Source: Spirochaetia bacterium (GTDB lineage: Bacteria > Spirochaetota > Spirochaetia > SZUA-6 > Bin103). From it: a stretch of DNA of 64,000 bases. The notes beneath the pieces are model-generated. The model worked only from the letters and a program-made list of their open reading frames with translations. It made no database searches and had not been told where the DNA came from. The DNA is taken from positions 1,216,001 to 1,280,000 of the forward strand of contig CBDBOV010000004.1 in the NCBI GenBank assembly GCA_965208575.1, written 5' to 3'. The stretch's first letter is position 1, and each line of letters begins with the position of its first letter. The position numbers were made by a program, and so were the translations under genes. Below, in pieces: positions 1-64,000 of the stretch.

Positions 1-138
1 GGAAGCGGGCGAGTTGCCGCCGGTCGACGAGCGGCTGCCGGATGAACCGCTGGTGGTGGACGTACCGCAGGTCGGCGAGTATGGCGGCAGTATCGGCGGG
101 GGCCGCGTCGTGCAGAGCGATGAGTGGCGTCCGACCCG

Positions 139-1209
139 CTAACAGCCGGGCCCGCCGCCGGAGTCCTGCGGCCCGAGGCCGGGGGCGTGCACCGGCCTCG
201 GGCCGGGGCCGTGCACAGGCACCTGGCGCCCGGTCAACCCTGACTCCAGCAGCGCATCGAGCGTTCCGAGGACCTGCAGGTTGCCGCGCCCGCTGGTCTC
301 CGGCTCCGGTCCGCCGTTGATCCAGTCGGCGAAGCCCGCCGCCACCTGCGCGTCGAGCGAAAGCCGGTGCGGTGCGTCGAGCGCCACCGGCTGCCAGCCG
401 CCGTCGGCTGAGGTCGCCACCGTGATCCGCTCGACGCCGCCGAACGACAGGGAGTTCTCGTAGCGCAGCGCGCCGTGCTCGCACTCCACGCGCAACTCCA
501 GCGTGTTGATCCGGGCATCCGAGGTGGACAGCAGCACGACACGGCAGCCGCCGGCCAGCGTGAGCTCCGCGGTTGCGGTCGACTCCCGGCGCCAGGTGGT
601 GGCCGGCGGACGGAACGAGTGGCCGCTGACCGCCGCGATCGGCTCGCCCATCATCGCGATCAGCGAGTCCACCTCGTGCACCGTCATCTGCCAGAGTTGG
701 GAGTGCTCGGAGTCCGGGTACTCGCCGCCGCGCGCCTTGTAGGAAACCATGTGCCCTTCCTGCGGCTGCCCCCAGCGGCGCTCGGCCAGCAGCCGGCGCA
801 TGGTGCGCTGACCCGGCAGGTAGCGCCACTGCTGGGTCACGACGACCTTGCGGCCGCGCTCTTCGGCCACGGCCAGCAGGCGGCGGGCCGAAGCAACGGT
901 CAGGGTGAACGGTTTTTCCACCAGCACGTGCGCATCCGCCTCGAGCGCCTGGCCGACCAGCGCCTCATGGGTGCGCGCCCAGGTGGCGACCATCACGGCG
1001 TCGCAGGTGCGGGCGGCGAGCGCCTCTTCCAGCGAGGCGAACGCCAAGTCCGGAGCCACCTGCTCCTCGGCACACACCCGCGCCAGCCGCGCGGCATCCT
1101 GGTCGACCACCCCGGCGACCTCGAAGCGTTCGCCGAGCGCGCGCACGCTGCGCAGGTGCGAGCGCCCGCGCCCGACGCCGACGATTACGATACGAACGGG
1201 ACCGGCCAC
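139..1209 (-). CDS. Gfo/Idh/MocA family oxidoreductase
   Basis: N-terminal Rossmann motif IVGVGRG and the HVLVEKP motif. Confidence 0.9.
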   Translation of the reverse strand: MAGPVRIVIVGVGRGRSHLRSVRALGERFEVAGVVDQDAARLARVCAEEQVAPDLAFASLEEALAARTCDAVMVATWARTHEALVGQALEADAHVLVEKPFTLTVASARRLLAVAEERGRKVVVTQQWRYLPGQRTMRRLLAERRWGQPQEGHMVSYKARGGEYPDSEHSQLWQMTVHEVDSLIAMMGEPIAAVSGHSFRPPATTWRRESTATAELTLAGGCRVVLLSTSDARINTLELRVECEHGALRYENSLSFGGVERITVATSADGGWQPVALDAPHRLSLDAQVAAGFADWINGGPEPETSGRGNLQVLGTLDALLESGLTGRQVPVHGPGPRPVHAPGLGPQDSGGGPGC

Positions 1210-1217
1210 GGTCTCGG

Positions 1218-1583
1218 CTAGCGGACCGTGCTGCCCGACGGGAAGTCACCCGGCACCTCGGCCAGGGCGAGGCGGCCGGATTCGTCCTCCGCGGCCAGAA
1301 TCATTCCCTCGGACACGATGCCGCGCAGCTTGGCCGGCTTCAGGTTGGCCACCACGATCAGCTTCCGGCCGACCAGTTCCTGCGCGTCGAAATACTCGGC
1401 GATGCCGGACACCACGGTGCGCTCGCTGTCCCCGAGGCGCAGGGTCAGGCACAGCAGCTTGTCGGTCTTGGGCACCTGTTTGGCGGCGGTGACCTCCGCC
1501 ACGCGCAACTGCACGCGCGCGAACTCGTCGATGCTGATCGTATCGCCGCCGCTGGCGGCGCCGGATGCGGTTTCGTCGGACAT
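1218..1583 (-). CDS. Stand-alone tRNA-binding OB-fold protein (MetRS C-terminal/Trbp111/CsaA-like)
   Basis: [16 protein letters not shown]...[21 protein letters not shown]; start taken at ATG 1583. Confidence 0.9.
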
Positions 1584-1665
1584 GTCGGCGCAGGTTACCT
1601 CATCGTGCCGGCGCCTGCCTATCCGCCCGCGCATGGCGCGCATGGCGGGCATGGCGCGTCGGAGG

Positions 1666-4600
1666 TCAGTCCCGCATTCGCGGACGGGCAGTAGCAATCA
1701 CTCCCTGCGGGCCGACCGCCGCCGGCTGCGGCGCCGCGGCCGGCGTGGCAACCGCGGTGGCAACCGGAGCCGGGGTTACGGCCGCGGCCGGAGCGGGAGC
1801 GGGAGCGGGAGATGCGGACGAGACCGCGCCGCGCTCGCGCCCGGCCACGAACACGCGCCGCGCCCAGCGATCGAGATCGTCGAACAGGGAATACATCACC
1901 GGCACCAGGAGCAAGGTCAGGAAGGTGGCGAACGCCAGCCCGCAGATCACCGCAATCGCCATCGGGCTCCACCAGGCGGCCTGCTCGCCGCCCCAGTAGA
2001 ACTCCGGATCGAGGTCGGTGTAGAGACCGAAGAAGTCGAAGTTGAGGCCGATCGCCAGCGGCACCAGGCCGAGAATGGTGGTGACCGCGGTGAGGATGAC
2101 CGGCCGGAACCGGGTCACGCCGCCACGCACGATCGCCTCGCGAGCGGTGAGGCCGTCACGCCGGCGCAGGACGTCGATGTAGTCGATCAGGACGATCGCG
2201 TTGTTCACCACCACTCCCGCGAGGCTGATCACGCCCACGCCGGTCATCACGATCACGAACGGCATCTTGAACAGCACGAGCCCGAGCAGGACACCGACGG
2301 TGGACATGATCACCGAGCTTATGATGATCAGCGGCTTGGTGACCGAGTCGAACTGCGTGATCAGGATGAACGCGATCAGGAAGGCGGCAAGCAGGAAGGC
2401 CACCAACAGGAACGACTGCGACTCCTGCTGCTCCTGCTGCTGGCCGGTGAAGCTCAGCGCGTACCCGGTCGGCAGGGCGGCGGCGAACGGCTCCATCTCG
2501 GCGCGCACCTCGGCCACCACGGCGTTGGCATTCAGGTCGACGCCATCGAGCTGGGCGCGAACGTCGGACGACACGGTCACCACCCGCTTGAGATCCTTGC
2601 GCGTCACGTCGCCGAGGCCGCGGCTGATAGACCAGGTCGCCACCGAGGAGAGCGGTATCTGTGCGCCGCTGTTGGCCACAACCACCAAGTCGCCCAGCGA
2701 GTCCAGATCTTCGCGGAACTCAGCAGCCAACCGCACGGTGATGTCGTACTCCTCCTCGCCGGCACGGAACTGGGTGGCAACGCGCCCGTTGATCGCGCTG
2801 CGAATGGTATTACCCACGTCGATGGTGCTCAGCTCGTGCAGCGCGGCGCGCTCGCGGTCCACCTCCACCACCAGCTCCGGCCTGCCCGCCGCCATGTCGC
2901 TCTTCAGGCCGTCCAGCTTCGCGAACAGCTCGGAGTCCTCGAGCAGGCGCACCACCTCATCGCCGAGCCGTTTCAAGACGGCGGGGTCGGGCCCGACGAT
3001 CTCGATGTTGAGCGCCTGCCCGGTAGGCGGGCCCGTGGCTGGCTGCTCGACCGTGATCCCGGCGCCTGCGATGCCCTCGCCGGCGACGGCGCGTACCTCC
3101 TCGATGGTGGCGAACACGTCCGCCGCCCGCTCTTCGTAGGGCACGAAGCTCACAATTATCGATGCCAGGTGCGTGCCACTGCCACCCACGGTCGCCACCA
3201 CCGACTCGACGTCCGCCCTGCCGGGCAGCGCCGCGAGCTGCTCCTCCACCCCGCGTACCACTTCGTCGGTCTCCTGCACGCGTGTACCGAGCGGCGCTTC
3301 GACGTTGACCAGCACGCGGCTCGGCGGTATGTCTTCCGGAAAGAATTCACTCCCCAATTCGCTCAGCGAGAAGAGGACACCCGATCCCACCAGCGCGGCC
3401 ACGGCCAAGGCCATCACCGCCGCGCGGTGGCGCAGCGCCCAGCGCAACACCGCCTCGTAGTGGCGCACGATCCACGGCAGCCCGCGATGGATGAGCCAGT
3501 GCCCGCCCGGCTTGCCGATCAACCGGTTGAACGCCAGTACGCCGGCACCGGTGGCTGCCAGCAGAGCGGCGGTCGTCCAGCTCACGGAGACCGACGCGGC
3601 CAGAACGCCGGCAGCGGCCAGAAGGAACACGATGCGCGCCGCCAGCGGCAGGCGCTGTCCCTTGACCCCCTCGGTCTCGACCAGCCGCGAAGCAAGCGTC
3701 GGCAGAATGACCAGCGCCACGAACAGCGACGAACTCAGGGTAATGATCAGCGTCAGCGGCAGGTACTTCATGAACTCGCCGACGATGCCGGGCCAGAACG
3801 CCAGCGGCACGAAGGCCGCCAGGGTGGTAGCCGTGGAGGCGATGATAGGCGTGGACACCTCGCCGGTCGCGAACCGAGCCGCCTCGGTACGTGCGAAGCC
3901 GCGTTCGCGGTAGCGGTAGATATTCTCGACCACCACGATGGCGTTGTCGACCAGCATGCCGAGCGCCAGGATCAGGCTGAACAGCACCACCATGTTCAGG
4001 GTGAAGCCGACAAACTGGATGATCACGAACGAGATCAGCATGGACAGCGGGATCGCCAGCCCCACGAACGGCGCGGTGCGCGTGCCCAGGAAGAACAAGA
4101 GCACACCCACCACCAGCAGCAGGCCGGAGATGATATTGTTCTCCAGGCTGCTCACCATGTCGTTGATGTCGTTCGACTGGTCCGCGGTGATCTTGGTGAC
4201 CGTACCCGGCGGCAGCGTCGGCTCCACCTCGGCGAGCACCGCGCGCACGGCGTCGGCAGTCTCCAGAATGTTGGCGCCGCTGCGCTTGACGATGCCCAGC
4301 GAGATCACCGGTAGACCGTCCAGGCGCGCGTAGCTGTCGCGCTCCTTGAAGCCGAAGTCGACGGTGGCCACGTCGCGCACGTACACCGGCCGCCCGTCGC
4401 GCGTCTCGATGACGATGTCGCCGATCGCCGACGTGGCTTCAAATTCGCCCGGCACGCGCACCAGGTACTTCAACTCGCCCACGTCGATGGAGCCGCCGGG
4501 CACCGTGACGTTCTCGTCGCGTACCGCGTCGCTGACGTCCTTGAAGGCGAGGCCGTAGAACTTGAGCTTGGCCAGGTCGACGTCGACGTACACCTCCCGT

Positions 4601-5229
4601 TCCAGGCCGCCGGAGAGCTGCGCTTCGAGCACGCTCGGAATCTGCTCGAAGCGGGTCTGGAGATCCTCCGCCACCTCGCGCAGGCGCACCTGGTTGTAGG
4701 GCCCGGCGATGTTTACCTGCATGATCGGAAACTGCGAGAAGTTGCTCTCGAATATCTGCGGTTCGTTCGCTCCGGAGGGCAGCTCCGGCTTGGCCAGATC
4801 CACCTTCTCGCGCACCCGCTGCAGCGCCTCGGTCATGTCCATGCCGGCCACGAACTCAACGTTGATACTGGCAACACCCTCGCGTGAAGTGGAGGAGATC
4901 ACCTTGACGTCGGCGATGGTGTTCAGTTCGTCCTCGAGTGGTTGCGTGACCAGGGTCTCGATGTCGCGCGGCGCCACCCCGGCGTACACGGTGGTCACGA
5001 AGATATTGGGCTGGACGATTTCCGGTATCGACTCGCGCGGCACGCGCAGATAGGACACCAGGCCGCCGGCGATCAGGATCAGCATCAGCACCACGACGCT
5101 GGTCGGGTGCCTGATCGCCAGCGAGGTAACGGCGAACTCCTTGAGCTTGCCGGTCCCGGGCACGCGGTCGCCGTTCGCGTCCACCGCGCCGGCGCTCACC
5201 GGAGGGACGATTCCCGTCGGGCTGCGCAT
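1666..5229 (-). CDS. RND efflux permease (AcrB/AcrD/AcrF family)
   Basis: 1187 aa with two sets of TM helices and motifs [31 protein letters not shown]. Confidence 0.95.
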
Positions 5230-6477
5230 CTAGCCGCCGACCAGGCTTACCACGCTGCCGTCGTCCACCTGCCGGTGGCCGGCCGTGATCAGCCGCTCGC
5301 CCGCCATCAGTCCCGAGGTCACTACCACCTCGTTGGCATACGAGGCGCCGAGGTTCACCTCGCGCGCCTCGGCGGTCAGACCGTCGGTGCCCTGTTCAGC
5401 CACGAACACCTGGAAGCCGTTTTCGGTGCGCTGCACGAGGTCCTGCGGCACCACGATCACCTGTTCCTCGCGGGTGCGCTCGACCTGTACGTTGGCCACC
5501 AGGCGCGGGCGGATCAATCCCTCGCCGTTGTCGAGCACGATCTCGATCGGCACGGTGCGGCTGCGGCGGTCCACGCTGACGCCGACGAACTCGATCTCTC
5601 CTTCGAACTCGCGTCCTTCGAGCACGTCGAACGTCACCAACGCCAGCGTTCCGGGCACGATCGTGAGCGCGTAGCGTTCCGGTATGCCGGCGACCACGCG
5701 CACCTGGTCGGTGGCCAGCACCCGCAGCAGACGGGTGCCGGGAGTCACCAGCTCACCGGTCTCGACGTACTGCTCGTCGTAGGTGCCGGAGATGGGCGAC
5801 GCGACCAGGGTACGCGCCTGCCGGGTCTCCAGCACCTTGAGACGGGCGGCGCTGGTCTGCACCTGTGACTTTGCCTCCAGCACCGCCATCTCGGTGCCGA
5901 CGCGCTGCTCTTCCCACAGGCGCCGCTGCCGTTCGTAGCGCTCGGTGGCGATGTCGAGGATGGCGCGCGCCTCCTCCGACTGAGCGTCCAGCAACTCGGA
6001 AGAGATACGCGCAACCGGCTGTCCGCGCGACAACCGCTCCCCCTTGGCGACCAGGAAGCCGGCGATGGTCCCGGTCTCCTCGGCGGACACCGTCACGTCG
6101 TGCATCGCCTCCACCTCGCCTACCACGCGGATGTATTGCACGAACGTGGTCGGTTGCACGCGGGTGACCTCGACGTTCACCACGCGCGCCCCGAACGCGG
6201 CTGCCAGCGGACCACGCTCCTCCACCGGCTCATCCGCCGCGGCGGTGTCGGTGGGAGGCGTGCAGCCGGCGCCCATCAACGCCAGCGAAGCGGCCAGCAG
6301 CACCGCCCCCGCCAGCACGCGGTTGGGCACGGATGCCCGAGCGTGCCGTGAGGGAACCCCGCGTCGGCCCGAGAGCAGCCGCGCCGGGCGGCAGAGTGCG
6401 CCGAGCGATCCTGCCGGCCACAGGTGAGTTAGGAGCAACGCTGCCGGGCGGTGATGCGCCACGGGCGGCCTAGCCAT
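5230..6477 (-). CDS. RND periplasmic adaptor (membrane fusion protein)
   Basis: Lipobox-like GAGC, biotinyl-lipoyl halves (VSAEETG..., SPISG), GLMAGERLIT; lies between TolC and RND; start uncertain. Confidence 0.9.
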   Translation of the reverse strand: MARPPVAHHRPAALLLTHLWPAGSLGALCRPARLLSGRRGVPSRHARASVPNRVLAGAVLLAASLALMGAGCTPPTDTAAADEPVEERGPLAAAFGARVVNVEVTRVQPTTFVQYIRVVGEVEAMHDVTVSAEETGTIAGFLVAKGERLSRGQPVARISSELLDAQSEEARAILDIATERYERQRRLWEEQRVGTEMAVLEAKSQVQTSAARLKVLETRQARTLVASPISGTYDEQYVETGELVTPGTRLLRVLATDQVRVVAGIPERYALTIVPGTLALVTFDVLEGREFEGEIEFVGVSVDRRSRTVPIEIVLDNGEGLIRPRLVANVQVERTREEQVIVVPQDLVQRTENGFQVFVAEQGTDGLTAEAREVNLGASYANEVVVTSGLMAGERLITAGHRQVDDGSVVSLVGG

Positions 6478-7954
6478 CGGCCGCGGCTTTCGTGCCCGCC
6501 GCACGGTCCACCAGCGGCACCTGGCCGGTGGCGACTTCCAGGCGCGATGCGGTGGACAGGTAGTCGTACACCGCCTGCGCGTAGTTGAACTCCGCCTCGC
6601 GCAAGGTGGTCTCGGCGGCGACCACCTCGAACTGGCTTCCCACCCCCGCGCGGTAGCGGGCGGTGGCGATGTCGTACCCGCGCTGCGACTGCACGATCGC
6701 CACGCGCTGGCTGGCGGCGCGCGCACGCGCCTCGCGCATCGAAGCGGCCAGCGTGTGCACCTGGTTCACCATCTCGAGTTCCGCCTGGCGCAACCGGTTG
6801 GTGACGAGGCGCAGCTCCTCGCGCCGCTGCTCCAGGCGCGCACTGGGCCTGAATCCGCTGAACACCGGCATCTGGATCGACAGGCCGGCGGACGCCGACA
6901 GATCCCACTGCGTATACTCGTTTCCGGCGAACACCGAGGCACGAGTCCCGAACACATCGTCTTCGTCGTTGTCGGCGACGCGGAAGTCGACGCTGCCAAA
7001 CGCCCGGATCACCGGCAACACCTCGCGCTCCTGCACCTCCACCTGTATCTCGCCCAGCGTCACCGACGAGCGCAACTGGCGCAGATCCGAGCGCAACGTG
7101 AACGCCGCCTGGCGCAGCTCCTCTTCGGTCATGGCCGCCAGGGCAACCGCTCCCGCGGCCGCGAGCAGGTCCGCGTTGCCGGCACTGTTGGCCGCGCCGG
7201 GCGCCAGTTGCAGTTCGCTGAGCGAGCCGGTCACGGCGACCGGCTGCAGCGGGTCCACCCCGAGGGCCACCAGCAACCGCCCACGCGCCGCGGCGACCTG
7301 GTTGCGGGCCAGGATCAGGCGCGTTTCCAGGTTCGTGAACTGCACCTCGGCGCGCAGCAACTCGTCGTCGCTGGCGAATCCCTCGCTGTGGCGGGCGCGC
7401 GTCTCGCGCAGTGTCTGCCGCACGCGGGCGATGCTTTGCTCGGTGAGCGCCTCCCGCTCGGCGGCCAGCAGAACGGAGAAGTAGCTCTGCCGCACCAGGT
7501 CCACCACCTGGTGCGCCGCGCCGCGGCGCTCCTCGCCGCGCAGCGACAGCAGGTTGTCGGCGGCGGCCAACCCGGAAAACACGCGGAAGTCCATCACCGT
7601 CTGGTTCAGCTTCAGGGACGCGGTCCAGGTGTTGTCGGGCGCGCTCGAGGTGTCCGACTCGATCTCGGGATCCTCGCCCGGGACTACTCGCTGGCTCCAG
7701 GCACCGAGCGCGCGCAGGTAGGACGCCTCGGCGGACACCTGCGGCCAGACGCCCGCGTAGGCTTCGCGCACTTGCTCCTCGGCGATACGTACCGACGAGG
7801 AGGCGGCCAGAATCTGCAGGTTGCCGGTCAGAGCGACTTCGACCGCGGTGCGCAACGGCAGGGCTCCGGAACCGGGCAGGGTCTGGGAGTGGGCGCACAC
7901 ACCGGCCAAGCTGAGAAAGAACAAAATCGCCGGAGCGATCGGGTGCGTTCGCAA
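6470..7954 (-). CDS. TolC family outer membrane efflux protein
   Basis: Signal peptide, OEP repeats (RYRAGVGSQFEV..AE), operon with MFP and RND. Confidence 0.92.
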   Translation of the reverse strand: MRTHPIAPAILFFLSLAGVCAHSQTLPGSGALPLRTAVEVALTGNLQILAASSSVRIAEEQVREAYAGVWPQVSAEASYLRALGAWSQRVVPGEDPEIESDTSSAPDNTWTASLKLNQTVMDFRVFSGLAAADNLLSLRGEERRGAAHQVVDLVRQSYFSVLLAAEREALTEQSIARVRQTLRETRARHSEGFASDDELLRAEVQFTNLETRLILARNQVAAARGRLLVALGVDPLQPVAVTGSLSELQLAPGAANSAGNADLLAAAGAVALAAMTEEELRQAAFTLRSDLRQLRSSVTLGEIQVEVQEREVLPVIRAFGSVDFRVADNDEDDVFGTRASVFAGNEYTQWDLSASAGLSIQMPVFSGFRPSARLEQRREELRLVTNRLRQAELEMVNQVHTLAASMREARARAASQRVAIVQSQRGYDIATARYRAGVGSQFEVVAAETTLREAEFNYAQAVYDYLSTASRLEVATGQVPLVDRAAGTKAAADG

Positions 7955-8034
7955 GGACTATCTCGTACCGCTATTTTCGCGTCGACGGACACCGCCAACC
8001 GATGTTCGGAAGGTACCGCCCGCCCCCCGTGAAG

Positions 8035-9126
8035 TCAATTTGAGCGAGGCCCTCGCAACTCCCCGGACGGTGCGTGGTCGATGCGCGGGATCAGGCCTTC
8101 GATCTCCTCGCGGTAGGCGAACAGGGCCGGGGTGCCGCCGGTGTGGACGAACACCACCGCCTGCTCCCCTGTGTAGCGGCCGGCGCGGATGTCGGCGATC
8201 AGGGCGGCCATCGCCTTGGCGGTGTACACCGGGTCGAGCAGGATGCCCTCCAGACGCGCCGCCAGCGCCAGGGCCGCCATCGCATCCGGAGACGCCTGCC
8301 CGTATCCGGGACCGACGTGGCGGTCGTCCACCTGAACGTCGGCTGCCGTCAGATCGGGCGGCAGGCCGAGCAACTCGGCGGCCCGGTTTGCCAACTCCGC
8401 GATCGATGCCGCCTCGTCCCACGGCCAGCGGATCGGCAGCACGTTGCGCACCAGGCCGGCGGTGGCAAGGTGAGCGGCGCCGAGCGTGAGTCCCGCGCCG
8501 GTGGCGCCGGCGGCGCTCACGTACACCGCGGCGGGGGCGACCCGCCGCTCAGCGAGCTGTTCATCGAGTTCGGCCATGGCCAGGACGTAGCTCACCGCGG
8601 CGCGGCCCCACAGCGCGCGCGACTGCACGTACACGGTGCGCCCGGCGGCACGGAACTGTGCGGCGCGCTCGGCCATCAGCCTGTCCAGGTCCGGCCCCAG
8701 GGCGGCCTCGGTAAACTCGTAGCTGGCGCCGGCGATGTGGTCGAGCAGCAGGTTGCCCTGCAACTCGGTGGCGGCGTGGCCGCGGGACAGCACGAGGTGG
8801 ATGTCGAGGCCGAGTCTGGCGCAGGCGGCGGCCGTCTGGCGGCAGTTGTTGGACTGCACCCCCGCGCCCCACACGACCAGGTCGGCGCCCTGGTCGAGCG
8901 CCTCGCCGAGCAGGAATTCGTTGTGGCGCGTCTTGTTGCCGCCGAACGCGAGGCCGGTGCAGTCGTCGCGCTTGATGAACAGGCGCGGCCCGCCGAGGTG
9001 GGCCGCGAGCCGCGGCATCTCCTCCAGCGGGGTGGGCAGATGCGCCAGCGGCACGCGTGGCAGGCGGGCCGCGCGCCGGCGCAGGTCGCTACCGGCCGCC
9101 GCGCTACCCGCAGCGTGAGGGGACAT
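8035..9126 (-). CDS. PLP-dependent D-cysteine desulfhydrase / ACC deaminase family protein
   Basis: PTPLE, KRDD, GGNKTR, QSN; DPVYTAK and HTGG carry Thr where true ACC deaminases have Glu/Leu; ATG overlaps the upstream TGA. Confidence 0.9.
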   Translation of the reverse strand: MSPHAAGSAAAGSDLRRRAARLPRVPLAHLPTPLEEMPRLAAHLGGPRLFIKRDDCTGLAFGGNKTRHNEFLLGEALDQGADLVVWGAGVQSNNCRQTAAACARLGLDIHLVLSRGHAATELQGNLLLDHIAGASYEFTEAALGPDLDRLMAERAAQFRAAGRTVYVQSRALWGRAAVSYVLAMAELDEQLAERRVAPAAVYVSAAGATGAGLTLGAAHLATAGLVRNVLPIRWPWDEAASIAELANRAAELLGLPPDLTAADVQVDDRHVGPGYGQASPDAMAALALAARLEGILLDPVYTAKAMAALIADIRAGRYTGEQAVVFVHTGGTPALFAYREEIEGLIPRIDHAPSGELRGPRSN

Positions 9127-9974
9127 CAGCCGGACGCCGACGCGACCGGCTGCCGGTTGGGCGTGCGCTCCAACAGGCACTGCGGCCACACGATGGAGCG
9201 CCGGCGCGGCGTGAGCCGGTCCAGCAGTGCCGGCGACGGCTGGTAGCCGTGCCGGAAGTTGCCCCACGACGGCCCGTAGCGGTTCACCAGGATGCGGCGT
9301 TCGCCCGCGTTCTCGCGCCGCGCCGAGCCGTGCGTGCAGCAGTCCACGAACAGCAGCGCATCGCCGGCGCGCAGGTGCACTTCCAGGCTGCCCTCGATCC
9401 GCTCCGCCGACGGCCGCTCTTCGACGCCCATCGAGTAGGAGGTAAAGTCGGGATGCTCGAAGTTGCTCTTGTGGGAGCCGGGAATCAGCACCGTGCCGCC
9501 GTCGCCGGGGCCGATGTCGGTGAGCGCAACCAGGACGTTGATCTGGTTGCAGTGGAACTTGCCGCCGAGGTAGCGGAACTGACAGCGGCTCAGCCCCAGG
9601 TGGCCGCCGTTGTGCAGGCCGATCGCCTCGCCCGGACCGCGGAAGTTGACGAAGTTCTCGTCGATGAACAGCGGCCCGTGGTGCTCGTCGAAGCTGTGTT
9701 CGCCGCCGACGAAGTGGCGCACCTTGTCGAACCAGGAGGGATGGTCGATGAGGCGCTCGAACGGTGCGCCCGCCTCGTAGATCTGCTGATAGTTCAGCCC
9801 GTCACGGTCGCCGAAGGTGTGCGCGTGCACGTAGCCGTACCACTCGCCCACCTGCAACCGCGGCATGGCGTCGAGACAGTCGTTCAGGTCCTGCACTTCG
9901 CCGCGGGACAGGGCCCCCTGCAGGACGAGAAACCCGCGCAGATCGAAGAAGTAGATGTCGCGGTCGGTCACCAT
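9126..9974 (-). CDS. Phytanoyl-CoA dioxygenase (PhyH) family Fe/2OG enzyme, HxG variant
   Basis: FDLRGFLV, GGTVLIPGSH, AGDALLF..THG..RR; first His motif reads LHNGG. Confidence 0.88.
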   Translation of the reverse strand: MVTDRDIYFFDLRGFLVLQGALSRGEVQDLNDCLDAMPRLQVGEWYGYVHAHTFGDRDGLNYQQIYEAGAPFERLIDHPSWFDKVRHFVGGEHSFDEHHGPLFIDENFVNFRGPGEAIGLHNGGHLGLSRCQFRYLGGKFHCNQINVLVALTDIGPGDGGTVLIPGSHKSNFEHPDFTSYSMGVEERPSAERIEGSLEVHLRAGDALLFVDCCTHGSARRENAGERRILVNRYGPSWGNFRHGYQPSPALLDRLTPRRRSIVWPQCLLERTPNRQPVASASG

Positions 9975-10111
9975 ACGCCGACGGATGGTAGGGACAGCCT
10001 CCGCGCGCCGTCAAGGGCGCCCAACCTGGCAGTGACTCGCCATGCCGCACGCTGCTGCGCTGGAATCCGAGCCGGGCAGCGGCGGCGCTTCCAACACGGC
10101 CATCGATGCCG

Positions 10112-10774
10112 CTACACCGGAGTTGCCCGGTCCAGCAGCGAGGTGACGATGCGGTAGGTCATGCCCCAGATCAGGTGGCGCCCGAAGCGCACCGCCGGCA
10201 GCCGCCGGGTGCCGCCGTTCCGGGTCAACGGCAACACCGTGCGCTGACCCGGGTCGCGCAGGTGGCGCACGGCGATCCAGTAGGCGGCGGCGACCTCCGC
10301 GGGGTCGACGGTCAACTCCGGCGGCTCGCCTTCGAGGTGGAACGCGAACGGCGCTACCGAGCCGCCGATCGGATGTCCGCCCCGGACCATGGGAATCGGC
10401 GGCAGCGCGCCGAGGTAGCGGGCGCGTGCCAGGGCGAGGCCCACCTCTTCACGCGTCTCGCGCACCGCCGCCGCGCACAGGCTGGCGTCGACCGGCGCGG
10501 CCCGGCCGCCGGGAAGCGCCATCTGCCCGGACCAGGGGTCGCGCGGATGGGTGGCGCGGCGAATGAAGCACAGCCGCAGGTCGGTGTCGCTGCCGGCGAA
10601 CACCAGCGCCACCGCGGCTTGATCCGCGGGCGAGCGGCGCGCGCGCCGACCCTCAGGGCCTGTTGACCGCGGTTGCGGCGTTACGTCCACGGTCGGCGGG
10701 GCGGAGCCGCCGGACAGGCGCACGTCGTGGGTGCCCGCCTCGGCGATTGCAGCTTCGATGGCGGCAATGGTCAT
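10112..10774 (-). CDS. Nudix hydrolase, CoA pyrophosphatase-like
   Basis: AAVAL, PWSGQMALPGG, AAVRETREEVGL, IWGMT. Confidence 0.9.
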   Translation of the reverse strand: MTIAAIEAAIAEAGTHDVRLSGGSAPPTVDVTPQPRSTGPEGRRARRSPADQAAVALVFAGSDTDLRLCFIRRATHPRDPWSGQMALPGGRAAPVDASLCAAAVRETREEVGLALARARYLGALPPIPMVRGGHPIGGSVAPFAFHLEGEPPELTVDPAEVAAAYWIAVRHLRDPGQRTVLPLTRNGGTRRLPAVRFGRHLIWGMTYRIVTSLLDRATPV

Positions 10775-11037
10775 CGCCGTAGCGTACCGCGCCGCGCCGG
10801 GACGGTCATCAATCACGGCGTGTGACTGGTCGGACTCGGCGCGAAGTTGACTGCACGCCGTCAGGGCATGTTCATGACGCGCGGCGCCGTGGCGAGGCCG
10901 GACGGCGAGGCCGGTCATGCCGGGCAACGCAAGGGCGCGCGCGCCGAGGATGCCCTGCTCGGCCTGGGAATGGGCTGGTGCACGTGGAGGGGTTGAGCTA
11001 CCGCAGCGTGCCGGCTGCCGGTCCCTCACGCTGCCTA

Positions 11038-11094
11038 TTGCCTCACGTAAAAATCTAACCTTACGGTGAGCGTGCCTCACGTAAGAATCTAACC
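11038..11094. repeat. Terminal inverted repeat, two ~22-bp subrepeats (11039-11060, 11073-11094)
   Basis: TGCCTCACGTAA(A/G)AATCTAACC twice. Confidence 0.85.
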
Positions 11095-11331
11095 GAAAGG
11101 GAGGCGGAGAACGAGGGGGGAGCGCGAGGGGGGAGACTCATAAATTGTGGATAAGTGGATAGGCTGCTGGGCGACCGGCCGGGTTGATTCAAGCACACCA
11201 ACGCGACCGGGGGCGTATCTGGTTGGTCGGCGCGGATGAGGAGGCGTCAACGGCAGGGAGGTGGTCGGTGCCGTGTCGTGTCGCTGACCGAAGAGGGGGC
11301 GGACGGGTCTGGAGGCGACTTCGGTGCTGGT

Positions 11332-11395
11332 GACACGGGGATGTCCAGACACCACCTCGTGTCGCGGAGAGGCCTTACAGCGCGGCTGAGGCGAC
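11332..11395 (-). repeat. 64-bp hairpin motif, copy 1
   Basis: 60/64 identical to 13304-13367; outer stem GACACG...CGTGTC. Confidence 0.85.
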
Positions 11396-11611
11396 ATTTC
11401 TTGACGCCGACCGTCTGGCTCACGGATATACGGGCGTCAGAGACGCTCAGAAGTCATTTGCCGAGCCGGGTGATGCCGCCCACGCCGCGAGCGGCGCGCA
11501 GGTTGCTGCGGAGCGCACGGAGCGAGGCGCCCCGGACAACTGCACCGAGGTGCGTTGCCCGGGGCAGGGTCATGACAATTCCCCACCGCCGGGACGGGGT
11601 AGGCGACGAGG

Positions 11612-13285
11612 TTGCGACACCGGAGCCGTCGGGATCGAACGGGGCGGAGGAGATGCTGTACCCCGCTGACGGACGGAGGGCGTAGCCCGACCGGAGTCAG
11701 CCGGCGCGGTGCCGTGGAGGCCACCGTGGACGACGCCGAGATGGCGGACCAGGCAGCCAAGCTGCTCGCTTCCGGGATGAGCGGCTCAGCCTGCGCTCGC
11801 GAACTCGGCATCCCGGTGAGCACCTTCAACGAGAACCGCCGCGCCGGCGTCATCACAGATCCCACCCGGGAGCCCGCCGCCAGCGCCGAGGTTGCGCCGG
11901 CGGCCACCACCACTGATCACCCGGTCAGCACCGCCGCCGCGGTCAGCGACCCGGCGGTCGCCACTGAGCGCGCCAGCCGCGACGCCCGCGACAAGCACGC
12001 GCCCATGGGCCGCGCGGCGCGCGACGTGGAACGCCGCACGCTCGCCAGAGCCGGCCTGCTGACCGAGGCCACACCAGCGTTCGTCGAGCCCGCCCACGCG
12101 GTCGCTGGCGGCGGCGTGCTGGCCGCACTGGCGATGCTGCTGCGCGAGGGCCTGCTCACCGCCGCCAACCGCCTGTTCCGCCTGCCGGCCGGATTCTACG
12201 GCCTGACCACCATCCTCCTGTTCGTCGCCTGCATGACCCTGGCCCGGGTGCGCAACCCCGAGAGCCTGCGCTACCAGGCACCCGGCGAGTGGGGCGCCAT
12301 CCTCGGCCTCGACCGCTGTCCGGAGACCAAGACGCTGCGCCGCAAGATCAGGCTGCTGGCCAGCGCCGAGCACACCGTGCGCGATTGGCAATCGGTACTG
12401 GCGCGTACCTGGGCCAGCGAGCACGACGACGACTGGACGACGCTGGCCGTGGATGGCCACGTGAAGGTGTACACCGGGCGCAACGGGCGGTTGCCGAAAC
12501 ACTTCGTCGCACGCCAGAAGCTGTGTCTGCCGGCGTCGGTGAGCTACTGGATCAACGCCCTCGGCGGCGCACCGCTGCTGTGCCTGCACAAGGCGCTGGA
12601 CCCGAAGCCGGTGAATGCGATCAAGCACGACGTGGTGCCGCAGTTGCAGCACCTGGGGGTGGTGACCGAAGCGGCCCCCGACCTGACCGGAGCACCGGCC
12701 GGTACCCCGCAGCTGACCCTGGTGTTCGACCGCGAGGGCTGGAGCCCGGACCTGTTCAAGCGCCTGGCCCGGCGTGGCATCGCCTGCATCACCTGGCACA
12801 AGAACTTCAACGGCGCGGACTGGCTGCCGGAAGACTTCCACACCTTCGAGGTACCGATCCATGGTCCCGCCGGCACCAGCACGACTGCGGTTGATCTGGC
12901 CGAGCAGCCGATCATGCTGCGCAACGGGCTGGTGGTGCGCCAGATCCGGCGGCGTCTGGCCAACGGTCGTCAGGTGGCGGTGATCACCACGCACCCGCAG
13001 ATGCCGTTGGCGCAGGTCGCCGGCGCCATGTTCTCGCGCTGGTCGCAGGAGAACTTCTTCAAGTACCTGCGCGAGCAGTTCAACCTTGACGCGCTGCCGA
13101 GCCATGACCTTGCGCCGCCGGAGCCCGACGCACGGGTCGTGAACCGGTGCGCCGGGCCCTGGAAAAGAGCATCAGGCGGGTACGCAGCCGGCTGGCAGCG
13201 GTCCGCAATCGCCTCGCCGAGGCACTGCAGGGACGGCACCGGGACTCCGCCACCCGGCTTACGGTCGCGGATAAAGTTGCACTGA
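11612..13285 (+). pseudogene. Truncated and frameshifted transposase (HTH plus DDE-like, unclassified family)
   Basis: ARELGIPVST HTH, PGEWGAILGLDRCPE, AVDGHVKVYTG, VFDREGW, RWSQENFFKY; frameshift near 13145; both ends look missing. Confidence 0.75.
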
Positions 13286-13303
13286 ATTGCATGGTTATGC
13301 ATA

Positions 13304-13367
13304 GACACGGGGGTATCCAGACACCACCTCGTGTCGTGGAGGGGCCTTACAGCGCGGCTGAGGCGAC
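13304..13367 (-). repeat. 64-bp hairpin motif, copy 2
   Basis: Direct repeat of 11332-11395, just downstream of the transposase stop at 13428. Confidence 0.85.
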
Positions 13368-13427
13368 GTTTTCTCATCGCTGACCGCCCATTCTCCGATT
13401 ATCGACCGTCAGACCCGCCTGAGAGGG

Positions 13428-14702
13428 TCATTTTGCCGTGCGACCGCTGCCACCACGCTCCTCGCTCGGTGTTTGCACCGTGCTTGGTGCGGCCTTGGCG
13501 GTCTTGCTGACGTTCAGCTGCAGCAGATCCTCGGTCAACCTGGTCAGCTCGCGCTTGAGGGCGACCGGATTCAACGTCGCGTACTGCTGCTTGAGGCGGT
13601 TCTTCACCTTCTCGCTCACCGACTCGGAGGCCAGCATGCGGTGATACGGCGTCTGCGGGTCGTCATAGATGCGGCGCACCTTGCTGCCGGTGCGGGTTTT
13701 CTTCACCAGCTTCACCGAGGGATAGAAGAAGTTCACCAGCAGGCACAGCGGGCGGTATATCGCGTTGAGGGCAGCCAGTTCCCGGTCGGTGTCGTAACGC
13801 AGGTGGCCGACCGCCCGTCGCACCACGTGGCCATTCTTCTGCTCGACGTAGCAGGTGTCGTTCTTGCGATGCGGGCGACCCCGAGTGAACGTGATGCCGT
13901 GCGCTTCGCAATAGCGCAGCAAATGATGATTGATGAACTCGCTGCCGTTGTCGGTGTCGATCCCCCGCATCACGATCGGCAGGCTCTGCCGGGCAGCGTC
14001 GATCGCCTCGTGGGTCCAGCGCTGCGCCTTGTTCTGCACGCCGTACAGGTCGACCCAGCCGGTGTCAACGTCGGTGATGGTGAGCGTGTGGCAGAAGTCG
14101 CCTGACGCGTTGCCGCCTTCATGGCCCACCAAGTCGATCTCGAAGAAGCCCGGCTCCTGCTCGTCCCAGTCAGCGAAGGTTCGGATCGCGATCTGATCCT
14201 TCAGGAGGGTGCCCGGCTTGGTGTGCGTGCGACCCTTCAGGCGCAGCCGTGCGCGCTCCTGCTGCAGCAGCCGGTCGATGGTCGCGGCGCTGATGGTCTG
14301 CAGCTTGCCGCGCACCGCTGCGGTCAGCTCGATCTCGCCGAACGACTCCAGCGTCGGCAGCATGGTGCGCAGCACGACCACCAGGCGCTTGCCGCACATG
14401 CAGTCGAACACGTACCAGATCAGCTTCAGAGCGACCAGCACCTCCTGGTCGTAGCGCCGCGGTCGCACGCGGCGCTGGGCAGGCCGCGGACGCCCGACCA
14501 CCAGCTTCACCAGTGTGCCGTCGACTCGCACCATGCGGGTCCGTCCCCACCAGGTCAACAGATGGATCGCGTACTTGCGCTGGTACCCGGTCGACTCGAC
14601 GAACTCGTCGAGTATGCGCCCCTTCTCCTTCTTGCCCGCCCGACGATACCGCTGCGCGTGCTGCTCGGTGAGCTCTCGCCTTGAACTCATCTTCAACCCC
14701 AT
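13428..14702 (-). CDS. DDE integrase-core transposase (ISNCY/IS481-like)
   Basis: RYRRAGKKEKGRILDEF, PGFFEIDLVGH, DTDNGSEFIN, YVEQKN. Confidence 0.9.
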   Translation of the reverse strand: MGLKMSSRRELTEQHAQRYRRAGKKEKGRILDEFVESTGYQRKYAIHLLTWWGRTRMVRVDGTLVKLVVGRPRPAQRRVRPRRYDQEVLVALKLIWYVFDCMCGKRLVVVLRTMLPTLESFGEIELTAAVRGKLQTISAATIDRLLQQERARLRLKGRTHTKPGTLLKDQIAIRTFADWDEQEPGFFEIDLVGHEGGNASGDFCHTLTITDVDTGWVDLYGVQNKAQRWTHEAIDAARQSLPIVMRGIDTDNGSEFINHHLLRYCEAHGITFTRGRPHRKNDTCYVEQKNGHVVRRAVGHLRYDTDRELAALNAIYRPLCLLVNFFYPSVKLVKKTRTGSKVRRIYDDPQTPYHRMLASESVSEKVKNRLKQQYATLNPVALKRELTRLTEDLLQLNVSKTAKAAPSTVQTPSEERGGSGRTAK

Positions 14703-14768
14703 CTCCTCCGGAACCTCCTCACGTCCCTCGGAGAGGCTCCAACCGGACCCGGAAGGTCCAGCCCGTTC

Positions 14769-14824
14769 GGTTAGATTTTTAGATGAGGCATGCTTTCGCT
14801 ACGGTTAGATTTTCGATGAGTCAA
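14769..14824. repeat. Terminal inverted repeat, two subrepeats (14769-14790, 14803-14824)
   Basis: GGTTAGATTTT..ATGAG(G/T)CA twice, inverse of 11038-11094. Confidence 0.85.
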
Positions 14825-14878
14825 TGCGCGCTGTTGACGCGGGCGGCGCTCGGCGCGATGCTGGACGGCGAGACCGAC

Positions 14879-15739
14879 ATGTTGACTGCAAAGCAGGTAC
14901 GGCAGTACCACGACGACGGCTACCTGGCGGTACCGGATGTTCTCAGCGGCGACGAGGTCGCGGAACTGCAGCGTGTGACCGACGAGCTGGTGGAAGCCAG
15001 CCGGAACGTCGGCGCGCACACCGAACTATACGACCTGGAACCGAGCCACTCACCCGCCGAGCCGCGTGTGCGGCGCCTCAAGAGTCCCAACCTTCACCAC
15101 GACGTATACGACCGCACGCTGCGCCACGCCGCCATCGTCGCGATCGTGGATCAACTCATCGGCCCCGGCGTGCGCTACCAGTCCACCAAGCTGAACATGA
15201 AGTCGGCCGGTTACGGGAGCCCGGTGGAGTGGCACCAGGACTGGGCGTTCTACCCGCACACCAACGACGACATCCTGGCGGTGGGCGTGGCCATCGACGC
15301 CATGACCGAGGACAACGGCGCCATGATGGTGGTGCCGGGCAGCCACCGCGGGCCGCTGTACGATCACCACCAGGACGGCTACTTCGTGGGCGCCGTGACC
15401 GACCGCGACGTGGACCCGGGGGAGGCGGTGCTGCTGGAGGTTCCGGCCGGCGGCATCTCCCTGCACCACGTGCGCACCCTGCACGGCTCGGCCCCCAACC
15501 GGTCGTCGCGGCCGCGACGGCTGCTGCTGCTGGAAATGTGCGCCGTCGATGCCTGGCCGCTGGCGAGGCCGGTGGAGTGGGAGTCGTTCAACGGCCGCAT
15601 TCTGCGCGGCGCGCCGACCAACACGCCGCGGGTCACGCCGGTGCCGGTGCGCATCCCCCTGCCCAACCATGAGCGCCAGGGATCGATCTACGAGGTGCAG
15701 AGCAAGCTGGCCGACCCGGTCCTCGCGGGAGCCGGATAG
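14879..15739 (+). CDS. PhyH family dioxygenase
   Basis: YHDDGYL, WHQD, VPGSH, HGSAPN..R. Confidence 0.92.
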   Translation: MLTAKQVRQYHDDGYLAVPDVLSGDEVAELQRVTDELVEASRNVGAHTELYDLEPSHSPAEPRVRRLKSPNLHHDVYDRTLRHAAIVAIVDQLIGPGVRYQSTKLNMKSAGYGSPVEWHQDWAFYPHTNDDILAVGVAIDAMTEDNGAMMVVPGSHRGPLYDHHQDGYFVGAVTDRDVDPGEAVLLEVPAGGISLHHVRTLHGSAPNRSSRPRRLLLLEMCAVDAWPLARPVEWESFNGRILRGAPTNTPRVTPVPVRIPLPNHERQGSIYEVQSKLADPVLAGAG

Positions 15740-15746
15740 CAGCCGC

Positions 15747-17825
15747 TCAGCCCGCGACGGCGCAATTCACGTCCACCGTCACCGGGGCGGCGACGGTGCG
15801 GCGCAGTTGCACCAGCATGCCGGCCGGGGCCGGCCACCGCTGCCAACGGAACTCCGTGCCCACCGTCAGCGGGGCGCCGTCCACCATGCACGCGACGGCC
15901 TCCGGCCTGCCGACGGCCGCTGCCGCCGCGCACGTGTCGCCGGCAATCGCGGCATCCTGGTCGCGCCCGGCGCCCGGACCGCTGATCAGGAATACCGGCT
16001 GCGCGCGCGCGACCGGCCCGGGGTCGAAGGTGAAGCGGGATTGCCCGGCCACCGCCTGCAGGCGGTAGGCGCCGATGGCGCGGTCGAAACCGCCGGCGAG
16101 CGCGGCCCGGTCGGCCGGCTGCTCGCGTTCCGCGTCCGCGTCGAGCAGTGCGCCGCGGTGGGCGGTCAGCCGCGCTGGCACCTGGAACTGGTCGCGCAAC
16201 AGCAGGGCGGCGGCCTCCGCGGCAGCCGTGTGCGCGGTCGCCAGCCAGCTTACCGCGATCCAGAAGCCGTACTCGACGCCGGGTACGGTGGGTGCGACGC
16301 GCAGGCCGTAGCTGGCGGTGAGGCCGCGCGGGCAACGCCAGCCGAGTACCCGTCCCGGCGCAGCGCCGCCGACGTGGCTGAGCCCGCCGAGCGCGGCAAC
16401 CAGGTGCCAGGCAGCGCCAGCCACCCGCAACGGGAACACCAGCGCCGCGGGGTAGAGACGTGCGCAGGCGCCGGCGGCGAGCGTTGCCGTCAGGCCGCCC
16501 GCCGGCAGCTCCCAGGCGGCAAAGGAGCGCTCTTCGGCGGCGGCGATCCGCGCCGGCCCGCTCATGGCGCGCCCGAGCAGGTCGAAATCGGGCCCCACGC
16601 TGCGCCGCACCCGCACCGCCGCCCAGTCCGCCACCACCAGGCGGTCGTCGTAGCACACCGCGTGGCCGCGCGCGTAGCCGCGCACGTCGGCGTCCTGGTC
16701 GACGAAGCGCGGCATCGGTCCGCGCCAGCGCACCAGGTCGGCCACCGCGCCGCGCGCGAGCAGATCGAGCGCCGCCCCCTGCGTGAACTTGATCTCGGAG
16801 CCGCCGATGTGCCCCACCTGCAGGCCGCTCTCCCAGAACACGTTGTTGCGTGGATCGAGGCGCGCCGGCTGCTGCCCGGGGTCGGCGCACAGGTGGAGTT
16901 GGTGGACGTTGCCGGGCCGCACCACCGCCGCGTAGGCGCCGCGCCGCACCTCGTGGCGCGCCACCCACTGGCTGGACACCACGCCGAACGAGTGCCACAC
17001 CGCCGCCGCGGGACCGGCCTCGGCAAACAGGCCGACGATCTCCACGCCGGCCATGAAGCCGTCCTCGGCGCCCAGCAGCACGGCGCCGTCCAGCAGCACC
17101 TCGTGGCGCGTACCGTTGAAGTGCCAGCGCAACTCGCGCGGCGCCGCGGGCTCCGCGGCGGCCCGGGCCTGCGCCAGCGTACGCGGGCCGTGTTCGGGAT
17201 CGGCATCCGCGGCGCGCCGCAGCAGGCGCACGGCCAGGTGGCCGCGGCGGCTGCACAACTCCAGGCGCAGGTGGTGGGCGTCGTTGTAGTGGCGCGCGAT
17301 CAGCCCCCAGCGTTGCGGTGCCGGCGCAGCCGGCGCCGTGAAGCACGCCGTCACCGTGGCGTGCATGGCCGCGTCCACGAACAGGTAGGAGCACTCGCCC
17401 GGCCGGTCCGCCGCACCGCGCTCCGCGCCGTCGCGTCCCCGCCCGCCGGCTGCGCCGTCCGGCGCGATGCCGGCGGGCCCGCCGTCGCTTGCGCGCCACG
17501 CGCCGTCCCGGTGCCAGGCGGTGCCCGGCGGCATCCAGTCCGCCGGGGCCGCGTCGAAACGCGCCTCGATGCGGCGCCGTGCGACCACCTCGACCGCGCC
17601 GTCGGCGCCGGGTGCGCGGTAATGACCGGGCGGCAGTACGCTCCAGCCCCGGCCCGGTCCGCCGAAGCGGCCGTCGCGCACGTCCACGCACACCGCCGCG
17701 CGTCCGGCCGCGAGCGGATGGCTGCGCCACACCGCGCGGCCGGCGCCATCCGACACCACCACCACCTGTCCAGGCGTCGCCCCGCCGGGCAGCAGCAGCG
17801 TGGGGTTGCCGTGGCCGCTCGTCAT
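15747..17825 (-). CDS. Hypothetical protein (692 aa)
   Basis: Long ORF with protein-like composition that fills the gap; no family recognised. Confidence 0.65.
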   Translation of the reverse strand: MTSGHGNPTLLLPGGATPGQVVVVSDGAGRAVWRSHPLAAGRAAVCVDVRDGRFGGPGRGWSVLPPGHYRAPGADGAVEVVARRRIEARFDAAPADWMPPGTAWHRDGAWRASDGGPAGIAPDGAAGGRGRDGAERGAADRPGECSYLFVDAAMHATVTACFTAPAAPAPQRWGLIARHYNDAHHLRLELCSRRGHLAVRLLRRAADADPEHGPRTLAQARAAAEPAAPRELRWHFNGTRHEVLLDGAVLLGAEDGFMAGVEIVGLFAEAGPAAAVWHSFGVVSSQWVARHEVRRGAYAAVVRPGNVHQLHLCADPGQQPARLDPRNNVFWESGLQVGHIGGSEIKFTQGAALDLLARGAVADLVRWRGPMPRFVDQDADVRGYARGHAVCYDDRLVVADWAAVRVRRSVGPDFDLLGRAMSGPARIAAAEERSFAAWELPAGGLTATLAAGACARLYPAALVFPLRVAGAAWHLVAALGGLSHVGGAAPGRVLGWRCPRGLTASYGLRVAPTVPGVEYGFWIAVSWLATAHTAAAEAAALLLRDQFQVPARLTAHRGALLDADAEREQPADRAALAGGFDRAIGAYRLQAVAGQSRFTFDPGPVARAQPVFLISGPGAGRDQDAAIAGDTCAAAAAVGRPEAVACMVDGAPLTVGTEFRWQRWPAPAGMLVQLRRTVAAPVTVDVNCAVAG

Positions 17826-17976
17826 CCGCCGGCTCCGTCACGGCGGCCGATCCGGGCGCTCCGTCCGGTGCGGTTGCTTCGGCCGCCGCGGGCGCACCGG
17901 GCGTGATTTGCACAGCGCGCCGGAATCGCGTAACGTGCTTTCATATCGCTTGATCGGAACGACGGGAGGTCGCAAA

Positions 17977-18216
17977 GTGGCTGAAATCTCCGAAATCATC
18001 CTGAGTGAGATCGAAGGGAGCGGCATCGACGCCTCGGACCTGGGGGTGGAGATCCAGCGTGGCAAGGGCCTGTTCAATCGTCGCAAGGTGCTCAACGTGT
18101 TCGGCGCAGTTCATTCGGAACCCGACCATCAGGCGGTGATGCGGGTCGCGCAGCGCCATGCCGGCGACAACTACGACGTCACCGACTCGGTAGCCGTGCA
18201 CCCTCGCAAGCACTAG
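17977..18216 (+). CDS. Small hypothetical protein, possibly BON-like
   Basis: GGAGGT RBS before GTG; V..FGAV.S...V.D.V.V pattern. Confidence 0.6.
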   Translation: MAEISEIILSEIEGSGIDASDLGVEIQRGKGLFNRRKVLNVFGAVHSEPDHQAVMRVAQRHAGDNYDVTDSVAVHPRKH

Positions 18217-19712
18217 GCCTCGCTCACCGCATCCTCGGTCACGGCCGCCGGTAACGCCATGCGCGCGTACTGTTCGGGCGGCGCGGCACAGGCGGCGAAG
18301 TGGCGTGCCATCGCCGTGCACAGTCGCTGTTCCACGGCGGCGTCCCGAAGCGCGCGCTGCTGGCTTGGGTCGGCCTGCACGTCGAACAGCAGGTGGCCGG
18401 GCGGGTGCGCCGCATCTGGAAAGGCGGGCTCCCAGCGCGGCCGTCCGCCCACCTTCAACAGCGGCATCTGCTTGCTGAACGGGAACGGCGGCGCCAGTTC
18501 CGCCTGCTCCAGGTTGGCCTTGAAGCCGCGCATCGCGGTGGGCATCAGCGTGTAAGCGTCGGCGCTCGGGCCGTCCACGCTCGGTATGCGCAGGTAGACG
18601 TAGCGCCCGTCGGTAATGTTCACGTGCTGATTGAAGTAGCCGAAGATCGCCGTGTCCCGCACCGCCCGGTCGCCGGCCACCACCCCGGCCAGGTCGTGGC
18701 CGAGCATATCGGGCGTCGGCTGCAGGCCGAACAGCCCGAGCAGCGTCGGCCCGATATCGATGGCCGGCTGCACCAGGGCGCTGCGCCGCGTGCCGGCCGC
18801 GTCCGGGCTGCGCGGATCCCACAGGAAGAACGGCGTGTGGCTCACCTGTTCGTAGAGCGGCATCCAGTTCTTCGCCCAAGCGTTGTGCTCGCCGAGCAGG
18901 AAGCCGTGATCGGTCCACAGGATCAGCATGGTGTCGCGCCACAGGTCGTAGGCATCGAACGCGTCCAGGATGTCGCCCAGCGAGGCGTCGCACTTGGACA
19001 GCAGGGCGGCGTAGTTGCGCCGCGCCTCTTCCACCTGCTCGGGCGTTTCCTGCACGGGCCGGTAGGCGGGCCAGTCGAACAGCGGCCCATCGTAGTCGGT
19101 CGGGTAGTGGTCGCGGTAGCTGCGATGCACGGTGAACGGCTCGTGCGGATCGAAGCACTCCACGTGCAGGAACCAGTTGTCCTCGCCGTGGTTGCGGTGC
19201 AGGAACTGCTGCGCGGCGGCGAAGGTGCGCGTTTGCGAGAATTGCCGGTCGGCGCGCACGTGCTGGCGGTTGACCCAGTCGGAGCGCTTGCCGCGCGGGT
19301 TGAGGGTTGCCGGCAGCGGCGGCTCGGCCACCTGGCCGATGAACGGGTCGCCCTCCTGGCCGCGGTAGAACTCCCACGACGAGTAGCGGTTGTGATAGGT
19401 GGCGCCGCCGTCCTCCCAGTAGTGGTAGTGGTCGGAGGCCAGGTGGGTGTACACGCCGGCGCGGCCGAGCATCTCGGGCACCGAGTCGTCGAACGGCTCC
19501 AGCGGACCCCACGGCGCGTGCAGGAAGTTGGGCCGGCCGGTGTGGAAGTCGCGCCGTGCCGGCATGCACGGCATGGAGCAGATGTACGAGCTGTCGAAGG
19601 TGGCCGCGCGCCGCGCCAGGCGGGCGAAGTTGGGGGCATGCGTCCAGTCGCACCCGTACGGCGGCAGCAGGTGGCGGTTCAGGGAGTCGAACATGATCAT
19701 CACGGCTTTCAT
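18213..19712 (-). CDS. Sulfatase (Cys-type)
   Basis: DSL, CMPAR, DPHEP, TDHG..GEH. Confidence 0.92.
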   Translation of the reverse strand: MKAVMIMFDSLNRHLLPPYGCDWTHAPNFARLARRAATFDSSYICSMPCMPARRDFHTGRPNFLHAPWGPLEPFDDSVPEMLGRAGVYTHLASDHYHYWEDGGATYHNRYSSWEFYRGQEGDPFIGQVAEPPLPATLNPRGKRSDWVNRQHVRADRQFSQTRTFAAAQQFLHRNHGEDNWFLHVECFDPHEPFTVHRSYRDHYPTDYDGPLFDWPAYRPVQETPEQVEEARRNYAALLSKCDASLGDILDAFDAYDLWRDTMLILWTDHGFLLGEHNAWAKNWMPLYEQVSHTPFFLWDPRSPDAAGTRRSALVQPAIDIGPTLLGLFGLQPTPDMLGHDLAGVVAGDRAVRDTAIFGYFNQHVNITDGRYVYLRIPSVDGPSADAYTLMPTAMRGFKANLEQAELAPPFPFSKQMPLLKVGGRPRWEPAFPDAAHPPGHLLFDVQADPSQQRALRDAAVEQRLCTAMARHFAACAAPPEQYARMALPAAVTEDAVSEA

Positions 19713-19838
19713 GGCCGGCAGCGTAGCACGCATGCCGGCTGATCGTGCGCGTCCCCGCACGGCGCCCGCCGAAGGGTCGCGGCGGCGTCACCGGAGACGG
19801 TTGACGAGGCGCAGCCGGGCGACTCAGGATCGGCCGCG

Positions 19839-20402
19839 ATGAGCGAGCGCTATACCGAGGAGTGGGTGGCCAGCCTGCTGGACGTCGACGAGCGGTTCGG
19901 CGCGGCCGGACCGGGAGAACTGCTGGCCGGGGTGGCGCCCGGCGCCACGGTGGTGGACTACGGCTGCGGTCCGGGCTACTTCACCCTGGCCGCCGCGCGC
20001 CTGGCCGGCCCGGAGGGCGCAGTGTACGCCGTCGACCTGGAGCCGCGCATGGTGGAACTGGTGCGCCGCCGCGCGGCCGAGGCGGGCCTGGCAAACGTGA
20101 CCGCGGTCGCCGGCGACGGCGCGCGCGCCGACCTCCCCGACGCCATCGCCGACTACATCATCTGCGTACAGATCATGCACTATGTAGATGGCCGCGACGC
20201 CCGGGTAGCCGTTTGCCACGACCTGCACCGCCTGCTGAAGCCCGGCGGGCGCGTGCTGGTGGCGCAATGGAAGCCGAAGCGCGCCACCGGTCTGGCCTAC
20301 GAAGACCTGAGCGCGATCATGGGCGCCGCCGGCCTGGCCGTCTCCGGCGCCCGTTCAATAACCGACGACCTGTACTACACCGTCGCCCGGCGGCGTCCCT
20401 AG
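19839..20402 (+). CDS. Class I SAM-dependent methyltransferase
   Basis: VVDYGCGPG, VYAVD, RLLKPGG. Confidence 0.9.
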   Translation: MSERYTEEWVASLLDVDERFGAAGPGELLAGVAPGATVVDYGCGPGYFTLAAARLAGPEGAVYAVDLEPRMVELVRRRAAEAGLANVTAVAGDGARADLPDAIADYIICVQIMHYVDGRDARVAVCHDLHRLLKPGGRVLVAQWKPKRATGLAYEDLSAIMGAAGLAVSGARSITDDLYYTVARRRP

Positions 20403-20539
20403 GCTAGCCTGGCGCTCCATACCGGAGTGGGCTGCGACACAAGAAGCCGCCGGCGGCGCTGGTGTCATATCGGACAGCCCAGCCCTTCGGGTCACTTCCG
20501 GCTCTTCACCCGTAGCGTTAACCGGCCGCGGCGAGGGTG

Positions 20540-22174
20540 TTATATCGGACAGATCAGGGCGCCGAGCTGCTCCATCATGCGCAGGTTCTCGGTGTAGTCC
20601 ACCGGACAGTCGATCACCGCCGGCCGCCCGCAGGCGAGCGCCTCGCGCAGGATCGGCTGCAGTTCGCCGGCGGCCGCCACCCGGTAGCCGGCGGCGCCGA
20701 AGCTCTCCGCGTAGCGCACGAAATCGGGGTTGCCGAACCGGATGTGCGAGGTACGCCCGAACTTGCGCTGCTGCTTCATGCCGATCAGGCTGTAGCTGTC
20801 GTCGTGAAAGATCAGGGTGACGAACGCGACTCCCTCGCGCACGGCGGTCTCCAGCTCCTGGGAATTCATCAGGAAGCCGCCGTCGCCGGTGACGGTGACC
20901 ACGTTGCGCTCCGGGTAGAGCAGCTTGGCGGCGATGGCGCCCGGCACGCCGATCCCCATTGAGGCGAAGCCGTTGGAGATGATGCAGGTGTTCGGCCGGT
21001 AGCAGGGGTAGAAGCGCGCGATCCACATCTTGTGGGCGCCGACGTCGGACACCACGATGTCATCGGGGCCGAGCACCGCGCGCAGGTCGTTCAGGACCCG
21101 CTGCGGCTTCATGGGAAACGAGGTGTCGGTGCGGAACTCGTCGCGCTCGTGCAGAATGATGCGGCGCAGCCCACTGGCATAGCCGTCGCTCTGGGACGGT
21201 CGTGCCAGCTCCGCGATGCGCTGCAGGGAGAGCGCGATGTCGCCCAACACGCCGACTGCGACGACGTAGTGCTCGTCCACTTCCGCGGGGAGCTGGTCCA
21301 CGTGGATGATCTTCTTGTCGCCGTCGGGGTTCCAGCGTTCCGGCGCGTATTCGACCAGGTCGTAGCCGACCGCGATCACCACGTCGGCGCGGTCGAAGCC
21401 GCACGACACGTAGTCGCGCGCCTGCAGGCCGCAGGTCAGCAGCGAAAGGTCGTGGTCGTCGCGCAGCACCCCCTTGCCCATGAAGGTCTCGGCGACCGGG
21501 ATGTTGAGCTGTTCCGCGAACCGGGTGAGCGCGCCGGCGGCCGCCTGCCGCACCACCCCGTTGCCGGCCAGGATGATCGGCGACCGTGCCGCGGAGATGA
21601 TCTCGGCGGCGGTGGCGATCTGCGCCTCCGGGGGCTCGGGGCGCGGGGGCGCCTGCGGCAGCAGCGGTGCGCCGGCGACCTGCTCCTCGGCGACATCCTC
21701 CGGAAAGTCGATGTGGGTGGCGCCCGGCTTCTCGGTCTGCGCCACCTTGAACGCCTTGCGCACGATCTCGGGGATGATGCGCGCGGTCTTGATCTGGGCG
21801 TTCCACTTGGTGACCGGGCGGAAGGTCTCCACCACGTCGATGTGCTGGTGCGACTCCTTGTGCATGCGGTCGAGCGACGCCTGTCCGGTAATCGCCACCA
21901 CCGCACCGCCGTCCATGTTGGCGTCGGCCACGCCGGTGACCAGGTTGGTGGCGCCGGGACCGAGGGTCGCCAGGCACACGCCGGCGCGCGCGCTCAGGCG
22001 GCCGTAGACGTCGGCCATGAACGCCCCACCCTGCTCGTGGCGCACGCCGACGAAGCGGATGGCGGAGTCGAGCAGCGCATCCATCACGTCGATGTTCTCC
22101 TCGCCGGGAATGCCGAATATGAACTGCACCTGCTCGTTCTCCAGGCAGCGGACCATCAGTTCGGAAGCTTTCAT
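20540..22174 (-). CDS. Acetolactate synthase large subunit (ThDP enzyme)
   Basis: FGIPGEE, RHEQGGAFMAD, TLGPGATN, GDGGF. Confidence 0.92.
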   Translation of the reverse strand: MKASELMVRCLENEQVQFIFGIPGEENIDVMDALLDSAIRFVGVRHEQGGAFMADVYGRLSARAGVCLATLGPGATNLVTGVADANMDGGAVVAITGQASLDRMHKESHQHIDVVETFRPVTKWNAQIKTARIIPEIVRKAFKVAQTEKPGATHIDFPEDVAEEQVAGAPLLPQAPPRPEPPEAQIATAAEIISAARSPIILAGNGVVRQAAAGALTRFAEQLNIPVAETFMGKGVLRDDHDLSLLTCGLQARDYVSCGFDRADVVIAVGYDLVEYAPERWNPDGDKKIIHVDQLPAEVDEHYVVAVGVLGDIALSLQRIAELARPSQSDGYASGLRRIILHERDEFRTDTSFPMKPQRVLNDLRAVLGPDDIVVSDVGAHKMWIARFYPCYRPNTCIISNGFASMGIGVPGAIAAKLLYPERNVVTVTGDGGFLMNSQELETAVREGVAFVTLIFHDDSYSLIGMKQQRKFGRTSHIRFGNPDFVRYAESFGAAGYRVAAAGELQPILREALACGRPAVIDCPVDYTENLRMMEQLGALICPI

Positions 22175-22211
22175 GAGACTCTCCTGTCCATAAGGTAGCG
22201 GCGGTTCGCTG

Positions 22212-41449: not shown

Positions 41450-42844
41450 CTACGGCTGCGGAGGCAGCGTGTTGCGCAGCGCCATCACTTCGCCGCGCAC
41501 CCCGGCGTAGGCCAGCAGGTCGAGGTGCAGAGCGTGCAGCCGCTGCGCCTGCTCGCCCGCTGAGCGCGCGAGGTCGCGCTCCTGGGCCGGGTCGTCCGGC
41601 AGGTGGAACAGCTCGAACGGGTCGCGGTTGCCGCGGTAATGCAGGGTCCAGGCGCCGTCGGTGACGCTGGCGGTTTGGCGGGCGGTGCGCCCGGTTGCGG
41701 CGTCCATGGCCGCCGTGGTCACCACCACGGGCCGCTCCGGCATCGCCTCGCCGCGCACCGCCGGCAGCAGGCTGGCGCCCTTCACGCCGGCGGGCAGCGG
41801 CAGCCCCGCCAGCTCCAGCATGGTCGGCATCAGGTCCACCGACTGCGCCAGGAACTGCGAACGCCGGCCCGCTACGGACGCGCCGGCCTCGCCGGGAAGC
41901 CGGATCATCAGCGCCGCGTGGCTCACCTCGTCGTAGTAGGGCCAGTCGAGCCGGTCGCCGCCGTCCTGGTTGCTCTTCCCGAAACGGCCGTGGTCGCCGA
42001 CGTTGAAGCCGTGATCGGAGTGGAAGATCACCGCCGTGTCGTCGGGGCAGCAGTAGTCGATCTTCTCCAGCAGGCGGCCCACCCAGGTATCCACCAGCGT
42101 CACCTCGCCGGCGTACAGCGCGCGGGCGTGGCGGATCTCCGCCTCGGTGGCGCCGATCTCCTCGCAGCGGGCGTATGGCGGATGGTCGAGCAACTCGCCC
42201 GAGTAGCCGGGGTCGTACAGGTCGACGTAGTGCTGCGGCGGATCCCACGGCTCGTGCGGATCGAAGCAGTCCACCCACAGAAAGAACTTGTCGTGCGCGT
42301 GGTTGAGTTCGATCCAATCGGCGGCGTCCTGGAACGTGCGTGCGGCGAAGGTGTCGCGCTCGGTCTGCCAGTGGCGCTGCCGCCAGCGGTAGTGGTTGGC
42401 GCGCATCCGCTCCGGCGCGCGGATCTTCTCCGGTGCGCTCGGCAGCCGCACGTCGAGGGCGTCGGTGACGGCGCGGTCTCCCTCCTGGCCGCGGTTCCAC
42501 TTCCACCCCGTCAGCCCGCGGTCGAAGCGATGGCCGTCGCGCACGAGGTGCGGGGTGTCGGCGATCAGCATGGTGACGTAGCCCGCCGCGGTGAGCAGCT
42601 CGCCGACAATCGTCTCGTCCTCCGGCAGCGGCGTCCAGGAGCGGTAGGGGTACACCCACTTGCCGGTGATCATGTCGGTACGGTGCGGGATGGTGGGGAA
42701 GGAGCCGGTGTAGACACGCTCGAACGCCACGCTCTGCGCAGCCAGACGGTCCAGGTTGGGAGTGCGAATCCAGGGGTTGCCGCTGGCGCCAATGTGGTCC
42801 CAGCGCAAGGTGTCGCTGACGATAAGTACGATATTCACAGGCAT
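41450..42844 (-). CDS. Sulfatase-like hydrolase with Thr at the nucleophile position
   Basis: SDTLR, TPNLD, PTIPHR, DPHEPWDPP, SDHG. Confidence 0.88.
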   Translation of the reverse strand: MPVNIVLIVSDTLRWDHIGASGNPWIRTPNLDRLAAQSVAFERVYTGSFPTIPHRTDMITGKWVYPYRSWTPLPEDETIVGELLTAAGYVTMLIADTPHLVRDGHRFDRGLTGWKWNRGQEGDRAVTDALDVRLPSAPEKIRAPERMRANHYRWRQRHWQTERDTFAARTFQDAADWIELNHAHDKFFLWVDCFDPHEPWDPPQHYVDLYDPGYSGELLDHPPYARCEEIGATEAEIRHARALYAGEVTLVDTWVGRLLEKIDYCCPDDTAVIFHSDHGFNVGDHGRFGKSNQDGGDRLDWPYYDEVSHAALMIRLPGEAGASVAGRRSQFLAQSVDLMPTMLELAGLPLPAGVKGASLLPAVRGEAMPERPVVVTTAAMDAATGRTARQTASVTDGAWTLHYRGNRDPFELFHLPDDPAQERDLARSAGEQAQRLHALHLDLLAYAGVRGEVMALRNTLPPQP

Positions 42845-42857
42845 CTCCCGAGCAATC

Positions 42858-43691
42858 TTACACGCAGCCGGGGAACTCGCGGCCGCGGATGGACAGGAAC
42901 GGCAGCAGGTCGGGGCGCTCGCGCAACTCGGGCAGGTACCAGGTGCGGGCGCGCATGTAGTGGGTGGCGTAGCCGCGCCGCCGGTGCGGACTGCGGTTGG
43001 CGCCGCTGCGGTGATAGGTCAGGCTGTGATGGAAGCTGACGCTGCCGGGGCGCAGCTCGATGGGGGCGGTCGGCCAGTCGCCGTCCAGCAGCGACTCCAC
43101 CCGTTCCCTCGCCGCGTCCGGGATCATCCCCCAGCGGTGGCTGCCGACCGCCATCCACAGGCAGCCGTTGACCACCGTGGCCTCGTCGATCGCCGTCCAG
43201 GCGGTGACCATATCCATCGGGAACATGTTCATCCACGCCTGCGAATCCTGGTGCCACGCCTGCTCGCCGCCGTGGTACGCGGGCTTCATGAACAGTTGGT
43301 CGTTGTACAGCTTGAGGTCGTCCGTGGCGAGCAGATCGGCGATCACGTCGACCAGCCGGTCGCCGAACGCATGCCCGCGCAGCACCTCGTCATGGCGCGC
43401 GAGCTGGTACATCTTGCGCACCGCCGTGGTGCCGCCGCGGTTCCTGGCGCCGGCGTCCAGGAGAGCCTGCTCCAGCGTGACGTACTGATCGTGCGGACGG
43501 GTGACCATGTCCGCGGCGAGAAGGTCGGTACGCTCGGCAAGGCGGCCTATCGCCTTCGGATCGATCAAGTTGTGCACGATCAGGAAGCCGTCACGCCAGA
43601 ATCCCGCGCGCTGGCCCTCGGTCAGGACGCGCGGATTCCGCTCCAGCGGTGATCGACCTGCAAGTTGCCGGCTTCGGTTGGCGGGTTTCAC
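42858..43691 (-). CDS. PhyH family dioxygenase
   Basis: FWRDGFL, AWHQD, NGCL..GSH, HRSGAN..R; start uncertain. Confidence 0.9.
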   Translation of the reverse strand: MKPANRSRQLAGRSPLERNPRVLTEGQRAGFWRDGFLIVHNLIDPKAIGRLAERTDLLAADMVTRPHDQYVTLEQALLDAGARNRGGTTAVRKMYQLARHDEVLRGHAFGDRLVDVIADLLATDDLKLYNDQLFMKPAYHGGEQAWHQDSQAWMNMFPMDMVTAWTAIDEATVVNGCLWMAVGSHRWGMIPDAARERVESLLDGDWPTAPIELRPGSVSFHHSLTYHRSGANRSPHRRRGYATHYMRARTWYLPELRERPDLLPFLSIRGREFPGCV

Positions 43692-43819
43692 CTCGCCTGA
43701 TTCTACCGCACCGGCGAGCCGGTTGCGCGCAGCGGGAGCTCGGTAGCCCGGCAGCGGCCCGATGCCGCCCGTGGGCGTTCGCTTGCATCCGGTATCCGTG
43801 CCCACCTATACTTGTCCAC

Positions 43820-44041
43820 ATGGCACAAGTGACCGTCTACCTTCCAGCCGACGTGCTGGAGTCGGCGCGGCGGCGAGCCCGGGAACAACACCGCAGCTTG
43901 TCGGCGTGGGTGAGCGAGCTGATCCGCCGGGAGAGCGTAACCGAGTGGCCCGACAGCCTTGAGCAACTGCTCCGCCACGGCGACGCGGACTTGGTAGAAC
44001 CGCACGATCCTCCGCCCGAGGATGTCGAGGCGCTCCGTTAG
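43820..44041 (+). CDS. vapB: Ribbon-helix-helix antitoxin
   Basis: AQVTVYL...SLSAWV; precedes a PIN gene; TTGCAT-18-TATACT ends 7 nt before the ATG. Confidence 0.8.
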   Translation: MAQVTVYLPADVLESARRRAREQHRSLSAWVSELIRRESVTEWPDSLEQLLRHGDADLVEPHDPPPEDVEALR

Positions 44042-44433
44042 TGTGGCTGCTCGACACCAGCGTGTGCATCCCGCTGATCAATCGTACGGACCAGGCACTG
44101 GCCGATCGTTTGCTTGCCCACGCTCCGGAAACGATCTGTCTGTGCAGTGTCGTGAAGGCGGAACTCTCCTTCGGCGCCCACAACTCCGAGCGGGTTGCCG
44201 AGAACCTGCAGCGGGTGGACCGATTCTGCTCCGCGTTCCCGTCGCTCCCGTTCGATGACGACGCGGCGTCTCACTATGGGTTGATCCGGACGCTGCTGCG
44301 CCGCGAAGGCCGGCCGATCGGAGCAAACGACCTGATGATCGCGTCGATCGCGCTGGCCGGTTCGGTGAGGCTCGTTACCCGCAACTGGGACGAATTCTCC
44401 CGCGTCCCCGGACTCGAAGTGGATCTCTGGTAA
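44041..44433 (+). CDS. vapC: VapC PIN toxin
   Basis: LLDTSVCI, AEL.FG, IGANDLMIA, TRN..EF.RV. Confidence 0.92.
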   Translation: MWLLDTSVCIPLINRTDQALADRLLAHAPETICLCSVVKAELSFGAHNSERVAENLQRVDRFCSAFPSLPFDDDAASHYGLIRTLLRREGRPIGANDLMIASIALAGSVRLVTRNWDEFSRVPGLEVDLW

Positions 44434-44477
44434 CGGGCCCGGGCAACAAGTCGCCCTCCCCTTCCGTAAGCCGGCCA

Positions 44478-45704
44478 GTGCGACCGCCGAGGTTCACCAC
44501 AGCAACCGGAGCGTTTCGGTACCCAGCTTTTCGGCGCGTGTGGGTGACCGGGGTGCTGATCGCGCTGGCTGCCTGGACGGAGCGGCTGGCAGCGGGCTGG
44601 CTGATCCTCACCGAGACCGACTCGGTATTTCTGACCGCGGTTTCGTTCGCCGTGCGGCAGGCGCCGGGGCTGATCGCGGCGCCGATAGCCGGAGCGATCA
44701 GCGACCGCGTGCCGCGCAACCGGCTGCTCGCGGTCGCGGCCGCGTTCCGGGCGGTGCTGCTGGCGCTGCTGGCGATGTTCGCCCTCTCCGGCCTGGAACC
44801 GCTGTGGGTCGCCTTCGTGCTGATCGCGCTGGCCGGCGTCGCCCACTCGTTCGAGACGCCGTCCACGCAGGCGCTGGTGACCGACTCCGTGCCGCGCCGC
44901 GCCGCCATGAACGCGGTCGCGCTGCAATCGGTCGGCGCGCGCGGCGTGGGCGCCCTGGGCGGGCTGCTCGGCGGCGTCGTGATTGCCGGCTACGGCATCC
45001 CGGCCGCCATGTTCGCCGGTGCGGTGGTCTCGCTGGCCGGGGCTCTGGTGGTCGGAACCATGCGACCGCTGGCGCGACGCGGCGCCGGTACCGGCCGCCG
45101 CGACACCTCGGTGCTGCACGACGTGGCCGACGGGCTGCGCGTCATGTTCGCGGTCCCGCTGGTGCGCACGCTGCTGGCGCTGGCGGTGCTGGTGGAGATG
45201 TTCGGGTTCGCCTACCACTCGGTGCTGCCCGCCGTGGCGCGCAACGTGCTGGCGGTGGGCGAGGTGGGCCTGGGCATGCTCACCATGATGGCCGGCTTCG
45301 GTTCGCTGGCCGGCGTGCTCGCGCTCACCGCGATCGGCAGCGTACGCCGCCGGGGCCTGCTGCTGATCGGCATCACGCTCGGCTACGGCGCGTTCCTGCT
45401 GTCGTTCGGCGCCTCCGGCGTGTTCCCCCTGTCGCTGGTCCTGATCGCCGGCGTCGGGGCGATGGCAGCCGCCTTCGACGCGATGCAATGGACCCTGCTG
45501 CAGCAGTACGTGCCCGACCACATGCGCGGCCGCGCCATCGGCGGCTGGGTGTTCGCGATCGGCTTCGGATGGGTAGGCTACCTGGCCCTCGGCGCCGTCG
45601 CGCAGACCGTCGGCGAACAGTGGGCGCTGGCCGCCACCGGAGCGCTGGTCGTGCTCACCGGACTCGCCGCCGCCACACTCGCCCCCAAGCTGCGCTCAGC
45701 GTAG
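44478..45704 (+). CDS. MFS transporter
   Basis: About 12 hydrophobic segments, GAISDRVPR, PDHMRGR. Confidence 0.9.
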   Translation: MRPPRFTTATGAFRYPAFRRVWVTGVLIALAAWTERLAAGWLILTETDSVFLTAVSFAVRQAPGLIAAPIAGAISDRVPRNRLLAVAAAFRAVLLALLAMFALSGLEPLWVAFVLIALAGVAHSFETPSTQALVTDSVPRRAAMNAVALQSVGARGVGALGGLLGGVVIAGYGIPAAMFAGAVVSLAGALVVGTMRPLARRGAGTGRRDTSVLHDVADGLRVMFAVPLVRTLLALAVLVEMFGFAYHSVLPAVARNVLAVGEVGLGMLTMMAGFGSLAGVLALTAIGSVRRRGLLLIGITLGYGAFLLSFGASGVFPLSLVLIAGVGAMAAAFDAMQWTLLQQYVPDHMRGRAIGGWVFAIGFGWVGYLALGAVAQTVGEQWALAATGALVVLTGLAAATLAPKLRSA

Positions 45705-45880
45705 GCGAATGACGTATACACTCGGACGGACTGGTGGGGCGCAACCGGCGGCATCATAGCGCTTCACAACTCGGCATCCGTGGGCACCGTGATGACCCAA
45801 CAACTCGGCCGGCCGCCGGTGATCCGGTCAAGCCAACCCCGCCCATGTCCGGGCCTGTTCGGGCATGTTCGGGCCTCTCC

Positions 45881-47149
45881 TCACACGCCGCGCAGTCCGG
45901 CGGCGTCGTCGATCGGCTCCTGGTAGGCGCGCACCGCGCCGGTCATGACCTCGTCGACGGTGACCGGCTTGCCGCACGCGGCCGACTCCAGCATGGCGTA
46001 CGACACGGCGACCGCGCGCATGCCCTTCTCCACGTCCACCTCCACGGCTGCGCCGTCCGCGACCGCGCGTCCCAGTTCGGCGTATTCCACGGCGATCAGC
46101 TTGCGGTCGATCGCCGGGAACTCCAGCTCGTAGCCGGCCAGCATCTCGCCCCCGAACAGCCGCGCGGTCACCTCCTCCAGGCGGAACTCCGGCACCCACT
46201 CCAACAGATCGGCGCCGCCGTGGCGCTCGCCATCCCGGTCGAGCATAAAGGGGTGCCCGCTGCGGTCCGGCGGCAGCTCCATGGCCCCTTCGGAACCGTA
46301 CAGGGCGCGCCGCCACTGGCGCAGCCCGCGTGCCGCGTGGTCCGACACGTACTGGCCGGCGGCGCCGCTGGCGAAGCGCAGCGTGGCATACACTGCATCC
46401 TCGGCGTCGACCGTGAACCGCTCCGGCATGTGCCGCTGCCAGCGCTCGTAGACGCCGGCGGGATTGACCGCACCGCCGCCGGGCGCGGCCGCCGGGTTGG
46501 CGCGCTCCGGCTCGTGCAGCCGCGCCTGCGCGTACACCTCCGTCACCGGCCCGCACAGGTACTCCATCATGTCGGCGTCGTGCACGCCGGCGTCCACCAG
46601 CAGCCCGCCCTGTTCCTTGCGGTGCCGCCACACGGTGATGAACATCACGTCGCCGCCGCCGAGGCTGTTGTGCTGGTAGAAACGCGGCGCACCGATGGCG
46701 CCGGCGTCGATCAGCGCGCGCGCCAGCCGGTTCAACGGGTCGCGGCGGTAGTTCTCCGCCACGCTCACCACCAGTCCCGAGCGGTCCGCGCACTGCCGGA
46801 TGAAGCGGCACGCCGCCACCGACACACCCAGCGGCTTCTCCACCATCACGTGCCAGCCCCGCTCCAGCGCGACGGCCACGACGGTGTGGTGCCCCACCGT
46901 GCTGGTGGTAACGTCCACCGCCTGCACGCCGAGCGGCGCCAGTTCATCCAGGCTCGCCACGGTCGCCGGGCGCACGCCGAAGTGGCGCTCCGCAGCGGCG
47001 GCAAGAGAGCCCGCGTTGGCGGCCACCGGATCGCACGCGCCGACCAGCCGGAACGGGCTCAGACCCGCCCGGTGCAACTCCGCCAACCCCTCCAGGTGGC
47101 GGTGTCCCATGCCCCCGCAGCCGACAATGGCCAGCGCAATCTGCTCCAT
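45881..47149 (-). CDS. Gfo/Idh/MocA oxidoreductase
   Basis: IVGCGGMG, VEKP, DAGVHDAD. Confidence 0.9.
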   Translation of the reverse strand: MEQIALAIVGCGGMGHRHLEGLAELHRAGLSPFRLVGACDPVAANAGSLAAAAERHFGVRPATVASLDELAPLGVQAVDVTTSTVGHHTVVAVALERGWHVMVEKPLGVSVAACRFIRQCADRSGLVVSVAENYRRDPLNRLARALIDAGAIGAPRFYQHNSLGGGDVMFITVWRHRKEQGGLLVDAGVHDADMMEYLCGPVTEVYAQARLHEPERANPAAAPGGGAVNPAGVYERWQRHMPERFTVDAEDAVYATLRFASGAAGQYVSDHAARGLRQWRRALYGSEGAMELPPDRSGHPFMLDRDGERHGGADLLEWVPEFRLEEVTARLFGGEMLAGYELEFPAIDRKLIAVEYAELGRAVADGAAVEVDVEKGMRAVAVSYAMLESAACGKPVTVDEVMTGAVRAYQEPIDDAAGLRGV

Positions 47150-47213
47150 CCTTGTCCTCCCGGCCGCATCGTACCGACTGGCGCCGATGGCGTCAGTGCG
47201 CTACGGTCTGGCC

Positions 47214-48110
47214 ATGAACCAGATACCGATTGTCGACACCCACCAGCACCTCTGGGACCTCGACCTGCTCCACCTGCCGTGGCTCGACGAGGCGCCGCAG
47301 CTCGCCCGCCACCACCGCATCGACGACTACCTGCGCGAGGTGGAGGGTCACGGGGTGGCCAGGGCGGTGTACATGGAAGTCGACGTGGCGCCCTCCGAAC
47401 GCCCGCGCGAACGCGAGCTGATCAGCGCGCTGTGCCGCGACCCGGAGGCGCCCACCTGCGGCGCGGTGTTCGGCGCCACCCCCGGCAGCGTCGAGTTCCC
47501 GGCGGTCTGCGACGCCCTGGCCGCCAACCCCTACGCCAAGGGCGCGCGCCTGGTGCTGCACCCGCCCAACCTGCCGGGCGACCACTGCTTGCGGGACGCC
47601 TTCGTCGACGACGTGCGCCTGCTCGGCGCCAACGGCCTGATGTTCGACATCTGCATCCGCCCGACCGCCCTGGCCTCAGCCGCCGAGCTGGCGCGCCGCT
47701 GCCCCGACATGACCTTCATCCTGGACCACTGCGGCAACGCCGACCCGCACATCGTGGCCGGCAACGGCGGCAATCCCGACGACCCGACCTACGGCCACAC
47801 GCGCGAGCAGTGGCTGGAAGGGATGCAGACCGTGGCGGCGCAACCCAACACGGTGTGCAAGATCTCCGGCATCGTCGCGCGCGCCGCCCCCGGCTGGTCC
47901 GCCGCCGACCTGGCCCCGGCGGTCAATCACTGCATCGACAGCTTCGGCGAAGACCGCATCGTGTTCGGCAGCGACTGGCCGGTATGCACCTTCGGCGCCC
48001 CCCTTGGCGAGTGGATCACCGCCCTGCGCGAGATCATCAGCTCCCGCCCCGAACCCCTTCAGCACAAGCTCCTGCACGAAAACGCCACCCGCATCTACCA
48101 GCTCGCGTAG
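47214..48110 (+). CDS. Amidohydrolase_2 family protein (lactonase-like)
   Basis: DTHQHLWD, LDHCG, CKISG, FGSDWP. Confidence 0.9.
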   Translation: MNQIPIVDTHQHLWDLDLLHLPWLDEAPQLARHHRIDDYLREVEGHGVARAVYMEVDVAPSERPRERELISALCRDPEAPTCGAVFGATPGSVEFPAVCDALAANPYAKGARLVLHPPNLPGDHCLRDAFVDDVRLLGANGLMFDICIRPTALASAAELARRCPDMTFILDHCGNADPHIVAGNGGNPDDPTYGHTREQWLEGMQTVAAQPNTVCKISGIVARAAPGWSAADLAPAVNHCIDSFGEDRIVFGSDWPVCTFGAPLGEWITALREIISSRPEPLQHKLLHENATRIYQLA

Positions 48111-48307
48111 CCGCCCGCTGATGCCTGCTTCGCCGCGTACGTGTTGCATGGACAGAGGTTCGCCGCGTATCTTTACACCACGGTAGAGAATGCCACGATT
48201 CGCCATACTTCCCATCAAGCAGCCAAAGAGCCCGGCACCCGCATCTACCGATTGAGGTAGCCCTCGCCGGAACCGTCACACGGCGAAGCTGTCGTTTGGG
48301 ATGGACG

Positions 48308-48333
48308 TATAAGCACACAAACGCTTATATAGT
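48308..48333 (+). promoter_or_regulatory. Operator palindrome overlapping the -10 box of the TA operon
   Basis: TATAAGC-N8-GCTTATA; TATAGT 6 nt before ATG 48340. Confidence 0.65.
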
Positions 48334-48339
48334 GGCTAC

Positions 48340-48564
48340 ATGAATTCGACTCGATGGTCGCTGGTGGTCTCCGAGGGCACCGATCGCGCACTCCGCACCT
48401 TTCTTGCCAGCCGCGGCTTGAAGAAAGGCCATCTCTCACAGTTCGTCGAGGAAGCCGTGAGAGAAAAGTTGTTCGATCTCACCGTCTCAGACGTCAAGGA
48501 GCGCAACGTCGGACAGACCGACGCGGTCATGCAAGCCGTTGATGAGGCCCTCGACCGAGCGTGA
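48340..48564 (+). CDS. Ribbon-helix-helix antitoxin
   Basis: RWSLVVS..TD..LR.FL....KKG.LS.FVEEAV. Confidence 0.8.
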   Translation: MNSTRWSLVVSEGTDRALRTFLASRGLKKGHLSQFVEEAVREKLFDLTVSDVKERNVGQTDAVMQAVDEALDRA

Positions 48565-48567
48565 GCC

Positions 48568-48979
48568 GTGCGTGTCGTGCTCGACACCGGGATACTCATC
48601 GCCGCCCTGATTACCCGCAACACGCCCCCGGACCCAACTGTACCAGTTGTGGCGGAAGCGACGGTTCACGCTGATCACTTCGGAGTCGCAACTTGATGAG
48701 TTCCGGCGCGTTACCCGATACGCGAAGCTGCGCCGATTCCTGAAGCCTCACGAAGCAGGGTCGCTCGTACGCGGTGTACGAGCCCGAGCAGTGCTTGTAT
48801 CAGAGCTGCCAAACATCGATCTGGTGGATGACCCCGGCGACAATCTCGTGCTCGCTACTGCACTTGCCGGCGACGCCGATTACCTGGTCACGGGCGACCG
48901 GCGCCACCTGCTGCATCTGAAGAAGGTTCGCAGGACCAGGATACTGACGGCACGTGAACTCGCGTGTCGGCTCGACTGA
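48568..48979 (+). pseudogene. PIN toxin with a 1-nt insertion near 48625-48635
   Basis: RVVLDT N-terminus and DPGDN..LVTGD C-terminus are in different frames; span 412 nt = 3n+1. Confidence 0.8.
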
Positions 48980-49057
48980 GGGACCGGTTGCGGTCGCTGG
49001 GACGGCACTACGGCCTACCCGGTGGTGCCGCCCACCGCCAGGGCCTGGATCAAACCG

Positions 49058-49516
49058 TCACGGACCGTCTGATCCGATCTTCCGGATGAGGAAGTCCCCC
49101 TCACTCGATCCCTCGGAGGTAAACGTGACGAACGCGAAAGTCGCACTATGCACGTGTTCGCACTCGTGGGTTCCGGCCCGCCGGTCGTCGAACGTCAGGT
49201 CGCAGGTGACCCTTGAAGCCGCTGAGCCGGAATCCCCGAAGACTATCGAAACGGTGGCGGTGTCGCGGCCATCGCGAGAGTAGGTCCAGTTCCGCGCTCT
49301 GTCGAGGACCGAATTAAGTGCTCTCTCCTTGGACTTGAAGTGGAATTCATCCGAGTGAGCAAGCAAGACGCCCTCCCGTCGATCGTGCGTGAACTCCAGG
49401 GTGTACCCTACGATTGAATCGGGAGCTACCGGCCCGGTGGTAGTTACGGTTACCGAGCAACCGGAGATTAGGACGGCCATTGCGATGTGAGCCAGCCAGA
49501 CGAATCGCTTGTTCAT
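49058..49516 (-). CDS. Putative lipoprotein
   Basis: GGAGGAG RBS; signal peptide ending in lipobox ISG-C. Confidence 0.7.
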   Translation of the reverse strand: MNKRFVWLAHIAMAVLISGCSVTVTTTGPVAPDSIVGYTLEFTHDRREGVLLAHSDEFHFKSKERALNSVLDRARNWTYSRDGRDTATVSIVFGDSGSAASRVTCDLTFDDRRAGTHECEHVHSATFAFVTFTSEGSSEGDFLIRKIGSDGP

Positions 49517-49915
49517 GATTCTCCTCCGCAGTCTACGTTCCGCGCGGTGTGAGGCGCGGTCACGAGCATGAACGATCCGCGGCCCACGCTCCATAACGAC
49601 ATGATAGCGGGTTCCACGCAGAATGTCCCGGCGCCGCGGGCCGCTACGCCTCAACTTTCAGCCGGGGGCCAACTGATGCCGTCGCGGCCGGCGAGGTGCC
49701 GTACTTCGCTGGCGACAGGGCGACATGCAAGCGGTGGGTCAGATGGGCGCGGCGGTCGCGTGGCGGGTCGCCCACAGGCGAGTCGAGGTGGATCTGCGGT
49801 TCGAGGCACCACTCGAAGCGCTCGAAGCCACCACGCCGATGGCGGCGCTCCGCCACGGACACACGTACCGCCACGTCCAGCTTGCCCACCAGCGCGGTCT
49901 CCTGAGAAACAACAA

Positions 49916-51304
49916 TCAGGCGGCCTCCGGGACAAGCTCATAACCGAGTGCGTGTGCCTGCCTTCGGAGCCGGCGTTCAAAGCGGCGCCGGTCCTGGCGC
50001 TCCTCGGCGGCGAGGATGCTGTCATCGTAGGCCACGCGATGCGTGATCAGATGGTAGATGATCCGAGCCAGTTTATGCGCGACTGCAGTGGTCGCTTCGG
50101 GAGTACCCAGACGCGCCCGCATGCGGCGGAAGTGCTGGCCCAGGGCCGATGGGCTGCGGTACAACGACTGGGTCGCCCAGTGCAGCGCCTGGGCGGCCCG
50201 ATTGGTGCCCCGACCGGTGTGCGAGCTGATGATCTTGCCGCCGGTGATCTGGTTGTGGGGGCACAGGTGCAGCCAGGAGGCGAATTGCGGTGCGGTCGGA
50301 AAGCGGGACAGTTCCGGGCCGAGTTCGGTGAACAGAACCAGCGCCGTACTTTCGCCGATGCCGGGAATCAGCGTCAGGTCAGTGCCGAACAGGTGCGTAA
50401 GGTGGCCGCGCAGGTCGAACCGCTTGGCCGGTGACTCGGTTGGCGCCTCGGGCTCCGCATCGATTCCCTCATCCGGTGGGTCGTCGCCCACCGCGCCGGG
50501 TGGCTCGCTGCTGGCTTCGAACGCGCGGATGCCGGCTTCGATTTCCTGATCGCACTCCGTGATGAGTTGTTGGTAGTGGGCATAGGTCGCTCGCGCGTGC
50601 CGCAACGCCAACAGGTGCTCGGCGCGCCAGTCGCCCTGCAGCGCCTTGATCAAGGTCTCGCGGCTGGCTTTGATCCGCCGGTCGGCCAGAGCGGCCAACC
50701 GCGCCGGATCCCGCTCACCCGCCAGGATAGCGTCCGTAATGGCCAGACCGGTCGTCCCCGTCAGGTCAGAGATGGCATGGTGCAGATGCACGTTCATCTG
50801 GCTGTACGCCTTCTGCATGTGCAACACGCTGCGCGACGCCATCTTGATCAAGGTGTCGCGATGGCGCAGCACCGAGCGCAGTGCACACACCTCGTCGGCA
50901 GGGCGGAATGAGCCGCGCAGCAATCCCACCGAGTGCAGGTAGCGCAACCACTCGCAGTCGGCCACGTCGGACTTCCGACCGGGTACCGAGTGCACGTGAC
51001 GCGCATTCACCAGCACCACGTCGAAGCCGTGTGCCTCCAGGATCTGATACACCGGAATCCAGTACACACCGGTGGACTCCATCGCCACCGTGGTGACCTC
51101 GCATTCCTTGAGCCAGTCGGCCAAGGCGTGCAGGTCCGCGGTGAACGTAGCAAAGTTCCGGATCGGGTCCGGGTCGCGCTCCGGGCGCACAGCCGCGTAC
51201 ACCTCGGTAGCGCCTATGTCCAAGCCGGCAGCGTCCGGGTGCATCACCTTTGGTTGCGCTGTGCGACTGCCCTTGCCCTTGCGTCTGTGTCTGCGTCGTG
51301 CCAT
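49916..51304 (-). CDS. IS110 DEDD recombinase
   Basis: GLDIG, AMESTG, KSDVAD, IPGIG, AVAHKLAR; GGAGG RBS before ATG 51304. Confidence 0.95.
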   Translation of the reverse strand: MARRRHRRKGKGSRTAQPKVMHPDAAGLDIGATEVYAAVRPERDPDPIRNFATFTADLHALADWLKECEVTTVAMESTGVYWIPVYQILEAHGFDVVLVNARHVHSVPGRKSDVADCEWLRYLHSVGLLRGSFRPADEVCALRSVLRHRDTLIKMASRSVLHMQKAYSQMNVHLHHAISDLTGTTGLAITDAILAGERDPARLAALADRRIKASRETLIKALQGDWRAEHLLALRHARATYAHYQQLITECDQEIEAGIRAFEASSEPPGAVGDDPPDEGIDAEPEAPTESPAKRFDLRGHLTHLFGTDLTLIPGIGESTALVLFTELGPELSRFPTAPQFASWLHLCPHNQITGGKIISSHTGRGTNRAAQALHWATQSLYRSPSALGQHFRRMRARLGTPEATTAVAHKLARIIYHLITHRVAYDDSILAAEERQDRRRFERRLRRQAHALGYELVPEAA

Positions 51305-51329
51305 GAAACCTCCGCTACGACTGAGTGGT

Positions 51330-51507
51330 GCGGCCAAGGCGTGTGTAGCAGGTATTCTCCTGAACGGGATGATCGCCACCCGGCCGCGCCGGCTGACAAC
51401 CTCACCAATGACTACGCCACCCGCCCCGGGGCCAAGCTCTTGAACGGGTTCGCAGAACGTAACGCCAGTGACGCGCCGGCCTACTTTCGCGCTCCACCCA
51501 GAACTCT
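51330..51507 (-). ncRNA. Putative bridge RNA, copy 1
   Basis: Two loops TCAYTGG-hairpin-CCGTTCARGAG; guide segments at 51437-51443 and 51357-51363; TATAGT at 51514-51519; ends approximate. Confidence 0.7.
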
Positions 51508-51588
51508 GCCCACACTATAGCTCACCCTTGTTTCTTTCATGACTGCGCCGGCCCAGGGGCCGGTGGGATAGCTCCTGAGAAACAACAA

Positions 51589-52977
51589 TCAGGCGGCCTC
51601 CGGGACAAGCTCATAACCGAGTGCGTGTGCCTGCCTTCGGAGCCGGCGTTCAAAGCGGCGCCGGTCCTGGCGCTCCTCGGCGGCGAGGATGCTGTCATCG
51701 TAGGCCACGCGATGCGTGATCAGATGGTAGATGATCCGAGCCAGTTTATGCGCGACTGCAGTGGTCGCTTCGGGAGTACCCAGACGCGCCCGCATGCGGC
51801 GGAAGTGCTGGCCCAGGGCCGATGGGCTGCGGTACAACGACTGGGTCGCCCAGTGCAGCGCCTGGGCGGCCCGATTGGTGCCCCGACCGGTGTGCGAGCT
51901 GATGATCTTGCCGCCGGTGATCTGGTTGTGGGGGCACAGGTGCAGCCAGGAGGCGAATTGCGGTGCGGTCGGAAAGCGGGACAGTTCCGGGCCGAGTTCG
52001 GTGAACAGAACCAGCGCCGTACTTTCGCCGATGCCGGGAATCAGCGTCAGGTCAGTGCCGAACAGGTGCGTAAGGTGGCCGCGCAGGTCGAACCGCTTGG
52101 CCGGTGACTCGGTTGGCGCCTCGGGCTCCGCATCGATTCCCTCATCCGGTGGGTCGTCGCCCACCGCGCCGGGTGGCTCGCTGCTGGCTTCGAACGCGCG
52201 GATGCCGGCTTCGATTTCCTGATCGCACTCCGTGATGAGTTGTTGGTAGTGGGCATAGGTCGCTCGCGCGTGCCGCAACGCCAACAGGTGCTCGGCGCGC
52301 CAGTCGCCCTGCAGCGCCTTGATCAAGGTCTCGCGGCTGGCTTTGATCCGCCGGTCGGCCAGAGCGGCCAACCGCGCCGGATCCCGCTCACCCGCCAGGA
52401 TAGCGTCCGTAATGGCCAGACCGGTCGTCCCCGTCAGGTCAGAGATGGCATGGTGCAGATGCACGTTCATCTGGCTGTACGCCTTCTGCATGTGCAACAC
52501 GCTGCGCGACGCCATCTTGATCAAGGTGTCGCGATGGCGCAGCACCGAGCGCAGTGCACACACCTCGTCGGCAGGGCGGAATGAGCCGCGCAGCAATCCC
52601 ACCGAGTGCAGGTAGCGCAACCACTCGCAGTCGGCCACGTCGGACTTCCGACCGGGTACCGAGTGCACGTGACGCGCATTCACCAGCACCACGTCGAAGC
52701 CGTGTGCCTCCAGGATCTGATACACCGGAATCCAGTACACACCGGTGGACTCCATCGCCACCGTGGTGACCTCGCATTCCTTGAGCCAGTCGGCCAAGGC
52801 GTGCAGGTCCGCGGTGAACGTAGCAAAGTTCCGGATCGGGTCCGGGTCGCGCTCCGGGCGCACAGCCGCGTACACCTCGGTAGCGCCTATGTCCAAGCCG
52901 GCAGCGTCCGGGTGCATCACCTTTGGTTGCGCTGTGCGACTGCCCTTGCCCTTGCGTCTGTGTCTGCGTCGTGCCAT
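51589..52977 (-). CDS. IS110 DEDD recombinase
   Basis: Same protein sequence as copy 1. Confidence 0.95.
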   Translation of the reverse strand: MARRRHRRKGKGSRTAQPKVMHPDAAGLDIGATEVYAAVRPERDPDPIRNFATFTADLHALADWLKECEVTTVAMESTGVYWIPVYQILEAHGFDVVLVNARHVHSVPGRKSDVADCEWLRYLHSVGLLRGSFRPADEVCALRSVLRHRDTLIKMASRSVLHMQKAYSQMNVHLHHAISDLTGTTGLAITDAILAGERDPARLAALADRRIKASRETLIKALQGDWRAEHLLALRHARATYAHYQQLITECDQEIEAGIRAFEASSEPPGAVGDDPPDEGIDAEPEAPTESPAKRFDLRGHLTHLFGTDLTLIPGIGESTALVLFTELGPELSRFPTAPQFASWLHLCPHNQITGGKIISSHTGRGTNRAAQALHWATQSLYRSPSALGQHFRRMRARLGTPEATTAVAHKLARIIYHLITHRVAYDDSILAAEERQDRRRFERRLRRQAHALGYELVPEAA

Positions 52978-53002
52978 GAAACCTCCGCTACGACTGAGTG
53001 GT

Positions 53003-53180
53003 GCGGCCAAGGCGTGTGTAGCAGGTATTCTCCTGAACGGGATGATCGCCACCCGGCCGCGCCGGCTGACAACCTCACCAATGACTACGCCACCCGCCCC
53101 GGGGCCAAGCTCTTGAACGGGTTCGCAGAACGTAACGCCAGTGACGCGCCGGCCTACTTTCGCGCTCCACCCAGAACTCT
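53003..53180 (-). ncRNA. Putative bridge RNA, copy 2
   Basis: Guide segments at 53110-53116 and 53030-53036; ends approximate. Confidence 0.7.
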
Positions 53181-53363
53181 GCCCACACTATAGCTCACCC
53201 TTGTTTCTTTCATGACTGCGCCGGCCCAGGGGCCGGTGGGATAGCTCTTGACCGAGTCGGGCCAAGTGCGCCGGCAGCATCACCCGGTCGGCGGGCAGCG
53301 TTTCGTGCCGCCGGTACACGCCGTGCCCGGGCGGCAGCTTGCCGGTCAGCATGCGGGTCACTG

Positions 53364-53534
53364 TACTAGATCGTCGACCCGCGCGACCACACGATCCGGG
53401 TGCTCACGCTGCAAGGCACCGCATACGTGGAGCATGGCGTCTACATACGGGGCGAAACCGCGACGTCGCCGCTGTTGGCAGGTTTCACGGCCGAGGTGAG
53501 CAGCGTGTTCGACGCACCGACTGTCGGCGCGTAA
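53364..53534 (+). pseudogene. Uma2-family endonuclease C-terminal remnant
   Basis: Y*IVDP (EYWIVDP with TGG>TAG)...SPLLAGF...VF. Confidence 0.7.
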
Positions 53535-53659
53535 GGTTCGACAGGCTAACGCGATAGAACCAAGGGCTCGGAGTGCTTGGCAACGGGACGCGCCAAGCTG
53601 GCGAGTGTCCGTGCTCGGTTGACCGTGCGGGGTGGGTTCCATAGGATTGCCGGCATTCC

Positions 53660-54613
53660 ATGGCAGACTCTCCGGCAGCACAGCGCCTGGCCCCGGCGCG
53701 GCAGTCCACGTGGCAGCGCGCCGTGCGCACGCTGCGCAAGGACCGCTACCTCTACCTGATCTTCCTGCTGCCGTTCCTGTACTTCCTCGTGTTCCACTAC
53801 CTGCCGATCTACGGCGTCATCATCGCGTTCAAGAACTACAAGGTGGCGTTCGGCATCTGGGGCTCCAAGTGGGTCGGGCTGCAGTACTTCATCGAGTTCC
53901 TGACCGATCCCTACGCCTGGAAGCTGATCCGCAACACCATGCTGCTGTCGTTCTACAGCATCGTGTTCGGCTTCCCGATACCGATCATCCTGGCGCTGCT
54001 GCTCAACGAGCTGCAGATCTCCTGGTTCAAGCGGGTGGTGCAGACGGTCAGCTACCTGCCGCACTTCATCTCGGTGGTGGTGGTGGCCGGCATGGTGGTG
54101 AACTTCCTGTCCAGCGACGGCCTGGTGAACCGCATCATCGTGGCGCTCGGCGGCGAGTCGTTCCCGTGGCTCATGCAGCCGCGCTGGTTTCCCGGCATCT
54201 ACGTCATCTCCGGCATCTGGCAACACGCCGGCTGGAGTTCGATCATCTACCTGGCCGCCCTGTCGGCGATCGACCCGGAACTGTACGAGGCGGCCACCAT
54301 CGACGGCGCCGGCCGCTTTCAGCAGATGCGCCACATCACCCTGCCCGGCATCGCCCCCACCATCACCATCCTGCTGATCCTGGACCTGGGCCGCATCATG
54401 GCGGTGGGCTGGGAGAAGATCCTGCTGCTGTACACCGGCGCCACCTACGAAACCGCCGACGTGCTGCAGACCTACATCTACCGCCGCGGCCTGGAGGGCG
54501 CCGACTTCAGCTACGCCACCGCGGTGGGCGTGTTCCAGGGGCTGGTGGGCCTGGCGTTCGTGATCGGGGCCAACTACCTGTCGCGCAAGTTCTCGGATAC
54601 CAGCCTGTGGTAA
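53660..54613 (+). CDS. Carbohydrate ABC permease (LplB-like)
   Basis: KWVGL, YLPHFIS, LYEAATIDGA (EAA loop). Confidence 0.95.
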   Translation: MADSPAAQRLAPARQSTWQRAVRTLRKDRYLYLIFLLPFLYFLVFHYLPIYGVIIAFKNYKVAFGIWGSKWVGLQYFIEFLTDPYAWKLIRNTMLLSFYSIVFGFPIPIILALLLNELQISWFKRVVQTVSYLPHFISVVVVAGMVVNFLSSDGLVNRIIVALGGESFPWLMQPRWFPGIYVISGIWQHAGWSSIIYLAALSAIDPELYEAATIDGAGRFQQMRHITLPGIAPTITILLILDLGRIMAVGWEKILLLYTGATYETADVLQTYIYRRGLEGADFSYATAVGVFQGLVGLAFVIGANYLSRKFSDTSLW

Positions 54614-55509
54614 CCGCCCGCCTGCGCACCGCGTTCAGCGACCGCTCGCTCGGCTCGTACTCGTTCGACGTCGTCAACGTGGTGCTGCTGCTCGGGGTGG
54701 TGTTCGTCACCCTCTACCCGATGTACTACATCCTCATCGTGTCGTTCTCCGACGGCAAGGAGGTGCTGCTCGGGCGGGTGCGCTTCTGGCCGCGCGGCAT
54801 CAACCTGCAGTCGTACCAGATGGTGCTGCGCGACGACACCGTGATCCGCTCGCTGTTCAACTCGATCCTGTACACGTCGGTCGGCACCGCCATCAACCTG
54901 GTGCTGTCCACCCTGTGCGCCTACCCACTGGCGCGGCGCGATTTCTCGGGGCGCAAGCTGCTGACCCTGTACGTGGCGATCACGATGTTCTTCCAGGGCG
55001 GGCTGATCCCGCTCTACCTGGTGGTGCTGCAGCTCGGGCTGCTCGACACCATGTGGGCGATCGTGCTGGTGCCGGGCATCAACGCCTTCTACATGTTCAT
55101 CATGCGCACCTACTTCCAGGGCCAGCCGACGGCCCTGCACGAGGCGGCGATCATCGACGGCGCCAACGATCTGCAGATCCTGGCGCGCATCGTGGTGCCG
55201 CTGGCCAAGCCGATCATGGCCACCATGCTGCTGTTCTACGCCGTCCAACACTGGAACAGCTTCTTCCACGCGCTGATATTCCTGACCGAGAAGCGTCTCT
55301 ACCCGCTGCAACTGATTCTGCGCAGCGTGGTGGTCGAGGCCACATTCGAGCAGATGAACGACATCGGCGCGGCCACCGACTTCATGGTGCTGGAGAAGAC
55401 GATCCGGTTCTCGGTGATCATGGTATCGACACTACCGATTCTGCTGGTGTATCCCTTCCTGCAGAAATATTTCGTGAAGGGCGTCATGATCGGCGCCCTG
55501 AAGGGATAA
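54607..55509 (+). CDS. Carbohydrate ABC permease
   Basis: GGLIP.Y, EAAIIDGA, YPFLQKYFVKG...G. Confidence 0.95.
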   Translation: MVTARLRTAFSDRSLGSYSFDVVNVVLLLGVVFVTLYPMYYILIVSFSDGKEVLLGRVRFWPRGINLQSYQMVLRDDTVIRSLFNSILYTSVGTAINLVLSTLCAYPLARRDFSGRKLLTLYVAITMFFQGGLIPLYLVVLQLGLLDTMWAIVLVPGINAFYMFIMRTYFQGQPTALHEAAIIDGANDLQILARIVVPLAKPIMATMLLFYAVQHWNSFFHALIFLTEKRLYPLQLILRSVVVEATFEQMNDIGAATDFMVLEKTIRFSVIMVSTLPILLVYPFLQKYFVKGVMIGALKG

Positions 55510-55554
55510 CAACCCCAATCGACGCGCCTCACAGAGCGCGACAAAGGAGATTCA

Positions 55555-57069
55555 ATGAGGTTTTCGTTCATTGCGGCGGGGCTGGCCCTGCTGCTCGTTT
55601 CCGGCATGGCATGGGCCGCCGGCGAGGAAGAGGCTGCCGCGTCCGAGCGGGTGACCATCACCTACATGCGGCCCGAGCATCCGTCGTCGCCGATCCACAC
55701 CGACGCACCGGTGTACGAGGCGATCCGCGAGGCGCTCAACATCGACCTGCAGATCGAGGCGATCCCCAGCGGCGACTTCAACGCCAAGGTGCAGTTGCTG
55801 CTCGGCACCGCCCAGTTGCCCGACATCGCGCGGCTGCGGCAGCGGCAGGTGAACGACTTCGCCGACTCCGGCGTGTTCCTGCCGCTCAACGAGCCGCTGA
55901 AGAACCAGGCGCCGGACCTGTGGGCGTACATCGACGCCATTCCCGACTCCAAGAAGACGTTCATCGACGGCACCATGTACTACGTGCCGCAGATGGACTC
56001 CTTCCAGAAGCTGCTCGCCCCGATCCCGATGATCCGGCGCGACCTGCTCGACGACACCGGACAGGAGATGCCGGACAGCTTCGACGAACTGTACGACACG
56101 CTGGCCACCTTCAAGCGCGAGTTCCCCGACTCACAGCCGTGGACCGTGCGCGGCGGCACCCGCAACCTGCTCAACCGCGCCGCGTTCCCGATGGGCATGG
56201 GCTGGGGCATTCACTGGCAGCCCGGTGAGCAGCGCTGGGTGTACGGCACCGTCAAGCCGGAGTTCAAGGCGATCCTGGAATACTTCCGCAACGCGTACGT
56301 CGACGGCGTGCTCGACCCCGACTTCGCCATCAACTCGTCCAGCCAGTGGCACGAGAAGCTGGGCTCCGGCAAGTCGCTGTTCTACTACGACAACATGACC
56401 TTCGGGCTGAACTACACGCTCAGCCTGCGCCAGGTAAAGCCGGACGCGCTGTTCTGGCCGGTCCCGGTGATGGAGAACTCGTTCGGATCGCGGCAGAACT
56501 TCTCCTATCCGCGCCACTGGCTGTCCAGCGGCTTCACGGTGGCCGCCAAGAGCAAGCACCACGACCGCATCATGGAGCTGTTCAACTGGATGGCCCACGG
56601 CGACGGCCTGCTCATTACCAACTGGGGCCTCGAGGGCGAGCACTGGCACCGCGTCAACGGCGAGATCGAAGCGCTGCCGGCGGTGCTCGACACCTACCGC
56701 GGCGCCTCCGACCCGCAGCGCGCGATGCGCTCGTCGATCGGCACGGGACTGCTGCAGTTCTGCCTGATCGTGGACCAGAAGCCGATTTACTACTACGATC
56801 CGCCGGAGGTGTCGGACTGGTACGCCCAGGTGCAGGCCGATCCCAACATGCACCTGCCGGTGCTGCCGCCGCCTTTCAACGAGGAAGAGCGCGAGCGGCT
56901 CAAGCGCCTGATCACCGACGTCGACAACATCCTCAACCCGGCGCTCGACGGTTTCATCGTCGGCACCGTGTCGCTGGACGAGTTCGACAACGTGATGAAC
57001 CAGGCCATCGCCGCCGGCGCCGAGGAGATCGAAGAGATCTACAACGCCGCCGAAGCGCGCCTGCGCTAA
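55555..57069 (+). CDS. Extracellular solute-binding protein
   Basis: AAGGAG RBS, signal ending WAAGEEE, LPDI, IRRDLL, GVLDPDF, WGLEGEHW. Confidence 0.93.
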   Translation: MRFSFIAAGLALLLVSGMAWAAGEEEAAASERVTITYMRPEHPSSPIHTDAPVYEAIREALNIDLQIEAIPSGDFNAKVQLLLGTAQLPDIARLRQRQVNDFADSGVFLPLNEPLKNQAPDLWAYIDAIPDSKKTFIDGTMYYVPQMDSFQKLLAPIPMIRRDLLDDTGQEMPDSFDELYDTLATFKREFPDSQPWTVRGGTRNLLNRAAFPMGMGWGIHWQPGEQRWVYGTVKPEFKAILEYFRNAYVDGVLDPDFAINSSSQWHEKLGSGKSLFYYDNMTFGLNYTLSLRQVKPDALFWPVPVMENSFGSRQNFSYPRHWLSSGFTVAAKSKHHDRIMELFNWMAHGDGLLITNWGLEGEHWHRVNGEIEALPAVLDTYRGASDPQRAMRSSIGTGLLQFCLIVDQKPIYYYDPPEVSDWYAQVQADPNMHLPVLPPPFNEEERERLKRLITDVDNILNPALDGFIVGTVSLDEFDNVMNQAIAAGAEEIEEIYNAAEARLR

Positions 57070-57086
57070 GGGCCGCTTGCAGGACG

Positions 57087-57121
57087 CAGCACGCGCCGGG
57101 CCAGAAACCGGGCGCGTGCTG
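57087..57121. terminator. Stem-loop after the ABC operon
   Basis: CAGCACGCGCC...GGCGCGTGCTG; no U-tract. Confidence 0.5.
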
Positions 57122-57125
57122 TGCC

Positions 57126-57322
57126 TCAGGACCGCTCCACGACCAGCGGGCGTATGCTCTCCACTTCGGGTCCGAGAGTCTGTGCCGCGTCCCGCAGGTC
57201 CACCGCGCGCTGCGCCACGGCCACGCCTCCGCCGCCCAGTCTTGACGATCTGGCCGTAGTCGCGGCCGACCGCCTGGCAGTGGCCGCGCCGCGCCGCCAG
57301 CTTGTGGGCCGGGCAGAACGAG
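57126..57322 (-). pseudogene. Possible LLM-class flavin oxidoreductase remnant
   Basis: One frame reads HKLAARRGHCQAVGRDYGQIVKT. Confidence 0.4.
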
Positions 57323-57739
57323 CTACACCAACCCCTTCGCCTCGCGGGGCATGCGGCGGCGCTTCTTCATCTGCGCCAGCCCCTCGGCAGTGCCGTCGTG
57401 GAGGGTGTTGAGCCAACGGTCGAGGGGCAGCAGGTTGTTCCCATAGTTGCACTCGAAGTAGCGGTGATGCAGCCAGTGGTAGTAGGAATCGATCGACATG
57501 CGCGTGTCGGTGCTGGTGTGCACCACGAGCTCATCGAAGCCGGCGTGCCCCAACGCCGGATTCAACGCCGCACGATTCATGATGAAGAGCAGATAAATCG
57601 GGTGCCCCGGCACTACCAGCAAGATGAGCCAACGAGTGAAGTAGAGCAGGTGCTCGATCGGGTGCATCGCCATGAGCTGGTCCCGGAAAAACGGACGGTA
57701 TGGTAGAGTGTATCCAAGGCCACGAGGAGGGCCAGCAAG

Positions 57740-58024
57740 ATGGCGACGAAGAGGCGTCGGTTCACAGCGGAGTTCAAGGCGAAGGTAGTGATTGAGGCGC
57801 TGCGGGGAGACCGTACGATCCAGGCGATCGCGGCCAAGCACGAAATACATCCGAACCAGATCAGCAGTTGGAAGCGGCAGGCTCAGACCGGTCTGCGGGA
57901 CCTGTTCGCCGACGGCCGGAGCCGGCGGCAGAAGGAGCACGATGAGACCATTCACGACCTGCATGCCAAGATCGGGGAGTTGACCGTGGAGCGCGATTTT
58001 TTAGCACGCGGGCTCGGGCGCTGA
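57740..58024 (+). CDS. IS3 OrfA
   Basis: RRRFTAEFKAKV HTH; slippery T TTT TTA at 57997-58003. Confidence 0.92.
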   Translation: MATKRRRFTAEFKAKVVIEALRGDRTIQAIAAKHEIHPNQISSWKRQAQTGLRDLFADGRSRRQKEHDETIHDLHAKIGELTVERDFLARGLGR

Positions 58025-58044
58025 GCCGGGCCGAGCGACGAGAG

Positions 58045-58881
58045 ATGATCGACCGCGAGCACGAGGGTCTGAGCATCAGCCGGCAGTGCCGCCTGATCGG
58101 GCTGAACCGGTCGACGCTGTACTACCGAGCGGTGGGCGAGAGCGCTGACACGCTCGCGTTGATGCGCCGCATCGACGAACTTTATCTGGAATGTCCGTTC
58201 TACGGCAGCCGGCAGATGATGCGCCATCTGGCACGCGAGGGAAAGCGGGTCGGTCGGCACCGGGTGCGGCGGCTGATGCGGCTGTTGGGGCTGGAGGCGA
58301 TCTACCGCAAGCCACGCACCAGCGTCGCGCACCCGGACCATCGGGTGTATCCGTATCTGCTGCGAGGGCTTACGATTGAGCGCCCGAACCAGGTGTGGTG
58401 CGCGGACCTGACCTACATCCCGGTGCAGGGAGGATTTCTGTACCTGGTGGCGATCATGGACTGGGCGAGCCGGCGGGTGTTGGCCTGGCGGCTGTCCAAC
58501 ACGATGGACACCTCCTTCTGCCTGGAGGCGTTGGCGGACGCTCTGGAAGACTTCGGCATTCCCGAGATCTTCAACACCGATCAGGGCAGCCAGTTCACCA
58601 GCATCGCGTTCACCGGCCAGTTGGAGGCGACCGGGATACGGTGCTCGATGGACGGGCGCGGTCGTTGTCTGGATAACGTATTCATCGAACGGTTGTGGCG
58701 CTCGCTGAAGTACGAGTCGGTATACCTGCACGATTTGGAGGATGGCTTCGAGGCGCAGCGGGTGATCGACGGGTGGATGGCATTCTACAACGAGACCCGA
58801 CCACACTCGGCGCTCGGCGGGCGTACGCCCGCGGAAGCGTACCGCGACGGGGTGGCGGAACAACAGCAGGAGGTGGCGTAG
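58045..58881 (+). CDS. IS3 OrfB (DDE), probably expressed by -1 frameshift
   Basis: WCADLTY, NTDQGSQF, IERLWRSLKYE. Confidence 0.93.
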   Translation: MIDREHEGLSISRQCRLIGLNRSTLYYRAVGESADTLALMRRIDELYLECPFYGSRQMMRHLAREGKRVGRHRVRRLMRLLGLEAIYRKPRTSVAHPDHRVYPYLLRGLTIERPNQVWCADLTYIPVQGGFLYLVAIMDWASRRVLAWRLSNTMDTSFCLEALADALEDFGIPEIFNTDQGSQFTSIAFTGQLEATGIRCSMDGRGRCLDNVFIERLWRSLKYESVYLHDLEDGFEAQRVIDGWMAFYNETRPHSALGGRTPAEAYRDGVAEQQQEVA

Positions 58882-59046
58882 CGAACAGGAACGGCAGGCG
58901 GTTGGCATGGGGTGCAAGGGCATCCGAGGACCAACGGGAGCGCGAGCAGTGGGGACGAAGTATCCACATATCCACAGGCTCGCTCACCCCCTCCCCGGAC
59001 CCCACCCCCATTACCGCCGCCTGATCATCTCGACCAGGAGGGTGGG

Positions 59047-59075
59047 TTGACAACGAACGAGATGCACTCTACAAT
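59047..59075 (+). promoter_or_regulatory. Outward-facing sigma70 promoter inside the IS3-A right end
   Basis: TTGACA-17-TACAAT. Confidence 0.7.
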
Positions 59076-60193
59076 ATCCCATCCACTGTCCAACCTATCG
59101 GGTCCACGTCACCAACCCCGACCAGGGGCCGACGTTGACGTTGCGGTGATGCTTTCAGCGAACCCAGCAAAGGCCCGCGAGAAGGTCGCTTCGCTGGGAA
59201 TCGCCCCGATACTCTCCCGGCCACACAGGCGGCGCAGCGCCCGGTCGTTGGCCAGCCGCTCGCGCAGCGCTCTGGTGGTGTCGATTTGGAACACCGCCTT
59301 GGCGATGAAGGCGCGCGCCAACGCCGCCCGATCCTGTTGCGGACGACCGCGCAGGCTGCGCCCACAGGGCAGCTGTTGTTCCACCCGGACGAACTCGAGC
59401 ACGGTAATGAACAACTGGTAGCGTTCTCCCAGAGGACCGAGTGAGGGTGCCCCATTTTGGTGGACAGGTAACTACTGAGGTGGCGGGGTAGTGCATGGCA
59501 GGTTGAGGTGTATTCGGTTGGTTGTCAACCCGCGCCTCCACGACGCCTCCCAGGATTCCACGGCAAATAAATGGTGGCGGTAAAGGGGTGGGGGTCCGGG
59601 GGAGGGGTTGAGGGTGCCCCGTTTCGGTGGACAGGTAACTTCTGAGGTGGCGGGGTAGTGCATGGTAGGTTGAGGTGTATTCGGTTGGTTGTCAACCCGC
59701 GCCTCCACGACCCCCACGACACGACGCCTCCCGAGATTCCACGGCAAATAAACGGTGGCGGTAAAGGGGGTGGGGATCCGGGGGAGGGGTGGGATTTGCC
59801 TGTGGATATGTGGACAAGTCCGCATCAAGCTGGGGGTGGTGGCGGTGTGGATGGCCGTGAGCGGCGCCGGTGTGCGCGGTCAGGAGATCGCACGACCGTG
59901 ATCAGTGCTGGCGGCATGGACAGCGGGTGCCGGGAGTCGAAACGGAGCGCCTGAGGGACGATTCGGGGTTCAGCAAGGGTATCCGGGACCACCTGCTCGC
60001 GAGGAGCGGCCTTACAGGGCCGCTGAGAGCGCCAGTTCGCGCCGCACCGGCAAGATGTCGGCCCGGGTGGGGCTGCAGCCGCCGGGAGCGGCGCGGTCGA
60101 GCCGGTCCGGGGCGCCCGTGTGGGGACGGACCCGCGAGCGGTGCGCCGCTTGGAAACTATGCAGCCGTCGCAACGGGTCGGCAGCAGGTTGCC

Positions 60194-60487
60194 TCAGTCG
60201 CGCCCATACCCGCGTGGCGGCTCGACGCTCTCCAGAGCGCCAAGATCAAGCGCGCAAATCGCCTCCAGCTTGTCGCCGAGCGCGGTCTCCTGGAGCGCCT
60301 CGGGCAGGTTGTCGAGCCACGCTTGATACTCTCCCTGGAGGTCGAGCAGGGTGCGCACCGCATCCTGCCAGCGCTGCGGTCGGGAGCGCCGGTCGTGCGG
60401 TCGGCGGTACTGCGCTCGCGGCTGCTGCGCCTTGCGCCGCGCTCGATAGCGCCGTTGGCGTTGCGCATTGGTCAACGCCATGGGCAC
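60194..60487 (-). CDS. IS passenger protein of unknown function (basic TNAQRQRRYRAR N-terminus)
   Basis: Identical protein in both diverged IS copies, with synonymous DNA differences. Confidence 0.8.
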   Translation of the reverse strand: MPMALTNAQRQRRYRARRKAQQPRAQYRRPHDRRSRPQRWQDAVRTLLDLQGEYQAWLDNLPEALQETALGDKLEAICALDLGALESVEPPRGYGRD

Positions 60488-60677
60488 TGATCACCGTTAC
60501 GTAACGGCTCCTGGTCCAGCACCTCAGACGCTGCATCCCCGCTGCGCTGCGTGCTCACCGCGACGCCGGTCGGCGCGCGCAGCCGACTCGGACGCCAAGC
60601 GGTCCGGAGAGGGCCAATTGCCGACGAATATTGTCCCTGGAGGGGGCCGAGCGCCAGCATCGGCACCACGACGATGC

Positions 60678-61529
60678 TCATGCTGCCGCTCCTGTCCGAG
60701 TGGCCTCGAACGCGACCGGCGACTGGTAGCCCAGCGCCGAGTGACGCCGGCGACGGTTGTAGAACCCCTCGATGAACTCGAATATTGCCAAGCGCGCCTC
60801 GGCACGGCTGCGAAATCGGCTCCGATCAAGCAACTCGCACTCCAGGGTCGCGAAGAAACTTTCGCACATCGCGTTGTCGTATGCATCGCCCACCGAGCCC
60901 ATCGAGGGACGCACGCCGGCCTCTTTGCAGCGCATCCCGAACGCAATCGAGGTGTACTGAGAGCCCTGGTCGCTGTGGTGGATCACCTGCTCGGGTCGCC
61001 GCTGCCAGAGCGCCATGTCCAGCGCCTCCAGCACCAGTTCCGTGCGCAGATGACCGGCCATCGACCAGCCCACTACCCGGCGGCTCCAGGTATCCAGCAC
61101 CACCGCCAAGTACAGAAACCCCGCCCACGTCGGCACGTACGTAATGTCGGCCACCCACAATTGGTCGGCCCCGGCCGCGGTGAAGTTCCGATCCACCAAG
61201 TCTGGCGCCGGTCGGGTCGCCGCGCCACGCGTTGTGGTCCTGGGCCCGCGGCGGCGACTGGCCCCTTCGATGCCGGCCTGCTTCATCAGCCGCGCCACCC
61301 GCTTGTGCCCGACTCGTTCGTTCTCACCCTGCAACTCGGCGTGGATGCGCGGCCGACCATACACCTCGCGGTTGGCTCTCCATATCGCCGTGATACGCTC
61401 CCGCAACTGTCCATCGCGCCGCTCTCGCGCCGACGGCTCGCGGCGCACCCACGCATAGTAGCCGCTGGCGGAGAGACCCAGCACTCGACATATCGTGCGT
61501 ACCGGCCAGCGCGCCTGGTTGGCTTTCAC
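60678..61529 (-). CDS. IS3 OrfB (DDE)
   Basis: WVADITY, HHSDQGSQY, CESFF. Confidence 0.93.
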   Translation of the reverse strand: MKANQARWPVRTICRVLGLSASGYYAWVRREPSARERRDGQLRERITAIWRANREVYGRPRIHAELQGENERVGHKRVARLMKQAGIEGASRRRGPRTTTRGAATRPAPDLVDRNFTAAGADQLWVADITYVPTWAGFLYLAVVLDTWSRRVVGWSMAGHLRTELVLEALDMALWQRRPEQVIHHSDQGSQYTSIAFGMRCKEAGVRPSMGSVGDAYDNAMCESFFATLECELLDRSRFRSRAEARLAIFEFIEGFYNRRRRHSALGYQSPVAFEATRTGAAA

Positions 61530-61840
61530 GAACTCGAACCCCGCTCGGGGATCGAGTCGCTCTCCCGTGCGAACCAGGCCGCTGCTTTTTTTAGGATGTC
61601 ACGCTCGATCCGCAGTTGCTTGTTCTCTCGCCGCAGTCGGCGCAGCTCCTGGCGTTCATCGCTGCTCAACCCGTCCTCGCGGCGTCCAGCGTCCCGCTCC
61701 TGCTGCGCCACCCAGTTGCGGATCGCGCCCGCAGACGGCTCGTACTCCAGCGCCAACTCCTCGGGCGTGCGCCCAGACTGCACCAGCTCGACCATCTGCT
61801 GGCGAAACTCAGGCGCGTATGGTCGATGTGTCTTCGGCAT
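61526..61840 (-). CDS. IS3 OrfA
   Basis: HTH plus leucine zipper; AAAAAAAG frameshift signal at 61585-61592. Confidence 0.92.
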   Translation of the reverse strand: MPKTHRPYAPEFRQQMVELVQSGRTPEELALEYEPSAGAIRNWVAQQERDAGRREDGLSSDERQELRRLRRENKQLRIERDILKKAAAWFARESDSIPERGSSS

Positions 61841-62260
61841 CGTTGCCTCCTCATTCCGCCTCACTCCTAATGTGTCCACGAAACTGGGGCAACTCCAGGG
61901 TGGGATTTGCCTGTGGATATGTGGACAAGTCCGCATCAAGCTGGGGGTGGCGGCGTGGATGGCCGTGATCAGTGCTGGCGGCATGGACGTAGCGGGTGCC
62001 GGGAGTCGAAACGGAGCGCCTGAGAGACGATTCGGGGTTCAGCAAGGGGTATCCGGAGACCACCTGCTCCCGTGGAGCGGCCTTACAGGGCCGCTGAGAG
62101 CGCCAGTTCCGCGCCGCACCGGCAAGATGTCGGCCCGGGTGGTGCTGCAGCCGCCGAGCGCGGTGCGGTCGAGCCGGTCTGGGGCGTCCGTGGGGGGCGG
62201 ACCCGCGAGCGGTGCGCCGCTTGGAATTGTGCAGCCGTCGCGGGTCGGCAGCAGGTTGCC

Positions 62261-62554
62261 TCAGTCGCGCCCATACCCGCGTGGCGGCTCGACGCTCTCC
62301 AGTGCGCCAAGATCAAGCGCGCAAATCGCCTCCAGCTTGTCGCCGAGCGCGGTCTCCTGGAGCGCCTCGGGCAGGTTGTCGAGCCACGCTTGATACTCGC
62401 CCTGGAGGTCGAGCAGGGTGCGCACCGCATCCTGCCAGCGCTGCGGTCGGGAGCGCCGGTCGTGCGGTCGGCGGTACTGCGCTCGCGGCTGCTGCGCCTT
62501 GCGCCGCGCTCGATAGCGCCGTTGGCGTTGCGCGTTGGTCAACGCCATGGGCAC
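62261..62554 (-). CDS. IS passenger protein, second copy
   Basis: Same protein as 60194-60487. Confidence 0.8.
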   Translation of the reverse strand: MPMALTNAQRQRRYRARRKAQQPRAQYRRPHDRRSRPQRWQDAVRTLLDLQGEYQAWLDNLPEALQETALGDKLEAICALDLGALESVEPPRGYGRD

Positions 62555-62744
62555 TGATCACCGTTACGTAACGGCTCCTGGTCCAGCACCTCAGACGCTG
62601 CATCCCCGCTGCGCTGCGTGCTCACCGCGACGCCGGTCGGCGCGTGCAGCCGACTCGGACGCCAAGCGGTCCGGAGAGGGCCAATTGCCGACGAATATTG
62701 TCCCTGGAGGGGGCCGAGCGCCAGCATCGGCACCACGACGATGC

Positions 62745-63596
62745 TCATGCTGCCGCTCCTGTCCGAGTGGCCTCGAACGCGACCGGCGACTGGTAGCCCA
62801 GCGCCGAGTGACGCCGGCGACGGTTGTAGAACCCCTCGATGAACTCGAATATTGCCAAGCGCGCCTCGGCACGGCTGCGAAATCGGCTCCGATCGAGCAA
62901 CTCGCACTCCAGGGTCGCGAAGAAACTTTCGCACATCGCGTTGTCGTATGCATCGCCCACCGAGCCCATCGAGGGACGCACGCCGGCCTCTTTGCAGCGC
63001 ATCCCGAACGCAATCGAGGTGTACTGCGAGCCCTGGTCGCTGTGGTGGATCACCTGCTCGGGTCGCCGCTGCCAGAGCGCCATGTCCAGCGCCTCCAGCA
63101 CCAGTTCCGTGCGCAGATGACCGGCCATCGACCAGCCCACTACCCGGCGGCTCCAGGTATCCAGCACCACCGCCAAGTACAGAAACCCCGCCCACGTCGG
63201 CACGTACGTAATGTCGGCCACCCACAATTGGTCGGCCCCGGCCGCGGTGAAGTTCCGATCCACCAAGTCTGGCGCCGGTCGGGTCGCCGCGCCACGCGTT
63301 GTGGTCCTGGGCCCGCGGCGGCGACTGGCCCCTGCGATGCCGGCCTGCTTCATCAGCCGCGCCACCCGCTTGTGCCCGACTCGCTCGTTCTCAGCCTGCA
63401 ACTCGGCGTGGATGCGCGGCCGACCATACACCTCGCGGTTGGCTCTCCATATCGTCGTGATACGTTCCCGCAACTGTTTGTCGCGCCGCTCTCGCGCCGA
63501 CGGCTCGCGGCGCACCCACGCATAGTAGCCGCTGGCGGAGAGACCCAGCACTCGACATATCGTGCGTACCGGCCAGCGCGCCTGGTTGGCTTTCAC
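62745..63596 (-). CDS. IS3 OrfB (DDE)
   Basis: A few substitutions relative to 60678-61529. Confidence 0.93.
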   Translation of the reverse strand: MKANQARWPVRTICRVLGLSASGYYAWVRREPSARERRDKQLRERITTIWRANREVYGRPRIHAELQAENERVGHKRVARLMKQAGIAGASRRRGPRTTTRGAATRPAPDLVDRNFTAAGADQLWVADITYVPTWAGFLYLAVVLDTWSRRVVGWSMAGHLRTELVLEALDMALWQRRPEQVIHHSDQGSQYTSIAFGMRCKEAGVRPSMGSVGDAYDNAMCESFFATLECELLDRSRFRSRAEARLAIFEFIEGFYNRRRRHSALGYQSPVAFEATRTGAAA

Positions 63597-63907
63597 GAAC
63601 TCGAACCCCGCTCGGGGATCGAGTCGCTCTCCCGTGCGAACCAGGCCGCTGCTTTTTTTAGGATGTCACGCTCGATCCGCAGTTGCTTGTTCTCTCGCCG
63701 CAGTCGGCGCAGCTCCTGGCGTTCATCGCTGCTCAACCCGTCCTCGCGGCGTCCAGCGTCCCGCTCCTGCTGCGCCACCCAGTTGCGGATCGCGCCCGCA
63801 GACGGCTCGTACTCCAGCGCCAACTCCTCGGGCGTGCGCCCAGACTGCACCAGCTCGACCATCTGCTGGCGAAACTCAGGCGCGTATGGTCGATGTGTCT
63901 TCGGCAT
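63593..63907 (-). CDS. IS3 OrfA
   Basis: Same protein as 61526-61840. Confidence 0.92.
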   Translation of the reverse strand: MPKTHRPYAPEFRQQMVELVQSGRTPEELALEYEPSAGAIRNWVAQQERDAGRREDGLSSDERQELRRLRRENKQLRIERDILKKAAAWFARESDSIPERGSSS

Positions 63908-64000
63908 CGTTGCCTCCTCATTCCGCCTCACTCCTAATGTGTCCACGAAACTGGGGCAACTCCACGAGGTCTTCTGCGATGGTCGGGAACAGGTGCTGTT

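Follow-up and report, generated by a model that had tools for sequence, protein, structure and literature searches.

A sub-terminal region with two conserved motifs shared by nested insertion sequences of different families in a Spirochaetia bacterium

Why should insertion sequences (ISs) of different families carry the same non-coding motifs downstream of their transposase genes? This question is raised by a 64 000-nt stretch of DNA from a Spirochaetia bacterium (hereafter the window), in which the original prediction described a structured, swappable cassette, i.e. a mini-origin, a priming signal or a non-coding RNA (ncRNA). Our analysis indicates that this 'cassette' is very probably an acquired, separately evolving, non-coding and sub-terminal segment on the right-hand side of three DDE insertion sequences nested in one another.

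Location of the shared region

In each element, the region occupies the interval from the last gene to the cognate right inverted repeat (Table 1). That different IS families harbour the same two motifs, A and B, in the same order and inside their right ends was confirmed; alignment bore out the four copies of motif A, and the four copies of motif B likewise lay where predicted. The transposases had been called unrelated, and P0001 and the IS3 OrfB are indeed not alike in pairwise comparison (E 0.92), but both possess the Pfam rve DDE domain.

Table 1. Features of the ISNCY-type and IS3 elements in the window
Feature	Position	Strand	Details
ISNCY-type element, internally rearranged	11039..14823	-	Inverted match 11037-11101 versus 14825-14762, 79 % over 66 nt
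ISNCY-type DDE (rve) transposase P0001, 424 aa	13428..14702	-	Pfam rve, 36.9 bits
Truncated Transposase_29 (PF21804) ORF, between two ISNCY motif A copies	11612..13285	+	Pfam E 5e-69
Motif A, ISNCY copy	13304..13371	-	~60 nt downstream of transposase stop codon; CM score 87.5 bits
Motif A, ISNCY copy adjoining right inverted repeat	11332..11399	-	CM score 81.3 bits
Motif B, ISNCY element	11146..11161	-	Contains perfect DnaA-box 9-mer 11146-11154
C-tract (G-rich on + strand), between motif B and ISNCY right repeats	11096..11138	-	Sense 50 % C, 12 % G
IS3-A, 1439 bp	57673..59111	+	Pfam and NCBIfam IS3; 3-bp target duplication CCA
IS3-A orfA; orfB	57740-58024; 58045-58881	+	
Motif B, IS3-A	58961..58976	+	Motif A absent from IS3-A
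C-tract, IS3-A	58987..59021	+	56 % C, 15 % G
Outward-facing sigma-70-like promoter (predicted), IS3-A right end	59047..59075	+	TTGACA, 17 nt, TACAAT; 11/12 positions
IS3-B copy 1, 2289 bp, inserted into copy 2	59609..61897	-	4-bp target duplication ACCC; ends, flanks, uninterrupted target sequence
IS3-B core	60638..61897	-	orfA, A7G slippery run about 61586-61595, orfB 60678-61529
ORFx copy 1, conserved 95-aa passenger gene	60197..60481	-	14-bp palindrome upstream (60494-60507)
Motif A, IS3-B copy 1	59972..60038	-	CM score 77.3 bits
Motif B, IS3-B copy 1	59801..59816	-	
C-tract, IS3-B copy 1	59745..59793	-	50 % C, 12 % G; skew 99.9th percentile
IS3-B copy 2, proximal part	61898..63964	-	Core, ORFx 62264-62548, motif A about 62040-62109, motif B 61912-61927
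IS3-B copy 2, distal part (C-tract to right inverted repeat)	59442..59608	-	Outer target duplication CTCG

Each end of the ISNCY-type element carries two 22-bp repeats according to repeat pattern matches (11039-11060 and 11073-11094; 14769-14790 and about 14803-14823), and no target duplication was recognised at these ends. With P0001, tblastn found matches in 293 plasmid records at 39-47 % identity, and 13 of 30 among the matches listed are annotated as 'ISNCY family transposase'. The Transposase_29 ORF covers only profile positions 6-360 of 562, and on its 3′ side it borders directly on motif A (13303/13304), where the module is cut off. The predicted order and orientation of transposase gene, motif A, motif B and C-tract hold in both families if the ISNCY transposase is the minus-strand gene P0001, but not for the motif A copy at 13304, which lacks motif B.

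Acquisition and divergence

Compact relatives of the ISNCY-type element, IS3-A and IS3-B all lack the 3′ region, which we therefore regard as an acquired add-on. In the ISNCY relatives (L007, L008 and L009), the right repeat is located at, or at most 47 nt from, the transposase stop codon. The compact IS3 relatives (L011, L013 and L014) span 1254-1298 bp, with 40-61 nt between the orfB stop codon and the element tip, whereas 230 and 1069 nt follow orfB in IS3-A and IS3-B, respectively, with extra motifs and a passenger gene. Homology of the compact relatives to IS3-A stops at motif B (58949-58994); the IS3-B core shares 68.9 % DNA identity (850/1233 columns) with a compact 1254-bp relative (L011, 1235-2488), and this homology stops at 60638, leaving 1029 extra bases.

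Of the predicted swappable module, the acquisition in each element stands, but the motifs are internal to transposing units: the target duplications CCA, ACCC and CTCG place them inside IS3-A and the two IS3-B copies. A free-standing cassette was rejected, since these duplications and the ISNCY inverted repeats enclose the motifs. The earlier reading had overlooked this internal position, as well as the IS3-B passenger gene and the likeness of motif B to the inner part of IS3 inverted repeats.

Copy 1 of IS3-B splits copy 2 into its proximal and distal parts. The two copies are 99.2 % identical in the core and 98.9 % in ORFx, and identity falls abruptly at the ORFx stop codon, from 99 % to 69-91 % (90.6 % 3′ of the stop codon, 94.2 % in motif A, 69.4 % in the spacer, 16/16 positions in motif B and 85.2 % in the distal unit). 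Such a fall is consistent with a separately evolving or exchanged 3′ segment.

ORFx precedes motif A in IS3-B and is absent from the ISNCY element and IS3-A. In five protein records from other contigs (IS21 elements), its homologues are fused to IstB or directly follow it, and this link to the IS21-family istB means that a third IS family is involved. The ISNCY ends, like those of IS21, carry two direct repeats. In the R1/R2 layout of IS21, the repeats are 23 bp apart (PMC10122671), a spacing that the 8-bp period of motif B does not match, and the window contains no remnant of istA or istB.

Islands of conservation

Common to the families are motif A (~64 nt), motif B (16 nt) and a strong strand bias, with significant similarity restricted to the motifs. 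Motif A comprises a predicted hairpin and an invariant 20-mer, 18 of whose 20 positions are identical in all four copies, as had been noted, and motif B two abutting 8-bp repeats that resemble DnaA boxes. The four motif A copies represent two lineages, i.e. the nested IS3-B pair and the ISNCY pair within one rearranged element, and its conservation is to be read as that of two independent lineages. Between families, motif A reaches blastn E values of 2.5e-10 to 1.3e-4 at 69-83 % identity, and motif B keeps 14 of its 16 positions; the ISNCY motif A pair is identical at 60/64 positions versus 52/74 in the adjoining shared 3′ UTR (Fisher p 4e-4). The spacers between A and B are no more similar between families than shuffles (96/500 and 272/500 reach the observed scores), and G-tract similarity between families is only compositional (reached by 57/500 shuffles). 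The A-B distance, put at 155-170 nt, measured 155 and 170 nt, but also 113 nt.

A serious, if somewhat unlikely, alternative is that all this is a non-functional mosaic, i.e. debris left in an IS graveyard by nested insertions, deletions and recombination among ISs. In that case, motif B would come from the inner part of an IS3-type inverted repeat, as a vestige or a duplicate, and ORFx with motif A would be a captured IS21-type 3′ end fragment. Shared descent or short-patch gene conversion, and not function, would then explain why these pieces have persisted. The region is crowded with nested and broken elements: a degenerate repeat at 60638 marks the end of the IS3-B core, the repeat that the element uses is a second one 1 kb beyond, and the distal unit of IS3-B holds an IS3-A-type tip just inside the IS3-B-type repeat. 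The end of IS3-A homology at motif B and the link of ORFx to istB elsewhere also favour debris, as does the sequence GTGGACA, common to motif B and all four IS3-B terminal repeats. Furthermore, none of the six matches to the exact motif A core among 185 579 species genomes lay in the proper context. However, neutral debris is expected to decay evenly, yet the spacers are randomised while motifs A and B persist between families and are the best-kept parts of the fast-diverging IS3-B 3′ region. Nor does a mosaic give the ISNCY transposase any reason to retain an IS3-type site.

Motif A as a candidate RNA structure

Could motif A, or perhaps the whole 300-nt 3′ region, encode an ncRNA in or antisense to the transposase 3′ UTR, acting as a regulator or guide with ORFx or the transposase? 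Several features point in this direction. The conserved inner stem of hairpin 1 is closed by outer stems of 6 and 4 bp that differ in sequence between families (chance probability 0.025 for at least 4 bp and 0.002 for at least 6 bp), and the two positions at which hairpin 1 differs between the ISNCY copies do not alter the minus-strand (tnp-sense) fold, as predicted. ORFx is arginine-rich at its N-terminus, and its confident helical model has no solved look-alike. On other contigs, the read-through protein P0152 shows ORFx, motif A and motif B in this same order, and in P0298 ORFx is followed by motif A only.

Against this, the ncRNA reading fared poorly: no Rfam match to the module was found, the motif A folds were no better than those of shuffles (z -0.24 to -1.68), and the consensus fold (-8.68 kcal/mol) has one compensatory pair among 12. 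The proposed outer-stem covariation holds in so far as different outer stems close the same inner stem, but a two-column shift is needed and no significant covariation results; in the fixed alignment, 1 of 18 pairs changed on both sides, and 432/500 shuffles do as well. Hairpin 2 is not conserved in structure, with 3/7 pairs lost in the ISNCY copies, and hairpin 1 of IS3-B copy 1 contains two 1-nt deletions. A folded RNA at motif A is at most weakly suggested by these comparisons. The absence of ORFx from the ISNCY element and IS3-A likewise speaks against such an RNA and, to our knowledge, RNA guides are not known for DDE (rve) transposases. A close parallel is found in IS110/IS1111 elements, in which a sizeable conserved non-coding region adjoins the transposase gene and can encode bridge or seek (guide) RNAs (PMC11187229). 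Those elements, in contrast to the DDE elements here, in which no structure is statistically supported, have DEDD transposases and well-supported structures, and the IS110 copies that the window does contain (49916-53052) have no relation to the motifs. Overall, we consider a structured RNA unlikely.

Motif B and its likeness to DnaA boxes

With at most two mismatches, motif B has four matches in the window against 0.49 expected, a number reached by 0/100 shuffles. The claimed likeness to the DnaA box was upheld, since motif B accounts for seven of the nine near-consensus 9-mers of the window (2.8 +/- 1.6 expected), matching the 9-mer perfectly once and at 8/9 positions six times; the perfect copy is the sole one in the window (0.08 expected). 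All five occurrences of TATCCACA lie within motif B. Motif B contains two abutting DnaA-like boxes with an 8-bp period, an unusual arrangement for DnaA arrays, and is situated 45-200 nt inside the element tip.

A DnaA recognition sequence in the end region of a DDE element is also a feature of Tn5/IS50, which motif B appears to resemble in this respect: the Tn5 outside and mosaic ends have one DnaA site each (PMC3347997). That single box lies within the 19-bp terminal sequence bound by the transposase, whereas the elements here, which belong to other families, have two putative boxes at a distance from the tip.

The likeness to the DnaA box had suggested a portable mini-origin or priming signal, with motif B and the hairpins recruiting replication to the copy-out intermediate. 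IS3-family copy-out-paste-in transposition does need replication, and three of the seven G-quadruplex-type motifs in the window adjoin motif B in IS3 elements (among them 59766-59793 on the + strand in IS3-B copy 1 and 58987-59009 on the opposite strand in IS3-A). This proposal found no support, and we consider it very improbable: there are only the two abutting boxes and no AT-rich unwinding element in the GC-rich surroundings, motif B is not located where replication of the intermediate would start, and the Rfam search found no similarity to a known origin or ssi element.

Motif B is also similar to the inner segment of IS3 inverted repeats, and could be an extra sub-terminal site for an IS3-type OrfA/OrfAB, modulating end choice or expression, with the ISNCY copy as a passive hitch-hiker. 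It can be aligned with that segment in the IS3-B repeats and sits at the native right-repeat position of the compact IS3-A relatives, and IS3-B copy 1 is inserted 23 nt beyond the copy 2 motif B, 4 bp past the following IR-like tip. However, the 11-12 nt nearest the tip are different in each of the three contexts and 14/16 positions are kept in an ISNCY element with unrelated repeats, making this explanation decidedly unlikely.

A possible role in transposase transcription

The tnp-sense strand of the module contains 45-56 % C and 12-24 % G. Ten 200-nt segments across the modules lie at the 95.9th-99.9th percentile of GC skew, eight of them at or above the 98.9th, and the ISNCY C-tract reaches the 99.9th percentile of the window. 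With anatomy, acquisition, conservation islands and composition established, the module may serve as a 3′ control and insulation device for the transposase transcript. At the end of the message, the hairpin of motif A would act as an RNA 3′-end, pause or stability element, followed by an untranslated C-rich, G-poor tract of at least 200 nt of the Rho-loading kind, at which transcription would be halted short of the right inverted repeat. For motif B we envisage a putative protein-binding site, with DnaA as the best candidate, acting as a roadblock or a sensor of replication state; an IS3-type transposase is an alternative reader.

Some observations count against this mechanism, i.e. the 20-mer is more strongly conserved in sequence than is usual for a terminator, IS3-A combines motif B and a C-tract with no motif A, and the spacer length varies. 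The search for terminator-like sites with a T-run found none at motif A.

Like elements of the IS911/IS2/IS3 type, IS3-A and IS3-B show a two-ORF frameshift layout, TG...CA repeats and 3-4 bp duplications, and an outward promoter is predicted close to the right end of IS3-A. In the IS3 family, junction promoters are typical, whereas the predicted IS3-A promoter is complete and not assembled across a junction. Rho-dependent polar terminators are present inside IS1 and IS2, which the long untranslated C-rich, G-poor sense-strand stretch appears to resemble; we know of no counterpart of motifs A and B in them.

As the transposases and inverted repeats differ, the shared parts need a reader common to the elements, and may be read by host factors, or by ORFx in trans. 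Our best reading of the sequence, put forward tentatively, is that ISs of different families have acquired a module, read by host factors, that would end or insulate transposase transcription.

Motif occurrences and host elements

Motif A (about 64 nt, a hairpin with a 20-nt core) and motif B (16 nt, i.e. two abutting 8-bp repeats resembling the DnaA box) recur in an ISNCY element and in the IS3-type elements IS3-A (motif B only) and IS3-B, the latter present in two copies. Four true repeats of motif A were recovered from repeat families D5 and D6 and by alignment, with 18 of the 20 core positions invariant. Motif B matched four times at two mismatches or fewer, compared with 0.49 matches expected, and none of 100 shuffles reached four. 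Repeat families, alignment and motif scan thus agree with the motif coordinates and sequences of the original prediction. The resemblance of motif B to the DnaA-box consensus is equally borne out: the perfect 9-mer occurs in the window only at 11146 (0.08 expected), and of the window's nine 9-mers within one mismatch of it, motif B accounts for seven, where a first-order Markov model predicts 2.8 +/- 1.6. Its four copies hold one perfect and six 8-of-9 matches.

Positions of the elements, motifs and neighbouring features in the window
Feature	Position	Strand	Remarks
ISNCY DDE (rve) transposase	13428-14702	-	424 aa
ISNCY element ends	11039-11094 and ~14769-14823		two 22-bp repeats each, inverted
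Truncated Transposase_29 gene	11612-13285		profile positions 6-360 of 562 matched; splits ISNCY 3' region
Motif A, ISNCY element	11332-11399 and 13304-13371
Motif A, IS3-B	59972-60038 and 62040-62109
IS3-A	57673-59111		3-bp duplication CCA
IS3-B copy 1	61897 down to 59609		2289-bp element; 4-bp duplication ACCC
IS3-B copy 2	63964 down to 59442		duplication CTCG; copy 1 inside
ORFx	60197-60481 and 62264-62548	-	95 aa, arginine-rich, all-helical; before motif A in IS3-B
Palindrome upstream of ORFx	60494-60507 and 62561-62574		perfect, 14 bp
Right-repeat remnant of IS3-B	60638-60665		degenerate; directly after orfB
Outward-facing promoter, IS3-A right end	59047-59075	+	sigma-70-type, 11/12 positions, 17-nt spacer
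IS110-family (DEDD) pair	49899-53052	-	head-to-tail, 1673 bp apart
DUF772 fragment	59109-59414	-	IS5-type transposase N-terminal
Coding tandem repeat array	23478-24499		6 units, 120-nt period
Coding tandem repeat array	28787-29896		9 units, 102-nt period

The transposase of the ISNCY element has 293 plasmid records as relatives (39-47 % identity); of the 30 listed records, 13 bear an ISNCY-family annotation. The assignment of the element (11039-14823) to this family rests on that homology together with the terminal inverted repeats; the NCBIfam ISNCY models did not match its transposase and no target duplication was seen. Outside the element ends there is a 42-nt direct similarity (81 %; 14835-14876 versus 10875-10913), which is not adjacent to the left end. 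Both ISNCY copies of motif A flank the Transposase_29 fragment, and homology between them is limited to 11332-11466 and 13304-13441 (79 % identity). The fragment ends at 13303/13304, exactly at the base of a motif A hairpin; breakpoints or insertions may tend to fall at motif A, whose region is also duplicated in the contig encoding the protein P0152.

Both IS3 elements possess orfA and orfB with a slippery run (A7G in IS3-B), an rve DDE domain, TG...CA repeats and 3-4 bp duplications, with NCBIfam IS3 scores of 352 and 282 bits; their OrfB proteins share a mere 37 % identity. The insertion point of IS3-B copy 1 lies in the 3' region of copy 2, at a distance of 23 nt from motif B and 4 bp past the inverted repeat-like tip that follows it, and the uninterrupted target is visible in copy 1's own sequence. 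We also considered the two copies as a head-to-tail dimer with motif B as the functional right end; the two 4-bp duplications instead fit nesting via the outer repeat. Since duplications and repeats enclose the elements, the motifs are internal to the transposing units, with the last gene on one side and the cognate right repeat on the other; they do not form a separate cassette beyond the elements.

In contrast to the motifs, the transposases and ends of the families, originally called unrelated, are not alike: the ISNCY and IS3 transposases compare at an E value of 0.92 and the repeats differ. Considering also the divergence of the two OrfB proteins, the motifs are most simply read by a factor common to all three elements, i.e. 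host factors or ORFx (the passenger gene of IS3-B) acting in trans. That motif B serves instead as an extra site for the IS3 transposase is distinctly improbable.

Other mobile sequences surround these elements. The two IS110-family elements are identical over the 300 nt compared, and the DUF772 fragment, caught between IS3-A and IS3-B, shows the region to be an IS graveyard. Elsewhere in the window, both tandem arrays presumably encode repeat proteins. The promoter at the right end of IS3-A is near-consensus; transcription from it would cross the tip and, in a circle junction, enter orfA. The distal unit of IS3-A has about 45 nt in common with the left end of that element (z 2.1). For the distal unit of IS3-B, derivation from an inverted IS3-B left end found no support (z -1.1).

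ORFx and its association with IS21

ORFx belongs to a large unnamed family, with 991 proteins at E <= 0.001 among 994 candidates (71-97 % identity among the best 120 of the 991) and 1385 cluster representatives at 50 % identity. Neither Pfam nor NCBIfam matched it, and an Atlas search returned only 'hypothetical protein' clusters. AlphaFold models it confidently as a helical protein (pLDDT 89.2), and a fold search of the PDB found no look-alike (best E 2.8). Four of 27 longer relatives carry an IstB_IS21 domain and P0265 is a fifth IstB-linked relative; therefore, ORFx homologues on other contigs normally come directly after istB of IS21-family elements. The window itself contains no IstB or istB remnant. 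An IstA-like N-terminal part of the protein P0290 was considered and dropped, Pfam finding nothing there. The palindrome just upstream of ORFx is kept in relatives as a recurring translated motif of N-terminally extended homologues, and may be an operator.

The 3' region compared with compact relatives

An insertion sequence is usually viewed as a minimal unit, made up of one transposase gene flanked by two ends. The plasmid relatives of the ISNCY element are compact: in loci L009 and L008 their right repeat overlaps the end of the transposase gene or lies immediately next to it, and in L007 it begins 47 nt past the stop codon. For the IS3 elements, the nearest relatives on plasmids, L011 for IS3-B and L013 and L014 for IS3-A, measure 1254-1298 bp, with 40-61 nt from the orfB stop codon to the element tip. 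Compared with these, the module-bearing 3' region is an add-on.

IS3-B shares 68.9 % DNA identity with L011 (850/1233 columns) up to 60638, where homology stops. The right-repeat remnant there aligns with the repeat of L011, and 1029 extra bases follow from 60638 to the right repeat in use. As ORFx homologues normally lie downstream of istB, IS3-B looks like a compact IS3 element with a captured IS21-type 3' part, now using a repeat 1 kb downstream, and its remnant is probably an example of an IS growing by a surrogate end. For IS3-A, homology to the compact relatives runs to 58949-58994, i.e. up to motif B.

Conservation and composition

Between the ISNCY element and IS3-B, significant likeness was found only at motif A (blastn E 2.5e-10 to 1.3e-4) and motif B (14/16). 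The spacers between them, of 113, 155 and 170 nt, are no more alike between families than shuffled sequence, the observed score being reached by 96/500 and 272/500 shuffles, and the likeness of the G-tracts is compositional (57/500 shuffles). Given that likeness is confined to the two motifs and that no bounding repeats are visible by eye, we rejected a MITE or other small autonomous mobile unit. In line with this, a covariance-model search found no solo module copies in the window or in loci L007-L014.

Within families, too, the motifs are better conserved than their surroundings. The two ISNCY copies of motif A agree at 60 of 64 positions, compared with 52 of 74 in the neighbouring UTR that they share (Fisher p 4e-4). 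For IS3-B, identity between the copies is 99.2 % in the core and 98.9 % in ORFx, whose protein is the same in both. Immediately past the ORFx stop codon (59609-60196 compared with 61898-62263 and 59442-59608), it drops to 90.6 %, followed by 94.2 % in motif A, 69.4 % in the spacer (which contains a 42-46-nt indel), 16/16 in motif B and 85.2 % in the distal unit. This abrupt fall at the stop codon points to a separate history of the 3' segment, i.e. it may have been exchanged or undergone unusually fast mutation or hypermutation.

Uneven decay of this kind speaks against pure debris, i.e. against the motifs being relics of nested insertions and recombination, with motif B derived by duplication from the inner part of an IS3-type repeat. 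The occurrence of GTGGACA in all four IS3-B terminal repeats and the location of motif B at the repeat position of the compact IS3-A relatives point towards such relics, and on balance we regard this explanation, the main rival to the control module proposed below, as possible, if somewhat unlikely.

The modules share a marked strand bias. Over at least 200 nt, their transposase-sense strand contains 45-56 % C and 12-24 % G, and ten 200-nt segments across them lie at the 95.9th-99.9th percentile of the window for GC skew, eight of the ten at or above the 98.9th. This long, untranslated, C-rich and G-poor sense strand downstream of the stop codon is rut-like. Three of the window's seven G-quadruplex-type motifs fall in the IS3 C-tracts, i.e. 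the C-rich tracts between motif B and the right repeat.

Motif A as a possible structure and motif B as a suggested origin

The evidence for motif A as a structure is weak. Single-sequence folds of both strands were no better than those of shuffles (z -0.24 to -1.68), and RNAalifold on the transposase-sense strand gave -8.68 kcal/mol with one of 12 pairs compensatory. For a hand-written structure, 76.1 % of cells pair compared with 71.2 % in shuffles (6/500 reach this), and the covariation score, drawn from just two independent lineages, was reached by 92/500 shuffles. The covariation originally described for the outer stem holds insofar as both lineages close the conserved inner stem of hairpin 1 differently, with unrelated outer stems of 6 and 4 bp that would arise from random flanks with probabilities of 0.002 and 0.025, respectively; however, a two-column alignment shift is needed, and only one of the 18 pairs of the hand-written structure is changed on both sides, which 432/500 shuffles equal. 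The two differences between the ISNCY copies leave the minus-strand hairpin fold unaltered. The 7-bp stem of hairpin 2, fully paired in IS3-B, lacks three of its seven pairs in the ISNCY copies. No match at the gathering threshold was found in Rfam for the whole window, and at E <= 10 only eukaryotic miRNA and lncRNA models appeared, the best at 26 bits with 80 needed. All in all, a non-coding RNA, one of the functions originally suggested, is rather improbable.

A coding role for motif A was rejected as well: two 1-nt indels separate the IS3-B copies within it, and one minus-strand frame has a stop codon inside the invariant 20-mer. Nor are the changes biased towards third codon positions, which by our reading account for 3 of about 12. 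A search of the protein collection with the translated motif A-to-B region turned up no spurious ORFs of comparable length. None of the motif A copies carries an intrinsic terminator, i.e. a GC-rich hairpin followed by a T/U run.

Nothing in particular favours the originally predicted mini-origin or priming signal, which is very unlikely. Motif B consists of two abutting boxes with an 8-bp period, located 45-200 nt inside the tip; there is no cluster of spaced boxes as in an origin-like array and no AT-rich unwinding region, the flanks being GC-rich.

Distribution beyond the window

A scan for the exact 20-nt core across 185,579 species, with one genome per species, returned six loci, none of which (0/6) has the upstream part of motif A, and these are chance hits; the homologues sought in other genomes were thus not found by this route. 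A covariance model could be built from the four copies, as originally suggested, and recovered all of them, but found no others in the window and eight fetched loci (96,702 bases), with the next-best match at E 0.57. Likewise, neither module region matched plasmids (blastn, distant mode), nor did ORFx and its distant family member P0130 (tblastn).

There is indirect evidence that the module may be present on other contigs. The read-through proteins P0152 (331 aa) and P0298 (199 aa), each encoded on another contig, start as close homologues of ORFx and continue into a translated motif A; in P0152, the motif A region occurs twice, followed by motif B.

Proposed function and implications

Rho-dependent polarity, captured passenger DNA and sub-terminal sites for host factors are known features of insertion sequences. 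The explanation we tentatively prefer, although its probability falls short of even, is a putative 3' control and insulation module for the transposase transcript. The motif A hairpin would mark the end of the message, and the untranslated C-rich, G-poor tract would act as a Rho loading region, so that transcription stops before the right repeat and, in IS3-A, also ahead of the outward-facing promoter. Motif B would be a candidate protein site, with DnaA the most plausible ligand; a passage of PMC3347997 places DnaA sites in the ends of Tn5.

It is tempting to extend this control and insulation module to a portable 3' cassette, comprising motif A, the DnaA-box pair, the C-tract and often ORFx, which is read by host factors and moves between IS21, IS3 and ISNCY elements. 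Such a shared regulatory plug-in would tie junction-forming DDE transposons, in their expression or their end usage, to DnaA, or the replication state, and to Rho. We consider this extension quite improbable.

A literature search yielded no paper on a 3' module common to IS3, IS21 or ISNCY elements, or on a pair of conserved non-coding motifs that IS3 and ISNCY elements carry in the same order and that ORFx links to IS21, which is not proof of absence. With two independent lineages only, the sequences so far amount to a moderately interesting lead.

If the module is exchanged between IS families under constraint, insertion sequences would have regulatory parts in common, in the manner of plasmids with their accessory modules, and several IS families could have their transposition gated together by host factors such as DnaA or Rho. 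Through ORFx, there is also a concrete starting point for a third, uncharacterised gene of a large subgroup of IS21 elements (1385 clusters at 50 % identity). If the region is debris, it would be a clean worked example of IS3 growth via a downstream surrogate end and DNA capture, a process relevant to the mobilisation of neighbouring genes by insertion sequences.

Follow-up and report, generated by a model that had tools for sequence, protein, structure and literature searches.

Two identical insertion sequences lie side by side in the DNA analysed here, a window of 64,000 nucleotides from a Spirochaetia bacterium. They raise the question of how such an element finds its insertion site and why it is present twice. 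We consider it highly probable that this is an active-looking IS110-family insertion sequence (IS) in which a leader bridge (seek) RNA guides a DEDD recombinase to join the circle junction and the target at a 2-nt core.

Tandem copies, core and recombinase

The minus strand of 49899-53246 carries two head-to-tail copies of an IS110-family element that are 100% identical, with a unit of 1673 bp. Repeat finding and an offset scan return an exact self-match of 1676 nt at offset 1673 (49899-51574 equals 51572-53247); Tandem Repeats Finder, with a maximum searched period of 500, gives no rows for this tandem. Each unit comprises a 268-nt left end (LE), a gene for a 462-aa DEDD recombinase and a 16-nt right end (RE; 14 nt plus the core). 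Copy B (51572..53246, minus strand) follows from the exact self-match and has a 1671-bp body (53244-51574) preceded by an AG core at 53246-53245; the core downstream of it (51573-51572, minus strand) is common to copies A and B. Copy A (49899..51573, minus strand; body 51571-49901) is identical to copy B and ends in an AG core at 49900-49899, beyond which the right target flank, ACCGCGC, runs from 49898 downward. On the left, the boundary between flank and IS reads ...CGGTCAAG AG and then CTATCC, with LE starting at 53244; the right IS end reads ...TTGTTTCTCAGG AG. Both the boundaries and the tandem are direct observations, and the boundaries are independent of the guide match because the exact tandem repeat sets them. 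The flanks on both sides of the tandem are unique.

The tandem arrangement brings two IS ends together at 51572/51573, so the window itself contains the donor junction. This copy B/copy A junction (51573/51571, minus strand) is the natural donor (circle-type) junction and reads TTTCTCAGG-AG-CTATCC. A previous sequence-only reading of the locus had joined the two ends into the correct sequence but had missed that the tandem contains the junction itself.

A single AG, plus one G shared by coincidence, is common to the LT/LE, RE/LE and RE/RT junctions, as read from the tandem period and the flanks. The same AG is invariant in both of the RNA loops described below (41/41 sequences). These alignments put the core at 2 nt, AG on the recombinase strand and CT on the opposite strand, and replace the GAG core proposed earlier, in which the extra G is coincidental. 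As expected of the IS110 family, the element has no terminal inverted repeats, no multi-base target duplication and a short core common to target and donor.

The recombinase gene of copy B is at 51589..52977 on the minus strand (462 aa plus stop), with a ribosome-binding site (GGAGG) at 52986-52982; the gene of copy A is at 51304-49916 (minus strand). The ORF matches Pfam PF01548 (6.4e-20) and PF02371 (1.5e-11), and NCBIfam NF033542, "IS110 family RNA-guided transposase" (251 bits versus a cut-off of 140). The product has the DEDD (RuvC-like) N-terminal domain and the C-terminal Tnp domain with a Ser/Thr-Gly motif that characterize the family. Residues D29, E76, D113 and D116 are invariant in 26/26 aligned proteins. 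T354-G355 aligns with the Ser-Gly of IS621, and opposite the IS621 serine the aligned proteins have T in 19/26, S in 6/26 and C in 1/26. On these profile matches the ORF is an IS110-family DEDD recombinase, as first read, and we count its family membership as established by homology.

The recombinase is weakly similar (~31-34% identity) to plasmid-borne IS110-family genes of Streptomyces and Rhodococcus. Genome-scan relatives with DNA are 44-60% identical, and protein-only matches reach 73-95%. Relatives in the clade come from Acidobacteriota, Cyanobacteria, Burkholderiales and Dehalococcoidia, and from plasmids of Agrobacterium, Rhizobium, Paraburkholderia and Citrobacter.

The predicted leader RNA and its guides

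Comparison of related loci indicates that the 268 nt upstream of the gene carry a conserved two-loop RNA. We built a covariance model (R1) from 41 relatives. It matches an RNA core that includes both loops at 52994..53169 in copy B (minus strand; 97.5 bits, E 8e-26), and the core of copy A is at 51321-51496 (minus strand). The window and 79 related loci together give 86 matches at E<=1e-3, with 84 within the 79 loci, and every match is upstream of a recombinase gene and on the recombinase strand. The four helices (24 pairs) are paired in 97.2% of 976 cells versus 83.7% in shuffles (0/500 reach this), with 134 double-change cells versus 35.4 in shuffles; these counts use the same alignment from which the consensus structure was derived, and the relatives are phylogenetically non-independent. 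Slid controls for the helices are 31.5-44.9% paired. The transcribed strand is assigned to the recombinase strand because of invariant G:U pairs.

The two minus-strand loops of the sequence-only reading are there, with all of the quoted strings present. Its GGCC/GGCC closing stem corresponds to helix 1 and gains support from covariation (98.5% of cells paired). The second closing stem that it drew, GCGGGTG/TACCTGC, can be formed in the window but is paired in 53.0% of 287 cells versus 50.5% in shuffles across the 41 relatives (53/500 reach this), and we abandon it. The outer stem of this loop is helix 3 (CGGGG/CCTTG), which is 94.6% paired and has compensatory changes in 5/5 pairs.

Rfam gives 0 matches at E<=1 in 49500-53700 (4227 covariance models). 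Folded one sequence at a time, the left end and the RNA core do no better than shuffled sequence (z -0.88 and -0.86), and such folding is uninformative in DNA of 68% GC. A scan of 51300-53400 for consensus sigma-70-type promoters and terminators finds 0 of each, and a junction promoter (RE -35 / LE -10) was sought by eye and none was found. There is a TATAGT at 53192-53187 without a good -35.

The target-binding loop (53103..53154, minus strand) is defined by covariance and by guide matches. In its outer stem, GGCCG (53154-53150) pairs with TGGCC (53107-53103). Within the stem are a 5' strand, GCGCGTCAC (53149-53141; GCGCGT-CAC, the predicted right-target guide), an inner hairpin (53140-53118) and a 3' strand, TTCAAGAGCT (53117-53108). 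The 3' strand consists of TTCAAG (53117-53112; the predicted left-target guide), AG (53111-53110; core) and CT (53109-53108; handshake-like). The donor-binding loop (53008..53101, minus strand) has CGGGG (53101-53097) and CCTTG (53012-53008) as its outer stem, a 5' strand, CGGGTGGCGTAGTCAT (53096-53081), that ends in GGCGTAGTCAT (53091-53081), an inner hairpin (53080-53038) and a 3' strand, TTCAGGAGAA (53037-53028), made up of TTCAGG (53037-53032), AG (53031-53030) and AA (53029-53028). The target and donor guides are one base apart (TTCAAG-AG and TTCAGG-AG), as had been noticed from the letters. A further IS110-family trait present here is a structured RNA, located in the long non-coding end, whose loops complement the target and the donor.

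Across the 79 related loci, the loop strands covary in sequence with both flanks and with the right IS end, which is the covariation among homologues expected from the earlier reading. The 3' strand of the target loop, N6-AG-N2, reproduces the left flank, the AG core and the two bases with which the IS begins. When the loop 9-mer is searched within a 95-nt upstream interval, 43/75 distinct cognate pairs match at 9/9 and 22/75 at 8/9, versus 5/5462 and 141/5462 non-cognate pairs, and the guide/target match that had been claimed is above chance. With the boundary set by the 7-mer alone, the next 2 nt equal the loop N2 in 43/51 loci; shuffles of this handshake dinucleotide have a mean of 12.3 and a maximum of 23 in 2000.

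The 5' strand of the target loop matches the reverse complement of the right flank and pairs more weakly (p<0.0005). The mean match in the main register is 3.32/7 versus 2.36 for non-cognate pairs (n=53; 0/2000 locus shuffles reach this), and 5 loci match at 7/7. The window's right-target guide matches 3/7 ungapped in the family's main register and 5/7 one base over; in our own alignment, GCGCGT+C fits ACCGCGC only via a one-base bulge. The fit of this guide had rightly been called poor, and we correct its identity to the 5' strand GCGCGT+C.

The donor-loop 3' strand and the right IS end agree exactly (7/7) in 69 of the 80 matches with the expected right-end region present; in the window this strand matches TCAGG at 51578-51574. 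Left-flank and right-end matches place the long guide on the 3' side of each loop, as proposed. The donor N2 agrees with both of the first two right-flank bases in 7/56 loci versus 5.1 expected, which is not significant. Compared with the left IS terminus, the donor 5' strand has an LCS of 3.52 versus 3.69+-0.11, and there is no convincing signal with the reverse complement of that terminus in registers -2 to +7. The strand matches LE +22..+33 in the same sense (4.75 versus 3.76+-0.10; 0/500 shuffles), with at least 7/10 positions in 14/47 cognate versus 64/2116 non-cognate pairs.

Could the geometry be that of an ordinary IS621-type RNA, with the long left guide on the 5' strand and the 3'-strand match secondary? 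The RNA is upstream of the gene, as in the IS110 group, and the 5' strand has 9 nt, like the IS621 left guide. However, the mean longest common string of the 5' strand with the left flank is at background (2.94 same-sense and 2.71 reverse-complement; background ~2.97), and this strand matches the reverse complement of the right flank. The strong left-flank signal is on the 3' strand, as is the AG that is invariant in both loops. We regard the IS621-type geometry as extremely improbable.

The loop strands might also be DNA-level internal copies of the IS ends, serving as protein-binding or recombination sites, with the leader an ordinary structured 5' UTR. The lack of a match in Rfam and the repetition of donor-side strings as DNA inside the element are compatible with this explanation. 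It is nevertheless very improbable: the strings of the target loop change together with host flanks, which vary from locus to locus, the helices stay paired through the 134 double changes, and the invariant G:U pairs are C-A on the other strand. The protein family is also named as RNA-guided by NCBIfam, and RNA guidance has been shown in published studies of IS621, ISEc21 and others (PMC11208160, PMC11187229).

We propose that the 5' leader folds into a bispecific bridge (seek) RNA used by the encoded DEDD recombinase, which would join the IS circle junction to a chosen DNA site at the 2-nt core. The target 3' strand TTCAAG-AG-CT has the same sense as the left flank, the core and two IS bases, and therefore would pair with the left target half on the opposite DNA strand. 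After strand exchange, the final two bases of this RNA strand may "shake hands" with the donor. The target 5' strand GCGCGT-C would correspond to one core base and the right flank, both as reverse complement, and the donor 3' strand TTCAGG-AG would read the right IS end in the same manner as the target 3' strand reads the left flank. We count the RNA structure and the guide-flank covariation as established by comparative analysis; from these we infer the RNA-DNA pairing, the handshake function, the order of events and the activity, and natural covariation suggests that the guides are programmable.

Terminal modules and comparison with known systems

The left-end terminal module (53201..53244, minus strand) starts with the left terminus CTATCCCA (53244-53237) and a hairpin, CCGGCCC-CT-GGGCCGG (53236-53221). 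These are followed by GGCGCAGTCAT (53222-53212), in the same sense as the donor loop 5' strand at 10/11 positions, and by the left inverted repeat AGAAACAA (53208-53201). The right inverted repeat, TTGTTTCT (51585-51578, minus strand), is in the right end of copy B (51574..51588, minus strand) and overlaps TCAGG (51578-51574). This subterminal inverted repeat is 8 bp in the window. Among 48 distinct elements, 43 have an exact inverted repeat of 7-11 nt that joins RE -14..-6 and LE +31..+45, and the other 5 have one of 5-6 nt. The repeat covaries (GTTTC/GAAAC, GTTCC/GGAAC, GTTCA/TGAAC, GGTCC/GGACC, GTTAG/CTAAC). Its occurrence together with an upstream RNA had been pointed out from the sequence, and the conserved position and covariation bear this out. 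The length is within the 7-17 bp given for subterminal inverted repeats of the IS1111 group.

IS621 (Durrant et al. 2024, Hiraizumi et al. 2024) resembles the present element in its DEDD recombinase with a Ser/Thr-Gly motif, its RNA in the left end upstream of the gene, its short right end and its two internal loops with an inner hairpin in each. The 3' strand of the loops has the order guide-AG-dinucleotide, in which the dinucleotide matches the other DNA partner (handshake-like), and the core is 2 nt without target duplication. The present protein is remotely related to that of IS621 (E 1.3e-7, C-terminal domain) and has 462 aa versus 326-328 aa. Our comparisons with IS621 and IS1111 use the papers' text. 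For IS621, that text describes an RNA transcribed from the left end, whose 5' side has the long left guide (A50-U58) and whose 3' side has the right guide (G77-G80) followed by the handshake (81-82) (PMC11208158, PMC11208160). Here, the core CT is on the strand antisense to the RNA and the RNA strand reads AG; because of this, the 3' strand carries the long 7-8 nt guide for the upstream flank, leaving the downstream flank to the 5' strand. The IS621-type placement, with left guides on the 5' strand and right guides plus handshake on the 3' strand, is not what we find. In the IS621 type, both donor guides adjoin the core at the circle junction, whereas here the 3' strand does and the 5' strand does not, as the latter matches a segment 23-33 nt inside the left end and not the terminus. 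The element also differs from IS621 in having no recognisable junction promoter, and from the IS110 group in its subterminal inverted repeat (7-11 bp versus 2-3 bp reported).

The IS1111 group (ISEc11, ISKpn4, ISPa11; Siddiquee et al. 2024) also has long subterminal inverted repeats with terminal extensions and allows Thr at the Ser-Gly nucleophile motif. In its published description, the top-strand-complementary segment is 5' of the bottom-strand-complementary segment, and the guide order of IS1111 seekRNAs is opposite to that of ISEc21 (PMC11187229). By the rule given there, the guide order in the window is that of IS1111. In contrast, the IS1111 ncRNA is downstream of the gene and the proteins have 330-350 aa, whereas here the protein has 462 aa and the RNA is upstream, both in the window and in all model matches. 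ISEc21 (Siddiquee et al. 2024) shares the upstream non-coding region, and its target is inside other mobile elements, which may be compared with the hetero-tandems described below. The same text reports that the ISEc21 seekRNA co-purifies with the transposase and carries its top-strand match 3' to its bottom-strand match, whereas the order here is the opposite one (PMC11187229).

The CT-carrying strand is antisense to the RNA and the gene, and thus the whole RNA-plus-gene cassette would be inverted relative to the recombination site. This would give an IS1111-type guide order with an IS110-type upstream RNA. Judged by published descriptions, what is unusual about the element is a guide polarity inverted relative to IS621 and ISEc21. 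At the level of aligned sequences, the covarying subterminal inverted repeat and the donor 5' strand that matches a subterminal left-end segment are also unusual, as is the near-cognate target regenerated at the right IS junction.

Bridge/seek recombinases are under development as programmable tools for DNA insertion, excision and inversion, and nearly all present design rules derive from IS621 and a handful of its close orthologues. The clade is widespread. It provides a natural long-guide design in which one strand has 7-8 nt plus handshake and the other 6-7 nt; the right-side guide is naturally longer than the 4 nt of IS621. The inverted cassette suggests that the recombination chemistry is independent of the end that holds the RNA gene. 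Current models do not account for the long subterminal repeat with its covariation or for the match of the donor 5' strand to an internal segment, and these subterminal features bear on IS110 excision and on whether a single-stranded circle is the true donor.

One speculative possibility, which we consider unlikely, is that the donor is recognised as a folded single strand and that target loops in the clade copy the donor loop, with elements homing to right junctions and building arrays. The CT-bearing strand ("top" in IS621 terms) would form an internal loop like that of the RNA at the circle junction, with the covarying subterminal inverted repeat as the closing stem and the conserved left-end hairpin as the inner stem. 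The donor 3' strand would pair with the right end and core, and the 5' strand with LE +23..+33. Arrays would arise as an element homes to its own right junction or to that of a relative. It is the CT-bearing strand that reportedly is copied out into a single-stranded circle.

Origin of the tandem and the insertion site

The junction of the right IS end with the flank (49892..49905, minus strand) reads TCAGGAG-ACCGCGC, a regenerated near-cognate target. The right IS end (TCAGG-AG) is one base from the left target half (TCAAG-AG), and because the two are near-identical the right junction of an inserted copy would still be near-cognate. A second insertion at this regenerated junction may have produced the dimer, and the regenerated target would explain the tandem. 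The occupied target pattern, allowing one mismatch, has 4 matches in the window versus 2.3 expected; only the one at 49892..49905 adjoins the IS.

Several related loci have comparable arrangements. L049 is a homotandem, and in L053 the element's own right end serves as its left flank. In L064, L030 and probably L011, the first IS is accompanied by a second one of diverged sequence, and the target guide of the second is identical to the right end of the first.

A tandem could also arise by homologous recombination, unequal exchange or half-match (donor-only) recombination instead of guide-directed reinsertion. We consider this possible, though doubtful. Reports on IS621 and CazIS110 describe half-match recombination and tandem by-products, and the target guide of the L049 tandem is unlike its own right end. 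On the other hand, in both the window and L053 a single base separates the target guide from the right end of the same element, and the guide of the downstream IS equals the right end of the upstream IS in L064, L030 and L011. Such a pattern between guide and right end is unexpected from homology-driven duplication.

That the tandem is an assembly artefact, with a repeat collapsed or expanded or a circular intermediate joined to the chromosome sequence, is rather improbable. The two copies are 100% identical, a second near-perfect tandem is found 7 kb away (period 2067, IS3-family transposase), and several of the related tandems are on short MAG contigs (L049, 3596 nt; L011, 2246 nt), all of which could point to such an error. 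However, unique flanks border the tandem on both sides, and preprint texts report tandem IS110 modules in experiments (3/96 colonies; 10.1101/2025.10.25.684509) and in genomes (n=437; 10.64898/2026.08.14.744561). The hetero-tandems of L064 and L030 cannot be collapse artefacts because they contain two different IS sequences.

Guide-directed reinsertion can be compared with the tandem IS110 and half-match arrangements of these preprints (10.1101/2025.10.25.684509, 10.64898/2026.08.14.744561, 10.64898/2026.08.31.748434). Complete modules are reported head-to-tail there as well, and one-sided (left-donor) matches are found at repeat boundaries. Two differences are that the right junction here regenerates the target within a single mismatch and that, in three relatives, a diverged IS appears to be programmed for its neighbour's right end. 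The tandem dimer and these "neighbour-targeting" relatives suggest a simple route to IS arrays that is readable in natural sequence.

In the in-silico empty site, stop-to-stop frames of 64-158 aa run across the junction. The halves of the best minus-strand frame across this site have no Pfam match at E<=1. A search for longer homologues covered only proteins of at least 148 aa, so an intact gene of ~130 aa could not surface; it returned one partial match, a 493-aa sulfatase-type protein with 69% identity over half of the query. The neighbours of the insertion site are a PIN-domain ORF, an amidohydrolase and an ABC permease.

Tandem copies of an IS110-family element and its recombinase

The minus strand at 49899-53246 consists of a 1673-bp unit present twice, head to tail, as copy B (51572-53246) and copy A (49899-51573), with an exact 1676-nt self-match at offset 1673 (49899-51574 equals 51572-53247). 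Judged by its sequence, the element falls within a known class, the RNA-guided recombinases of the IS110 family; the two loops described in the sequence-only reading were confirmed, and its interpretation as an IS110 bridge-RNA element is supported. In copy B, a non-coding left end (LE) of 268 nt (53244-52978, minus strand) precedes a recombinase ORF of 462 amino acids (52977-51589, minus strand) with an upstream GGAGG, and each unit closes with a right end (RE) of 14 nt followed by the shared AG. In gene orientation, the flank-LE junction reads ...CGGTCAAG-AG-CTATCC, the RE-LE junction between the copies ...TTTCTCAGG-AG-CTATCC, and the RE-flank junction ...TTTCTCAGG-AG-ACCGCGC. Because of the tandem repeat, the end-to-end donor junction proposed earlier is physically present in the window, between the copies, and the IS boundaries are set independently of the guides.

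The window has a GC content of 68%, and genes for an amidohydrolase, a PIN-domain protein and an ABC-transporter permease are neighbors. A consensus scan found no sigma-70 consensus promoter and no intrinsic terminator in or around the IS. The ORF with the PIN_3 domain (6.1e-10; 48647-48979, plus strand) lies at a distance of about 0.9 kb and probably encodes the toxin component of a toxin-antitoxin pair. Half of an 84 amino acid frame continuing from the insertion point (49647-49898, minus strand) shares 69% identity with a 493 amino acid sulfatase/phosphodiesterase-type protein (P0121), and the insertion site may lie within the remnant of a gene.

The ORF matches DEDD_Tnp_IS110 (6.4e-20) and Transposase_20 (1.5e-11) in Pfam, and the NCBIfam model "IS110 family RNA-guided transposase" (251 bits; cut-off 140). 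IS621, the sole relative with a solved structure, aligns in the C-terminal domain (E 1.3e-7). Four acidic residues are invariant across 26 aligned homologues, and the position aligned to the IS621 Ser-Gly motif residue is Thr in 19, Ser in six and Cys in one. At 462 amino acids, the protein is longer than those of the subgroup containing IS110 itself, for which the main text of Siddiquee et al. (PMC11187229) gives 395-455. The closest among Streptomyces and Rhodococcus plasmid genes are ~31-34% identical.

In a protein search, 7995 of 8000 scored candidates had E<=1e-3, the best being 95% identical. Many close homologues among the matches listed lie on contigs of ~1650-1700 nt, about one IS unit long, as expected for collapsed multi-copy repeats or circular forms. 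A genome-collection scan confirmed 578 of 581 candidate stretches; the 79 loci kept, all 44-60% identical, come mostly from Acidobacteriota, Cyanobacteria, Burkholderiales and Dehalococcoidia. Relatives are also present in 448 plasmid records (top identity 50.7%), including Agrobacterium, Rhizobium, Paraburkholderia and Nostoc, as well as 61 Citrobacter records (45.7-45.9% identical among the matches listed); their sole annotation is "IS110 family transposase". The element belongs to a widespread clade that we did not find described in passages of the IS621 and seekRNA papers, a 2026 review or preprints.

Structure and guides of the predicted bridge RNA

A common architecture is evident upstream of the gene in relatives. 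An alignment of 41 of these regions gives a consensus fold with four helices, in which 97.2% of 976 cells are paired, compared with 83.7% after column shuffling (0/500 shuffles reach the observed value); these counts come from the alignment on which the structure itself was predicted. Double-change cells number 134 versus 35.4 in shuffles, and sliding the partners by 1-3 columns leaves 31.5-44.9% paired. Several pairs are invariant G:U, which identifies the transcribed strand as that of the gene. A covariance model built from the alignment and searched against 512,593 bases (the window and the 79 loci; E<=1e-3) has 86 matches, 84 in the loci and two in the window, at 52994-53169 (copy B) and 51321-51496 (copy A), both on the minus strand at 97.5 bits. 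Rfam has no match to this region, and single-sequence folds of the leader RNA were uninformative.

Both loops are built from an outer stem, a 5′ strand ending C-A-n, an inner hairpin with TGG at its opening and CCG at its closing, and a 3′ strand N6-AG-N2, with AG invariant in all 41 sequences. Of the two stems proposed from the sequence alone, GGCC/GGCC is helix 1 of the covariation-supported fold, and GCGGGTG/TACCTGC is not conserved (53.0% of cells paired versus 50.5% in shuffles). Loop 2 is closed instead by a conserved stem of 53101-53097 with 53012-53008 (minus strand).

Guide and target covary among homologues, in line with the earlier assignment of loop 1 to the target. The last 9 nt of its 3′ strand (N5+AG+N2) were searched in a fixed 95-nt upstream interval. 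Matches were 9/9 in 43 and 8/9 in 22 of 75 distinct cognate pairs, compared with 5 and 141 of 5462 non-cognate combinations. This match is always positioned 77-129 nt upstream of the loop, where it defines the flank-LE boundary; in the window it is TCAAGAGCT (9/9). With the boundary placed using the 7-mer alone, the first two IS bases equal N2 in 43 of 51 loci (12.3 on average in shuffles, 23 at most). N2 therefore behaves like the IS621 handshake guide, described in PMC11208158 as coming after the AG of the right-target guide and base-pairing with the donor. For loop 2, N5+AG equals the RE end exactly (7/7), just after the gene at the expected distance, in 69 of the 80 hits whose locus included the expected right-end region; the TCAGGAG donor match noticed earlier is the exact case in the window.

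In the 5′ strand of loop 1, N6+C corresponds to the reverse complement of one core base together with the first six bases of the right flank. Across 53 distinct pairs (four tandem cases were left out because their flank is another IS), the mean match is 3.32/7 versus 2.36 in non-cognate pairs, a total reached by 0/2000 locus shuffles; five loci match 7/7, and the register one base over also carries signal. The right-target guide of the window, GCGCGT-C, matches 3/7 in the main register and 5/7 one base over, so the earlier remark that it fits poorly was fair. It can be read as fitting fully with one bulged flank base, GCGCG(G)TC.

Departures from the IS621 model

The clade departs from the IS621 model in guide polarity, a long covarying subterminal repeat, an internal donor match and an apparently self-regenerating target. 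According to the main texts of PMC11208158 and PMC11208160, the IS621 RNA is transcribed from the left end, its 9-nt left-target guide (A50-U58) lies 5′ of the hairpin in the sense of the left flank plus CT, and its right guide (G77-G80, ending AG) and handshake (81-82) lie on the 3′ side. In the present element, too, the RNA precedes the gene. Here, however, it is the 3′ strand that reads in the sense of the upstream flank, and AG is the core sequence on the RNA strand. As read earlier from the sequence alone, the long guide is on the 3′ side of each loop. By analogy with IS621, the simplest reconciliation is that chemistry and RNA design (a 3′ strand carrying guide-AG-handshake) would be kept, and the RNA-plus-gene cassette would be flipped with respect to the recombination site. 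In Siddiquee et al. (PMC11187229), IS1111 elements have the top-strand match 5′ of the bottom-strand match, and the order is reversed in ISEc21, which is of IS110 type and has its non-coding region upstream. The guide order here is that of IS1111 and not that of ISEc21, although the RNA is upstream as in ISEc21. We did not find this combination in passages of the IS621 and seekRNA papers, a 2026 review or preprints.

The subterminal inverted repeat reported earlier, TTGTTTCT/AGAAACAA, is one case of a family-wide feature. An exact repeat of 7-11 nt joins RE -14..-6 and LE +31..+45 in 43 of 48 distinct elements (5-6 nt in the remaining five), and both arms vary in concert. Between the LE terminus and the repeat are ~8 nt, a hairpin with a variable stem sequence (53236-53221, minus strand, in the window) and ~11 nt. 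Registers and longest common strings showed no match between the donor loop 5′ strand and the LE terminus of the kind that the IS621 model predicts. Instead, this strand corresponds, in the same sense, to a stretch of ~11 nt that adjoins the left repeat on its outer side: the longest common string averages 4.75 versus 3.76±0.10 in shuffles (0/500 reach it), and >=7/10 positions agree in 14 of 47 cognate and 64 of 2116 non-cognate pairs. The match is kept by at least 12 different sequences. In the window, GGCGTAGTCAT (53091-53081) faces GGCGCAGTCAT (53222-53212), and their degenerate 11-mer has exactly four instances in 64 kb, two in each IS copy and all of them minus-strand. It follows that a single DNA strand, the CT-bearing one, would pair with the two strands of the donor loop. 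We hypothesize, given reports of single-strand copy-out, that the donor may be recognised as a folded single strand.

Tandem formation and repeated targets

Target and donor guides were said to differ by one base, which is true of the loop 3′ strands in the window, so the RE-flank junction TCAGG-AG-ACCGCGC is within one mismatch of the occupied target. The pattern has four matches in the window (2.3 expected), and this junction is the only one adjoining the IS. A circle inserting there would yield exactly the observed dimer. Locus L053 has the same one-mismatch relation, its own RE being its left flank; L049 is a homotandem without it. L064 (1560-5220; Dehalococcoidia MAG OZ253464.1), L030 (453-4100) and probably L011 (498-2245) are hetero-tandems, with a second, diverged IS of the same clade directly after the first. 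The target-loop 3′ strand of the second IS equals the RE of the first (TTGGGG-AG in L064, 8/9 in L030); in L064 its 5′ guide keeps the same four right-flank matches (AGAC) as the first IS. From these sequences, the second elements look as if their guides direct them to the right junction of a relative.

Preprint texts report tandem IS110 modules in 3/96 colonies (10.1101/2025.10.25.684509) and with n=437 (10.64898/2026.08.14.744561). The latter argues that insertion does not regenerate a target, to which the present clade looks like an exception. That the dimer is an assembly artefact seems unlikely to us, even though the window holds a second near-perfect tandem, with an IS3-family transposase and a period of 2067 bp (60174-64000). 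Two tandem IS arrays within 15 kb indicate that the region is either very active or wrongly assembled. The IS3-type tandem is ~96-100% identical in 50-nt windows, extends to the window end, and has one 283 amino acid ORF per unit (60681-61529 and 62745-63596, minus strand; IS3-family integrase domains rve, HTH_21 and rve_3). Just upstream is a 119-nt direct repeat (59429-59547 and 59596-59714; 91% identity, 167 nt spacing).

Other relatives carry several copies that are not head-to-tail. L046 has three copies of the same IS within 7 kb (2805, 5111, 6867) and L040 has two (2301, 4491), at spacings of 2306, 1756 and 2190 nt. The targets of these copies are short and alike (...GGTT-AG), suggesting that a repeated target sequence is clustered there. 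The left flank TGTCAT(C/G/T)C(C/T)G-AG is common to several Acidobacteriaceae elements and L079 (L013, L014, L019, L020, L021, L023, L025, L070, L079), and they therefore seem to target one repeated sequence, which may be a REP-like repeat or another mobile element's end.
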